Shown here: piece by piece, positions 1 to 64,000 of the stretch
Layout: every line of letters starts with the position of its first letter
Position numbering within the stretch: position 1 is the first letter of the stretch
Source of the DNA: Raillietiella orientalis
Taxonomy: Eukaryota
Length of the DNA: 64,000 bases
Assembly: GCA_036172245.1 (NCBI GenBank)
Contig: JAYWIR010000084.1
Coordinates: forward strand, 124,001-188,000
Direction: 5' to 3'
The notes under the pieces: model-generated
The model's database searches: none
What the model was told of the DNA's origin: nothing
What the model saw: only the letters and a program-made list of their open reading frames with translations
Translations under genes and position numbers: made by a program

Positions 1-291
1 TCTCTGTTGACACAGTCAACAGCGAGGGGAGCGAGCCGGCGGCGGCGTCCGTCATCGACACCACCATCGATGAAGTAGCCTTCGCGCGAGCCGCAGAGAA
101 GCTGGCAGCTTCGTTGCAGCCAGAACCCTCCAAGGCTGGCAAGAAGGCCGTAAGGCGTCCGGCCTCCCCTCAGGAGTCCCCCACTTCCGACCCCAAGGTG
201 GAGGCCGGAAGCGCAGCCTCCGTTTGCACGGCACCGCGCAAGAAGGCTGGACGTAAGTCCACAAAGCCAAGGAAGCTCGTCTCCCCCGTCG
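1..291 (+). mobile_element. C-terminal part of an A-family LINE ORF1 (duplicate of 3654-3944), cut by the window edge
   Basis: Near-identical to 3654-3944 (about 5 substitutions by eye). Encodes ...ELAASLQPEPSKAGKKAVRRP...KPRKLVSPV and ends in the same GTCTCCCCCGTCG junction sequence (279-291). Confidence 0.9.
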
Positions 292-2395
292 TTATCACCC
301 GGGTACGCCCGGGGTGTTTATTAATGAACTTTACATGCGTGGTACAAGGTCCCACCACGGCCGTAAACACAGGACCTGTCGGGACACCGGGACGCAGCCC
401 TGCATGGCACTCCCCGACAGCGAAGAAGGATGGGGATAAGACAAAAAGAAAAAGAAAAAGAAACAAACAAAAAGAAGTTGGAGGGCAGGGAAGGGATCAC
501 TGTTCGCTGTGGAGAGGGACCATCCGTCGAACGAAGCCCTCGAGGTCAGTCTGCATATTCCCCAGTTGGGGCCATCCGGCAGCTCTTCGCAAGAAGCGTT
601 GGGCATACGGGATGACATCCCTCGCCTGTGGACCCACTCCTTCGTTGTTGGCGTCGCTCCATGCCGCCACGATGCCACGGACGCAGCACAAGGCTGCGAT
701 GGCTGCGGCTGGCTGCAGTGCGTCCTTCACGAAGAGGGGCCGAAGAACGTCTCTGGGGGTGCTGCCCGTAGGGAGCCCGAGGGTCGTCCCGAACCGTTCC
801 CAAAGGGGTCGGAGGGCAACACAATCCACAATAAGGTGGGGAAGCGACTCCCGCTCCCCGCACCTGGCACACGCAGGATCCACAGCTCCCCTCGTCCAGT
901 GGAAGCGGCGCGCGTTGCAGGGTAGACCCCAGTGCAACAAAAGCAACGCCGACTCTTGCCACTTGAGGGGCAGGATCCTGGATTCTTTCATCACCGGGGG
1001 CCACTTCAGCTCATCCCTGGGGATGGCGAGCAGCTCGCCCCCTTTTTAATAATGCTCGCGGCTGGACGCTCGGGCTCGTGGCGTCAGCCAGTTCTCCTGT
1101 TGTCCAGCCGCTGATCAACTTCTCGCGTCCATCGTTGCAGCAAGAGACTTGCCACCTTGGCGTCCGGCTGCTGTGATGTGCCCTCTTCAGGAAGGGCAGC
1201 GCCGTAGCTAGACAGGTCGTCTCTGCCCACGTGCATCTTGCTGGACTCTCCAGGAGATTCCGCAGCGTGCAGCGGGCGTAGGGGCTGTATCGGAGACGAT
1301 TCCACGTCTCGTGGCTTGTCTGGTTAACCACTTCTCACGTTCCAATATTTTCCTCCAGCCAGGCGGGGGAGTTGGCGGGGCAGCAAACCATCCAGCTGTT
1401 CTCCTTGGCCAATGTTGCCATGCGCCCGAGCAGTAGGCCGCATCTTCGCATCTTCCGGCCACGGCTGAGAAGAAAAGACGCGAGTCCATCGCACCAGGAC
1501 ACACGGCTGGCCAGGAGGCGGGCTGGAGTGCACCAAGGGGTGCACCACATCTTCGCTGCGATGGCGAGGGTTCGCCACCGCAGCTGCTTCTCACGCGCTC
1601 CAGCGTCAGGAGGCCAAGACCGCCGTCCCGACGCGGAGCGCACAAGTCCTTCAGAGGCACTCGGGGCCTACCCTTGCCCCAAAGGGCGATACGGAGGAGG
1701 TCCTCTGTCCTCTTCTTTGTTTCCACGGTGGGGAGGCAAACAAAAAGCAAGGGGCAGAGGATGGGGGCCGCGAAAACGTTCCAAACCGCGGCCCATTCCT
1801 GCAAGTGGAACTTGCCTTCCAGGAACGGGCCCATCGCCGTCTCGTCTTTTTGAAGGCAGCTGGACCACGCTTCCGCAGGGGAGTATTCCCCCAACGGCAC
1901 ACCAAGGTACTTGAAGCACCTCGCCGTGGAAATCCCCAGACGGAACCAGTCCTGCTGCCCTGCCCACGCGGCACCTATTGGCACAACCGACGACTTCGCC
2001 CTGTTAACCTGCAGTCCGGTCCTGCGGCTGAGCAGATAGAAGAAGTCTCCAACCGCGTTTAACGGGGTGGACATTGGCAACAAGAGCAGAAGATCGTCGG
2101 CGTACGCTGCTACGGCGGGCGTGCCGGGGCACAGGCTCGGCAATGGGGCCAAAGTCACCCTTCACGCTCTCAGCACCAACTCAAAGTAGGTGCTGAAGAG
2201 CAGGGGGCTGAGGCTATCTCCCTGCCTTATGCCCCGCCGCACCGGCACGCCATACACCTTGTGACCGCTGAAAGAGACGGTAATTATCGCATTCCGCCAG
2301 CAAGAGCGCAGGTAGGAAATCAGGGAGGGTGGAAAGCCCATGCGACCCAGGAGCTCCAAGAGGAGTTCCTGGTCTACACAGTCGAACGCCTTGTG
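292..2395 (-). mobile_element. 3' half of L1/Tx1-like element B: RT from KAFD onward, zf-RVT-like C-terminus, 3' UTR (the distal part may be a B/D recombinant)
   Basis: Minus-strand translation gives HKAFDCVDQELLLELL, GIRQGDSLSPLLF, YADD (2093-2104), FKYLGVPL and CARCGERESLPHLIVDC, with stop at 497. A T-rich 3' UTR follows, with a terminal hairpin at 296-316. Contains stops and frameshifts. Confidence 0.92.
2382..2395. repeat. Left 14-bp TSD of element A (TCGAACGCCTTGTG)
   Basis: Exact copy at 9366-9379 and the flanking bases differ. On the minus strand it reads CAC AAG GCG TTC GA (H-K-A-F-D) of B's RT. Confidence 0.95.
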
Positions 2396-2406
2396 CGCTC
2401 TAGGGC

Positions 2407-2413
2407 GGACGTG
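2407..2413 (+). promoter_or_regulatory. GGACGTG motif near the element 5' end (DPE-like, putative internal promoter)
   Basis: The same heptamer occurs at the 5' ends of C (14330-14336, -) and B (12898-12904, -). It matches the RGWCGTG downstream promoter element described for Drosophila LINE promoters. Function is inferred. Confidence 0.45.
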
Positions 2414-3931
2414 CTTTCTCGGTGCTCCTCATGCCAGGAAGTCTCCCCCAGTGCAAGCGTCGTGTGGTTCGGTGGTCGATCAGGCAGCGATGCCTGACGC
2501 GACCACCAGGGATGGCCAGGGGGCAGCGGCAATGCCGCCCCCAGAGGCGATGGAGAGCCAGGGGGCGGCGGCAACGTCGCCCCCAGAGGCGGTGGAGGTG
2601 GGGGCATCCGCCCCCACAGATTCGGTCCCCGCTGCGGCGCTGGCATGAAGCGCCGTTGTGTCGGCGCCATCGCCTGCAGCCGCGGCGGAATTGTCGTCAG
2701 ATGGGGAGGAGGCGGCGAATCATTGTTCGAATAGTGGTAGGCAATTTGTGGCCCTGGAGAGCGCGCGCGCCTTCTCAAAGGGCATGCGCGCTCTCGATGT
2801 GAAAGAGGAGGAGCTCAGCGCTATGACCATCCGCAGCGGGGGTCAGTACGTTGAGGTCATCTGCAAACATGCAGAGCTGGCCCAACGACTGCTTAAAACC
2901 CCCGTTGTGATGGGGACGCGCAGGCTCCTCCCCACTACGGCGGACCGCAGCATGGTGGTCCACCTGTTAGGCGTCACCGCGCGAATGCGCAAAGAACAGG
3001 TTCGCGCCGCTTTGGAACAGTTCGGAACGGTCCACGCGCAGTGGACGAAAGTAAGTCCTTTCGAGAACTACACGGGGCTGCAACACGGCCTCACTGCTGC
3101 GCGCGTGACCGTTCGGGAAGGCTGCACTTTTCCCCACAAACTGGTGGTCGAAGGCGAAACCGTCGACCTCTGGTATGTGGAGAAGCCGAAATACTGTGGC
3201 TTCTGCAATACGTCGGGCCACCTCAAAAAGAGGTGTCCCAATGTGCAGTGCCAAGTATGCGGCACAATGGACCACACGAGGGAGGTGTGCCCAAAAGCAG
3301 CAGCGCGGGTGGTTTCCAAGAGAAAACTTTAAAAACGCGCCCGGCTTCTGCAGAAAAGGCTGGCGGCGAAAGCTCTCGCGAAAGCTGTGCCACCCGCGCC
3401 CAAGCCCAGGCCGCACCCGAGACCCCGGCGACCAACGCCGAAAAAGTTGAGGGAGGCGGCCAGGAGACTGGGTGGCAAGTGGCAACGGCCAAAAAATTAA
3501 AGAAGGAGAGGAGGATGGAAAAGAAAATCGCCTACCAACAGAAGAAGAAAGAGCAGGGTAGCGCGATAATTAAAGACTGCAGCGTCGTTGTCGAACGCGT
3601 AATCGATGTTGCCGAACGCTGCCGGAAAGAACTAGCCGCTACCGACGACCTCTTCTCTGTTGACACAGTCAACAGCGAGGGGAGCGAGCCGGCGGCGGCG
3701 TCCGTCATAGAGACCACCATCGATGAAGTAGCCTTCGCGCGAGCCGCAGAGGAGCTGGCAGCTTCGTTGCAGCCAGAACCCTCCAAGGCTGGCAAGAAGG
3801 CCGTAAGGCGTCCGGCCTCCCCTCAGGAGTCCCCCACTTCCTACCCCAAGGTGGAGGCCGGAAGCGCAGCCTCCGTTTGCACGGCACCGCGCAAGAAGGC
3901 TGGTCGTAAGTCCACAAAGCCAAGGAAGCTC

Positions 3932-3944
3932 GTCTCCCCCGTCG
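3932..3944. repeat. Left 13-bp TSD of element D (GTCTCCCCCGTCG)
   Basis: Exact copy at 5337-5349. Confidence 0.95.
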
Positions 3945-5336
3945 TTATCACCCGGGTACGCCCGGGGTGTTTATTAATAAACTTTTCATGCGTGGTACAA
4001 GGTCCCACCACGGCAGTAAACACAGGACCTGTCGGGACACCGGGACGCAGCCCGGCGTGGCACTCCCCGACAGCGAAGAAGGATGGGGATAAGACAAAAA
4101 GAAAAAGAAAAAGAAACAAACAAAAAGAAGTTGGAGGGCAGGGAAGGGATCACTGTTCGCTGTGGAGAGGGACCATCCGTCGAACGAAGCCCTCGAGGTC
4201 AGTCTGCATATTCCCCAGTTGGGGCCATCCGGCAGCTCTTCGCAAGAAGCGTTGGGCATACGAGATGACATCCCTCGCCTGTGGACCCACTACTTCGTTG
4301 TTGGCGTCGCTCCATGCCGCCACGATGCCACGCACGCACCACAAGGCTGCGATGGCTGCGGCTGGCTGCAGTGCGTCCTTCACGAAGAGGGGCCGAAGAA
4401 CGTCTCTGGGGGTGCTGCCGGTAGGGAGCCCGAGGGTCGTCCCGAACCGTTCCCAAGGGGGTCGGAGGGCAGCACAATCCACAATAAGGTGGGGAAGCGA
4501 CTTCCGCTCCCCGCACCTGGCACACGCAGGATCCACAGCTCCCCTCGTCCAGTGGAAGCGGCGCGCGTTGCAGGGTAGACCCCAGTGTAACAGCAGCAAC
4601 GCCAACTCTTGCCACTTGAGGGGCAGGACCCTGGATTCCTGAAGAAGCGGGGACCACTTCAGCTCATCCCTGGGGATGGCGAGCAGCTCGCCCCATCTTA
4701 CTAATGCTCGCGGCTGGACGCTCGGGGTCGTGGCATCGGACAGTTCTCCTGTTGTCCAGCCGCTAATCAACATCTCGCGTCCCTCGATGCAGCAGGAGGC
4801 TGGCCACCTTGGCGTCCGGTTGCTGTGAAGTGCCCTCCTTAGGAAGGACAACGCCGTAGCTAGGCAGGTCGTCTGTGCCCACGTGCATCTTGCTGGACTC
4901 TCCAGGAGATTCCGCAGCGTGCAGCGGGCGTAGGGGCTGCATCGGAGACGATTCCACGTCTCGTGGCTTCTCTGGTTAACCACTTCTCACGTTCCAATAT
5001 TTTCCTCCAGCCAGGCGGGGGAGTTGGCGGGGCAGCAAACCATCCAGCTGTTCTCCTTGGCCAATGTTGCCATGCGCCCGAGCAGTAGGCCGCATCTTCG
5101 CATCTACCGGCCACGGCTGAGAAGAAAAGACGCGAGTCCATCGCACCAGGACACACGGCTGGCCAGGAGGCGGGCTGGAGTGCACCAAGGGGTGCACCAC
5201 ATCTTCGCTGCGATGGCGAGGGTTCGCCACCGCAGCTGCTTCTCACGCGCTCCAGCGTCAGGAGGCCAAGACCGCCGTCCCGACGCGGAGCGCACACGTT
5301 CTTCAGTGGGACTCGAAGCCTCTCCTTGCCCCAAAG
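3945..5336 (-). mobile_element. 5'-truncated LINE copy D (ORF2 C-terminal region plus 3' UTR) inserted antisense into A ORF1
   Basis: Encodes LWGKERLRVPLKNVCAPRRDGGLG ... CARCGERKSLPHLIVDC, with stop at 4150. AATAAA plus hairpin at 3949-3975. Flanked by the 13-bp TSD. Confidence 0.93.
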
Positions 5337-5349
5337 GTCTCCCCCGTCG
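5337..5349. repeat. Right 13-bp TSD of element D
   Basis: Exact match to 3932-3944. Confidence 0.95.
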
Positions 5350-5565
5350 AAGGGGAAGAGATGGCTTCCGCAAGCGAGGGTGCCATGAGCGTGGGAAACT
5401 CTCGGGACCCGTCGCCCGAGAGACTCCCAAGCTCGGACACGCAGGGGATGGAGGGGTGGAGGCCGAACAGGTTCCTCAGGTGCCTGAGAAGGCCGAAACA
5501 CCCATGGAAATCCCGGCCGCCTCGCAAGAGGAGGGCTCCCCCACACCTTAATCTTCCCAGCAGTA

Positions 5566-8500
5566 ATGCCGGGAATCTCATCCCGCCTTCGTCTGCGCAT
5601 CGCCGTTTGAAACGTGAACGGCATGACAGACGCCGGCAGGAGACGAGACGTGGCCGCCCTTCTCGAGTCCTACGACCTTGCGCTGCTGCAGGAGATCCAC
5701 GTGATCTCTGCAGAACAAGCACAAGAGATCGAACGCATCTCCGGAGGGTGGCTATGGTACAGGTGTGGGAGACCGAAAAGTTGCGGTGTCGCCTACCTTC
5801 TTCGGCCAGCCGCCGAAGACGCAGCTCGGGGCGTGCGGTTCGACGATCACGGTCGTGTCGGCCAGCTGACTCTCAGGTGGTCCGACTCGATCGACCTGAT
5901 CGTCACGAACGTGTACGCACCGAGCGGCGCGGACCTGATGAACAGGAGGGCGAAGAAAGAGTTTTTCCTTGCCATCCGTCGAGACTGGCTGGCCGAAGCA
6001 CGCGTGCGGAATGCCCATCTGGTTGCAGGCCATTTCAACGTTCTCCTGAAACCAGATGGGCGGAATCCCGAGCGTGAGCTGGTCAACGAGGTGTGCATGG
6101 CGGTGCACACCTGTAATTTGTTAGCCAGTGTACCGGGGATGGAAGACAGCATTGACCACGTGTTTCTTCACGAGCACCTGTGCCCTCGCGTGGGCAGGCG
6201 CGGCAAGTTACCGTGCGAGCTGTCCGACCATCGCCCGCTAGTCCTCGAGATTTATTCGCGCGACAGGGGCCCCCCCTCGTCAGCGTGGCGTCTCCCAAGG
6301 GACTCGATGAAGCACCCGGACGCGGCGGAACATCTCCCCACGTTCATACGGAGCTTCAGGCTGCGGACGCTCCAGGATTCGGACCGCTTCAAGCGGTCGG
6401 TCCAGGAGTTCTGCGACCAGTTCCCTCCGCACCGCCTACCTACGGGTTTTGGGACCGGGGTCCGTAACGAACGAGCCTACCTGCAGGCCCGTCTTTACTC
6501 CAGGACCCCCGACATCCGCAGGCTGGTGGAATACAAAGTGGGAGCAGAGAGGCAAGCCTGGCTGTCCGGATCGGCCAGCTTACTGGACGATCAAGGCCAG
6601 GAGCACTCGACACATGCTTAAATCCGCGGCCTGCTGCGGAGTTACTTCTCCTCCCTGTATGCCAGGGCACCTCCGGAGAGGAACGTCTCACGACTCCTGC
6701 TTCTGGAAGGCGCTCCAGCGATCGGGAAGGAGCAGAGGAAGATCCTCGACGAGCCTTTCACGATGGACGAGATCCTCTCGGCCATCGGAAAGCTCACGAG
6801 GCGAAAGGCTCCAGGGGAGGCGGGCCTGCCCGCGGAGTTTTATCAAACTTTCCCGGCTAAGCTTACCCCCCTGGTACTGCAACTTACCTTGCTGATACGC
6901 GAAACAGGTGACGTTCCCGCCTCGTTTCGTTCGGCAAAGGTGCGGCTCCTTCCTAAGAGAGGAGATCTGAGGAGCATGAACAACTAGCGTCCCTTCACAA
7001 TAGTGAATGCGGACGCCAAGTTGCTGGCTAAGGTTTGGGCAGAGCGTATGGGACGGGTTGCCAACATCTTCATCAGCCCGGAACAGACATATGCTGTTCC
7101 CGGGCGAAGCATGGAGGCGAACCTGTTCCACGCTTCCACCTGGCTAGAGCTCCAACATGAAAGGAGCTTGGTGCGCAGCCGGAATTCCGGTGCGCGCGCC
7201 TGCAAGGGGTTGGATGGTCGGGTGGGTTAGGGAGCCCTTGCGGTCGCAATCGAGTTGCAAAAAGAATTCGATTGCGTCGACCAGAATCTCCTTCTGGAGC
7301 TCCTGGAACGCTTGGGCTTTCCGGTCTCATTAGTGGCCTATCTGCGCTCCTGCTGGCGCAACGCGCTCATCAATGTTACTTTCAGCGGGCAGACCGTGCA
7401 CGGCGTGCCGGTGCGGCGTAGGATCCGGCAGGGAGACAGCCTGAGCCCCTTGCTCTTCAGTACCTACTTTGACATGGTACTGAGAGCATACAGGGAAACT
7501 CTGGCGCACCTGCCGCACGACTGTGCCGGTACGCCGGCCGTTTCAGCATACGCGGACAACCTTCTGCTGCTGCTCCCTATGTCCACCCCGCATGCGGCGG
7601 TCGAGGAGTCCTTCGACCTGCTGCATCGGGGAACCGGACTTCCGGTGAACAGGGCGAAGCCGTCCGTGATGCCAGTTGGTGCGGCGTGGGCAGGGCTGCA
7701 GGACTGGGTCCGTTTGGGGATCTCCACGGTGAGGTACTTCTAGTACCTTGGTGTGCCGTTGGGGGACTACTCCCCTGCGGAAGCGTGGTCCGTCTGCCTT
7801 CAAAAAGTAGAGACGGCAATCGGCCCGTTCAGAGGCGGCAGGTTTTTCTTGCCTGAACGGTTTCCGGTTTGGAACACGTTCGCGGCTCCTCTTCTCCGCC
7901 CCCTGCTTTTTGTTCGCCCCCCCACAGAGAGGATTAAAAAGCGGACAAAGGACCTCCTCCGTATCGCCGTTTCGGTCAACGGGAGGGCCCGAGTCCGCTT
8001 AAAGGACTTGTGCGCTCCTCGTCGGGATTGTGGTCTGCGACTCCTGACGCTGGAGCGGCTGGAGCTTCAGCTCCAGTTCCGCTTGTCGGCACTCGTTCCA
8101 GAGTTGTGGTGCACCTGTTGGTGCGTCCCTGCACGTGTCCTTCTCCAGCAAACCACCGGCAAGACGGGACTGACGTCGTTTCTTGCACTCCGTCGCCGCG
8201 CCAACCGATGCGGACTCCAGCTTCAAAAGGTGGCTGCGCTGTATCGGAAAAACCCAAGATTGCTCACCTGTCGCCCGTTTAACGGTAGTTTCTGGTTGCA
8301 GGAAACCGTTCGAACGTGGGGACGGTTGGGCATGCAACGCTCCCAACAGGAACGAAGGTTCCTGTTTTGGGGTTACAGAAGTTGCACGCTCCGCGAGATC
8401 CTGGAGGATCCAAAGAAGAGAGCGTGGGCAGGAAAAACCCCCCTCGCTGCTGCGCTGCCCTCCCTGATGGAAGATCTGGACAGCGATGTTGCGGCGAAGT

Positions 8501-9146
8501 GGGTGGTTACAGTAACAATCTCGGAAAAGGAGAAGAAGATAGGAGAGTGAAAGACGGGGCAGTTAACAGACGCTGCGACCCCGAGTACGCCTCCCAATGG
8601 ACTTCTGCGCTGAGGCGCGCTGCTCGATGTTCCCATTGAACATCTGAAGTGGCCCCGGTGCTCATGAACACCTCCGCCCTCCCCTTAAAATGGCAGGAGT
8701 CGGCTCTCCTGTTGCAGCACTGGGGACTCCCCTGCAACGCCCGCCGACACCGCTGGACCTGGGGAGCGGTGGACCCCAATTGCGTCAGGTGTGGGGAACG
8801 GGAGTCCCTCCCCCACCTGCTAGTGGATTGTGTTGCCCTTCGGCCCCTTTGGTTTCGCTTTGCCGCGGCCATCGGAATCCCCTGCGGCAACCCCAGGGAC
8901 TCACTCAAAGCCCTCTTCGTTGCCGACGCCCTTCGGCCAGCGCCCTCGTTAGCAGCTTTGTGCTGCCTACGCGGGATCGTCACCGCTTGGAGCAAGGCTA
9001 CGGTAGGACAACGCGACCAGAGTGCCATCCAGCCAGCCTCCCAGTTCCTGAGGAGAGCGTCGCGATGGCCCCACCTGGATCCAAGCATGCAGAAAGAGCT
9101 TGCCGGCATCCTGCGAACGATTCAACGGCCCCACCAGCAACTCTGA
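5566..9146 (+). pseudogene. Element A ORF2: AP endonuclease, reverse transcriptase and zf-RVT-like domain (inactivated)
   Basis: ATG at 5566. EN motifs (W>stop)NVNG, LLQEIH, NVYAP, AGHFN, IDHVF, SDHRP. RT motifs APGEAGLPAEFY, N(W>stop)RP, KEFD, IRQGDSLSPLLF, YADN (7549-7560), YLGVPL. C-terminal CVRCGERESLPHLLVDC. Several in-frame stops and one frameshift near 8645. Confidence 0.93.
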
Positions 9147-9334
9147 TCCCTACCCGTACCCTCCCAGTTTTTTTCTTTTCTTTTTGTTTTGTTTTTTTGT
9201 TTTCCCCCTTCCCTCTGCTGCCGTGGTGGACCGTGCCGGTCTGAGAACCGGTGACCCGGAAGGCTCTGTGTTTCTTCGTGCGTGGCTGGAGCAATGGTCC
9301 AGCCACCGCACGTCTTTGTAATAGTTTATTTTCC

Positions 9335-9365
9335 AATAAACGCCCCGGCGGTAGCAGGGTGAAAA
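9335..9365 (+). other. LINE 3'-terminal signal: AATAAA, GC-rich hairpin, short A run
   Basis: AATAAA CGCCCCGGCGGTAGCAGGGTG AAAA immediately precedes the TSD. Related hairpins occur at 296-316, 3949-3969, 16437-16456 and 49173-49192. Confidence 0.75.
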
Positions 9366-9379
9366 TCGAACGCCTTGTG
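9366..9379. repeat. Right 14-bp TSD of element A
   Basis: Exact match to 2382-2395. Confidence 0.95.
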
Positions 9380-11065
9380 GAGATCGACTGCGAGCTCAAG
9401 GGCCCCCTTCCCGCACGGGGTCCCATCCCAGCCCGGTTGGCGGCCCCAATGTGGGGTTGCTGACTTTCCCTATCCCTTTCTTTTCTCTTCTCTGCAGGTG
9501 CACCCATGTGCTTGCGAAGAAGAGGTTGGCATCCATACTTCGCCCGGGAACAGCATAAGTCTGCTCCGGGCTAATTACGGATTCTGCCACCTGCCCCAGA
9601 CGCGAAGCCCATAGCCCTGCTATCAACTTGGCGTCCGTATTCACGATTGTGATCGGACGCCAGTTCTTTAAATTCCTGAGGTCTCACCCTTTCGAAAGGA
9701 GCCTCACTCTGGCTGACCGAAACGAGACGGGAACATCGCCTTCGTCTCGGATCAGCCTGATCAACTTAAGCAGCAGGGGTGCCAGCTCTTCCGCGAAGCT
9801 CTGAAAGAACTCCGCGGGCAAGCCGTCTTCCCCTGTAGCCTTACGCCTCTTGAGCCTTTTGATACCGCCGAGAATTTCGTCGGTGGTAAAGAGCTGCTCG
9901 AGGCTTTCCATCTCCTCCTCCCCTATTGCCAAGGCGCCATCTGGAAGCAAGCGCCGAAAGGCGTTTCGATTCGGGGGCTCCGTGGCGTAAAGTGAGGAAT
10001 AAAAACTCCTTACGAGATGCCGTACCGACGCCGGTGACGAACATTCCCGGCCCTGGTCGTCCAGCAAGCTGGCCGACCCGGATTGCCAGGCTTGGAGTTC
10101 GGCCCCGGGGCGGCACTCGGCCAGGCGACGGATATTAGAGGTTCTCTCGTACCTACGAGCCTATAAACAGGCCCGATGGTTGCAAACACCCTCGCCAAAT
10201 TCGGGAGGCAGGCGATCAAGGAAGAACTGCTCACACAACTTGCGCACCGATTCCTTAAAAAGTTCCCAGTCCTGGAGATTCCGGAGCGTGACGCCTCTCA
10301 GGTATTCGCGAAGGTGTTTCTTCGCGCCTGGGATTCGCGTCCAGCCCCCCGGCAGACGCCAATCCATCGATTGCGGTCCCTTGTCACGAGGCCGCATCTC
10401 GAAAATTAACCGGTAATGGTACGACAACGTCGACGCAACCCTCCCCCGTTTGCCGACTTGTGAACACAGTTCAGCGTCGAGGAAGACCTGCTCGATGCTG
10501 CGGACCATTCCCTTCTCACCCGCGAACAAGTTCCACGCACGCATGGCGGCGCACAACTCGTTCATCGCGTTTTCTTGTGTTTCTGGCTCACCTGTTAGCA
10601 GACGGAGATTGAAATCTCCCGCTATCAGGAGAGCCTTCCGCACGCCTGGGTTCGCCAGCCAGTCGCGCTTCAGGGATTCAAGCAGCCTGGTACGGTTGCT
10701 GTATCCCTTTTGAGGCGTACACATTCGTGACGATCAGATCGATCGAGTCGGACCAGCCGAGTCAGCTGACCGACCCGACCGTCGTCATGGAAGCGCACGC
10801 CCTTCACGGCAGCGTCGATGGCCGGCTTCACGAAGAACGCGACCCCGCAAGTGTTGCGGATGCCGCATTGCCAGTACAGCCGAACTCCCGGGATCGTCTC
10901 GATCTCCTCGACGTCTGCCGCGGTAATCACGTGGATCTCCTGCAACAGGGCCAGGTCGAGCTCACGGAGGGTGTCGGCTGTATCTCGCCTGTTTCCGTCG
11001 TCGCGCAGTCCGTTGGCATTCCAATAGGCGGCGCGAATCCGACGGCGACTGGGGAGCCCAGGTGT
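9380..11065 (-). pseudogene. Element B ORF2 N-terminal part (AP endonuclease and RT domains up to KAFD)
   Basis: Motifs YWNANGL, LLQEIH, IAGDFN, ATGEDGLPAEFF, NWRPITIVNTDAKL and EQTYAVPGRSM. Contains frameshifts and stops. Confidence 0.9.
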
Positions 11066-12818
11066 TACTCCTGGGAAGATGGCAGTGCGGCGTCCGCAAC
11101 CTGCTAAGGCGAAACGCTAGGTGGAGGAGGGGGTCGGGTGCTGAAGGCACCTGGTCCCCCTCCTCCATAGGAAACTGTACGTCGAACGGATCGCCCACAG
11201 GTGGGGTCGCGCCTACCTGTTCGCCCTCCTGCATGGAGGCGGGCTGTTCAGGGTCGGCGCCTGCAGGGGGGACTTCACCCCCCTGTTCACCCTCCTCCAT
11301 GGGGGTTTCCGGATCGACGGCTTCCGAGCGTGGGATACCCTCCTCCGAATTTCCCACGCTGGCGACGGCTTCCGTCTTCTCCTCCTCGCTGGTGGAGGGG
11401 AGGCGCCTCCTGGGCATCTGGGAGTTGCGTCCCGACTTCCTGGGGGGTGCCTCCGAGGAGGAGGAGGGTGTACTTCCGGACCCCAGGTCTAACTCACCTG
11501 TGGGGGCCTTCTTCTCCGGAGCCGGCCTTCGCACGGCCTTCCGCGAGGGGTTCTCACGTTCAGCCAGCGTGACCGCGAGCTCCTCCGCCGCCTGCTCGAA
11601 CGCGGCGTCCGCGGCTTCGACCGCCGCTATGTCGCGCGGCTCACTCTCTGTGTAAACAGAGAATTCGCCGTCGCGAGCCTCGGGTGCAGCGGAAACGGCA
11701 AAGAAAGGATCGATGCTCCGGGTGGCAATCTCGGGAACGACGATTCGTTCCATTGCCACCGTGCACTCGCGTAGAGTTTTCGAGCGCGGAACGGGTTTTT
11801 TCGGCTTACCGATCGTCTTGCACCCTTTGCTCTCCGCGGGTGAGAGTTTCCTTGGCTTTCTGGCCTCTACAAGCTGCCATCCCTCTTCGCCTTCCACCGT
11901 TTGAGAAGGTTTATCCTCCGGCTTACGCGCCGGAGGTTGAGGTGTTGGCAGCTTGTGCTGGCCCTTTCCTACTTTAGGTCTAGAGACCTTTAAAGCGCGT
12001 TTCCCCTGCGCTTTTTTCGCGGCAGGGGGAACCGGGGTGGGGCGTTTGGGGCACACGCGCCGAACGTGGCCCCGCTCCCTGCACAAATGGCATTGTATAT
12101 TGGGACACCTTTTACGTAGGTGTCCCACGGTATCACAATGCCCGCAATACCGGGGCTTCCCTACATACCACAGGTCGACGTTTTCTTGCGCCACCTGTAG
12201 TTTGTGGGGAAGCCTACAATTCTCCCGTACGGTGACCCGCGCTGCAGCCTGCCCACCAAAAAGGCTATCAAAGCCGTCGAAAATGGAGGGTTTCGGCCAC
12301 AGTGCGTGCACCTCACCGTACTTCCGTAATTCCACACCAACCGCTGACCGCGTCATGCGGCTGGTGATGCCAGTCATGTGGACCACCACGGAGCGCTCCA
12401 TTGATACTGGCAGGATCTTTCGGCCGTCTACGTTCAGCGGCGCATGGATAAGGCGATGAGCCAAGGTGACATCTTTGCAGACCACCACGACCCACTGCCC
12501 GCCGCTGAGGACGGAGAGGCCGTCCAGATCCTTCTCTGTGACATCCGCGTCCTTCAACGCTTTGCTGAAGGCGCGCGCTGTCCGGCCGTCAAACAAGTAG
12601 CCTACCTGGTACACAAGCGAAGGCTTGCACCCGGAGGCCTTGTATGCGGCCATCTCCGCCATGGCTTCTGCGCTGGGCGCGGCCACCATGGCGCTCCATG
12701 TCCTCGGCGTGGCCGGGGATGATTCCGGGGCGGCTGCCCCTGCTCCAGTAGGCTGTGGGGGCGAACTAGCCTCCCCAACTCCCACCTCCATCGCGGTGTC
12801 CTCTGGCGTCGTGGCCAT
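11065..12818 (-). CDS. Element B ORF1, gag-like nucleic-acid-binding protein with two CCHC knuckles (open except a probable frameshift near the C-terminus)
   Basis: ATG at 12818 (MATTPEDT) with long open frame and knuckles CGHCDTVGHLRKRC and CHLCRERGHVRRVC. The presumed original stop (PSSQE-TAA, 11065-11067) is now out of frame, so the frame reads to 10962. Confidence 0.75.
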
Positions 12819-12904
12819 TGGACACCGACGATGTACACAAAACACCACACAGAAGAAAAAGCGCTTTCCTACTACTCTTTGGGGAGTGAAGGAAAAACAC
12901 GTCC

Positions 12905-14347
12905 TCCTACTGGCCGCGGAGGGGTCTGGCTGCAACGATGCAGCCAGCTCCTCCACCGCACGCTCGAAGGCGGAGTCATCGATCACGGTCTCGATGACGG
13001 ACGATTCCGCTGGTTCGCTCCCCACGCGGTTGACATTTTCAACAGTGGATAGCTCGTCGGCAGCAGCGATTTCTACCTTGCAGCGTTCGGCGGTAACGCG
13101 TTGCACGAAGACGCTGCATTCTTTCAAATTCTTGCTAACCTGCTGTTTTTTATTTTGGTAGGCGTGCTTTTCTTCAGTTCGTGGTTCTTTCTTCGACCTT
13201 TTTTTTTTCGGTGTGGCTTCTTGCCATTCCGACACCTGACCGCTTTTGTCGATCTTTTCGGCATTCGTTGCAGGGGTTTCGGCTGAGGACTGGACCACGG
13301 GAGCGGGTGGCACAGCTTGAGCGGCAGCCTTCGCCGCCAACCTTTTCTGTAGCAGCCGCGCGCGTTTTTTTAGGTTCCTCGCGCAAACTACGCGCACCGC
13401 GGATTGTGGACACACTTCCTTCGTGTCCCATTGTCCCGCATACCTGGCACTGTACGTTGGGGCACCTCCTTTTGAGGTGTCCCGACGTGTTGCAGAAGCC
13501 ACAGTATTTGGGCTTCCCCACGTACCAGAGGTCGACGCTTTCTTAGCCGACCACCAGTTTGTGGGGAAGGGTAGAGCCCTCTTGAAGGGTTACACGGGCA
13601 GCCGTGAGGCCGCACTGAACTGTGGTATAGTCCTCGAAAGGACTAGGCTTGGTCCATACTGCATGGACCGTGCCTTCTTTTCCCAACGCGGCGCGTAACT
13701 GTTCTTTCCGCATCCGTGCGGTAACTCCTAAAAGGTGGACCACCATACTGTGGTCCGCCGTAACGGGAAGGAGCCTGCGTGTCCCCATCACCACGGGGGT
13801 TTTGAGCAGACGTTGGGCCAGATCTCCATGTTTGCAGATCACCTCTATGTACTGCCCCCCGCTACGAATGTTCGTTGCGCAGAGCTCTTCCTCTTTAACA
13901 TCGAGAGCGCTCATTTCCTTCGAAAAGCCGCGCGCACACACAGAAGAATACAAATTTCCTACTTTGTAGAATAGTGATGGGTTACACCCCTCTTCTACAT
14001 AGGCAGATAATTCCGGCGCGGTTGCAGGCGATGGCGCCGACACGACGGCGCTCCACACCCGCGCTGCAGTGGGGACCGGTTTTGTGGGGGCGGACGCCCC
14101 CACAACCTTCTCCACTGAATGCGACGTTGCCGCCGTCCTTTGGCACTCCAACTTTTCTAGAGGCGACGTTGCCGCCTGCACCTGGCAGTCCATCTCTTCA
14201 GGAGGCGACGTTGCCACCGCCCCCATACACGCACTGGTGGTCGTGTCAGGCATTGTTGCCTGATCGACCACCACCACACACGAAGCCTACACCTAGGGAC
14301 GGTTCCCGGCACGAAGAGCACCGAGGAAACACGTCCGCTCTAACCGA
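12905..14347 (-). mobile_element. 5' part of element C (A-family): 5' UTR and ORF1 up to ...SLQPDPSAAS
   Basis: The 5' UTR aligns with 2396-2489. ATG at 14253 (MPDTTTS) and knuckle CGFCNTSGHLKRRC. Clear ORF1 homology to A, with two frameshifts (about 13545 and 13425). Confidence 0.9.
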
Positions 14348-16460
14348 CGTATAGCTTTCGATTCCTTCGACCAGGAGCTCCTTCTGGAGCTGCTGGAACG
14401 CATGGGTTTCCCTGCCGTGCTTCAATCTTACCTGCGCTCCTGCTGGCGCAACGCCTCAATTAATATTGGTTACAGCGGCCGGCACGTGTACGGCGTGCCA
14501 GTGTGCCGCGGCATCCGACAGGGTGAAAGCCTGAGCCCCTTGCTCTTCAGCATCTACTTCGAGTTGGTGCTGAGGGCATACAGGGTAACTCTGGCAACGC
14601 TGCCGAGCTCGTGTGCCGGCACGCCTGCCGTGTCAGCCTATGCAGACGATCTTCTGCTGCTGCTTCCCGGGTCCACAGCAACGTGTACGCTCGAGGACTT
14701 CTTCGAGTTGCTGCGCCGCGGCACGGGCCTGGAGGTGAACAGGGCGAAGTGATCGATGGCTTGTGTTGGCTCGGCGTGGGCTGGACGGTCGGAATGGATC
14801 CGCTTGGGGATCCCCACGGGCATGTGCTTCAAGTACCTTGGCGTTCCCTTGGGAAACTTCTGCGCAGCAGAAGCCTGGTCCGACCGTCTCCAAAAGGCAG
14901 CGTTCGCGATCGGTCTGTTCCAAGAAAGCAAGTTCTACTTGAAGGAACGGGCCGCGGTGTGGAACGCGTTTGCGGCCCCCCTTCTTCGCCCCCTACTTTT
15001 TTTTTGCCCCGCCCCTTATTTTGTTCGAAAAAGAGCAGCGGGTTTCCTGAGCACAGTCTTTTGGGGCAAAGGGAGGTCCCGTGTGAGGCTCAAAGACTTG
15101 TGCCCTCCACGTAAGGACGGAGGACTTGGCGTACTTACGCTGTAGCGCATGGAGCTCCAACTTCGATTCAGGATTCTCGCTCTCGCGGTCGAATTGTGGG
15201 ACACGCCTTAGTGCGTTCCAGCACGCCTCCTCGCCTAACGAGCCTGCGGATTCGGCGGACTTAAGTCGTTTCTGCTGGCGCGCGACCGCAGAGAAGCACA
15301 CAGCGGCTTTCTGCTGCGTCGCATGTACGTAGTAGTACGGGAGAACGCCTGGATCTCCTGCCTCCCAGGGAACTACTCGGCATGGTTGCACGAGTCAGTC
15401 TCCACCTAGGAAAAGATCTACGTACCGGCGGGCACAGAGAACACTTGCCTGAAAAGGCATGCTTGCTGGGCGCTGCAGGAGAGCGTGCAGTCCCACGACA
15501 AGCTTATGTGGACTTTGATAACCCCCTTGCTCCAGCGCTGCCATTTTTCATCAGTGCCAGGGACAGTAAAGAGCTGGGTAAATGGACCGTGTCCTGCACC
15601 GTAAACGAGAGGACACAAGCGATAAAGGCGTGAACTTCTCGGCAGTTGGCAGACGCTGCGTCCCCGAGTGTCCCGCCCAACGGAATACGACGCTGGGGCG
15701 AGCTACTCGGACTATTTCCGGAGGACATGAAGTGGCCCCCAGCGTCCTGGAACAGTGCATTCCTCCACCTGAAATGGCAGGATGTGGCGTTGCTTGTGGT
15801 ACTCTGGGGATTAGCATTCAAAGCACGCCTGCACCACACCACCCGGGGTGCTGTGAATCCTAATTGTGACCGGTGTGGGGAAAAAGAAACATTCCCCCAC
15901 CTTTTCCTTGAGTGCAGCGCCCTCCACCCTTTGTGGGATTGTCTCGCGGGGATCCTGGATTTGCGCGGATGCGGTCCAAAGGACGTTCTGAGGCGCCGCT
16001 TCTGCAGTGACGCCTTGTCCCCGCTCGCTAGTGTAGCAGTCCTCTGCTGCATCAGAGGAATAGTGGCGACCTGGAACGCCACCAGAAGAAGGCGTCAGCC
16101 AACCGGCAACGCCTTACACTGGACTCGCCTTTTCGCGCTCAGAGTCTGCAAGTGGCGCCACTAGGGCGCTGAAAGGACTCAGCTTGTGCGGATCCTGAAT
16201 AGGATGTAGACGACCTGTCCACGCGCACCGTAATCCCTTCCCCACCCTCCCACCCCTACATTTGTTCCCCCCCACATTTGAACTTTGTGTTTCTTTTTGT
16301 TTTTCTTTATTTCCCATCCCCGCGCATCGGAAGGACCTCTCCGGCATGGAGCCAGTAACCACCAACCTGTTTTGGAGTGGTGAACCTTCGAGTTGCCACG
16401 CGACATTTCGATGTAATTTTATTTCAATGAAAGAAATGCCCCGGCACATCCGGGTGTGAA
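14348..16460 (+). mobile_element. 3' half of L1/Tx1-like element E (RT from AFD onward, zf-RVT-like motif, 3' UTR)
   Basis: Begins RIAFDSFDQELLLELLERMGF, then GIRQGESLSPLLF, YADD (14639-14650), FKYLGVPL and CDRCGEKETFPHLFLEC. T-rich UTR, with hairpin at 16437-16456. Confidence 0.9.
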
Positions 16461-19400
16461 TCGTCTACCGCGTCAATGGAGAGAAGTTTTGCTGACGTTG
16501 ATGCCACAGTAGCCGTCAAAGGGGGACCATCGGACGAGTCCGAGTTGCGGGCATACGTAACCCAAGGCTATAGACCTGCTCTCCGATATAAGGTGAGTGG
16601 TTTTCTTTCTGCGCGCGACGGGAATCAGTTCAACGAAGAACTGACCCGTGTTGGCGTGCGGGAGGACCCCCTCGCCATTATACTCGTAAAGGATATGGGC
16701 TATTTCAAGGTGCGTTGCAAAGACGCTGCACTTGTGCAACGCTTGCTGCGCACAACGTTGTCGATACGTGGCCAGAAGGTCTTCCCGGCCGCCATGGATG
16801 ACTCATTCGTGGCGAAGATTTTCGACATCGAGTCCGAAATCTCTGACATTGATATTCGGAACGCGTAGGCGAAATTCGCCACGGTCCATGCGCTGTGGAG
16901 GGTGCGTAGCAGCCTCAAGGACTTCCCGTCCATACACAGCGGAGTCGCTGGAGTCCGGATTACAATGCCGGACCGCCGTCTGCTACCCACAAAACTACAT
17001 GTGAAAGACACGGTTGTTCACCTGTGGTTCGTAAGCAAAGTAAGAACGTGCGAGCAATGCGGGAAGGAGGGGCATTGTTTGGATAAATGACCCTCTGGAA
17101 AATGCCGTTATTGCAAACTATCCGGGCACCAATTGAAAAATTGCCCCGATCTTTTGCGTAAAAAGGCAGCCGCGCAGCTCCATCTTAAGAAACAAAGCGC
17201 GGATAAAAAGATAAAATCTGCGAAAAACCTGGAGACCCCACGGCAGAAATTCCGAAAAAACGCGAGGCGGAATGTCGCCCCAAAGCAGCAGGAAACCTCG
17301 CATGCGAAGCCCTACGCGCCCCATCTCGCGGCAGGAAAGCCGCAAAAGAAAGGGTCCGCGGAATCCGGGGCAATGGTAAGTCCCCCTAGGCGCAATTGCG
17401 GTCCATCCCAAGCACGTCCGGCTCTCTCAAAGTTCGAACAACCGGCGGGGACGCCAATGGACAACGGCGGTAAGGACACTTCCAGCACCGTCAGATCCAT
17501 TCCTTTACCTCCTGCAGTGGCTGAAAAGCCCAAATCGGGTAAGAAGATTTGTGTTCTGTCGACTTCGAAAGTCGGCAAAATAAAATCCTCGTCGCGGTCC
17601 AACACCGCTAAAGCGGAGAAACCTCTCACGCCGTCGCAGTCGGAGAGCAAGCTGTCGACTGGCGCGGATGCCATGCCAACGAAGGGATTAAAAGCCTTTC
17701 CGATGGCAGCGTCCATCACGAGCGTGTCCGAGCCATCGAAAGACTCCCGTCCAAAGACGCGGATGGCTTCAAAGATGGCAATGAAGCAGAATCTCCATTT
17801 ACAGCGCCACGCAAAGTGAGGAACCGTACTGAAGTAAAGAAGACTTCAGCAAAGGTCCCTCGTGCAACTGCGCGTAAGCACGCTGAAAACGAGCGCGCCG
17901 GGAAAGCAGCCGTCACCAAAAGCGATGCACTGGTGACGCAAAATGACAACAGGACAGCTGTCAATCCAGCAGAACCTGTCACTACCTCGCGGAAGGCCGA
18001 AACCCGATCGAACATGCGCCGGTCGGACTCTGAAATGGATGCCGTTCCGCTCACCGAGACGAGGACAACTCGTTCCAAAGCATGTGCGCGCCGATCAAAA
18101 GTAGGCAGCCAGGCAACGCTCCCCGCGAAACAACGCGACGTTTCAACGAAACCCGACGGGGTTAAGCCTGGCGTGGAGGCATTACATGCATTCAGCACGA
18201 CGGAGGACGGTGGCGACCGTCCCCTCCAGCCAGTCGTGCTGCTCCCCGTCTGCTGGCCGGATAAAGCGAGCCAAAAGCCGCCACCTTCCCAGCAGGAATG
18301 CGGGCAATCGCGTCTTCTCGTCCTCTGTCCGTAACGTGTTGGAACGTGAACGGACTACAGAACGAGAAGAGGCGATTAGTAGCCAACGCTCTGCGCCCCT
18401 TCGACTTCGCGCTCCTGCAGGAGATTCACGTAATCTCCGACGAGCAGGCAGCCGAAATCGAGGAGCGCGCAGGCAGAACGCTACATTAGCGGTGCGGCGG
18501 CGCACACACGTGCGGCGTCGCGTTCCTCGTAAGAGCAAAAATGGCGGAAGCGGTGCGTAGAGGCGAACATCCTTTTCGCGTGTACATGGATGCAGCTGCA
18601 GGAAGTCGTGACGCAGAAAAGCCAGGATGCTGCGAAAGTCACAGCCGCAGGAAAGAAGAACAAGCGCCGACGGCAGGAGGAAACGACAGGTGCCTTGGCG
18701 GTCGCGGTCGATCTCCACAAGGCGTTAGACTGCGTAAACCAGAAGCTGCTCTTGGAGCTTATGGAACGCCTTGGGTTCCCGCCGCAACTCCTGCTGTATT
18801 TGCGCGCGTGCTGGCGCCACGCGCTAACCTGCATCACTTTCAGCGTCTGCCGCGTGTACGGTATTCTTGTGCGTAGGGGCATCCGACAGGGCGACAGCAT
18901 AAGCCCGCTGCTCTTTACCATCTTCTTAGAGTTGGTGCGAAGAGCATACAGGCTGACGCTGTCTCACTTGCCATGCTCCTCCCCGGGTATGCCTCCAGTG
19001 GCCGCCAACGCTGATGACCTGCTTCTGGTCCCCATGTCCAACCCGGCGTCCAGTGTCGAGGATTTCTTCGACCTGATTCGTCGGGGAGCGGGCGTGAGCG
19101 TGAACAGAGAGAAGAGCGTGGTCGTTCCTGTGGGTGCGTCGTGGGAGGAACAGTCCGACTGGATCCGCCGGGGGATCCCCACAAGCGGGTACTTTAAGTA
19201 CCTTGGCGTTCCGTTGGGCGCTCTCCGCGCAGTCGAAGCGTGGTCGGACTGCCTACAGAAAGCAGAGTTGCCGTCAGCCCGTTCATCAACGGCAAGTTTA
19301 TCTTGCAGGAACGGGCGACTATTTGGAACACATTTGTTACCCCCCTCCTCCGTCCCCTCTTTTTTGTTTTGGATCCCCCCTATGCGGCAAAACAGCCGGC

Positions 19401-20700
19401 TAAACGCATGCTTAGGAACGCTCTCTGGAGTCCGGCGAGATCCAGGATAGGCCTTAAAGACTTGGCTGCTCCACGTCGGGATGTTGGCTTTGGTATCCTG
19501 ACAATGGAGCGAATCGGACTGCAGGTGCAGTTCCGACTGCTGGTGCTGTGTGCCCAGCTGTGGACATCCCCCCTCTGTGTGCCTGCACGCATTCTCCTGA
19601 GAAGATGCGCCGGCAGCGGAGGACTGCTCTCGCTTTTGCCGGGCACTCAATACAGGAAGCGAGGTTTTGGGTTTCAATTGCGGCAGTTGACCGCACTTCT
19701 GGAAGCCCAATCCTGGATCTCCTGCCGCCCAATAAACTTCGAAGCTTCGAGGCAGGTGTCTGTGGAATCCTGGGAAGCGTTCCAAGGAATGCGCCCTGAA
19801 GATCTTCGCCCACTGCGCATCTTCTTCCGCGATCTTTGGAAGAAGTACTGCAGGACGAGGTGAAGTTTTCTACCCTGGCTGCCACGCCTCTCGCCGCAGC
19901 GCTGTCTGCTTTCAGGGCAAGAAACGACAGCTGCCAACCGGCAAGGTGGGAGGTTTCCTGCACGATAGCGGGGAAAACAAAACTCCTTGGCGCCTGGAAG
20001 ACAAGTGATTTGGCGGACGCCGCAAATCCTCGTTGTACTTCAAAGGGAGTCCTCCGGTGGGCAGAAGAATTTGCTGTCACCTCCGAAGAACTTGTAGTCC
20101 CTCCACAGTGTGTTGACAGTGCGCTGCTCCCCCTTGCTTGGAAACAAGCCGTGCTGCTCTTCGTTCACTGGGGTTTTCAGTGCAGAGAGCGTTGGCATCG
20201 AGACTCCGGGGGACCTGCAACTGCGTTCTGTGCGGGTCGACGGAGTTCATCCTGCACTTAATTCTGGACTGCGGTGTCCTACAAGGGCTGTGGCGTAGGT
20301 TGGCAACAGCACTAATGCATCCCGTGGACACCGCAAGAGACTTGCTGCGACGATTCTTCACGCCGAGCGGGCTGTCCCTAAGCGCAAGGATTGCAACCAT
20401 CGGTTTCATACGCGCGATAGTTTCCGTCCGCCAGGCGTTGGTAATCCACGGGCAGCACCAAGAGGTAATCAGCAAAGCATCCTTCTACTTGGGAGCAGCC
20501 GCTAGATGGCTTCATTTGACAGAGGAATCAAAAAGGAATCTCGCCGAAATATACCGCCGGTTCACACACGCTCAGCAGCGGCCAACCCGGTGATCATTGC
20601 CCTACCCTCCATAAACTAATTTTGTATTTTCTTTTTACAGCCGCGTCCCCATAGTCTCCGGAACATTTCAGGTGCTCCCCGTTGAAATCCCCGTGAGTAC
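16461..20700 (+). mobile_element. Decayed L1/Tx1-like element F: 5'-interrupted ORF1, ORF2 with internal deletion of about 1.3 kb, 3' UTR
   Basis: ORF1 has knuckles CEQCGKEGH and CRYCKLSGHQLKNC. ORF2 ATG at 18298 (TCWNVNGL, LLQEIH), then jumps at about 18560 to EANILFACTW, VDLHKALD, GIRQGDSISPLLF and NADD. Zinc motif CVLCGSTEFILHLILDC, stop at 20593. The 3' limit is approximate. Confidence 0.88.
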
Positions 20701-22182
20701 GGAGCCTAACCAAAGACCAGTTGCCCTTCTCTCCAGTTTTTGATTTTTGTTTGTTTTCCCAAATGCCAAATGTTGCTGTCCATGCTGGTTTAGAAGGGTG
20801 GTTTGGAAAGATAAGGGTACAAGCTTATGTGTTCTGTGAGTTCTACCCCTCTCCGGCAGCAATTGAAGGAATCAAGGTGCAAGCGGATTATAGATTTTCT
20901 ATATGACGCACGCCGGATGACCCAAATTGAGATTGGGATTTACCCCAAACCATACATCCCTCAACTTTCGAAAGGTGCTCTCAGGGAAAACCGAGACCAA
21001 ATCTGTTGGGTTGGAGCCGTGCATTGAAGCTGAATAGAGAGCAAGTCCAGATGATTGAAAACTGCAACATCACAGGTACTGAGTTTACCGCAGCTCTTCA
21101 TCCGTTTGAGATCAATATTGGATTGATGAATTATATCTCCAATAACGTTTTCAAAGTTCAGGACAGATACAGAGTGGATGATGCCGGAGTACACAAAAGC
21201 ACATTCGGATCACAAGTGCAATTTGCTGTCGTGGATTTTGATGTCCCGTATAACTGGATGTTTGCTGGACAGAGCATCAAGATACGGAGATTACGCCATC
21301 CGCGCAGCGTCAACGAATCAGCAAGATATAAGACACTGTGGCGGCACGAATTTGTTGTTATCGTCTTAAGAAAGAGCATGATACGGCTATTGGAGTAATA
21401 CATCCCTGGGCATGCAACGACTGGGGTGAATACCTTCATGTATCACTTAGTTGGATCAATAGCCGAAATGCCAATTTCGAGTTTGGGATGGTAGACACAG
21501 GGAACGCCGTGTGCTTTTCCACGGCCTTCACGACACGTAGCCGACTAAGGTTTCCTTGGGTACGGAAAGAAGTGATCGTTAAAAGCAAAACGTGAGGAGC
21601 TTCCTAGGCACCAATCGACTGAAGATTTGAATATACATACAGCACAAACAACGGCCCTTGGTCCCATGTCTGCAGAGCCAAAAGCTTGCACTCTGATCTC
21701 TCCACAGATCCTTTTCTATTGTCAAGCTTGTAACGCTTGTTATTGCCTTTACTTTAAGACCCTTCGTTGTGTTCATCGCGTGCTTTGCAAAGTTAGCTAA
21801 CTAACGGATGCTCATAATGGTAGTAATGCCTGTACAATTGAAAGAAATTTATACATGTATTCACGATTATCCCTGGACATTGCTGCCTTTGGCCTACGTC
21901 GACAGGGAAAGTTGATTAACACCTCACATACAAGAACTGAAGACTGCAAATATCACCGCATTCAAGATTTTCACCACTATGCACCATTTCAACTTACGAA
22001 ATGTATGAAAAATAATGTGACCTAATAAGGAAAATGGGTGGGCTATTGTCTAATACCACCAACTACACAAACACGTGGAAATTCCTAGCTTTGCGTACAG
22101 AGTCGATTTGCAATAGGGATCCTTCTGCGAAAACCGACAGTTTTTCCCCTTCGATCCAACATCCGCATTGAGTGGCCACATC

Positions 22183-22443
22183 TCAGCGCAACCGATAGCG
22201 CTCGTTATATAGGTTTTGTGCAAGGTGTCTTATTACAATGTGAAAATAGTGTCCTGACACTTTATCCCCATAAGTTCGACTACGATAAGACATTTTTACT
22301 TCTGTGTATGTTAACTGTACGTACTGATTTTTGCCCCTACCCCTAGGCAAAGATAGATGTAAATTCAAAAAGAATCCAGTAATCTTGGTTACCCAACCCA
22401 AGTCAATATACACGGTGCGAATACGCCTACCTTTCTGAAACAT
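22183..22443 (-). pseudogene. Possible discoidin (F5/8 type C)-like domain fragment
   Basis: VYIDLGWVTKITGF...QYVQLTYTEVKMSY resembles the IDLG-x4-ITG...YV...K.SY pattern of F5/8C domains. By-eye similarity only. Confidence 0.35.
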
Positions 22444-22654
22444 CCTTTATCTTTTTTTCCTTTCATGATACGACAGTACGTGAGGTAAAGAGGCTTCCTT
22501 TTCACTCCAACTACTTGCTAGCATTATATGCGTTCGTATCGCATTGATACGGCGAAATCATGCTTGTCTATAGAGTTGTTGCAGAGCAGGAGAAAGCGTC
22601 AGTGCAGTATACCTGGATTGTAGAGTAACTCCACCAAGATTTCAGATAAATTCG

Positions 22655-24822
22655 TTAACCATTTGAGGGCTGGGGACGCATACATCCGTTTAGCAAACAT
22701 TTTTACCTGATGAATGCAACATAGGTAAACACTATTAATGTCTAGGAAGGTCACACACACTTACGTTCTTGCTATTGCTTTAGCAAGTATACTAAAGAAA
22801 CCTCTATATCGACTAACTCTTCTCGCTTTTTGAACCACTTCTTTTGCAGATGAGCTGTAGTGATTTCTGAATAAGCATAGCATAGTATTATAGTTCAGCC
22901 GTATATAAGTTGTATTGTTTTTTATCTTTGTGATACCTGAAAATGCGCCATTTTTCATACAATCCAGAGGCGACAGTGAAAAAGGTGAAGTCGGAATCGA
23001 ATGAAGAATATGACGATGAAACTCACAGTATGCCGTTGTTTTTCATCGTCATCTGATTCTGAAGATATGAAAAGCATCACATACAATGGAAAAGCCAAAC
23101 GTAGGAACAAAAGTACAAAACCACCCTGAGCACAACTACGGAAGATTATTCAGATTCAGTTCCAAATATTGAAGACTTCACATCCAAAGAAATCTGGACA
23201 ATGCTTTCTTTTGGTGGTTCGAAAAAATGTGACACCTACAATATATACTTCTATCCATAGAAATTCAGGAGTGAAACTTATTTTACAGTTCACGACTTTA
23301 GATACTTTTCATATGTCTTTCTCAGAATAGTTGATTTCTCATATTACAAGAGACGAACAATTATTATAAGTATGCAGATGAATACACAACATGTAAAATG
23401 CATTTTGTTTGAATGCTTGGAAAGATGCTTCAGTGTGTGAGATACATGGATCTTTATGCATCACGATGCTACTGCCGCAAATGAGGACAAACTCTGTAAA
23501 AGAATACCTGTCTACTCATGAAATGCTTATGTAGCTAGGAATTAGCACTTTCTGCAAAGTTATGGCAATAGGCAGATGTACATTATTGCACATGCTACAC
23601 TTCAATAACATAATAAATGACCTCATAAAAATGACTATACGACCAATAATTGAGCAGCCCAAAACCTCTTACTCGCATCACATCATTTCCACTCTGCGGT
23701 TGTACAACTAATTACTCATTGGATTTTATAGTATATACCAGGAAAAAAACGGACATTACAACCATTGGTAAATCTGGAAATGTTATAAAGCTGCTTGAAC
23801 CATATCCTGCAAAAGGTGATACCTTAATACAAGATAACTGATGCGAGACACCAGGTTTATATACGTTACTCCATAAACAAAACCAATGCACTTGGAATTA
23901 AAAAAAACTAGAAGTGAAATGCCGAGTATGGAAAAAAAATTGAAGAGAATTTCAATACCCATCTACAGATAATTTATCGGCAAAGAGATAGCGTGACAAA
24001 AAGAATGTCTGGATGTAATCTGCTTTACACACAGCTAACATGATTAAAACCGGACGAAAAGATTACTGCAAAGGGTTACAGTAAAAATATGCAATGTGTT
24101 GTCCACTACAATGCTACACTGGGTGCTGTAGCTAAAGGAGATATGTTTTTCACCACAATCAATGCTATAAGCAAAATTCTAGACTAGTACAAGTTTTTTC
24201 TCCGTTTATTAGATTTATCAATATACAAAGCATACAGTCTATCAAAATGCCACTGGCCAAAATCAATTTCACGAATACCACCTGTACCTGATAAAAGCAA
24301 TTGTAAAAAGCTTTGCACAGAATATAAAACAAGTAGGAAGTGGGAGAAGACTGAAATTTACCATTTCGTCTAACAGAAAGCGATTTTCCATTAAACTGTA
24401 AGATGAAACCGGCGATTTCCAAAAAGAAACGACGAAGTTTCTTTTTGGAAATCTTGAAACGCAAAACATAAGAAAAGGCGTGACAGATACGAATGGAAGA
24501 AATGCGACGTGGGCTCGAACGACATTTGCTGCTATTTGTTTTGGCGTAACCGCCAAATGCATTAGGAGTTTCATATTTGGAATTATTGTTATAATTGTTG
24601 ATTAAATGATATATGTTTGGGGAAAATGAAAATACTTCGGCAAATGTGATGTAAATAAACAATTACAACAGTAGCTTTACTCAACAGTTTATGTACTCAA
24701 CCGGTACCTCCATAGAGTAGACGGTACGCGAAAAAGCATTCCGTCCAGAGATCTCAACTAGAACTCGTGTGCCGTCAACGCAGAACGTTTAAATCTGATG
24801 GGCTCCAGACTCCAAGGGTTAA
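22655..24822 (+). mobile_element. Decayed piggyBac-superfamily DNA transposon
   Basis: TTAA at 22655-22658 and 24819-24822, with degenerate TIRs (CCATTTGAGGGCTGGGG vs reverse complement CCCTTGGAGTCTGGAG). AT-rich, with a transposase remnant inside. Confidence 0.72.
22990..24580 (+). pseudogene. piggyBac (PGBD4-like) transposase remnant, internally deleted
   Basis: Acidic N-terminus, then WKDASVCEI...TMLLPQM...KEYLST, MLHFNN, IRPII, and LCGCTTNYSLDFIVYT...GKSGNVIKLLEPYPAKGDTLIQDN. Many stops. The DES/GIK segment expected between IRPII and LC appears missing. Confidence 0.8.
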
Positions 24823-24949
24823 GTACACTTCGGAACTCGCGCGTCGTAATAGGCCAAATACTTAGAAAATTACCGAACCCTAACATTAGTTCCAATTCTT
24901 TGCAGCCAACAAATCACAAACGGTCATCTTCAGCTTTTCCAGAAGTAGT

Positions 24950-27620
24950 GAGCTGACTGTAGCACAACCTCAGAAAGGAATCAACTTATCCTGCTGCGTC
25001 ATACAAGAGTCCAAACGAAAAATTTCGAAACTATTCGATACTGAAAGTTTTCCAAATATAGATTTACAACTACTTTTCAAGAGGATTTAGTGCCACTCCT
25101 GCGTATACACGCCAACACGATATATTTTATTGATATGAAGCAACCATACACTGTTAGTGTGCACATCCAGCAGACTGTATCTTAACAGGCGCGTTCGTGT
25201 CGAAAAGACTTTTCGGTGACACGGATTTTCACAACTACTCCCAATAACCGCTCAAAGGATCTGAAATTGCCAAACACTCTATTCATGACACTACCCAAAA
25301 AGTCCTTTCTAGCATTCGCGCTGCCATACTGCGCACAATTGCAACGCTGCTTAGTCGGTCCTAAGGATTACCTATCGCAACAGGTCCCATCCTCAGACTG
25401 TATAAACCTGATAGTCAACCAATCTGCAGATGCACATGGGGCCATGGAATCCCAACTTCCCTGCATACTTATACTCATTCCGCAAGAGAAAAACACGGAT
25501 CAGCCACATGCACGCACGCAACATCGTTTCCATCGACAAGATCAAACTATTCAAATCGCTACAACGGAATGTGGAGACTCACAGACCTTCACCTTCCTTA
25601 AACACATGTGCAAACCGCTTGCGCATCCTTTTCCTACACTATGCAACGATTAAAGATTTGATACATCATAAACCCAAAACGCGCAAACAAACGCATCTGG
25701 AAACTGCACGAAAATTCACAACTCATCACGTCTTGAATATCGTTTGACATGATTTGTATTCAAACACTTACGAATGCACAAATCCCTACCTACATCTCTG
25801 CACAGGTGATTACTTCGAAAAGATGACTGATTACAAGAAAATTTCTTTCCATAATCCATCTACCCTTAAGTAACACAATGCTCAGCTGGCTCAACTAAAT
25901 TCCTTACAAGCCACCCATCCAAAAGCAACAGCCAGTATGATTCATAGCATTCTTTTGCAAATGTAAATCTTCCTAGGATTGAAGTGAACCACAGTATCAC
26001 CACGCATCAATGACCTTATATGGGACTGCAATTAGAGTGCAAGAGGTAGTGAATCCTACTCCAATCAATTTCACACATGGGCCAAGCTGTGCAATCTTGA
26101 GTAAAGTGCCCGAAATCAACACTTGCAAAACTCATAAGATCCATCCTCAAAACCATTCTATGCATAATTCACCAGAATCCCAGCAGTCCTCGGATGCAAC
26201 AACTGCAACACTACACACCAGTCATTATCATTGTCACCTTCCACTTGAGCCACCAGACATCATCTGCAGCAATGCAACGATGCACTTCCTTGCATCTCCA
26301 CAAGGAAATGATTACACTGGCACATACGGATTTGAAACTGCTATTTTGAAGAAAGCAAGCACAGACATTCTTTCAGTTAACTTCGAAGTGCAAAAAGACA
26401 TGCCAGCAGTGCTCACCATTTTAATAACTCTTGCAAACTTTGCACTTTGAGGAATATTTCACTAAATGCATGTTCTTTTCGAGATATACTTTCCTTACTG
26501 AATGGTACCCAACATTCTCCACTATCGATTAGAAGCCCTCACATCACTGACAAGATGTCTCATCTGTGCATTTCCAAACCACTGCAAAACCAACTTTTGC
26601 TTTCAATAAAAAACAGACATGGCCATCCAACTCTTTGTCTGGGGAACCATGCATTGCAAAAAAGTTCAGAAAAATGAGCACTCATGTGCTGCACATCTCA
26701 GAGTCACAACAAATCCTATTGCAAAGCATGGGATGAAAAAAATCTTTGCAATTCTCAACACTTTCATAGCACTGCAAAAACCATTCCAGCATTTCTACAA
26801 CTTATCGCCACACATCAATAACCTTATACGGGAACTGCGATTTGAGTGCAAAGGTAGTGAATTCTACTCCTATCAATTTCACACATGGGCCAAGCTGTGC
26901 AATCTTGAGTGAAGTGCCCGAAATCAACACTTGCAAAACTCATAAGATCCATCCTCAAAACCATTCTATGCATAATTCACCAGAATCCCAGCAGTCCTCG
27001 GATGCAACAACTGCAACACTACACACCAGTCATTATCATTGTCACCTTCCTTCCACCTGACACCCTCAGCCAACTGACATCATCTGTCCCTTTCCAAAGA
27101 ACCAATTATACCAATCTACGTCTGTTTGCAGCTGCAAAATGTGAAACACAGAGACCCTCTTGAACTTACACGCAAACAGAGCAAAACAACATGCCAGCAG
27201 CACTCATCGTTTCCCTAACTGTTGCAAACTTTGCACTGTGTGGAGCTTGTACCAAACGCACGCCCCTCTTGAGAGAGTTTGCCATGCAAAAGGAAACGGA
27301 ATCGCACCCAACATCTCCACATCATCTACAAGCAGCCCTCATCACTGACAAAATGTCATCTCTCATGAGCCTTTCCCAAAGGCTCCGCCAAAACCAACTT
27401 TGTCTTTCGCTGAGCAACAGCCATGCCCATACAACCCTATGTCCGGGTAACCGTACATTACAAAACAGTTCAGCAGCATGCACAACTATGCAATGCTCTC
27501 TTGTAATCACAGCAACTCCTGCTGTCACAAAGCATGTGATGAACAAAAATGCTGCAATTCTCAACACTTTCACAACACTTCAAAAACCATTCCAGCATTT
27601 CCATAACCTATCCTACTAGA
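24950..27620 (+). mobile_element. Possible heavily decayed LINE-like ORF2 (A/C-rich)
   Basis: Scattered motif-like peptides in the expected order: CCVIQESK (EN-like), NIVSIDKIKLFKSL (RT D..KAFD-like) and CKLC...H...C (zf-RVT-like). Weak. Confidence 0.3.
25990..27620. repeat. Tandem duplication, unit about 810 bp
   Basis: 26064-26241 is almost identical to 26872-27050 (one mismatch seen). The remainder (26242-26810 vs 27051-27615) is alignable but much more diverged. Confidence 0.85.
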
Positions 27621-29429
27621 ATCCACTACCTGTCCCACCAAGTCTTACTGAACCATCTAATCAAAAGATTCACGACCCACAGACATACCTCTTTTTTTTC
27701 GCATCCATGGGCTCTTCTTTCAAGAACCAGCATCACAGAAGACGTGCTAAGGGATTTTAACGCAAGATGCACTCCACAAGTCCAAAAACAAGTCGCCTTT
27801 CCATACCTTCATGCACAACTTCTTCATTGATTTTCCATCACTCCAAAACATTCCATGCGAATGCTCCCGTTCAGCTCCTTCGTCCACTACAATCAGGATA
27901 ACAAGATTTCCGACTAACACAACGGTTTCTCTTATTTTTTCTAAGAAAAAACTACCTTCTTTTCCACCCAATGTGCACTGCTAATCGCACGTTTCTTCAG
28001 CCATCGAACATCGCGGATCAACAATGAGTCGATGCTGTGCTACGTGACGACTCCAGCATCCACACGTCCATCCACAACTTTTCTTCGCAGTTTCCAAACA
28101 GAAACGCAATCCTGCAGCAGCTTCCACTAAGCAGCTGAAGACCCCACTCCACGTTACCACAGACCACGAATTTCGTTCCAAAACGACAACGGAAGCGCTC
28201 CCGCGCTGCTGCTGCGCAGCCGTTCCGTCACGTGACCACTTCCTCCGGAAAGCGCATGCGCTTCCCACTACTTCTCCCGCGCCTTGGCGTCTTTCCGTCC
28301 GCTTCAAGATGTGCATTTCTGCGCCGCAACCATGGCTACCACTTTGTTCTCACGAAATCTTTTCGCAACGACAGATTGTCCCCAAATTCCGCCTCACCAT
28401 CCTCGAATTATGCCTACGGAAGGAATTTCCTGCCTGTCCTTCGTTGAGGGTATTTCGCGTTTCTTGCACACTTGTCCGTGTTGATCAGAAGTACGGTCTT
28501 CTTCGTCCTCGTCGTGCTTTCTTTTCTGGTCTGAGGTCTCCTCCGATTACAGAACACACTTTTTCAGTGCTTTCCTTGTAAGAATCGTCTCTCATTACCT
28601 CTGTTTTCCACTCTTTTCAGACACAAACGGCTTGCTCGAAATCCCAAGGAAAGAGCGGTAGCAAAACATTTTGCTACCCTCGAGAATCATCAAAGCCATT
28701 ATGCAGTCGACGCTGCACATTCTTAGAACCGTCGTTGCCGAATGTGTTCTTCTTGGGATGATACTGATGTAATTTTGCTGTTTTCACGATCCCAATGACA
28801 GCCTATAATTCTTCACCGTTGCTGTGGTGAGGTTGAAATTGTTGCCACGGAGGGTAGCAATCGTTCATTGTCTCAAACATGGCCGATTGAAGGCACCCTG
28901 GTCGGAGCTGATTTCTGGAGGTTCCATCATGCCAATTGGTGCGTTTCAGTCCTCTGCTATCCGGAACAAAATAGCTACGGGAAAGCTCCCTGAAAACTCC
29001 CAGTGCTTCTCGAAGAACATCCAAGTGCAATCACCGACCTTCGCACTTCTGTGAGCCTACTGCATTCACTTTTCCAAGTTTCAGGTGTTTGCATATAAGA
29101 CATACTGAAAAGTTGCCAGGTTATACTCGATGTACAAATAATTATTGAAATTTTGGGAATTCCTCCATCCTCGGATCCAATGGTGACAAAAGAATTGCAC
29201 ACGTGCAGGAAGATGGAAGTGACACTTGGATTCCATCCAGCACGGAGAAGCTGCCTCCCAAGATAAGCACTGAACCTTACTTTCTACGTACCTGGTCATA
29301 TCCTGGGCTTCCCTTTCGTTTTTGATTTGGGAAACGCCTTTTTCCCTTTGGTGCTTTGTAACGGAGGCTTTGTGAATTTCAGACTTTACGATTAGAACGG
29401 AAAGCCAAGGAGTGTTGATTCACTGGCTA

Positions 29430-29950
29430 ACGGGAAGCGATTACCGCCATTTGTTCTTCAATATTCAGGCAGGGCCAATTATAACAAGCATTTGAAAGAT
29501 GCATTACTAAACATATGTTCAAAGATTTTCGGGATTTCTCATGACCCTGCTTTCCATGAATCGGCAAAGAGGTGCAGGGTTGACGCTGAGCAAGTGCTAC
29601 ACCCTCGGGGTGCGCCTTGACGTATCCCATGCCACCTACCAATATGATGGCATGAAGGTCATCCTCCTGCAGGTTGACACAACCTAGCTCATCGCAGTGC
29701 TGGTCACCGTCACGACCTGAAATCATCTGCTTCAACCTGCCGCGGAGTGCGAGCTTGTAGCCTGAGGCTAGCTGATTCGGCAACTCTGCACCTTAAGAAT
29801 GTGATTCCTTGGCTGCCGCAACTGTAGCAGCGTCGGCCCAACTCCTCACCGGTGACGAGAAAGTTCCGGGGGAGTCGTCCGTCAGTTCTGCCGCAGGAGC
29901 GGAACGTTGGTCGATTTCAGCGACTTCCATCAGTTGCTATAGCCATGCCA
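29430..29950 (-). mobile_element. LINE ORF1 N-terminal remnant related to element F
   Basis: RSWADAA...ASGYKLALRGRLKQMISGRDGDQHCDELGCVNLQEDDLHAIILVGGMGYVK aligns with F ORF1 GYRPALRYKVSGFLSARDGNQFNEELTRVGVREDPLAIILVKDMGYFK. Confidence 0.7.
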
Positions 29951-30499
29951 TCTTGCCTCAAAGCATCTGCGAGCTATGCTCACTAGGGGACACAGAAAAA
30001 ACCAGCAAAGGATGCCGGACTCAAATTCCAGTTCCTTCGGACGCGAAGTGATGGAAAACCACGTCCGCTTCCCGGTAGTCCAGGAGATTTTTCACCTGGT
30101 CACTCAGGGCATTTATCCAATAAATGAAAAAACTTCCAGGAAACGCAGTTCCAGGACATATAGAAAAGGACGTTCAAGGTGGGGACCACCGACACGCAGA
30201 TCACGTACTCTAGAATTTCAGAGCGTGAAAAAGGAAGCTCAGAAGATTTGTAACCCGGTCCCGCCAGGACGTTTATTAAAAACCAGTTGGGAACACCGTT
30301 CCCATCCAAGATATTAAAACGAGGAAAGGAGTCTGCCGGCACGCAGACCGGAATAACGGAAGTTACGAACGGGGCAGGAAAAGCGTAATGGAACCACACT
30401 TCCCACCATAAATTGTGAATTTACTGTGAGGACTGGCAGCAGTGATGCCGCAGCCGCTATCCTATGAGGTTGTGGTAGCCGCAGTCCGAGTTCCTGGAA

Positions 30500-32800
30500 A
30501 AGAAGCGGTAACCAGGTACGCGGTATTTGAAATATAGCGGGAAGATGAGCCGGTATGGAAGCTTGACCCCGAGGTCAAACAAATTACCGGGATCCTACTT
30601 GCGGCCAACGTGTATGTCGAACGGGACATGTATGTCTCCTTTCACAAGCAAAAGGTTGATTTTAAAAAAATCAAGGCGATTGTCTCTTCAGCAGTGAGGT
30701 TCACGGCCTATACCGCGGACGAGGAGTTGCAGAAGGCACTCATTGAGCAGGGAATCCTCCTAAACGGGAGATGATTGCGGGGCTTTGGAGAGTTAGCCAC
30801 TACGGCGGTTCGTCTGTCCGAGATACACTGCTGTACCACAGAGAAGAATGTGGGAGTTTTTCTCCCAGTGCGGAGAGGTTCAACAGGTTGCATTCAGCAG
30901 TCATATGTAGGACATCTTCGCGAGAAAAGGAAGAGTACGCATCAAGCTTTTTGCTGATGTGAAAGTACCAGATGTAAGAGCCATAGATGAGCACTCGCAG
31001 GATATAAAGTTACGATACCGCCTGCAGCCCACCTTTTGCACAGGCTGTAAGGAGTTTGGACATCGAGTGTACGCCTGTTCGAAGGCAAGATGTTTCAAGT
31101 GTGGCCAAATTGGTTATTTCATCAAGGGTCGCAATGGGTATCCGCAATGCTGCCATTGAAAAACAAGTCACCCTGAGAAGGAGCGCGAAAAGCACTCTGA
31201 CTGACTAGTTGCCCGAGGACTGCTTCCTCTTCCCAAACTGAAGGCAGGGAGCAAAGCAAGCCGCTCCCTTTGGAGAAAGCAGCACTCTTCTGAATTTCGG
31301 AAGCGTTTCTTTGGGGTTCTCTCCAAAGGAGAAGACAGGAGCGACTCCCCTGTGAGTTCCTTCCGGAGAAGAAATTCCTGATCAGCAGATCCTTTCTGGG
31401 TTCCCTTCGGAGAGGAAAAAAGGGAGCAGACCTCCCTGGTGGTACCTTCGGAAAGAATAAGGATGGAGATTCTCTTCTCGATTGCCCTTCGGAGACAACC
31501 AGGTTGAAGGTGATCTCCATTTTTGGAGATCTCCCTCCCAAACGTGAGTAGAACCGTCTCCAAGCTCCTTCCTGAATTCATAGCGCGGTCGCCTACCGGA
31601 ATGGCACCCATCTTGAAGAATTCCACGGGAAAGGGTGGAAACAACAGCCAACTGGCAAACTGGAAGTTTTAGGGCCGCACAGCAAGAACTTCTCAGCTAG
31701 CGGGTAGACGGGTCAGACGGCTGACGCGGCCGCAACTGCGCAAAAGGACTGCTTCCACGTGGTCCTCTTCGGGAGCTTTTGGAGACATATCAGGGCTCCA
31801 CACTGGAGGCAGCCCCAAAGCAGCTTCTCCGGCACTCCCCCACTCGTGAACAACTCGGTTTCTTCTGCGGTCGACTTCTCCCGAGCCGTTTTCTGAAAGC
31901 AGTGATGCAGCATCCGGAAAAGCGATCAAACCTTGGCCATCGTACCTCTCGCCGCGGAGCTGTTCTCCCTGGGACAAGCAGCCACGTTGCCAACCAGCGG
32001 ACTGGGAGCTTTGCGCCATCGCAGTAGACATCAAAGTCCGGGGCGGCTGGAAGACCCGCGAGCTGGTGGAGTTGGCCACTCTGCGGACCCGAGACTAAGG
32101 ACTGCTCCATCGGAGCAGACTTTGCTCTGCTCGCGAAGAACCCGTTCCTCTCCTCTCGTGTCGGAACATCTGGGTGTTCCCCATAAGTTGGAATCGCGGG
32201 ATGCAGCTTTTTCTTTTTGGAATCGTTTTTGAATCCAGTGCGGTCGGTGCCTGCACATCGTTTCTGTGGGAACAGCATCACCGGACAGTCCCAGGTGCGG
32301 GTCTACAGAATCGTTTCTGCACCTCCTGATGGACTGCGGTGCCCTCCACGACCATTGGAATGGGTTGGCTTCAGCGCTCCCTCACCAGGGTGTTGGCGCC
32401 CGTGACCTGCTACGGCGATTCTTCGCGAGCAGACGCAGTGATGGCGACGAGATGTCGCGTCTGAGCCGCCGTTCACGCCGAATTCGGTCTGCCTTGTCTC
32501 TGAGAAGGAAGGGCAGCGAAAGGACGCCATCCTCATGGAAACTGCCTGCGTGAGGACGGTTGCTAGGTGCCCTCACCCAGTAGAGCAAGTCAGGACCGAG
32601 GTCTCTGGCATCCAGAGCAGGTTCCAAAAGGAGGGAATGGCCGACTCCAAAGGCCTATGTACCCGACTCCCTATTGTTTGTTTATTCGCGGCCCCCTCCC
32701 ACCCTTCCCGGATGATTCGATGTTGCCGAAGAAGGAACGGAAAAGCCAAAAGGATCAGGTTCAAAATTGCAAAGCACCGTGGAAGGAAGCGCATGGGATC
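30500..32800 (+). mobile_element. Decayed L1/Tx1-like element G: ORF1 with CCHC knuckles joined to the ORF2 C-terminus (EN and RT absent)
   Basis: YRLQPTFCTGCKEFGHRVYACSKARCFKCGQIG (30959-31159) and PRCGSTESFLHLLMDCGAL...ARDLLRRFF (32266-32430). Boundaries are approximate. Confidence 0.75.
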
Positions 32801-32809
32801 ATTCTAAAT

Positions 32810-33500
32810 AGATGGATGCGCAAATTCATTTTAGTATACATGGTAATTCATGTTCATTAACATACTTATTGTTAACAGTAATATTACTGAAGGAAATTTG
32901 CTGACATTCATTTTATTGTTAAAACCGATAAGTATACTTGAATGTATTGTCCATATAGTCAATTTATTTTAATGTGCATGGCTATTCATATTTATTGAAA
33001 CGTTTTATTTGTAAAATTCATAATTTGCTGATTATATTGTTCATGATACATGAAAGTTTATAAAAATTAAATTTACATCCTTCTGATATACATTTACATA
33101 AAGATTGATATATGGGTATCATGAATATTATAAAAAATAAATATATATGCCTACTGTATCTACTGATATATATATTTATACACATATTAATACACATGTG
33201 TGCACATATATATATATACATTCACATATAATTCTAATCTATTGATGTTATTTATCAATGTTGATGCATATAATAAGAATACATGTGTATTCCTTAGAAT
33301 CTCATATATATATACCAACGGTATAAACCGCACCTTATTTGTTGTTGAATAGGATGTACCTCAATAAATTTGAATAAATACATATTTGTTCCGATAATAA
33401 TACTGTTGATAATATGTACTTTAGTAAATATGAATGAGTATCCGCGTAAAAATAAATTTGCATTTGAATCTATGTAGAATAAGCATATGTGTCTATTTTT
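32810..33500. repeat. Very AT-rich low-complexity tract with (TA)n-like runs
   Basis: Abrupt compositional drop, with ATATATAT runs around 33140-33220 and 33300. Confidence 0.7.
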
Positions 33501-35269
33501 CATCATCTTCGTGATCAATGTGAATTTTACGCGGAAGGTTCCAAAACCCTTGTCCCACGGTATCCAAAGTGTTTGGGAAAAAATGGTGACGTAGAAGAAT
33601 GACGTCAGCATGTACGTATGTGGCACCACCGATACATCTTTGTTTCTCTTATTCGTCCTTTCTTTGCACTGTACACCGACAAGGGGGCAGTCCCTTGAAG
33701 AACGCAACGTGGCAGGGCCACGCGCCCTACCACGATACTTGGAAGTTCCATAAACGGTCCGACGTGAGCGATGGGGTGGCTAAGGAAGGGACACGGTGGT
33801 CCAATTCCACCAGGCGCATCCCTTGGAACGCGGCCAGAGTGGAATTTGAGGGTCGCCAATAATTCCGCATTTTGCGTCCCAGGAATTGGTCGAGCCCTTG
33901 TCGCGAGTTCCCTTTTCTGAACCTCGAAGACGTGGTGCTGCTTCTATTGCCTTCTATGCAACTTCTATCTTTCAAACCACCCTAAACGGGCGAATACGTT
34001 GTGAATACGTCCATTCTCATGAGCTGCAGCTTCCGGGTGGAATGTTAAATATTTTTGATCGCAGCAAACGCCGACAAAAGGTCTCTTCGCATTTCGAATG
34101 CATACTGATGGCCAATACATAAATATTCACTTCAGGTACTGAGGAAGAATTGCAGTGAGGAGTCTTTTACTCAGATCCGGTCTGCAAGAACAGATATTTG
34201 GATGCGCTCAACGCATCAAGCGGAAGCTTTCCTCCGGGAGAAGGCTTCTCCCGGCACGTCACTGCGACTTGGAGGAAGGAAACAGGAGGCCCTTCGAAAT
34301 TTGGGCTGGGAAACCCCAACGACAGAGAGATTCCCATTTCTACAGGAGAGTTCTGTTTTTTTTTCCTTCCCTCGTATGGAAGTGCAGCGTGAGGATGAGT
34401 ATGCGGACAAATGCATTCGTATTGTATGTACCCAAATATTGCTGCATTTGTGCTGATGAGAGCTCCCTTTGATTTCCTTTCCGCTGGCTTCACGGTGGAC
34501 TATTGAAATTAGATGGGGACAGAAAGTGCGTGTCTTCTATAACTCGCATTCCAACGTGCAATTTGCATGGATTCGCTTAGCAACCTCATCACCGAGCATG
34601 TCAGCCCTCAGGAAATTTTGTTGCAGAGCAGTATAAGGAAGAACAAGGTCGCCAATCACAGGCTGCCTCGATAAATCGCGAACGACATGGTGAAAAGCGA
34701 AGATGCTTGCTGATGTGAAAAGGTTGACGTGTAAACATCACTCCTGTCACAGAGGCACAGCATCTGTTTTCTTCTTGAGCATCGCTGGTGCCTTCCGTGT
34801 CGGTCTCTGCAGGCCTAATGGGAAAGGGGGGGGAAAAATTAATTCGAATTTTAACAAGGACGCATATGCGAAAACTTTGCCTTAGGACGGAGCTTGTAGC
34901 CTTTTTTGTGTGTGCTGGAGAAAAAAAACGTTATCCTTCCTTTGCAATCGCCTCAAATTTGCTGATGAACCAGGAAACAAAGTTCCTTTTCCATCTGTGT
35001 CTGCGGAACCAATCAGAATTTGTCTCCACTCTGACTGATGTTTCAAGTCTTGTCTGCTCCTGCCATTTCCTGTGGCGTCGAAGAGGACTAAAAAGACTAC
35101 AGGCCAAGGAAACAACCCGCCGACCTACAGATTCGACTTTGAACATGCCCCGATATCGTGGGAAGCTCTGAGCCTCAACGAATGACCAGGTCAGAGATCA
35201 CCTCTTTCAAACCCTGGCCATATGCTGTTTCAACCCTGTTGCATGCGCTGCCACTCAAAACTGTACAGA

Positions 35270-36220
35270 CGCAGGAGGAAATGTTGCTTTACGCCCGGCA
35301 CACATGAATTCAGTGACACTTGAGCACAAATTTAGGTTGCTTCGCGCTCCTGCACCTTCCTAAAGTTACGCGCTGAAAAATCAGTGTTGCCATACGCATG
35401 GCAACAGTGATTTCAACGGGCGAACAGTGATACAACCGATTCCAAACGTGATTTTTACGTCTTTTGCGTGGATGCGCCACACCGATGACCACCTTCTCAG
35501 CTGATGACTTTGCAACTCGCAAGCTACTTGCAATTACGGACGCCTCACTTTGCAAACTATAAATTCGTTATTAGAATTGATGACAGTGATCCTAATGCAG
35601 TCATCAATGCGAGTCTTATTCCGAGTGAAGAGAATACTAAGTGAAGACGTCGTTGGAGTCACTGATCTGGAAGTTTCCAGAATCGGTCTCAGGAAATGCC
35701 CCTCCCACGCAACACCCATTACATCCAAAGGAACAAGTGTGAGCAGAAGTTTATGAGGCCAACACTTTTCGGCGGCGTCAATCATGCAAATGAGATTTCT
35801 GTCATTGCTGTTGACACTTGGAAACCCAGTCCTCAAGGCGATTTCGGATATCTTTTCTCGTGAGCTTGTCTGTATGGAGCGAAACCTCAATCTGCGAACA
35901 ATCATCAGTCAGTGCCGCATCATTGCACATTGCATTTCCTCCATCACGAATGGGCCGAATCGAATGAGAGCAGTCATTACCTGCACCTTACCTTCGAAAT
36001 GTCCACCTGCACCCGACACGTCGTTCTGTGTTTGCTTCGAAAATTAAGGCCATCACTCGTCTGGGGATCCGGGGCACGGAAGGATAGCACGAGATGCAGG
36101 GAACCATTGGACGTCGATGGCTTCTGACACGCGTGACGCCCACCCTCAAGAATTGGAGAAATCATTTGCTGTTGGGCAGAAATAAAAGGTTATTTGTGGC
36201 TTTCAAAAATCCGAAACACG
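35270..36220 (-). pseudogene. Highly decayed, apparently intronless DEAD-box helicase (eIF4A-like) pseudogene
   Basis: Colinear eIF4A-like segments: SAQQQMISPILEGGRH (Q motif), MIVRRLRFRSIQ...EIALRTGF (cf. MIRRRSLRTRAIK...EML..GF), LLLTLVPLDVMGV...FLRPI (cf. LLSATMPSDVLEV...FMRDPI), FIVCKVRR (cf. IFCNT.R) and VEIT...QRVTL (cf. VLIT...QQVSL). Catalytic motifs are eroded. Confidence 0.5.
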
Positions 36221-39200
36221 TTGCGTGTTTTTCATTGCCGCGTTTCGGTGCGCCCCATGTTTCTTTGGATGCTATTCTCCGGATCTGGAAGCAGAATGCT
36301 ATGAAAGTGGCTTAGCTTACAAAGTGTTCTTCCTCTGCTGCCGCGTGTTTAGGAGGAAAGCAAGGAAGTGTCATCCGTCCCTGAGCTGCACCCCTGTGGC
36401 TCAGCCACCAGCAAATTAAAGGATTTTTCCATTTTCTCTCTGTGTACGCAACTCGCAAGATCTTGTGGGTGGCTGATCGCTCTAACCCTTTGCACTCCAC
36501 TGGCTCCTCTGAGGTAACATTCCAAATGAAGACCACAGATCCACTGGCTCCGCTGAGAAGACATGCATCGTGTCGATGAGTTAGAATAGGGGTCAGAGTT
36601 ATGTGTTATTCACATTGCAGACGAAAATGCGCCACCCTTTCGTTGACATGCAAAGTGAGTGCAAACGAGTGCTGTGATCGCTCACAGTTCCCTTCTACAG
36701 ATCACTGCTCTGCAGACGTTGTACAGTGAGGGGTTGCAATTCTGATTTATTAAAGTTTGCTTTCGAACAGGACCTCGGCTTTTGTATAAAAGTTGCTCTC
36801 CCACTGCCATCAGTCAGTTGCAAAGCAATTTACTAATGATGGATAAAGAGGAGAGGGATTATGAAAATTTTGAATTGTGTGAAAGTGAAGAAGAACTTCA
36901 TTTATTACCTAGTTGATGATCATTTAACTGATGTTGCATCTGAAGATAGTGCAAGTCATGATGATTCTGGAATTCGTTCTAGCGTTAACGAAATTATTGG
37001 AAAATGGCGGCGGAGAATCGGAATTATTGAAAGTAAAAACTCTTTCGGAAGAACAGTTGTTCAAAGGTGCGGACTTCCCTGTTGGGGTGTCCCTCCGAGT
37101 CGTCGCCTCTTCACAGAGTGTGTACAAAGGAAAGAAGCTAAGCGAGAGCGATTCCCTGCGGGAAGCTGCAGCGCCCCTTCTAAGTTTCGGAAGCGTCCCT
37201 TCGGGGTTCTCTTCAGAGGAGTGAACAGTAAGCTGAATTTAAGTCGATCGACAGAATGGCAATAACGATAAGGAACGGACTGTCGTTTGAAGTCTAATGC
37301 TCCTGGTGTTTTGTGACCAACAACAAATTCTGATCCATTGGGCAACGTAGGGACACAGCAAGGCCAATACTTTCTAGTAGGGCAACAGGAAACATAAAGT
37401 CCGATACGAAATGTTTTGTGTAGGCATGATTCTAGACACCACACCAGAAGGAACGCTAACTGTGATGTCTCTAAAAATAGGGCTGTAAGTTCTTGAAATC
37501 ACGAGAAAGATGTCGCTGAGAATTGTAAAAAGCGAGCCACTTTGTCACGTAGAAAGGGTACAAGTGTACTTATGTGATATAAAAACTGTAGGTACGGGGC
37601 GAAAGCTCCGAATTCAGAGATCGCTGTACAGAAAACAAGAACCGTCATCGAGTAAATGCTTACAATGAAGGATCTCATTTGTCGACTAAAAGCACTTTAC
37701 CATCGAGGTCATGAATATATCCTTCATGTTGAGAATCGTATTTAGCAAAGCAGTGATAATCCCAATTTCGTACTAATGGATTAGAAGGATAGTAATGGCT
37801 TTATTGCTTTGATCATTGGGGTTGCACGTGGAAGAAACTCTGAATAACTTTGCTGACTGTTAATAAAATGGGTTGGAAACAATTTGGTGCTATTAAAGGA
37901 ACAGCACAAAGGGAACAAAGTAGCACAGTACAACACGTAGTATTTTCTGACTTGTAAAATAAGTGACCTAAATCATTTTTCTGTTCATCACTGTTTGATT
38001 ATCAGTTACCATTGGTTGATGCATGAGACATGCTGGTTTTACCACTTGATTTGAAAATCCCAAAGAGTAACGATGATTTCAGGTTTAGAATTGAAATTAT
38101 TACTAATTCTCCGCAGCAGCATGACTTCTTCAGGAGCTACTATCATCAACTGTGCATAGAGATATTCCCTCATTTATGAATTGAGAAATCTTGAAATTTC
38201 ATCAATTGCTCAAACAGTAACATGTATTCTGCAGAAAGCTATGAGAAGCAATTACCCAAATAATCAGCATTCACAATTAATGCACATGCTACATGGCATC
38301 AAGTTGAAAGAACCGATGGCAACCACATTTGAAACATTTGCATGACCGGCTGAGCTAGAAGTGACTGTAATGACATCTTCCTAGCTCATTATCTTATCCT
38401 TCCTCAAATCAACCATTCTTCTCACTGGTTTCTGTTGCCTTCATTCTCTTCAGGCTCCTCATTCACCTAAAAGCAAATTTCAATAAAAATCACTTTGCAT
38501 TACAATATCACAACTATGGCAAGAATTTCCACCAATTTACTTTTCCCACAGTTTCATCTCTTTCTAACTTGAAATTTGCTCCCCTCCCACACCTGAAAAG
38601 CTTCACATTCATATCATCTCAAATCACTTCTCAAAATGGTCTTTCAACTTTGGAACTATTCTTTTCACACCTGAAACTTCATTCAACTAAAAACCCTTTT
38701 GATCAAGTGCCTGCAGGATCTAAACATTGCAACACAATCTTCTTTGAACTATGCACTTAGAGAAGATGATCTCATCTCGCAAAATCAGAGTAAGAAAGCA
38801 AACCTTCACAGATACCTAGCAGATTTGCATGTTCTAATTACTACCAATTACCACCAAATTCGTATGCATCTGCATGTGGACCAGCAGTCCCTGAACTCAG
38901 CAGAAGGCACGCTTCTGTGATACTTTCACCAGGAGCAAGCAAGTTGCATCAATCAATAACTGGATATCTGCACATGAGAAAAAAGTTAGATACCAAATGT
39001 ATGCATGCTCCCAGAAAACCCAGAACACCCTGCTGTACAAGACCTTTCCTGATAACCACTGCTGGATTTCTACTGTGTTGCTAAACAAATTTCAACCGAT
39101 CCACAATTACGAATTCCCGGATTCAGAGGCAATCGAATCTGGCAGCATAATATGCAAACAATCATCCAAATGTATCCGGCAAACGCACTTGTACATTGGG

Positions 39201-42200
39201 AACATGGCAGCTGTATGGAATTTTGAATAGAGAAAAGTAGTCTTTTCTCTCCAGTGATTCCAACTGTTTATTTACCACATGTCGTCAACATACTTATAAA
39301 AATAATATGTTAATTTTCTGTGGATGCCAAAAATGCAAAGCAAGTTGGAGTACGTCCAGGAAAAGCATACCATAAAAACGGCTTTACATTCGGTTAGCTG
39401 CACACCAGCAGTGCAGAACGGCAGTTTTCTTGGACTCACTCAACGCAGCTGCATTACCTGACAGGCAGAAACCAAACACATGGCTAAGTAGCAAGAAAAT
39501 TGGCGCGGTGCTGTGCTCTCCACTTTTTCTACTCATTTTGCCAACGGGTAGCAACCGTTTCACACCGTGGGAATGCTTGCTCTGCGCCGTTGCCCTTCTT
39601 CACGCTCTTTTCCTGCACCTTTTACCCGACGCTGCTTTCTCATCACCAGCGTATGGACTTTCTACGAGATTACCTCGAATGACCTCGAAAGTTTTCCCTT
39701 CATGTTCGAAACTTCCTCACCCTTCCTGCGATCGCACGCGGGTTCTCGAGATGCAACAGTGCTCCCAAGTGCTTCCGCATTGCCTGGGCGCAGATGGGAC
39801 GCAAACGTGCCCACTCTGACACTCTCGGGAGTCCGTTCGCGAAAACGGAACGACATCTTCACATTTTTAACATCTGACACATGCCAATGTTTCATCTAGC
39901 AGAACGGTCGACGTCCTCCTTCTCGATTGCTTTTTCTGAATTCCTCTTGCAGAGTTTCCTCATATCCGGCATCGGTTGGAATGAGCAGGAAACACTCCTC
40001 CCCGAGCGAGGAGCGGCGCCACGAAGTTCTGATGCAGCAATCAGTTCACACGCAAGCACATGCGGAACCTCTGTCGACAGAAGGCTTTTCCCTTTCCATT
40101 GTTCTTACTCTTCCATCTCTCCGTAATGACTTCTGGTAACATTTGTTGTTGCGAAAGGTTGTTTTATTTTTCAGACAACCAGCCGACGGACACAAACCCA
40201 AACTTCGGAACACGAATTACACCTTCCGCGAACAGCTACTGTTGACATTTCGGCAAAACCTATTTCTGGGCAAGCAATTTGTAACCGCTTTAGAAGCGAG
40301 ATCTGTTCGCAAGACCTTTTGTAAAAGTGTTTCTTCAAAAGCAAAGCGCGTATTCCGGTTCCTTGGAACTGCTTGTTCCTTGGCACTGCTTAGTTTCATT
40401 AGAGATGCCAGAAAGTCTTCCTACTCCTTCTGGTGGATCGTGTCGTCCTTTCGTTCACCTCTGAATTCTGCTTCATGCTTTGACGGCATATAAAGGATGC
40501 ACCGCCTTCAGATTTTACGTAGCATACATTAGTCTTTACTAGATTCACTCATTGGTTTATCAGTAGGGTCGTGAAGCCTTCTTCAATAAGAGGAAGGATA
40601 GTTGGTGGAACTCCTCCAATTTGTTTATTATCATGCCAATTGGAGTTAAAAACTGCATCACCTATTGTGGGATGGAAATCTTTTCGAACCATTCACATCT
40701 TTGCTGCATATCAAGGAAATCAGAAACCTCGGAATTTTCCAAGTCGTCAAAAGCGTCCACGTGAACCGCATACCCGACGGAAAGAGAACGCTCTTTTTGC
40801 GAAAGTTCAATCCGAACCTGCTTGGTTTCCTGTTTTCATGAACGAACGATCACCCAACTTTTTCGCGCTGAAATTTGCTGCCAGCTCTTTTTGAGGCAGT
40901 AACCGGTTTAACCACTTTAAATGGTAAAACAGTTTTGCTGGGAATGAATGCAGACTTCGTGTTGTTCACAAGTTGACCACCTCAGAAGCTCTTACGGCTT
41001 CTCCATGAGCTCCACAAAAACCTTTGCAATGCTGCTTTGCTTGTATCGCCTTGAGTTCTTATCGTCTTTTTTCTTGCATCTTAAACTGTATTCCCCCGTG
41101 AGGAGTTCCAGCTCCCCGCTCTTCGATAAATTCAACGGTGACAGGGCTCGCGCGATTCGAAACAGTTGTTTTGACTACTATTCTCAGACTTTCCTCAGCT
41201 GCTGTGCTCTTTTTTATGCAGAAATCATATGCGCTCGCCAGCTGCGTTCGCTCTCCAGTAGAGGCGGCCATGGCTCTACGGAGAGTGTCTGCTTCTCTTG
41301 CTAACATTTATTAGGTATGCAGATATTCAGTGAACGCCTCGCAACGGATTCCATGGGGTAGCAACAGAACTTGCACGCACACCTATATTGGTGGTGGCAT
41401 CTCCTAGTGATACTGAAAACACGCCACTCCTTAAGCGCTGCATGAATATTAACACTTTCAACAAGGTGACAATGTAATGTGACATCAATAAATAGTATTG
41501 AAATTTGGGAAAAGTGCGTGAAGGCGAAACGATTTACCATGTAAGAGAAATTACATAGTGAGGAGTGGAGATGGTGAACTTGCGAAATTCAGATGGTCTG
41601 CTTGAAAGTTCCTTTTATTTTGCACAGCATTTTGTTTTCAGCTGCGCTTCAAGAGATAACATGAGATTGTTTGTTTGTCTGTACGATTTCGTTGACGACT
41701 ACAGGAGAAAAAAACCTGGACCGAACAAGGCTTTGCATTTGCGAATTGACTATGCGGAGAATGCTGGAAACAGTTTGAGATCCGATTAGTAACTAGTCCA
41801 TGCAGTAGACTATAATGCCTGAAATTCACACATACATACATACAGATAGTGAAACAGATAAATATGCATTGTTGGAGTGGAAAAGTTGTGGACTTGGATT
41901 GCCAACATTGGCTTGCCCACTGATTTACGAACGGCGAGAATAAGTTTTTATTGCGTTGAGAATTGCGAAGAGAAGCGGCAAGTCCAGTGCAGAGGAAAAT
42001 TCCACGTCTCAAGCTCTCTGCTGTTTCTCCGGAGAAATAGGTGCTTCTCCGGCAATTACTGTCACACCCAACAGGAATGCAAAGAGTTGATGGAAATTAG
42101 AAAGCTAGCTGTGCATCTATTCGGCTTTAGACATGCTGGCTCTTGGACGATGCAGAGTTCGTGACCACTAAATAAAACTTTACTTTTGGAACACGGAAGA

Positions 42201-44204
42201 GAAGGAAACTTGCAGCTGTTTACAGAGCCCTCCAGCGGAGACAAGTGTGGTTTTCTCAGATTGAAAAACACCTTGAACATTCGAAGACATGCGATGAGCT
42301 GCTCGGTACCTCGTTCCAGTCACTTCCTCCGCATCCGGGGATGCATGTCGTCCGCAGATCTCCTCTTGCTGCAAGTAGTTCCTTTCAGCATCCGGTCAGA
42401 GAGATCAACACCTATAAGATTCGAACGGCAGTAGAAGCGTCACTCCATCTGTCCTAAAGAATCACCCAAGCAAAGGGCCTGAAAAATTGAAAACTTTCAG
42501 CAAGATATCCATAGTTATTAGTTTCCAGAATTGCAAGGGATGGGGATACATTGATCAGCAGTAGTGATGTACCCGATCGAATCCCATAGAACAGGGAGAA
42601 CGCGCAGCAGAAACTCATCGACTTTTCATTACTTGCAAAGGAAACCCCTAGAACTTGCACTTGCTAGATGGAGCGCGCTACAGAACGACGGCAGTCAAAA
42701 GAGGAATCCCATGCATCACGCACGATGGCGTGGTCCACTTTCAAGGAAAACAAAAATGAATGTCGTTGAATTGCGTTAGGGACTGCGCAATCAGCATGCA
42801 TGCGGCACATGTTTTTGTGGTCCGCATTCGTGGCAGTGGTTTTGAACGTTGAAGCCTCCGCTTGCTCCCTTCGATATGCAAGGTTCTTGTGCATGCATGA
42901 TCAGAAGTGCTCTTAGCATCCAAAGCTACAATGCTTCTCGTAGGAAAGCACTAACTTGTTACAGGAACCAAAGCTAAACTCTCTTCTTAAAAACCATTTT
43001 GCAATCGAGATAGGCTCTCATCGTGACTCGCTCCGTTCAGCTCGTTCTTCTCTGTCTACTCACACAGTGCTAATGGGTAATTATTATAATTAATTGGGGA
43101 GCAATAACAGACTGTTCATTGCCTCCAGATGGCAATCATTCGTTCAGAAATTTTCGTCACATGTATGCCTGAGTCAGTAGACAGCTATGACACCCTGGAA
43201 ACGTTCGAAGACAGTTTATGTCACGAAGCTGTCTCGTTACTTGAAAAGAATCCCCGGGAGGAGTCCAGCGTCAGTCGACGGTGGCATTTCTCGCTTCTGC
43301 TATCAATCCCCGTTTTAAAAATTTATTTTCCGTGTGTTATTTCTCAATGCATCTAAGAAGTTGAACATATGAGGAAGGTGAGGGTGTGGGAAAACAGTCG
43401 TGTATTCTATATTGATCAATTCGGAAGATATAGATTGTGAGCAGATTCGTATCACTTGTTGCCTTCCAAAAGAAGTCCCAAAAATTCTATGAAACTCATC
43501 TTCATGAATAAGATTCCTGTGAACGCAACGGCAGTGCATTATAATGAAAAGCAAGTTTCCATGTTTCTCATTGAACTGAATTTGTTTCCTTGCATCGTAT
43601 CTAATCACAGATCACACATCATGATCACACATCAATATTAATATTGAGGAAAGTTAGTCTGAATTGTTGTATAGTGTTTGTTTTATGTTTTACAAATTAG
43701 GAATACATATGAATGAAAGCTGACCACATGTACTATAATATGCATATGATAAAATTAAATTCGTATTTTGCTAACAGCGCAGCTTAGTATTCCTGATTCG
43801 TACCTAAACATTCATTTTGAACGTAGAACGGTGTTTGCAAATAGCTGGAATTTGTGCATTTATGCTGAGAGGTATTTTACAAGGTGTGGTGTAGCTATAG
43901 GAAGTATTGCATGCTTTATAGATATTCGGTTTGCGTATTGGATCGATTAGTTGTAATTCTGTCTCTTTGCTGCAAATTTTCTTTCTTGGTGTGGCCGCCT
44001 TTTTTGCTTTGAATTTGTTGTTGTTCATTGTACACCTATTCTCGCGCGTTTGGCGTTTAATTTCATTTCATGTGAAAGCCAGAGTGTAATTTGTTAATCT
44101 GTGTTTTGGAATTTCAGCACAGTTTTTGGATGACCGGAATTTGGAAATCTTGGAAGTTCAAAAGTGGCTCAGTAGTAAGTAATATGCAGTAGACGTTTCA
44201 CGCA

Positions 44205-45704
44205 ATGGATATAAGATCGTTTTTCGGATCCAAAACGAATGTCTCGTCCAGTGTATCTGAGTGTAACGATTTCACAAAAATAAAAACAGAAGTCAGGAAG
44301 AAGAGAAAATCTGTTAGATGCATAGGTTCAGATTCTGAAGACGAGTTTCAAACAGATGTGAATGCACATGGTAAAAAGAATATTCAATAACACTTTTTCC
44401 GAAAAGATAGTCACTTCTGGGTTTAAGGCTCCTTTCATTGGTTCCAATGGAATCTGATGAGCTGCATGCTGTTTCAGTTGAGTTGACTGTGTGTAATTAT
44501 TACCATTAAATTAATACTCTGAATTAAAAAAAGGAAAGAATGTTTTGACATATGCTTTGACACATGCAAGATGTGATTAGTATCCAAATGAATGGTATTT
44601 TTGATTGTAACATTGTTTTGTATTGTGATGCTAACAGTAATTATATACACGTTTACCTTACTTATCTACTAAGTAGTCACTTTATGTGATTTGACAGTGG
44701 TGATGTTTTCTCACGGTAATTATGTTTTATATTGTAGGCAATCGAAGGAAGCTGATTGCATGCAAAAGAGCAAATAAATCTGCGGAGTCTTCTGAAACGC
44801 AGTTAAAATCAGTCACTGGTTCTGATTATTTTGATAGGAAACCCAGTAAGTGTATAGTGTCTCAATTCATGAAAGTAAGTTACAATCTTAGTACATCATA
44901 GGAAAATTACTTTGGATGTTGATCTGGATCCATTATGGAGTTGATGGTCTTTTTTAATTCATCCATCCAAAACTGGTGACGGAGCAGATTATGAAGAGCA
45001 AGAGCATTTGATGCCACAGTTCAGTTAGAAGGAAAAATGTCTTCAGAAAAACTAAAGGTGATTCAGGTTGGAGAAGGCATGCATATCGAAAACGCTTATT
45101 CATTCTCTTTCATTCAGATAAATCTTAGAAAAGAGTAGGAAAAACAAATGTGAACACAGTTAAACACAAACACTTGTTTTTCAAGAAAACTACTTCTGAT
45201 GGTGATTATAATTGAAAAATTCAGAATAGAAAGGATGGCTACAAACATGTTTGTTCAAGTAAGTGGACTGTTAGCTGATTTTCATACATTCAAATTGAAA
45301 TTTTGTTTTTAGGTGTATATGCAAAAAGTGATGATGGGGCTTACTTTGAAACAGCCTGATTATCTGAAGTTGATGGTATTGCTGGCAGTGAACATTGCTA
45401 AACTTATTCAGTTGATCAAGCTGATCCACATGCCTATTGCGTATGCAACGATCACAGGCATCGCAAAATACGCAGCCTGACCAACCATTGCTATGACTTG
45501 CGCTTTTCCCGTCCTCGGGTTGAGCAAATCAAGGTAAAAAAGGTGAATTCTGAACCTCAGGAAATAATTTGTCAGGCTGCGATGTTGTCTGTGTGTGCCA
45601 AGGAGGGCATCTCTGTGCAGCCAGATGTTCTGACTCAAATCATAATTGGTTCAAACGATGACATTCGCCAGATTCTGCACTACTTATTTCTGTGTTTTGG
45701 ATAA
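44205..45704 (+). pseudogene. RFC1: Replication factor C subunit 1 gene fragment with introns (internally deleted, frameshifted)
   Basis: Exon 44205-44370 MDIRSFFG...SDSEDE (GT at 44371) and in-frame exon 44738-44874 (LKSVTGSDYF). 45360-45704 gives EVDGIAG...CVCNDHRHRKIRSLTNHCYDLRFSRPRVEQIK, a 42-nt GT-AG intron (45534-45575), then AAMLSVCAKEGI...IIGSNDDIRQILH, which matches the RFC1 AAA+ region. BRCT, Walker A and the C-terminus were not found. Confidence 0.85.
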
Positions 45705-46299
45705 GAAAGATCTTATCCAAAACAATGAACCAGAATAAATGTACCATTCCTCTGGCAAAGATGGATATCCATCTGGTAGAAGAAACCTTGTTGCTTGAGG
45801 CCTGCAGTTCCAAATCGTTTTAGCTGGAGTTCCAAATTCAAAAAAGGGTGCCAGCGACGGCCATAACAATCATGGTGGGAAACAGTGGTAGGAGTGGAAA
45901 GTCACCACACACTACTGTTGACTACACCACAACTGTTGGGTCCTCTGCATGCTTTGCAGGATGCCAGCGACCTCTTCTGGCTGGCTTCCCAGGTGGAACC
46001 AGTTCAAGCCTTCCTACGGGAAGCAGATGGCAAAAAGGATGGCTCCCCTGTCTCGTGGACCACTCTCAGCTTGGTACCTTGTGGCAGTGGCACAGTGCCA
46101 TAATTGCGCCTGCATGCAACATGGCATCCCACACGAAGAGGAGCTTTAAAACCGGATGACAAGGGAGACCCGGAGGACTGCACAGTGATACGATATTAAC
46201 AAATAATACTGATATTACCTTTGATAATTTAATTCAATACTTTCGATGCAGGGGGCGGAAGAGGGGTGCTACGAACGTGTACCAAATTTTGCTTGAAGG

Positions 46300-47270
46300 T
46301 CGCCCCCCGAAAGGAGCAAAGGCATGAAAATGTCTTCTTTCGTAGTGGCTTCACTCATCACTAGGAAGGGAAATGCCTTGGAGGCGCTGCTTCTCGTGAG
46401 CAGCTGCCCCGATGAGGTGTGCACGGGAGGGAGTGGGGGAAACGAAAAGACAAAACAAAACACGGAAGTTCAGTTTAAAAATTTGGGGGTACAAAGGAGA
46501 AAAGAGATCATGGATTTCTTTCCGACGTTCTCAGCATCCTCTGTGGTATGCTGGCAACTTCCTCCCTTTGTCGCCTTCCTCACGAAGAAGCAGACGACTG
46601 CGATGATCTCGTCATTCGACTGACCTCTTTCGGCGCGGCTTCTCGCCTCCACGATCCCACGAAGGTGCCACGGAGCTGCAAGGCAAGCTGCAGACGACAT
46701 CCAGTCGCGCGTAAACAGGCACTGGGAAAGCTCTCTGCCGTTCCCCGTCGGGAGTGGGAGGGCTGCAGCGGAGCGTTCCCAGGCAACCAGGAGGACAGCA
46801 ACACGGTCCAACAGGAGGTGCGGGAAGGTTTCCCTTTCCCTGCAGCTGGCACAGTCTGAGGAAGCACTCCCTCTTGTCCAGTGATGGACTCGTGCGCTGC
46901 ATGGGATGGCCAAATACGATGCTTCTCTTCCGTCAGTGAAGTTTTCCCTTGCGACAAACGCCCTCACGCTCCTTCATGCTGACAGAAATGCGATTTCGAC
47001 TCAGATTCCTGCTTTTCAGCGAAACGCTTCTTCTCCCCCAACTTTCCTGACGCGTTTTTGCATTTGTCGTGCGCATAGGGCAGATAGGGCTCGGCTGCTC
47101 TCGCGAAAGCGAATTTCGGGCCGAGTGGGGTCAAGGCTCACTGAACTGATGCTATCCATCTTTTCGCCTGCCGGCTGGCTGGCATTACAGCAGGAGCGAA
47201 CCACATGAGTACGTTCGGTGTTTCGGATCTTCATCCTGGCGACCGAGTTGGGAACCCTCAGCAACACAAA
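46300..47270 (-). mobile_element. LINE 3' fragment H (ORF2 C-terminus and T-rich 3' UTR)
   Basis: ARVHHWTRGSASSDCASCRERETFPHLLLD aligns with the A/B/D C-terminus. A-rich tract at 46441-46465 on the + strand. Confidence 0.8.
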
Positions 47271-47961
47271 AACAATAGCTTTTTTCTAGCACGATGACAT
47301 GTCCGATAGCTTTATCGAGTGATCCATCAACCGTCACACGAATCACTCGTCTTCGTCAGCAAGTCGACTTTGATTGCAACTTTTGTAGGCTGGAGGAAAG
47401 ACCTGAGAGAAGGCGAGCTTGTGAGCGACCCTTTTTTTTTATATCTCTTATACCAGGAGGGGGTCCTTTCTGAGCCAGTCGATCAACCTGAATTAGGAGC
47501 CATCCCAATAACGCGTCTCGTTTCGATTCATAGATCTGCATCTAAGCCTCAAGAAAAATCTCGGTAGCATGGACAATGGAGTTCCTTCGGCGAACAGGCC
47601 TCGGTACAGCTGGTCAAGCAAAAAACCGAGCAGTTGATTGGATTCAAAAGAAACCCAACAGATTGGAAGAGATGTATGCAATCCCTAGGTGAAACAGGGA
47701 GAAACTGTTGTTCCTTGCAAAGATAGGGACTTCATACGTAATAGCAGATGAAGCAACACGGGAAAGATGACCCCACCGGAATAACTCAAGAACAGCACTG
47801 AACCAATTGCAGAGGACCAATCCCGGCGTGAAGTGATCTATTTCCTCCCCTGCTCTCCCACCAAAAACTTTCCCCTCCCTTTTTCAATTCTTCTTGTTTA
47901 TTTTTGTTTCGTTTTTCCCTTCTCCTTCGTCGCTGGACTACCAAGGACTCTGCGATCCTTC

Positions 47962-48351
47962 CTAGGCGCCCCGATCTGAGTCGAACAAGTTGACTTCCGA
48001 ATACACAGGGGTTATCGGACGCCAGTTGTCTCGATGGCGCAGATCTCCGCCTCTCGGCATCAGATGCATGTTCGCTGAGCGCAAGGAGGCTGACACATTG
48101 CCCGTCTGCCTACTCAGCGTCCGAGCGGGACGGACGTGTATTTCCATCGCTCCGTTGGTGCATCCGATTTTGCGCTTGCGATGTGCCAGTGCGTGCCTAT
48201 ATGGACAAGTGGCATCCACAAGCGGAAAAGCTAAAGTTGTTTCCGTCCTCGTGATGACAAAGTGGCCACAGAGGGACAACAACTCGTTTCGGCGCAGGCG
48301 GGAACTTTTGCTGAGTCGTTGCCGCCGAGGCAGCACACGGAGGGATGCCAA
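47962..48351 (-). mobile_element. LINE RT N-terminal fragment
   Basis: GNVSASLRSANMHLMPRGGDLRHRDNWRPITPVYSEVNL is homologous to A/B GDVPASFRSAKVRLLPKRGDL...NWRP. Confidence 0.75.
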
Positions 48352-48359
48352 ACACGCGT

Positions 48360-48575
48360 GAGTTGCAGGCGTGCGTACCCATGGCTACAAACCTGCACTC
48401 AGGTATAAGGTAATCCTCCTCATGCATAGGCGCATAGGGCGCGAGCTGGTGGAAGAGCTCCATGGCATCACATTTTGTACGGAGGATATTCAGCCCCATC
48501 AGGGCTACAGGAAGGTGTCATGTAGAGACGCATTTCTAGCGCAGAGTTTGCCGCTGAACCTCGACAGGCAAGACT
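48360..48575 (+). mobile_element. LINE ORF1 N-terminal fragment
   Basis: HGYKPALRYKV...GYRKVSCRDAFLAQ is homologous to F ORF1. Confidence 0.7.
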
Positions 48576-48579
48576 TCAA

Positions 48580-49168
48580 CACGTGTTGGGCCATGACGAT
48601 GGCGTCGATGCAACAGATCGTTGAGATGACTGCACCTAGCATGAGGCCGTCGCGCGTGAAGAAGAGGCTCATCAAGTTCATCGCGGTGTCCCTCGGATGC
48701 TGGAGAGCTGAGCACAGCCTCAGCCAGAGTTCTTGGAGGGCACCGCAGTCGTTGAGCAGGTGCAGGAGTCATTCCACTGCTTCGCACCGTTGCTACATTT
48801 CGGGGAGGCAACTCTCCTGAAAGCGAGGTGGGCGCGCTGGTTGCAATGGAAGCCCCAATGCAACAGCCAAAGCACGTCCCGTTTCCACGGAAGGAAGAGC
48901 ACTGAAGTGTTCACTCATGAGGGAGGGATCACAAGTTCTTCGGGAAGCACACTCCCGAAGTTGGCTCCATTGAAAGAGTTTCTTTGAGTAATGACGAGGA
49001 GTGGCTCCGTCTGCCAGTTCGATCGTCTTCCAGCCTCCCATGGACCTGGTGAAATGTCAACGGGCTGCAAGACTGTGCGAAGAGACGCAGAGCGGCGAAC
49101 GCTCTGTGCCTTTTCGACTTGGCAATCCTGCAGGAGAACCAGATTTCCGACGAGCAGGTTGCCAAGCT
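48580..49168 (-). mobile_element. LINE ORF2 C-terminal fragment J
   Basis: WKTIELADGATP and SVLFLPWKRDVLWLLHWGFHCNQRAH match the ORF2 C-terminus of A-F. Confidence 0.75.
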
Positions 49169-51030
49169 TTCTCACCCGGTCACGCCGGGGCGTTTATCCA
49201 ATATAAACATTAAGTTTATACAAACCCAACCAGTTTACAAAACAAACTACGACTGGACAAAAATGAGGAGAGATTTCCCTGGCACGTAAGCAGGTTTAAC
49301 AGCGTTCGGATCGGTTCGAGGGATCGGGGAGAACAAACAAAAAAGAAAAGAAAAACATTACGGGTGGTGGGACGGGACAAGAGTCTTTGGGATAGCTCCG
49401 GAAGGCATCAGGATACATACACTATCACCAGGAATACAACGAAGCGCAAACGGGGATAGGAAATGGTTGAGCAGGAAGTCACAAGGGTCGGCGGAGTACG
49501 CCGTTCTTAAACGTCTGTAAACCGGCGATGGATGCCGGCGATATCCTTCTTCCAACCGTCCGGAACGTGAGACCACCGTGCGGCCTTCTCCATGGATGCA
49601 GTTAAGCAGGTGTTAGTCCCTTCGTTGCGCTGACAACTCCAGGGCGTAGCGGCCCATGACGATGGCACGAATGCAACACACACGATCACGCCTACCGAAA
49701 GTCCGTCTGCTCTAAGGAAGCGTCGCAGCACATCAATGGCAGTGCCTGTCTGCGGCATGATGACCAAAGTCAGCCTTCGTCACAGTTCACGGAGGTCATC
49801 GCAGTCCAGCAAGAGGTGCGGGAAAGACTCGATCTCTCCGCACCTCGAACAGTTTGACGAGACAACTCCCGCGGAAACGATGTTTCGCAGCTGATTACAT
49901 GGAGACCGCAGTGAGAAACAGAAGCACATCTTGTTTCCACTTTAAGGGGAACACGGAGCTGTCTAAACAAACGGGAGGAAACCCTATCTCTTCGGGGGGC
50001 ACACATTATTGTTCTCTCAACCGAAGCAGGCCTTCAGCCCGATTCCGTGGTGGCGGCTTGCGCCAGCTCCTTTGTCTCCCAGCCGCCAAGGAGCTTAGTC
50101 CTCCTACACAATTGCAGGAGAGCTTAGACTCTCCTGCAATTGTGCAGGAGAACTCCCATTCAGCCAGTAGGCTACTGTTGTTGCTTGCCCAGAGGGCAGA
50201 CAGCTCTGCGGCGAGGGGTGTGGTGGCCAGACGATCCGACTTCTGCTTGTCTTACATGACTTAGTCCAGGGAGTGACTCAAGAGAAGTCGCAGGTCTCGA
50301 ATATTTTTGGGCGCATTCCTTCGGAAGCGGCTTATGATGCAATGGCTTCCTTCCGCCATGCATCAATGTTCATGGGGCGGCAGGAGATCCAATTTTGGGG
50401 TTCCAGCAGAGAGAAGAGCTGCCTCAGCGGGAAGATAAACCCTTTTCTGGTATGCCGAATGTAGGGCAGCAACGAAAGAAGTGGAAGGCGAACGAGTAAG
50501 CACCACAGCGTGCATCAGAGCTTCGCATAGAGCTGCTAGAGAGTCAGAGTATTCCTGTACTCTCTTAGCACCAATTCCAAATAGGCGCCAAAGAGCAGGG
50601 GCCACAGACTGTCTGCCTGACTTATGCCACGCTACTCCGGCACGCCGTACGCATTCTGAAAGATGAAAGGGAGGTTAGTCATGGCATCTCGCCAGCAGGA
50701 GCACAGGTAGACTGTTGAGGCTACTAGAAAGTCCACGCGCTTCCGGATCTCCAGGAGCAGCTGCTGGTCTATGCAGTCTAAAGCTTCCGCTGATCGACTG
50801 AGACCTCAGGAGATCAGACGTACTTTGGTGGCCTTCCCCTTCGTAGTCAAGAAAGATTTCAGGATTCTCGTGACCCTTCGGTACATTCCGCGGTTGCAAC
50901 TGCCATGATGTGCTTGCGAAGAACAGGTAGACCGCCATGGTTCGTCCAGGAACCGCGCATGTCTGTTGCGGATCGATTACCGATTTGGCCACTTGTCTCA
51001 ATCGATGCGCCGATAAATTGGCAAGCAACT
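49169..51030 (-). mobile_element. Decayed LINE I: RT fragment, internal deletion, zf-RVT-like motif, 3' UTR with terminal hairpin
   Basis: YKLLANLSAHRLRQVAKSVIDPQQTCAVPGRTM and a frameshifted ...ALDCIDQQLLLEI, followed by CSRCGEIESFPHLLLDC. Hairpin CGCCCCGGCGTGACCGGGTG at 49192-49173. Confidence 0.82.
50101..50150. repeat. 22-bp inverted repeat with 6-nt loop inside LINE I
   Basis: CTCCTACACAATTGCAGGAGAG-CTTAGA-CTCTCCTGCAATTGTGCAGGAG, one mismatch. Confidence 0.9.
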
Positions 51031-53070
51031 TGTACATCTGTGGATAGAGAGGATTGGACGTGGATGGAGCAGGTGAGTAGGAAGAAAGAATCAATAAAGG
51101 AATAGCGAATAGAGCTTGAGGACTGAGTATGGACAGATGGCTGGAAATTGAAGATGTGATGAAGGAAAGACTATGGGAACGCCTCCAATATAAAGGAGAT
51201 GAACAGCGGCATCCTCTTGGGATGCAAAGAGAGTTCCTAAGCACGGTGGTGGGTACGCTCAAGCCCTATGATAGACGGATGAGGATACCAGAGAAACCAC
51301 AAGAGATAGTGGCATAACTCGATTATGCAGGGGGATGTATCGTGGGTAGAAAACGGAAGGTGTGCGGAGAGGAAGGTATTCAGAATGTGAATTGCTGGTC
51401 GCAAAGATCGTAATCAGAATGGGTCCTTGGCTGCAAGGGACTCAGGGAGCAGTCTGAGTATGATCGGGAGTTGGTTCCAGCATGAGGCGACATTCAGTCG
51501 ATAGGGCTGAAGATCTGCTGGCACAGACCAGAGTGAACGTGGAACAGGATGCACTTTTTCTTTGGGTAGTGTTAGGAATTTGGTCACGTTGATGGTGTTT
51601 TCATTGAAAGATAAGAATCATATAGTATTTAGATAAGAGAAGGGAAGCGGACCGTTAAAATGGGGACGTTCTCGAGGATCGTGGCTCTGTAATAAGGCTT
51701 CGGTGAGGAGCAACGCAATGGATAGGGATATTACGGGATTCGTGTACTACCGCAGCAAGGGGGCTCTTGCAATGATGCTCGGGAAGTGGACACGACCTAT
51801 GTTCATATTGAGGAGGTATCTACGATAGCGAGTCGGCTATCGGAGGTTCCGGTCTTCAAGAGTAAAATAATCCTGGAGATGGGAGTGATGTCTGTGTTTT
51901 GTGTGGCGCAGCGGATGCTTGGTACGCAAGAAGGACATATTCAAGAACGTCCACTGAAAGTGAAAAGAAACACACTCGGGATTGGGACAGTGTTTTTCCT
52001 GTTGTGGTTACGTGTCTTTGAAAATAATGATCGGAATATCTGTATGCCAGTGCCCATGAATTATAAAGAAGGTACGGGAATGTGTTTGATCGTAGTGGTC
52101 AGCGAGGTTGTGACAGCGATAACAGTCGATAGAGTCTTGTTATTGGATACACTGGTTCACGGTGTTTGCACTGGTTCACGATCACGGTATTTGTACATGA
52201 AAGACAATGCTGGAAGTGTTGGTATGATGGGGTGTGGCCTTCTTGTGGACGCCTATGTGTTTGATCAATGAGCGGTATTTGCAGTGCGTTTGAATGATTG
52301 ATAGGGAGAGAAATTGATCGTTGCTAGCGGCTGCAGTGCTATCTTCGGCTCCATTACATTGAAAGATTGAGGTATACGTCGGTTTCTTGTCTGGAGGAGT
52401 GAAGGTGGTCTTCTGCACAATGTACAAATTTTGAAATCTCTTGTGGATTGTGAAGGGATGCTTCCGTGCTTTCGATGCTGATAAGACGGGGTTACAGAAA
52501 GGCGCGTTTAATCCCAAAAGTCTCCGCGCTTGTGTGTACACACTTCCAGGGTCCGTGTCTGTCTGATTCGTGTAATTTCTGATGCAGACGAAGTGATGTT
52601 GGAGGTGAAAAAAATCAAAAGCAAGTGAAACATGAGAATGGGGTGGATTTAATTGGATGATTTCTCGGTGACCCTACAGATGTACGGAATTCCTATTCAG
52701 AAAGCTCTTGTGGTGTCAGCATCAAGGATTCTGCTTAGGGTGACGTTGAACTCAAAAGGTTAGCAGTTGTTGCGTTTCTTTAGGAACCAGCAAGTATGAA
52801 ACTGTAGAAAGCGTCTTCTTACTTACAGCTAGGTTGGTGGCTGTTGTGCTCAGAGGAAAATGGGAATTTATTGGTAATCATGCCTCTTTCTTCCATGCGT
52901 CATATAATGAGACCATGGGTGGAAGGTTAGTTGCTAATGAAATGGGTGTAGTTACGTGTGTGAGGGTGATGATGGCTAATGATTACGTAGCGTCTAGTAT
53001 ATTTCTCGCATGGAGCAGTACATCAATTATTCGGGAGTATATCTGTAAGCTGAATGGAGGGAACACCTGA
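51030..53070 (-). mobile_element. Possible heavily decayed LINE-like sequence
   Basis: A/C-rich minus strand similar in composition to 24950-27620, with faint EN-like peptides (SLYDAWK, PFSSEH). Weak. Confidence 0.2.
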
Positions 53071-55720
53071 ATGTTGAATCGATGAATTGTGGTACTGTGC
53101 TTCTTGTAGCTTCAGAGAGGCAAGAAGCTGCTCACTGCAGCCGGACCCAGGACTTACGACCTCACGCGCATCAGGATGTTGGTTGCGGTCTCTTTTGCTT
53201 TTAATGGGAGACAGGCCGTTGCGCGGCTTCTGCCATGCTATGTTTCATCTCCAGCGAATGGACGCTCTAACGACATTTTTTATGCAGACGGCACTTTGGG
53301 CCCCATTACACTTCATTTCTTCTCGGAAATACTTCATAACCCCTTTTTGTGAGTGTAAGACGGGCCAGTTGCCATCCTGCTATCAGGGGGAAAGGTCATT
53401 TGCATTTCCCAAGTGCAACCCAATCATCGAATGGATTTCCCCCCTGCGCCGTGTCTCCTTCTGCATCTCTCCGCTATTTGCAAGTGACTTTGTGCCAGAA
53501 TCCTCGAACAACCTTTGGTAAGGGCGGCATGCGCGAGACGAGTGGTCCAGCATTGGCTGGCTGCGCGCAGTCTCAGGCTGCGAAACCATCCGTCGCCTCT
53601 TTTTTTTTGGCTGAAAGGATCCTCCCTTCGGGTGCAAACTCGAGGTTCGTCCTTTAGCTCACTGGTTGTAATGCAGTGGCTTCCAACACTAGCTGGAAGG
53701 GAATCCCTGTAGGCAATTGCGCGCATTCCAGAAATTTCACCCCGTGCTTTGAGGCTTGCACTCAGGGCAGTCCCTGAAAGTTCCAGCAGGACACTTTTCG
53801 GTGCCGACTTGCATGTGCAGTGCTTTTCGAGCTGCAGGCTCGAGACTCCCGGTGTCAGCATCTGTCACCGGAACTGCATGCGCTGCAAGGGGCACCCACT
53901 GCCAGAAAAGCCCTAGAGTTGGCATCCCGAAATATTCTTTCCGATCGAGATCGACGGAGCCAGCAGCGGTTAGGGAAGCTTGCATTCCGCTTTACATACG
54001 GCGTCTTCTCCCGATCAACCTGGTGTATCCTTGGTTATTTTCCAATAGTTGTAATATTCAGGATCCCTAGGAGACTCATCAGTTGCTCTTTTGGAGGCGC
54101 AGACATCGTATAATACGTGAGCTCAAATATCATAAGCAACGGTGTAAATTAATAATCTCACAACTGGAGGCTGCTGCAGTTGGTGCAGCGCCATGTTTTC
54201 TCCGATACACTCATTAGGCATCTCCAACGACTCGCTGATGCGCTGACGGATGAATCGCTGTCCTTTCGCACTTGACAGCTGAAACGCTTTCTTGGTAGCT
54301 CCATGCTTTCCTGCAGTGTTCGCACTTTCTCCTAGCTGCTCACGAAGTCTCTGATTGCGGTTACACCTGTTTGGCAGTGGCGGCAGGAAGACAACTCCTG
54401 TGACGTGAGACAGGCTCCAGCAGCAGGCGTGCTCATCGGCCGGTTCGGATGAGTTTCTTCTGGCTTGGCTTCTTGGTGGGTCCAATGTAGGTTACTCTGC
54501 GTCGACTTTGGTTTGCGTTCCCGGCGGCAACGGTACAGCCTCTTCTTGTTCCCTGAAGGCGTAGCTGTGCTGTCAGAGATCTCCAACGACGTCTTCAGGG
54601 ATGAGGGTGAGATTGGGCAGGCTGGGTCGCCTTTTTCTTGTAGAGCTCTTGCCGCCGCATCATCGTCTCTCTGCTCTTTGTGCTGCTAGGGTGTTGCATT
54701 GGTGAGTTGATTTGTTTCGTCGGGTGCTTAGAGGAACTCCTCGAAGTAGTGGTTGATGCGGTGGTGTTTGGGCAGGAGAGGGGATGCGCAATGAATACGA
54801 AGTTGGGATGGGGAATTGAGTTGGGGAATGTGCTATTGTCATGACGCGGGTTGATAGATGACAACTGGGAGGGAAAGTGCTACGAGAAGTGCAAAGTGGG
54901 ATCTTAGAAATGAGGCTCGTCGGGAGGTAACAAGCGTGGTGGTGAAGCTCCTCGTGTGCCCGAATTGTTCTCGGATATGCTGGGGCGACGGCGGATGAAT
55001 GACGTACGAGGCAGACGGATGTCAAATTGCGAACCATTGGAAGGGGTTCTCTCTCTTCGAAAAAGTCCTGGCATGGGAGATTCAGGGTGAAAACGGTGAT
55101 GATGTACTTCTATAATTTGGATGGCGACCTCTTGGAGCACTGAATATGGATTCTTGGTTGTCTGGGTGATGCGCAAAAAAAACCTTGCCTCTCTAGCTTT
55201 GCGAGTGCACTCATCTTTAGAGTGCTTGGAGACGTTAACGTCGAGCTCGGCGCCTTTGAGGTCACGTAAGGAGACTCCCATGCAACGTGCAGGGAGGCCT
55301 CTCACTTGCTGAGGGATGTCTCTCGTGTCGTCGTTCGCACTGCGAAAAACTCCCGTGAAGATAAAGGCTAGACAAGCAGAGACGCTACCCTATAACGATC
55401 TTTCTGTTGAGGATGACCACGAGATGGTCAGATCTCTCATCAGGAAGAGGAATTCCCTGGCATCCAGTAAAGCATGTGGAGAGCGCCAAAGGGTCCACTG
55501 TAATGTATTCCCTTGCCCCCATTCTTCAACTTTCTGAAGCTATTCTAGTTGGATATTCATTGTTTTTGTTTTCTTTATTGCCCTGTCTCTTCACTTTTCC
55601 CTGTGTGAACTTCTTTCGGAAAGCTGCTCTTGACCGTGTATTCCTTCGAAACTTGCCGTAGTAGTGACGTTGCCCACTAGCTGAGGCAGATGCTTTTTCG
55701 AAACCATTTCCTGCGCTCTG

Positions 55721-56053
55721 CTATCCATGCTGTTTCAACTTGTCTGACAAGGTGAAAAACTCTGGTAACCGGAAGCAAGTTCGCTGCCACGGACTTGCTT
55801 CAAGCGGGTTGGCGCGCACATGTGCTGTCATGCTGATGTAGCTCCACGCCCTCGTAGTCGTCAAGACCGCCTCCATGGTACTCCTTTTCTGTGCTTTTGA
55901 GAGACTTGTCTCTGTCCTTTCTGGTGATATGTAGTACTTATTGAGGATTTTCATGCTCGGGAAAGAGGAACTATTCCAGCCATCACTTAAAGTGGCCAGC
56001 ACTTTGCCCCACGTCTGTAGTGGGAAGGAAGCAGCATGCTCCATAAATGCCAC
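55721..56053 (-). pseudogene. hAT-family (ZBED-like) transposase remnant
   Basis: KYYISPERTETS...AVLTTTRAWSYISMTAHV resembles the hAT P.R.T...LTTD.W...Y..ITAH segment. No TIRs identified. Confidence 0.45.
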
Positions 56054-59000
56054 CTCAATTGTAATTTTTCTTAGCTGAAGGCTTCGAAAACTCTAGCCAG
56101 AGCATCATCTGCTGTTCAAAGCACGATACGAAGAGTGGGGAAAGAAGAATGAGATCTGGGAGGAAGTGCAGATAGGGATGGGACGTATTCACTGGCTAAT
56201 GTGGCTACAGTTCTTGTGAACTGTAATCACATTTTAAGGAACAGAGGCGTAGTTAGAATGTTAAGCACTTGAGTTCCTCAAGAGAGTCAAAAATGGTTCG
56301 CTTTCTTTGAAGGTCTCGTAGATATTCAATTTGACCTATTTATGTAACACTAAATTTGAAATACTTTTGTGATTGGAATCATGAAAGTAATACAATTCGT
56401 GTAATCAAATAAGTGCTCACTGTTAAGTTTGCTCACATCGGGTCAGAAGTCAGATCATGGATCTTAATGCACTGCACGGCTCGGCGACCAGATGTCATCT
56501 CGAAGCTGTCGTGTTCTTTATCATTGTCCACATGAAACAGATTGGTGAAATCCACTAAGAAGAGATTTCAGGTCATTCATCAGCTGATTCTACAAACTAA
56601 AAGGACTCTAAGTCTCACATGGGCACAGCGTCTACGCTGTTCCTGTATAAGAGCCCCCCACTTTGTCATATGAGTGGAACGACTGTTCCCTGTGCGCGGC
56701 CCACACGCGACACTTCCTCACATTTCTTACAACAAAATGTATCGCGTCTTATTCCATCAACCACCGGGTCTTCACCCGCGAAAGAGGCAGTCAGCAGGAA
56801 GAGAGGTCTTCGAGATTTTGTTTCTAAATCTGTGGACAAAACAAATAAACCAGATAAAGATCATGATCGTTCTAAGACACAAAGTGCACATTCACTGACT
56901 GCCCTAGATTGCGGTGCGAGGAAGCTTGTGGCTTCTTGAGATAGCATTCTCTCTCATCTTGATTCCGAGCATACGGAGGCACCTCTCGGTTCATCAGCTA
57001 AAGATGAAACTTTTGATCACGATCGCGAGTGGTACTAGCTATATGGTCCGCGTTGAAAACCCCAGCTAGGAAACGACCAGCGAAGTTAGAATGGGTCACA
57101 TGTGTGTTCGAAAAGTCGCCACTGCATTCTTGACGTCTGGTCACACTCGTTAGGAGTTTCAAACTCTTCCTGAGCACATTCCGTTTCCATTTCAGCCACC
57201 ATCGCAAACTTTGTCAATCACCAAAGCTTGTGCATAACAAAAGACAGCAAGATGGAAAGCACCAGGTGAGCCCACAGGAAGCTAAATTTTGCTAAAGGAG
57301 AATCCCAGCATGCTCTTTTGCTAGGCAGATCTCAGCGCCTGGCGGCAGCAAAGCGCTGGCAAAAAATGAGAACTACGTGGAAAAATTAATGGATATGTAC
57401 ATTTTCAAAATCACCAATGCATTTTTGTTTCTCTTATTTGTTCTTAACATGTAGTCGGCCCTTCTGTAATGCTCCTCATATGGAGAAAGAACAACTTGTG
57501 TTTTAAACTCTTAGCTGCTGGATGATGAGCAAGGCATCCTGCTAGTCCGGCGGAGACATCGATCATTAGCTCACCAATAAAACAAAAGGAGGTTGCCATC
57601 GGATCCTTGGGAAGAAACCATTGTACACTTCACATCGGCGGCATGATACGGTGTTTATCCAGCTTTCTCGAGAAGAGTCCAGCTTTCACCGATCATCAGC
57701 CATGAGGGCGGAGTACATCATCATCAAAATGATCGCTACAACCACAGTGACGTGAAGGCAAATCCTTTTTTCTCTCATGATTTGTTGACGTCAGGAAGCG
57801 TCAGCTCATAGCACATTTTTCTGATTCGTTGTCGCATGACCTTGAGATGCAAACCGTTTGCTTGAGGCCCCTATGGCGCTCGGTGGTCATGCACCTTATT
57901 CTCGTAACGCTACTGCTCCGAAGCAATCACCAAGGGATGCTGTCTGACGAGAACCAGCAGAGTCGTCCCTCGGTCCAGCAGGCGTGCAAGAGGAACAAGA
58001 GAGACAGTTTGCAGATGTGAGCAACGTCAGCACAGGGTTTCCATGCCTGCAGTCTTTTTGAATTCCACGGGGCCCATGTAGACCTGGTTACTCGCTTTCT
58101 GTCTCGAAACTTTCATGCTGTTTTCGGAGACGCCCGAAACGCTGTCGTCAATCCCTGAGATGAGCCCGCACAAGTCACCAATCCCTCATTCCGAAAGCTC
58201 AACAAGAAGCGGCCTTCTTGCATGGAACCATCTTGATCAAAGACAGCTGGGAAAGAGCTTGCGGGTGAGGCACTCACATGGCTCGCATCGAGCTGGGTGC
58301 GGAGAAGAAACCTCCCCTAACGTCTTGGTTTCATCCTGAACGACCTTCATGGATGCTCTCCCTGAAGTCCAAGACAGGTCTGGCGAATCACCTAGTTGGC
58401 TACCCGTGACGGATGCTGCGATTCCAGTTCTGCGTTTCTCGATCGCATTTGCTCAGTCAATTAGCCGCGTTTCTTTACGCTGGGACTGCAACAGCTGCAG
58501 CACGGAATCTCCTCCGTCGCTGGAATCTCTTAGATGGCGCGTAAAAAGCGTCTAAGAAAAGTCGCCTTCCGAATCGCCAGTTCGCTGGGGAGGCAGCAGC
58601 TGTGGAACCGGTGTACCGGATGGGCAGCGCACCGCGATGGAGTCTGCCTCTCATTTCTTTGCTAGTTGTCCAACCTCATGGGCATTGCCGAACTCTTCAC
58701 TCGACGTACCAGCGGAAAGGCCACTTCCGCACGAGTTCCTTCTCATCGCAGCTGGTTTCTCCATCTTCCCCCTTCACTACAGGAGACACTTAATGTGAAC
58801 CTGATCTCCAGCTCGACATCCCTTAGCGGGGAGGCCGTCCTTGTTTCTCGCTCTCTGAGTACGGTAGAGGAACGCGACTCATTTCAGGATCCACGGAGGG
58901 TTCTAGCGCGACCTGCCCCCAAAGATACGAAGAGCCGAAAGTTACAATGCGGACAAACAAATGCAGGACTATCGCCACAGAGCTGAAGAGCGTCTCGTTC

Positions 59001-62000
59001 GCGTCCTCCCGAAAAAACGGATGGCGAATCCAGTAAAGCATGCTCCAGACGGAAGTGGGAGGCAAGAAATTGTGGTAGCCATCAGCGCGAACTTGCGAAG
59101 AGCGGTGCGACAATGCTGTGGGTGTTGCGCACCTACAGGCATTCCAAGCAATCGCGACCCGGTGGAAATCAGAACCTTTGAAGACACTGGCAGAAAGTAA
59201 GGTGCCCTTCACGTATAAAAGAGGGAGCGCAATTTTTATAGGCGCAGTCGACCAGTAGGCCGTGCATCGGCAGCAGTAGAAAAGCTGCGGTCTTTTCAGG
59301 GGTGCCACCTTCCATGTAAATGCTGCGACGCGTTAACGAGAGGTGCAGGAAAGTGCCAGCAGTGCTACTGAGCTGTAGGACGCCTCGCCGGGTGAATGCC
59401 GGAAGGTAAGAGGAGGGCGCTGCGCCAGCGTGCTCCCAGCACGATAGCCGCAGCGTGGCTTTTTCTTTTTGAATCCGCTGTTTCCGCGAGACGTCGCGCA
59501 GCTCCGGAATGTTCAAGCAAGGCAGTCGATCTGTCGCGGTCGCGAGAATTTTCGGACCTTGAGCGGTGCGTCACGTTTCTTTCCTTCATGCTGCAGGGTG
59601 AGATTGCGTGTTCTTCCGACGGGATCTTGCAGCGTTTAATTCCGATTTCTGAAACAGGGGAAAAATGGGATGGAAGGCACACCCGCGCCGCCATTCTTCT
59701 TCAGCTTTCAGGAGTGCCCTCCTCCACTGACGGGGAGTCGGAATGTGCACAGGCGAAAATGCCCTCCTACTTCCTCATGCACGCGAAACGGTGAAGCCGC
59801 GCGCGCTCCCCGCTCGACCAGAACGCGTCGGGTGTTAATGGCGGAGGGCAGCTGTCGTTTCTCTTCACATGCCCACTGAGTCGTCTGTGAAAGCGCATGC
59901 AACGTAATTGGCTTCGGTTCTTGACTCCTTAGCAGTTATCCCACCTCCCGCTCCCGCTCTTTTACTGCTTGCAAATTGTTCCAAGTGTGCGTGACCTCTC
60001 CGCTCGAACCATGGGCTGGCTCGTGACCTCTCCGCTCGAAGCGATTCCGCTGTCTGTCACCTTCCCAGATTGGGACACACAATCCCACAGGGAACCACCG
60101 TCTTGTGCCTTCTTGTAAAACGTCTCTGCGCTCACCAACAGCGTTGCTCAGGGACAAGGAGGGGGCAGAGATGCCTCCATGCAGCAATCATGATGGGAGG
60201 GCAACGGAGGTGTCGCTTTGTAAAGGGTGGCTGTCCGATAGCATGTCATTTCTTCACTTGCTTCATGTGACCAAGGTTTTTTGAGAGTGCATCTGATTCT
60301 CTCGATTTTTTTGTGGTTTCGCCGTTGAAATGGCGGTCGGCAGCCGCTAAAAGGCTTACATGTTTTAGCAATGATGGGTCACTTTGTCGGTGCGAGCACT
60401 TTACTCTGTAAATCATGTCGCATCTGGGAACTTGAAATCTGATGTAAAGAAGCTGGTTTCCTGGGACGAAGATGTCACGTGTTCACACTTTTCTTTCATT
60501 GCTGCATCATAGAGGGAACTCTTTTATTATTTCTTCTGGAGAACAGCAGTTTTCGGCATGTGCCATTCCGGTCCGCATGCGAAGGTTCGATCCCTAAGAC
60601 GGGACAGTCTGCGTCATGTAGACGTGGGACGTTTCGCGGATAGAAAAGCTTCGAAAAGATGGAGGCGATGGGAAAGCTGCAGTGACATTTGTGCACCCGA
60701 AGTAAGACCAACTGGAACTTGCACGAGTTATCGAGCAGTGCTGCTTAAGAAACCACTACGGCGCGGAGGAAAGATCCCTCCGGAGATGTGATGGGTTATT
60801 CTCATGGTGCTCCTCCACGTCGCCTCTTCCTGTCTCTTCAGAGAGTTGGAAGTCTTGGCAAAGAGTTTGTTTCTTCTGTTGTTGGAACCTTTCCTGTGGT
60901 TTGCTGTTTGCACTGAGTGCTGATGAGGACTTCGAATTGTTCTCAAAAGTGTGTTCACAAGCGTAGCGAGCATCGAGAGGGGAGTATCCACATGATATGA
61001 CTCCGGAAAGGTAGCTACTTGAAGGAAGTTACGATTGGTGCTCTTTTTTAAGTAATTTCTAATAAAAAGTTCTGGCACCGTCCAGCAACAACTGTCTGGC
61101 TCTGGAGCATAATTGCTCGTCAGTGGTCAGTTGTCCTCACCAAAGCTTCATATTTCACGCAGGCTCTCTGCAAAACTGCACCAAGCTTTTTTTGGCTCCC
61201 TCTTCTCCACGTACGTTGGTAAGGAAATGGAAATGGATCAATTAATTAATGAATTAATGAATTTCCCATAACATGTGTAAGACGAGGCAACAACAAAGAA
61301 AAAAACTTACCCTATCTAGAGCTTTGATCGCTACAGGATTCCTTGCTGATGTTGTATCCTTAGAAAGGAAACGGTATGCAGCATCAGATTCATTCGTTTC
61401 TGCACCAGATCATGGTTTTATTAAATATGTTAGTGATATGCTTACGTTGTGTTAATGTTTGTTGAAGATTTGCTTCATTTTTGCCTTCAAGTCAGGAGCA
61501 AATGCAACTTGTAGAGGAAAGCATATCAATTTACTAGCATTGAATTTGTCTGATCGAAATTTTGCTAAATTCTGAACGGATCCTTCATCCATTCAGTATG
61601 GGCCTGTTGTAGTCCTGCCTTCTTGCTTATTCAACCTGCTCTTATTGCCGCATGCTGGAATTTTTGTGCACAGCTCCTTTGACCTCTTCGGCACACTTGA
61701 GACTTGGTAAAACTGCGAGAAGAACATGCTCTTGATGCTCACCGGCGTTTCCCATCAGACCGGTGTGAGCAGGAAGCATTCTGATCTTCAAGAGGCACAT
61801 TTGTTTTATTTTTTGGCAAGAGACATTTCGTTTGCTGCCTTATTCCGTCGTTCCCTTGCGAACTTTCCATGTTTGGATAATTCTTATAGAGAGTAGGTAG
61901 TTCCTTTGAATCCTTTGACCTTGGTTTCCCGTCCCGCGGTTGTAAATAGGGAACGAAGAAGGAACTTGCTCTAGATGTGCATTCATTCGATCCTTTTTCT

Positions 62001-64000
62001 CACTTCTAATAGCGTTATCAGTATTTTTGGCTCTCTGACTGCCATCTGCTCTTAGAAACAGTTCCTAAGACCACCAAACTGTCCAAACCAATTTTACGCA
62101 TTAGGCCACTTGCACTTCCTCCGAGGTTCCAAGAGCGATCATGGTCCTCGATTATGTTCTGGTCCACTAGCTTTAATGCTTTAATGCTGCTCATATAGTA
62201 TTAGACAATCCACTCCTTGGAATAGTCACTATTTTGAGTGACATCCCAGGCCTGTTGACAGACGTATTCCTCCTTGAAACCGAGTTGGTTTTGTGCGCTT
62301 CGCCTGGGGTTCCTTTGTGAAAGCTTTGACGCTTTCCTGTGCTTCTCTTACGCTTTATTCTATGCTTCCTCTCCCTCTCCTTTTGGTGACAGATCGTAGT
62401 ATCCATCCACTGGTGCCAGGCTTACCTTCTTGTGAAAAAGCCATGACGAATCTTGACTTGCACCATGTACGCAGGGGAAGGCTATTGTTTTTATCAAAAA
62501 ATATTGAAATTGACTTGAATTCAGTGAGTCTAAATCTTCATTCTCATAATTCCCAATGTAGATGTCTATTGTGACCATCCACACATCGATTGCTTTTTAT
62601 CCTAGCGATTTATTTTATCATTTATAATCATGTGAGATAAGAAGCAAATGTAGTAATCTCATTCAAAACACACAATTCAAGTCATTGTAAGAAGGCACAT
62701 ATTACTGCTTGCTCCTAAATGCGTTCCATGTTCCTATGAATGCATTCAGCCGTATATAATTGGTTATGCAATGGTAACCTAATTATTGAGCTAGGTCCAT
62801 CATTCTACTAGGGTCATAACGACTACATTGCTGTTACTTTTAAAGCATACCCTGACCCGCGGGCTCCACGCTGGCCACTGCCAGCATAATCGTTGCAAAT
62901 CCAGTGGCCAGACCGGCCTCAGTGAATGGTGTGTCCCGTATCAGAACATGATGGCAAAGAAACCGTACTATAACAGTATCTTATGTCACTAGCGTACAAA
63001 CAACGTTTTGAGATTCAGGCAAGTTCACATCACTGCCCGTCGTGATGATGCCCATCTCGAGACCCCCATCGAGAATGGGAAGATCATAGACCTGGAATTT
63101 TCTTTCCCTTCGAACCGGTATAAACAGGAAGCTTCCTCATCTTCGAGAGGCACATCCGTTTACTTTTTGGTTCTTCGTTTGTTGCTTTCTTTCTTTATCA
63201 CATACATATCGACGTACAGGGTTTCCAACTGCAGGTACAGAAGACTCTTCATTGTTTGTGCTATCTGATCTCCTTGGAGCTCTTATCCAGGATCGTTGTG
63301 ATAAAAGCTCTGTCAAAAAACATCTATGATAGGCATGTGGAATTGTTCACATCTGTACTGAAAGTACTTTTCCATTCTGTCTCAAGATGGAATGCTGCAT
63401 TCAAAGTTCCTCTATCCTGATGCTTGTTTAGGATGATATCGTTAAGAACTTCGGGGAATCCAGCTCGTTTGGATTCTTGATCGGACTGAAACCAGGAGCA
63501 ACACAGGAAGTGAACCAATGTTGCCCGAAATCAAGGAATCCGCTCACGATCAATTTGATTCTCAGAACCTATTCTACAGAAAGATGGGATTTTTTGACAT
63601 TCATTTTTTCAACCTAAAATCATTATGATGCACGGACGAAAAGATATGATTGATCTGCTGCCCTTGCTGCACCATTAACATCTCCAGTGAATGAATGAAT
63701 AAAAATTAATGATACTCTTCTTTGGATCTTCTATCGTATTATCGCAATATTCGTAACGGAAAATTGAATCCCAGAAGAAGCATCCAAACTCCATTGCAGC
63801 TTAAGAGCAAAGCAAACGAAATGCTAATAGCTAATTATTTTAATACTCTTAATGTGCTGTCAATGTGCGTGTTTAATCCTTTGCCTCCTTCCACTCTTCC
63901 TGTCGAATACCTCTCAGAGAGGCTTTTCTTCATCCAGTATTTTCTGTAATTGATTGATATCTGGGTTCCGTATTTCTTGCATCGTTCTAGTTCCTCTCCT

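Follow-up and report, generated by a model that had tools for sequence, protein, structure and literature searches.

A 20.7-kb nest of decayed L1-superfamily LINEs in Raillietiella orientalis, with two insertions at one position of the reverse transcriptase gene

When more than 20 kb of a genome consist of retrotransposon pieces alone, the question arises whether the elements accumulated there passively or entered one another by preference. This question is raised by a 64,000-nucleotide stretch of Raillietiella orientalis DNA (contig JAYWIR010000084.1, positions 124,001 to 188,000; hereafter the window), of which the first 20.7 kb (1-20709) are made up solely of pieces of L1-superfamily non-LTR retrotransposons on both strands. 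An initial annotation had described a nest of LINEs over 1..20700, with more than 20 kb free of non-LINE DNA. Domains, junctions and termini all bear out the nest, and the absence of other DNA was confirmed over 1-20709.

Composition and affinities of the cluster

The copies, called A to F, derive from elements in which an ORF1 with two probable CCHC knuckles is followed by an APE endonuclease (EN), a reverse transcriptase (RT) and a probable Cys-rich C-terminus; such an ORF1 and C-terminus are features of plant L1 and Tx1. The Pfam family RVT_1 was found at 7231-7740 (+), 14297-14749 (+), 18533-19447 (+) and 1211-2161 (-), three of the matches exceeding the cut-off of 29.6 bits (44.8, 46.7 and 39.8) and a weaker one scoring 19.1 bits. 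Matches to zf-RVT lie at 8640-9143 (+), 15634-16161 (+) and 500-1045 (-), with scores of 25.2 and 25.0 bits that are slightly below the cut-off of 27.5. Exo_endo_phos was recognised in B (10673-11116, minus strand; 27.8 bits, cut-off 24.5); homologous EN N-termini occur in copies A, F and Y, and the YADD box of the RT is visible in the alignment as 'AYADDLLLL'. The GC content is 54-62% over 1-20000 versus 37-55% beyond (about 60% for the cluster and about 43% for its flanks). All copies in the cluster are decayed and, apart from one pair at 96%, they are 65-78% alike in pairwise comparison. As it stands, the cluster consists of decayed repeats without sign of present activity or host function.

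Both ends of the elements could be defined. The 5' ends of A (motif at 2401) and C (motif at 14327-14342) are exact matches to the motif TAGRGSGGACGTGYTT, and that of B resembles it by eye but was not retrieved by the search, which allowed up to 3 mismatches. A shared motif, CCCCGG-N-C(C/A)GGGTG-WNAA, marks the 3' ends of A, D and E and of a further copy at 49169, with 8 matches versus 1.5 expected. This terminus is a small conserved hairpin without a long poly(A); as all its pairs but one are invariant, covariation lends it hardly any support. With a length of about 5.6 kb, the elements generate target site duplications (TSDs) of 13-14 bp and often inserted at full length with a defined 5' end, as did three of the six copies of the cluster. 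A and C are 76.6% identical over 1382 columns, each being 53-56% identical to B over the 5' UTR and ORF1, and by this measure A and C are taken to be one lineage.

In a search against solved structures (PDB), five LINE-1 ORF2p sequences were matched with E values of 1e-36 to 1e-32 versus 3e-11 or worse for R2, a coarse test in that the solved LINE structures are those of L1 and R2 only. Judging from sequence likeness, the elements belong to the L1 superfamily of APE-type non-LTR retrotransposons. The label 'L1/Tx1-like' given initially therefore holds at the level of the L1 superfamily only, its Tx1 part not being settled by a quick tree of 23 rows that was built without curated L1, Tx1 or outgroup references. 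In this tree, the window's ORF2 and the protein P0003 stand apart from the angiosperm L1 clade on a long, isolated branch, which meets two fish proteins only (one of them named TX1) through an unresolved fork with an SH-aLRT of 90. P0003 was also the sole close relative retrieved with A's ORF2 in a word-indexed protein search. Among the best 20 representatives, the named ones were all distant (turtle, Closterium, pseudoscorpion), the turtle score owing part of its height to four repeated stretches with about 30% identity, and identity to named L1 or Tx1 proteins was about 25-32%. An atlas search with P0003 returned generic RT clusters only. A scan of metagenome proteins for more copies gave 414 pattern matches, 0 of them confirmed, and a metagenome scan with the 5'-end DNA pattern gave 0 matches.

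Two complete insertions, three single junctions and a duplicated left edge

The innermost insertion is that of D (3945-5336, minus strand), a 5'-truncated copy comprising the C-terminal part of the RT to the 3' end (3' motif 3945-3967), which lies antisense in A's ORF1. It is flanked by exact 13-bp TSD copies at 3932 and 5337, and the 13-mer GTCTCCCCCGTCG occurs in the window only there and at 279. Excision of D restores A's ORF1 with the continuation ..SVGNS.., homologous to the unbroken ORF1 of B. In one contig of sequencing run X1, 278 is followed directly by 5337, 13 letters being common to both sides, as expected of an A-like ORF1 without D.

A in turn is a full-length copy (2396-9365) inserted antisense in the RT of B. 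Its 5' piece (2396-3944, plus strand) comprises the 5' end, the 5' UTR and most of a decayed, frameshifted ORF1, and ends with D's left TSD copy (3932-3944). The remainder (5337-9365, plus strand) contains the end of ORF1, ORF2, the 3' UTR, AATAAA and the terminal hairpin (9343-9365). In ORF2, EN starts at about 5590, the KAFD codons of the RT lie at about 7258 and the Cys-rich domain occupies 8640-9143; one frame runs over 5611-8547 with 4 in-frame stops, and another stop is the codon directly before NVNG. B is on the minus strand and is split into a downstream RT piece starting at the KAFD codons (1686-2395; translation HKAFDCVDQELLLELL..YADD), which includes A's left TSD copy (2382-2395), and a 5' part (9366-12905) with the N-terminal part of the RT, EN, ORF1, the 5' UTR and A's right TSD copy (9366-9379). 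The 5' part is 65.9% identical to A over 1598 columns. Its ORF1 is open from an ATG near 12820 to 10965 and two CX2CX4HX4C motifs can be read in its translation, for which there was no significant match to a Pfam knuckle family. The 14-mer TCGAACGCCTTGTG is intact in 14/14 positions and occurs in the window only at 2382 and 9366. Excising A with one TSD copy restores ...VDLHKAFDCVDQ... in B, in agreement with the intact relative P0003. Exact TSDs and rejoining frames, of A's ORF1 in one case and locally of B in the other, thus bear out the initial claims that D lies in A and A in B.

For each of the outer levels, B in C, C in E and E in F, a single junction is available, the other junctions of B, C, E and F falling outside the window. 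At each of them, a complete family-typical 5' or 3' terminus abuts the interior of another copy. C (12906-14347, minus strand) shows a complete 5' end, the 5' UTR and ORF1 up to the cut by B's 5' end; it maps to A coordinates 6-1389 at 74%, and A's homologue of its ORF1 extends about 400 nt past the break. E (14348-16460, plus strand) runs from the KAFD codons of the RT to the 3' end, with RVT_1, zf-RVT, the 3' motif and the hairpin at 16438-16460 (translation RIAFDSFDQELLLELL...). F (16461-20709, plus strand) is of a more distant subfamily and comprises ORF1 with an ATG at 16476, EN from about 18340, the RT (18533-19447) and a Cys-rich domain to about 20590, its likely 3' end at about 20709 being placed by likeness to other termini only. 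On re-reading, the positions agreed with those annotated initially for the 5' ends of B (about 12905) and C (14347/14348) and the 3' end of E (16460). The accompanying claim that E interrupts F's ORF1 is doubtful: E adjoins F 15 nt before an in-frame ATG (MERSFADV), so that this ORF1 need not be cut, and E may, from the position of this ATG, have struck the 5' UTR of F. A contig of X1 with 3755 letters covers 16461-18560 and continues for 189 letters further upstream of 16461, as in an F-like copy. Among the X1 matches listed there was no bridging read or contig for the A/B, B/C, C/E and E/F junctions; this speaks at most slightly against the nest, and neither these junctions nor the thinly covered parts of the stretch were used as evidence.

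The order F > E > C > B > A > D proposed initially is the simplest reading of these junctions; its two innermost steps are proven and its upper three levels would each follow from a single junction. If it is true, one would expect upstream of position 1, in this sequence, further 3.65-kb units, B's 3' end with its hairpin, the rest of C (minus strand) to its 3' end, a TSD copy resembling TCGAAAGCTATACG followed by the N-terminal half of E's RT and E's 5' part, and finally a copy resembling TCGTCTACC next to the 5' end of F. The nest would be only five deep if C and E were one insertion into F whose 5' part (C) had been inverted by twin priming, a process known from the L1 literature in which the 5' part is inverted during integration. 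Its topology fits, as the 5'-most end of the inverted segment meets the 5' end of the direct 3' segment at 14347/14348. As C corresponds to A coordinates 1-1395 and E to 3458-5565, there is no common part over which to compare them. Twin priming gives, however, no reason why the breakpoint should fall within about 2 nt of the proven site of A in B, and we consider it improbable.

The left edge of the cluster has a history of its own. Positions 1-1685 are a 96.2% identical copy of 3654-5337, D's junction and TSD copy included, and the nest's left edge has therefore been rearranged after insertion. The copy consists of a segment of A's ORF1 (1-291, plus strand; copy of 3654-3944, 98.3% identical to A coordinates 1259-1549, with D's TSD copy at 279-291) and a duplicate of D (292-1685, minus strand) with the C-terminal domain, the 3' UTR, the 3' motif and the hairpin at 292-314. 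The duplicate passes without a break into the RT of B at 1686, and a minus-strand ORF (1211-2161) is open across 1685. The 3.65-kb repeat is a later duplication and not an insertion. It would have arisen by recombination or gene conversion between the like-oriented 3' parts of D and of B itself, which would explain why 1-1685 repeats 3654-5337. The patchy identity of the duplicate, in which the junction and TSD copy recur, agrees with such an origin. Counting against the nest, the flanks of B as it stands disagree, with A-like ORF1 (plus strand) at 1-291 versus C's ORF1 (minus strand) at 12906, so that one more event has to be assumed on the left.

These same features could point to an assembly chimera of similar repeats in part of the arrangement, chiefly in the 3.65-kb repeat at the left edge. 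Identity within the repeat is patchy (about 98% in 1-934, 87% in 935-1200, 99% in 1201-1644 and 80% in 1645-1685), the two flanks of B are inconsistent, and among public sequencing runs a single DNA run contained a small share (0.10) of the window's words and no RNA run with them was listed, so that there is no independent check. On the other hand, exact TSD pairs bordering complete elements, and frames that rejoin, are not produced by misjoins, and copies that are 65-78% alike are too unlike to mislead an assembler, the 96% pair excepted. We give a chimera little credence.

Independence and meaning of two insertions at one RT site

The unusual detail of this cluster is that two separate insertions took place at exactly the same spot of the hosts' RT gene. 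Both A in B and C in E lie antisense at RT motif A (KAFD), at the same position within about 2 nt. The downstream half of B begins with HKAFD and that of E with RIAFD, and each abuts a full-length antisense 5' end. Over 799 ungapped RT columns, identities are 77.2% for A-B, 71.2% for A-E and 70.8% for B-E, and informative sites favour AB|EF (35) over AE|BF (19) and AF|BE (17). The two insertions are independent events, given these RT site patterns and a TSD of A that is intact in 14/14 positions while the two composites differ by 27%.

The same data bear on whether the inverted pair 1509-3784 / 12918-15235 (73% identical) consists of two copies of one old composite, with a single insertion at the RT site. 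A blastn alignment 2346 columns long does cross both junctions, and the B-E (70.8%) and A-C (76.6%) identities are of similar order. Such an origin would need B and E as the closest pair, but the RT of B is nearer that of A (35 sites for AB|EF versus 17); moreover, A's 14-bp TSD is unmutated and A is flanked exactly by B's upstream half. An old composite is thus scarcely credible.

Coming back to two independent insertions, the claim of a shared site comprises two events only, and the RT copies of A, F and Z, which have no insertion there, were counted against a site preference. Both independent copies of the A/C lineage sit at this site; other lineages are found at varied sites, and the targets of D, E, Z and probably B have no clear motif in common with it. 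A CpG-containing target motif that would be rare outside GC-rich LINEs was ruled out, as CpG observed/expected is 0.79-1.07 everywhere. TCGA occurs 3.0 times per kb outside the cluster versus 4-6.5 per kb inside.

A second, older nest of the same superfamily was recognised at 46509-51265 from a tblastn map, the 3' motif and junction reading. In it, copy Z (minus strand) extends from at least 51031 down to 49169 (3' terminus 49169-49191), antisense in the EN N-terminus of an F-like plus-strand copy (49053-49168). Within this window, the target could be recognised for 7 insertions and is a related LINE in 6 of them, a proportion that is biased because the window was chosen for looking nested. 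Rfam gave 0 matches over the whole window.

In our preferred explanation, which we hold to be probable with some reserve, the nest was built by successive insertions of LINEs into their relatives with a real preference for them, a KAFD site favoured by A/C, and later recombination. Related L1-superfamily LINEs would have inserted one after another by target-primed reverse transcription, beginning with F and continuing with E, C, B, A and D, and there would be no other DNA between the copies because each newcomer landed inside an earlier one. The nesting would come from a genuine tendency to enter relatives, comparable to that in Zepp clusters or in Tx1 elements that target transposons, and at least the A/C lineage would prefer the KAFD codons of RT motif A, with antisense entry.

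The nest might also have formed without targeting, as a chance pile-up in gene-poor, repeat-tolerant DNA such as heterochromatin, the shared RT site being a coincidence or a DNA-structure hot spot. In line with this, 58 long frames of the flank (20931-61126) contain 0 Pfam families, scattered fragments and another nest occur in the window, D, B, E and Z inserted at sites that vary in position, orientation and sequence, and TCGA is not rare outside the cluster. Chance does not fit well with two of six insertions lying no more than about 2 nt apart and pointing the same way in a 5.6-kb element, for which a rough estimate is about 0.007, nor with 20.7 kb devoid of foreign DNA versus LINE similarity in only about 4 kb (about 9%) of the other 43 kb. 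We consider passive build-up unlikely, at perhaps a quarter of our confidence. The strong preference for relatives claimed initially remains plausible from 6/7 insertions and two at the same RT site, and a single window cannot part targeting from such build-up.

Under the preferred explanation of a real preference, a stronger proposal is that the A/C lineage is a site-specific parasite of its own relatives, whose endonuclease would recognise the DNA of RT motif A (..VDLHKAFD..) and direct antisense full-length entry; this is tentative and, at present, rather doubtful. If true, each insertion would inactivate the host copy and build self-propagating nests. To our knowledge, no other stretch of LINEs is as conserved as RT motif A, which as a target would therefore be always available and harmless to the host. 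Were the preference real, the shared RT site would offer a simple, testable example of a LINE endonuclease aimed at a conserved coding motif of competing elements.

Comparison with known systems

Clusters of LINEs nested in one another have been described before (Zepp), as have Tx1 LINEs that target transposons, and the present cluster is of a kind known from some algae. Zepp and ZeppL form one cluster per chromosome at the presumed centromere, and a role in centromeres has been suggested for such GC-rich LINE islands. The original Zepp paper is reportedly that of Higashiyama et al. 1997. Passages of two papers on green algae (Coccomyxa subellipsoidea C-169, Chlamydomonas) describe Zepp/ZeppL as L1 LINEs in nested clusters of 1.5-42 kb, with a GC content for Zepp of 61% versus 53% in the genome, and the clusters are said there to form by insertion into existing copies, giving tandem-like arrays of 3' parts (PMC3446292, PMC8226300). 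Set beside these descriptions, our 20.7-kb nested cluster is alike in its GC content of about 60% in flanks of about 43% and in its 3.65-kb repeat. It differs in its gene-poor flanks, unlike the compact algal genomes of Zepp, and in that three of six copies extend to the full-length 5' end. Should the preference prove real, this would be a case beyond green algae of LINEs building GC-rich islands by entering their own kind.

Tx1-clade LINEs are described, in passages of PMC4494074, as entering other transposons at fixed positions and orientations, with Tx1L in Tx1D piggyBac, Tx1-Mar in Mariner-N4_AMi and others in LTR or Harbinger elements. In what may be a parallel to the target-specific Tx1 elements portrayed there, two A/C-lineage copies each entered a related element antisense, at one common position. 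Here, however, the target would be the RT gene of relatives instead of a DNA transposon, snRNA gene or microsatellite, with 2 events only, and other lineages in this nest show no fixed site. The order EN-RT-Cys-rich is that of human LINE-1 ORF2p, whereas ORF1, unlike that of human LINE-1, probably has CCHC knuckles. A monocot L1 lineage differing from the poly(A)-recognising plant L1s is indicated by the abstract of another report (PMC3472496). In their small conserved 3' hairpin, the elements of this cluster are like the 'stringent-type' L1 lineages with a conserved 3' stem-loop.

Probable order of insertion in the LINE cluster

By self-comparison of DNA and protein and by mapping onto one full-length copy, all segments of 1-20709 were assigned to a LINE of ~5.6 kb, present as copies A to F, which bears out the claim of the initial annotation that more than 20 kb here is free of non-LINE DNA. 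GC content was 54-62% across 1-20000 and 37-55% in the remainder. A Pfam search of the 111 stop-to-stop frames in 1-22000 with a length of 100 aa or more matched LINE domains, namely RVT_1 (7231-7740, 14297-14749 and 18533-19447, plus strand; 1211-2161, minus), zf-RVT (8640-9143 and 15634-16161, plus; 500-1045, minus) and Exo_endo_phos (10673-11116, minus). The sole exception, in the ORF1 frame of A, was a weak match to a CCHC zinc knuckle (AIR2-like_ZnK4, E 0.0045), which fell short of the family cut-off. Stops or frameshifts are present in all copies, and only B has an open ORF1. An open frame of 875 aa at 10965-13589 (minus) comprises the final part of one ORF1, a 5' UTR and an entire second ORF1 with two CX2CX4HX4C knuckles. 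The N-terminal part of ORF1 carries 42-nt tandem repeats in A (2515-2597, 2.0 copies) and, on the other strand, in C (14121-14219, 2.4 copies); this variable low-complexity head is absent from the ORF1 of F.

Two insertions, A in B and D in A, had been read from exact target site duplications (TSDs) and rejoining reading frames, and both were proven. The sequence TCGAACGCCTTGTG was found at 2382 and 9366 only, and between its copies lies A (2396-9365, plus), which has a 5' end containing TAGGGCGGACGTGCTT, finishes with AATAAA, a small hairpin and TGAAAA, and is flanked by two halves of B's reverse transcriptase (RT) on the minus strand. Rejoined via one TSD copy, these halves read ..AVDLHKAFDCVDQ.., the equivalent in P0003, an intact metagenomic relative, being ..AVDLRKAFDCVDQ... 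Likewise, D (3945-5336, minus, 5'-truncated, with a terminus of the same hairpin type as that of A plus TGATAA) lies between copies of GTCTCCCCCGTCG at 3932 and 5337, a further one being present at 279 in a duplicate. Past D, the ORF1 of A is in frame again from 5350, and this continuation is homologous to the uninterrupted ORF1 of B. In X1, the sole public sequencing run sharing words with the region, one contig joins 278 to 5337 through 13 shared letters, as in an A-like ORF1 devoid of D; being a single contig of 90% likeness, it lends weak outside support to the insertion of D. In the rejoined target of A in B's RT (9363-9390 with 2379-2395), a 7-bp inverted repeat brackets the insertion point (CAGTCGA-N14-TCGACTG).

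The upper levels are each represented by one junction within the window. At ~12905 the ORF1 of C (minus) stops mid-sequence, the A homologue continuing for ~400 nt from the break, and the 5' end of B follows; A and C match the 5' motif exactly, B carries what by eye is a diverged version of it, and B was absent from the matches of a 5'-motif search at up to 3 mismatches. At 14347/14348 the complete 5' end of C (TAGAGCGGACGTGTTT) abuts the RT of E in opposite orientation. The E/F junction at 16460, where the complete 3' terminus of E (..CCCCGGCACATCCGGGTGTGAA) abuts F, was placed correctly in the initial annotation, but it need not fall within the ORF1 of F: an in-frame ATG (MERSFADV) begins 15 nt past it, and therefore E may be located in the 5' UTR of F instead. 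An X1 contig of 3755 letters spans 16461-18560 and continues upstream of 16461 for 189 letters, which shows that F-type elements reach past that point. The 3' end of F, ~20709, was placed solely by the likeness of ..CCCCGTGAGTACGGAGCCTAA to other termini. Truncation of LINEs affects the 5' and not the 3' end, and a complete terminus marks the newcomer; the simplest reading is thus F > E > C > B > A > D.

Two breaks at one RT site

The downstream half of B starts with HKAFD and E with RIAFD; at the DNA level the A-in-B and C-in-E breaks coincide within ~2 nt, and at each of them an antisense element abuts with its complete 5' end. A and C are the closest relatives of each other (76.6% identity over 1382 columns, versus 53-56% to B). 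If both composites were copies of one event, B and E should be sisters. Over 799 ungapped RT columns, identities were 77.2% for A-B, 71.2% for A-E and 70.8% for B-E, and informative sites favoured AB|EF (35) over AE|BF (19) and AF|BE (17), so that B and E are not sisters. Moreover, the TSD copies of A match at all 14 positions, although the two composites differ by 27%. Together, these comparisons show that A-in-B and C-in-E are independent insertions. As a rough estimate of our own, the chance of 2 of 6 insertions falling within ~2 nt in the same orientation in a 5.6-kb element is ~0.007. Against strict specificity, the RTs of A, F and Z (a minus-strand copy in a second nest) are unbroken at the KAFD site, and the sites that D, E and Z entered showed no clear motif in common with it. 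The coincidence offers a lead: one LINE lineage may be aimed at the RT motif-A codons in elements related to it.

The left-edge repeat and the rest of the window

Positions 1-1685 repeat 3654-5337 at 96.2% identity, and the junction of D with ORF1 is repeated too, along with the TSD copy there. Identity is patchy (~98% in 1-934, 87% in 935-1200, 99% in 1201-1644, 80% in 1645-1685). The repeat copy runs into B's RT at 1686 with no break, and therefore the flanks of B are mismatched, with A-like ORF1 (plus) on the left and the ORF1 of C (minus) on the right. D and the 3' part of B itself lie in the same orientation at a distance of 3.65 kb, and the simplest account is that unequal recombination or gene conversion between them would have duplicated the interval, consistent with the earlier guess of more units and B's true 3' end upstream. 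The repeat could also be an assembly error.

Of the seven insertions with a readable target, six (D, A, B, C, E and Z) are in related LINEs, a count biased by the choice of the window for its nested look; the 3' flank of the seventh, F, is not LINE-like. LINE similarity beyond the cluster covers only ~4 kb of 43 kb. An explanation of a possible preference for relatives by a CpG motif was rejected, as the flanks have abundant TCGA and CpG observed/expected was 0.79-1.07 all along the window.

The second nest (46509-51265), of the same LINE superfamily, is more decayed. It contains C-terminal fragments (46566-46919, 48589-48927 and 49525-49902, minus), and the 3' terminus of Z at 49169 cuts an F-like ORF1 piece (48377-48550, plus) and an EN start (49053-49169, plus). 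Isolated fragments are an F-like ORF1 N-terminus (29547-29858, minus) and a C-terminal Cys-rich domain (31988-32430, plus). A tandem pair of ~810 bp (25995-27612, 75% identity), for which no family was found, lies in a region of strong negative GC skew (-0.33 in 26001-28000). The interval 20931-61126 is gene-poor: Pfam matched none of the 58 stop-to-stop frames there that reach 110 aa or more. CpG observed/expected there is ~0.8, without strong depletion. Rfam gave no matches in the whole window.

Family placement and known systems

The family was queried with P0033, the ORF2 of A read through its 4 stops. Its best solved relative was human LINE-1 ORF2p (E 1e-36; R2, 3e-11). Of 1.84 billion representative proteins searched, 84 attained E 1e-30; among the matches listed, only the metagenome proteins P0003 (68%) and P0036 (65%) were close, the others showing ~24-35% identity, and the named relatives were all distant. 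In a quick tree of 23 rows the family stood alone on a long branch outside the angiosperm L1 clade, weakly linked to TX1-named fish proteins. Judging from these results, we accept the elements as members of the L1 superfamily; they may or may not also belong to Tx1, as the earlier label "L1/Tx1-like" has it.

According to excerpts of PMC3446292 and PMC8226300, the L1 element Zepp of Coccomyxa forms nested GC-rich clusters that grow via insertion into existing copies, and Zepp-like elements are on record in Chlamydomonas; an excerpt of PMC4494074 describes Tx1-clade families whose insertions into other transposons keep to a fixed position and orientation. Our locus, likewise nested and GC-rich, with copies inside earlier copies, behaves like the Zepp clusters and, in its twice-entered RT site, would behave like the Tx1 families, both of which are already known.

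Follow-up and report, generated by a model that had tools for sequence, protein, structure and literature searches.

Three L1-like LINEs nested antisense in one another, with two junctions at the same reverse transcriptase codons

Target-specific LINEs are known from rRNA, snRNA and tRNA genes, microsatellites, telomeres and one DNA transposon, with Keno, Mutsu and Dewa among the target-specific families, and LINEs that nest in themselves are known from algae and fungi. Highly specific APE-type endonucleases have been described for Tx1L, which inserts in Tx1D of Xenopus laevis, and for R1Bm, which inserts in the 28S rDNA; the same account places the target specificity of such LINEs in the endonuclease (PMC1950540). 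Another source names 'transposons' among the targets of such LINEs (PMC4640811). The Zepp and Zepp-like L1 elements of green algae are described as GC-rich relative to the genome (PMC8226300, PMC3446292).

The window analysed here is a stretch of 64,000 nucleotides. It holds a chain of three related L1-like LINEs, E > F1 > A, in which every insertion is antisense to its host, and two separate antisense junctions lie at the same reverse transcriptase (RT) codons. The resemblance to Tx1L in Tx1D, and to the Tx1 and R1 clades as the sources above present them, would be that of an APE-type LINE landing at a defined sequence in another transposable element or multicopy sequence. Unlike the target of Tx1L, the one here would be the coding sequence of an RT motif of related LINEs, entered antisense, and it is known from two events as against the many copies of Tx1L. 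As with Zepp, the LINEs are GC-rich compared with what surrounds them (about 60% GC in the window, against 37-50%) and insertions go into members of the family group that are already in place. However, Zepp arrays are described as consisting mostly of 3' ends, and tandem arrays of the Zepp and Cnl1 type keep one orientation, whereas in the focal chain the strand changes from element to element and a single RT codon site is used. Cnl1 of Cryptococcus nests in tandem near telomere repeats, while the insertions here are antisense at RT codons. All four nested junctions that can be read in the window are LINE-in-LINE and all four are antisense; two are at the KAFD codons, one is in ORF1 and one in the endonuclease. 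The features are listed in the table.

Table. Features of the LINE nest, by position in the window
Feature	Position	Strand	Description
A-type ORF1 fragment	1..291	+	copy of 3654-3944; ends with the 13-mer GTCTCCCCCGTCG (279-291)
LINE 3' part	292..1644	-	tail (292-321), zf-RVT region, RT C-terminus; 96% identical to B2; B2-derived side of the recombinant
F1 RT, native 3' half (earlier 'B')	1645..2395	-	from the KAFD codons on; one in-frame stop
Target-site duplication of A, left copy	2382..2395	.	HKAFD codons of F1 on the - strand
Element A	2396..9365	+	5' end, ORF1 with CCHC knuckles, APE-like endonuclease, RT, zf-RVT-like region, 3' tail
B2	3945..5336	-	5'-truncated LINE fragment in ORF1 of A; antisense; 1.39 kb
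A, APE-like endonuclease	5611-6618	+	
A, RT	about 6580-8412	+	
A, zf-RVT-like region	8640-9143	+	
A, 3' tail		+	ATAAAC...GGGTGAAAA
Target-site duplication of A, right copy	9366..9379	.	
F1, 5' part (earlier 'C')	9380..14347	-	5' end (14347), ORF1, endonuclease, RT to ...GALELAVDL at 9380
Element E	14348..16284	+	RT from R-I-A-F-D on, zf-RVT-like region, part of the 3' UTR; several frameshifts
E, zf-RVT-like region	15634-16161	+	
KAFD-equivalent site of G	18716..18729	+	unoccupied; H-K-A-L; TCTAAC for TCGAAC in guest orientation
KAFD-equivalent site of H	50777..50790	-	unoccupied; E-A-L-D; TCTAAA in guest orientation

The insertion of A is the one complete event. An earlier note on this DNA had described A as flanked by a perfect 14-bp target-site duplication that encodes H-K-A-F-D of its host on the opposite strand, and this is exact. 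The 14-mer TCGAACGCCTTGTG is identical at 2382-2395 and 9366-9379 and neither end can be extended; the 64 kb hold just these 2 exact copies, and 7 matches at up to 3 mismatches. Read on the minus strand it is CAC AAG GCG TTC GA, and the translation of the host from 2395 begins HKAFDCVDQELLLELL. The junctions imply that the first nick was on the sense strand of the host, directly after ...GCGTTCGA, and the second on the opposite strand, 14 bp from the first. Both ends of A are complete, as implied when it was called full-length, but it is neither intact, having 4 in-frame stops in the ORF2 frame (5611-8547), nor simple, having B2 nested inside it.

The pieces on the two sides of A, B and C, had been taken for two elements, and this has to be given up. 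C ends ...GALELAVDL at 9380 and B begins HKAFDCVDQ at 2395, and the RT of the resulting element, F1, reads from the one directly into the other across A. The joined halves match the uninterrupted RTs of the database protein P0001 (GALAVAVDLRKAFDCVDQ) and of G (GALAVAVDLHKALDCVNQ). The empty site exists as well: 3 contigs of run X1, a public run with 0.20 of the sampled words, short contigs and 35 of 630 pieces on 1-16500 at least 99% alike, go from 2395 directly to GAGATCGACTGCG (= 9380-9392). A is 77.1% identical to B and 76.4% to C, values about as close as they should be if B and C belong to a single element. Against P0001, B and A are alike (75.5% and 74.9%) and C is lower than A (66.3% and 70.8%); this difference is not what one element predicts, but it is within sampling noise. 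F1 is 7,072 nt long and its ORF1 carries an internal duplication, with an 875-aa frame at 13589-10965. The earlier anatomy thus keeps its junctions and loses both the separateness of B and C and the simple, intact A.

At the second junction the 5' end of C (14347) adjoins the R-I-A-F-D codons of E, whose translation from 14348 begins RIAFDSFDQELLLELL and whose 5' half is outside the window. The 5' ends of A and C align gap-free, with TAG(G/A)GCGGACGTG 5 nt inside the junction in both. A colinear match between 1509-3784 and 15235-12918 (73%, 2346 nt) runs gap-free over both junctions, so the spacing from host TTCGA to guest TAGRGCGGACGTG is the same at each. The identical register that had been claimed for C holds in this spacing, but the exact break at E is certain within 6 nt only. 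The first two codons of E (CGT ATA) are unlike those of every other copy; an E-like contig has TCAGCG there. The two 14-bp targets have 9 of 14 positions in common. The window contains only the 5' junction of this second event, so neither a second duplication nor a first-nick site can be read from it. A and C (76.4% in an alignment of 1346 nt from the 5' part) and B and E (71.8% over 650 nt) are clearly diverged, as had been stated. The description of the hosts as 'other' LINEs does not hold, since the RTs of A, F1 and E share 72-77% identity with one another and the nesting is therefore inside one family group.

The left end of the window has a history of its own. B2 lies between 13-bp copies of GTCTCCCCCGTCG (3932-3944 and 5337-5349), which is not a KAFD site, and its empty site is present in 2 contigs of run X1. 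Window positions 1-1685 are a 96% copy of 3654-5337, and the identity profile puts a crossover near 1455-1645, so that B left of about 1645 is recombinant. This distal part of B is a recombinant copy of B2, and the native 3' end of F1 and its second duplication consequently lie outside the window. Homologous recombination between B2 and the 3' part of F1 would later have duplicated or deleted about 3.65 kb, replacing the distal 3' part of F1 in the window. An insertion of F1 in the ORF1 fragment at 1-291 was considered and dropped; the junction there is the one made by B2, a separate 13-bp duplication goes with it, and the identity profile has the crossover just described.

The order of events is as follows. 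E, on the plus strand, is the earliest element of the nest; F1, on the minus strand, lies antisense with its 5' end at the xxAFD codons of E; and A, on the plus strand, later entered the HKAFD codons of F1 antisense by target-primed reverse transcription, leaving the 14-bp duplication. Each insertion would have split the RT of its host. Under this order, the native 3' tail of F1 should be found upstream of the window next to a CGTATAGCTTTCGA-like 14-mer, followed by the 5' half of E. The DNA to the right of E and G is AT-rich and matches no LINE, in keeping with E as the founder. Right of 20.6 kb, a Pfam search that covered 60 ORFs of 110 aa or more found no family, so there is no host gene as context there.

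Among the domains of an L1-group LINE, it is the RT that reaches its profile cut-off. RVT_1 is found in A (44.8 bits) and E (46.7 bits) above the curated cut-off of 29.6, and in B it is below the cut-off. PF13966 (zf-RVT) scores 25.2 bits in A and 25.0 in E, just below its cut-off of 27.5. The endonuclease region (5611-6618) matches no Pfam family at E <= 0.01; phmmer against the PDB aligns about 150 residues of it with L1 endonuclease chains and exonuclease III (E = 7.5e-4 to 8e-3, the L1 endonuclease chains at 7.5e-4 to 2e-3). The match to L1 endonuclease chains makes an APE-type nick with a fixed stagger plausible. P0001 is the nearest database protein at 75% identity, and the others stand at 26-32%. 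A hairpin at the 3' end, with 4 predicted pairs and no compensatory change, is unsupported as a structure.

There are five KAFD-equivalent sites in the window. Two are occupied and three are empty, those of G, H and A itself, and both of the A/F1-type 5' junctions in the window are at KAFD. The occupied sites read TCGAA(C/A)GC, the empty sites of G and H have TCTAA, and that of A, which does carry TCGAA, is TCGAATTC. H (about 50785) was tried as a third KAFD event and rejected, because more of its RT is present upstream of the site. Relatives that share the 3' tail lie elsewhere: B2 in ORF1, H at the endonuclease N-terminus of another LINE, and a fragment at 30247 in non-LINE DNA.

We consider a site preference of the endonuclease the best reading of the two KAFD junctions, and put its chances at about even. 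The endonuclease of the sub-lineage would prefer TTCGA-containing sequence in the context of these RT codons, and related LINE copies would for that reason be its landing sites. Under uniform insertion into the 7,072-nt F1, the same position and orientation would recur by chance about once in 14,000. The chance is far higher if only a TCGA-type motif is needed. F1 has 16 TCGAA sites on both strands and 36 TCGA sites, and the chance becomes 1/16 to 1/72. Moreover, the finding was chosen as striking from a scan of very many windows, which makes a rare coincidence less improbable than the raw figures suggest. This is the strength of the argument that there is no real site specificity, that LINEs here pile up by regional or self-targeting or by weak selection in dead repeats, and that two homologous hits by an endonuclease which requires no more than a short motif, TCGA for instance, are a coincidence. 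Nesting in existing copies is on record for Zepp (PMC8226300) and Cnl1 (PMC9942834). The four readable junctions fall at three different sites, the B2 target (TT/CGACGG) has a TCGA too, though nicked 1 nt away from the equivalent position, and a second cluster of LINE 3' fragments, same-strand ones included, lies at 46.5-51 kb. Yet the junction spacing is equal to the nucleotide, the flanks of H and of the 30-kb fragment lack TCGA at the junction, which leaves no evident short motif in common, and even 1/16 to 1/72 is small. The two guests, A and F1, are also the closest pair among the 4 RTs compared (77.1% against 66-74% for the other pairs), which fits a property of a sub-lineage. We think coincidence unlikely, if still a serious contender.

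The remaining explanations would read the junctions, or part of the structure, in another way. Twin priming in L1 splits one element into a 5' segment that is inverted and a 3' segment beside it that is direct, and the C/E geometry has this form. C/E would then mark where the two parts of a single inverted insertion meet, with that insertion lying antisense at the KAFD site of the element of B. C would be the inverted 5' part, made when the top-strand end found a primer site in the homologous RT stretch of the incoming RNA, E would be the direct 3' part made by normal cDNA synthesis, and A would have arrived later at the same spot. C does stop exactly one codon short of the KAFD 14-mer and E does start exactly at it, like complementary parts of one element; an antisense guest RNA would be complementary to the host top strand at the homologous place; and against P0001 both C and E are about 5 points below A, with B equal to A. 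But the right flank expected after E, a duplication followed by antisense pre-KAFD host RT, is absent, and from 16.3 to 47.9 kb the minus strand holds no match to P0001 residues 1-229. Of the last 6 bases of the presumed primer only 2 agree with E, exact abutment with neither overlap nor deletion is unusual for twin priming, and A itself, unlike an L1 5' inversion, is a plain full-length insertion with a duplication. Two hits at one site would still be needed, and with them a site preference; we regard this explanation as improbable. An ancestral composite, duplicated in inverted orientation to give both B/A and E/C from a single insertion, has in its favour the one colinear 73% match with the same spacing over both junctions, the similar divergence on the two sides (71.8% and 76.4%) and the demonstrable duplication of junction-bearing segments (1-1685 and 3654-5337, 96%). 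It is close to refuted and very improbable: C runs in frame into B across the duplication of A, which makes C the host of A and not a paralogue, the empty site exists in run X1, and of the 14 nt right at the junction the two have only 4 in common. In addition, a duplication identical at 14 of 14 positions has a probability of about 0.012 if identity is 73%, as in the colinear match over both junctions, and of 0.012-0.03 at 73-78%. The claim of two independent insertions without an inherited junction is upheld, because A sits in F1 and the other junction is formed by the 5' end of F1 itself; the two cannot be one inherited junction. Chimeric joins of similar LINE copies during assembly could be imagined in a region dense in repeats 66-96% similar, compared against short run X1 contigs with few near-identical pieces. 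Misassembly joins homologous sequence, though, and makes no exact 14-bp duplication round a complete element, nor a 13-bp one round B2, and the empty-site forms of both A and B2 are in independent contigs. An artefact of this kind has, in our view, very little probability.

Searches for further copies and precedents gave little. The conserved 5'-end pattern of A and C had 1 match in a metagenome scan (L001), which is unlike the window and is a chance match. Among 31 candidates in a protein look-up, none matched the antisense frame that spans the first junction (2063-2494), and the RT-sense frame across the second (14297-14749) had 1 match, P0005, an uninterrupted RT fragment. P0001 has 1 distant locus in genome_contigs (26% identity) and 0 loci in viral_contigs. 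A literature search that did not extend to the original Zepp descriptions found no described LINE targeted to RT codons.

Nesting with two visible events suggests a site-specific habit, but proof of it falls short because only two events are visible. The coding frame of the host RT is visibly interrupted, and for the lineage such a site may be a safe landing place, with some gain from the inactivated host RT. A fuller version, which we hold tentatively as possible but doubtful, is that the endonuclease of this sub-lineage is adapted to the K/x-A-F-D codons in the RT of its relatives, on their antisense strand. Siblings would then be both a harmless landing pad and competitors knocked out by the insertion, repeated hits would build alternating-strand nests, and the K-E-F-D variant of A, whose site is not TCGAA(C/A)GC, would protect A from its own kind. 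Otherwise this is a repeat nest of the ordinary sort, and the shared codons are a coincidence. If the site preference is real, a LINE aimed at a conserved coding motif of related LINEs would add a new kind of target, one that is hard to mutate away, that becomes more numerous as the family does and that each hit destroys. It could explain the origin of alternating-strand LINE nests, and competition between transposon lineages would become testable.

The earlier note held that a 14-bp duplication flanking element A, a LINE, is, in antisense, the H-K-A-F-D coding sequence in the reverse transcriptase (RT) of another LINE, B, and that the 5' end of element C lies against the RT codons of a further LINE, E. 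This observation is real: the 14-mer copies are exact, the second junction is where it was claimed to be, and A and C can be aligned gap-free at their 5' ends. The 14-mer TCGAACGCCTTGTG occurs at 2382-2395 and 9366-9379, and neither copy can be extended by even 1 base on either side. No further exact copy exists in the 64-kb window, where allowing up to 3 mismatches gives 7 matches. H-K-A-F-D is its minus strand reading, and the frame runs on as HKAFDCVDQELLLELLGRMGF. Between 14347 and 14348, RIAFDSFDQELLLELLERMGF of E (plus strand) adjoins the 5' end of C (minus strand). A and C each begin with 5 unlike bases followed by TAG(G/A)GCGGACGTG. Read in antisense, both 5' ends keep the host RT frame open with similar peptides, PRKHVRPRA before HKAFD in A (2396-2428) and PRKHVRSNR before RIAFD in C (14297-14347); this probably just follows from conservation of the 5' end.

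A self-comparison of the window, together with protein-to-DNA comparisons, shows that the count of elements has to be revised. C terminates in ...GALELAVDL and B opens with HKAFD..., as in the intact relatives GALAVAVDLRKAFD (P0001, a related RT from the protein database) and GALAVAVDLHKALD (G, another LINE in the window), so on sequence A splits a single element, F1, into B and C. Three contigs from the public run X1 have the uninterrupted site, with 2395 running directly into GAGATCGACTGCG (9380-9392 in the window). Identities of 77.1% between A and B (RT) and 76.4% between A and C (5' part) agree with B and C being one element, and E is slightly more distant (73.5% from A, 71.8% from F1). 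The stretch of A at 7128-7267 is the counterpart of C 9519-9380. Thus the four elements of the earlier note reduce to three, chained in the order E, F1, A: F1 lies antisense at the xxAFD codons of E, and A lies antisense at the HKAFD codons of F1. The ORF1 region of C (10965-14100, minus strand) is internally duplicated (residues 284-508 of an 875-aa frame against 14100-13423, 48%) and has a second CCHC module downstream, whereas A has one.

A entered by target-primed reverse transcription, with the first nick on the host sense strand directly 3' of ...GCGTTCGA and the second 14 bp away. Its ORF1 carries CCHC knuckles. The N-terminal region of ORF2 has weak matches (E = 7.5e-4 to 2e-3) to L1 endonuclease chains, the RT matches Pfam RVT_1 at 44.8 bits, and a zf-RVT-like region scores just below the Pfam cut-off. 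The ORF2 frame has 4 in-frame stops, and the 3' tail reads ATAAAC...GGGTGAAAA. A LINE fragment nested in A, B2, is flanked in ORF1 by an exact 13-bp duplication, GTCTCCCCCGTCG; two X1 contigs have its empty site, joining 278 to 5337 with 13 letters shared. Four independent elements share a conserved 3' tail of the form ATAAAC-(GC-rich palindrome-like stretch)-GGGTGA(N)AA. Folding the alignment of this tail gave 4 pairs, all of them invariant, and no covariation.

Positions of the LINE features, and differences between the copies at 1-1685 and 3654-5337
Feature	Position	Strand	Description
A	2396-9365	+	ORF1, ORF2 and 3' tail
B2	3945-5336	antisense	5'-truncated LINE fragment nested in ORF1 of A; same 3' tail
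C	14347 down to 9380	-	5' end and all that follows, up to the last residue ahead of KAFD, colinear with A
H	3' end 49168	-	antisense; abuts a + strand LINE (49053-49167) at its endonuclease N-terminus (NVNGLQDCAKRRR...LQENQISDEQVAK)
Fragment	30247		same 3' tail; in non-LINE DNA
Conserved 3' tail copies	292-321, 3945-3974, 9336-9365, 30247-30276, 49168-49197		
zf-RVT-like regions, 46500-51100 cluster	46566-46919, 48589-48929, 49525-49902	-	
RT pieces, 46500-51100 cluster	47983-48117, 50545-51031	-	
Copy differences	1-1685 outside the divergent stretches listed separately		23 in 1344 nt (1.7%)
Copy differences	901-1200		33
Copy differences	1455-1644		0
Copy differences	1645-1685 (last 41 nt)		8

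A single colinear match at 73% identity runs through both junctions (1509-3784 against 15235-12918) and at first suggests that they were inherited, one being a copy of the other. However, A lies within F1, the element whose 5' end forms the other junction, so neither can copy the other. An exact 14/14 duplication would have a probability of 0.012 at 73% identity, over the 14 nt closest to the breakpoint the two junctions agree at only 4 positions, and the empty form is present in X1. These four points uphold the earlier claim of two independent insertions. Twin priming, in which one insertion has an inverted and a direct half, is possible: C and E, exactly complementary parts of an element, would be the two halves of an insertion into B's element. 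But the flank this predicts after E is absent, and two hits at the same site would still be needed.

The start of the window explains the 3' end that the earlier note assigned to B. Positions 1-1685 are a 96% copy of 3654-5337, a direct repeat offset by 3,653 bp that includes the same ORF1 flank and junction, and the differences are spread unevenly in a mosaic profile. Judged from the sequence, such a profile is what homologous recombination leaves, here with B2 and the 3' part native to F1 as partners and a crossover around 1455-1645; a third copy may have supplied the 901-1200 patch by gene conversion. Unequal exchange between B2 and F1 would produce exactly the observed offset, and a deletion involving F1 and a sister copy would fit equally well. 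Either way position 292 is the 3' end of B2. F1's native 3' end and any second duplication lie outside the window; that end may be about 3.4-3.7 kb upstream, or lost.

How specific is the site? Uniform insertion into the 7,072 nt of F1 would hit the same position and orientation about once in 14,000. TCGAA occurs 16 times in F1 (both strands) and TCGA at 36 sites; if a short motif suffices, this makes 1/16 to 1/72, so with a short-motif endonuclease the odds against coincidence are much weaker. The raw probabilities are weakened further because the finding was picked as striking from a very large scan. The B2 target, TT|CGACGG, contains TCGA too, shifted by one base. The window has five KAFD-equivalent sites: both of those that are occupied read TCGAA(C/A)GC, the empty ones of G and H read TCTAA, and A's own, also empty, reads TCGAATTC; on numbers this small the tracking is no more than suggestive. 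Antisense orientation holds for all 4 LINE-in-LINE junctions that can be read (1/16 by chance).

Elsewhere in the window, minus strand LINE pieces cluster in the same orientation at 46500-51100, resembling arrays of 3' ends. At 16300-20700, G (plus strand) directly follows the 3' UTR of E, in which no tail motif of E's own was found; G has an internal deletion near 18555 joining endonuclease residue ~73 to RT residue ~176. A tandem direct repeat of ~808 bp (25995-27612, 75.6% identity) lies in strongly negative GC skew (-0.33 at 26-28 kb). GC is 37-55% in 20600-64000 against ~60% in the LINE nest, and in that region none of 60 stop-free frames of 110 aa or more gave a Pfam match.

The proposal that this lineage targets KAFD codons stands in part. 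The separate antisense junctions support it; elements with the same 3' tail at other sites (B2, H and the fragment at 30247) argue against a strict habit. Being more distantly related, they have no direct bearing on the A/F1 sub-lineage. Neither a second duplication at the H junction (49053-49197) nor an endonuclease continuation downstream was found. A metagenome scan gave only a chance match, and junction-frame protein searches and other sequence collections gave no usable match. We consider the chances of a real site preference to be evenly balanced. Sequence inspection found no pairing of element ends with the target that could stand in for endonuclease specificity; what would steer the sub-lineage into related RT genes is an APE-type endonuclease that recognises an extended stretch of this target.

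Such recognition would resemble that described for Tx1L-EN or R1Bm-EN (PMC1950540). Transposons are among the listed targets of target-specific APE-type LINEs (PMC4640811), Tx1L in Tx1D being an example (PMC1950540). Zepp is described as a self-nesting LINE that targets copies already present (PMC8226300; also PMC3446292), and Cnl1 as one that inserts in itself in tandem orientation (PMC9942834). A full-text literature search, whose reach stopped short of the original Zepp papers, returned no account of a LINE that has the RT codons of related LINEs as its target. If true, such targeting would be a variation on the known target-specific and self-nesting LINEs.
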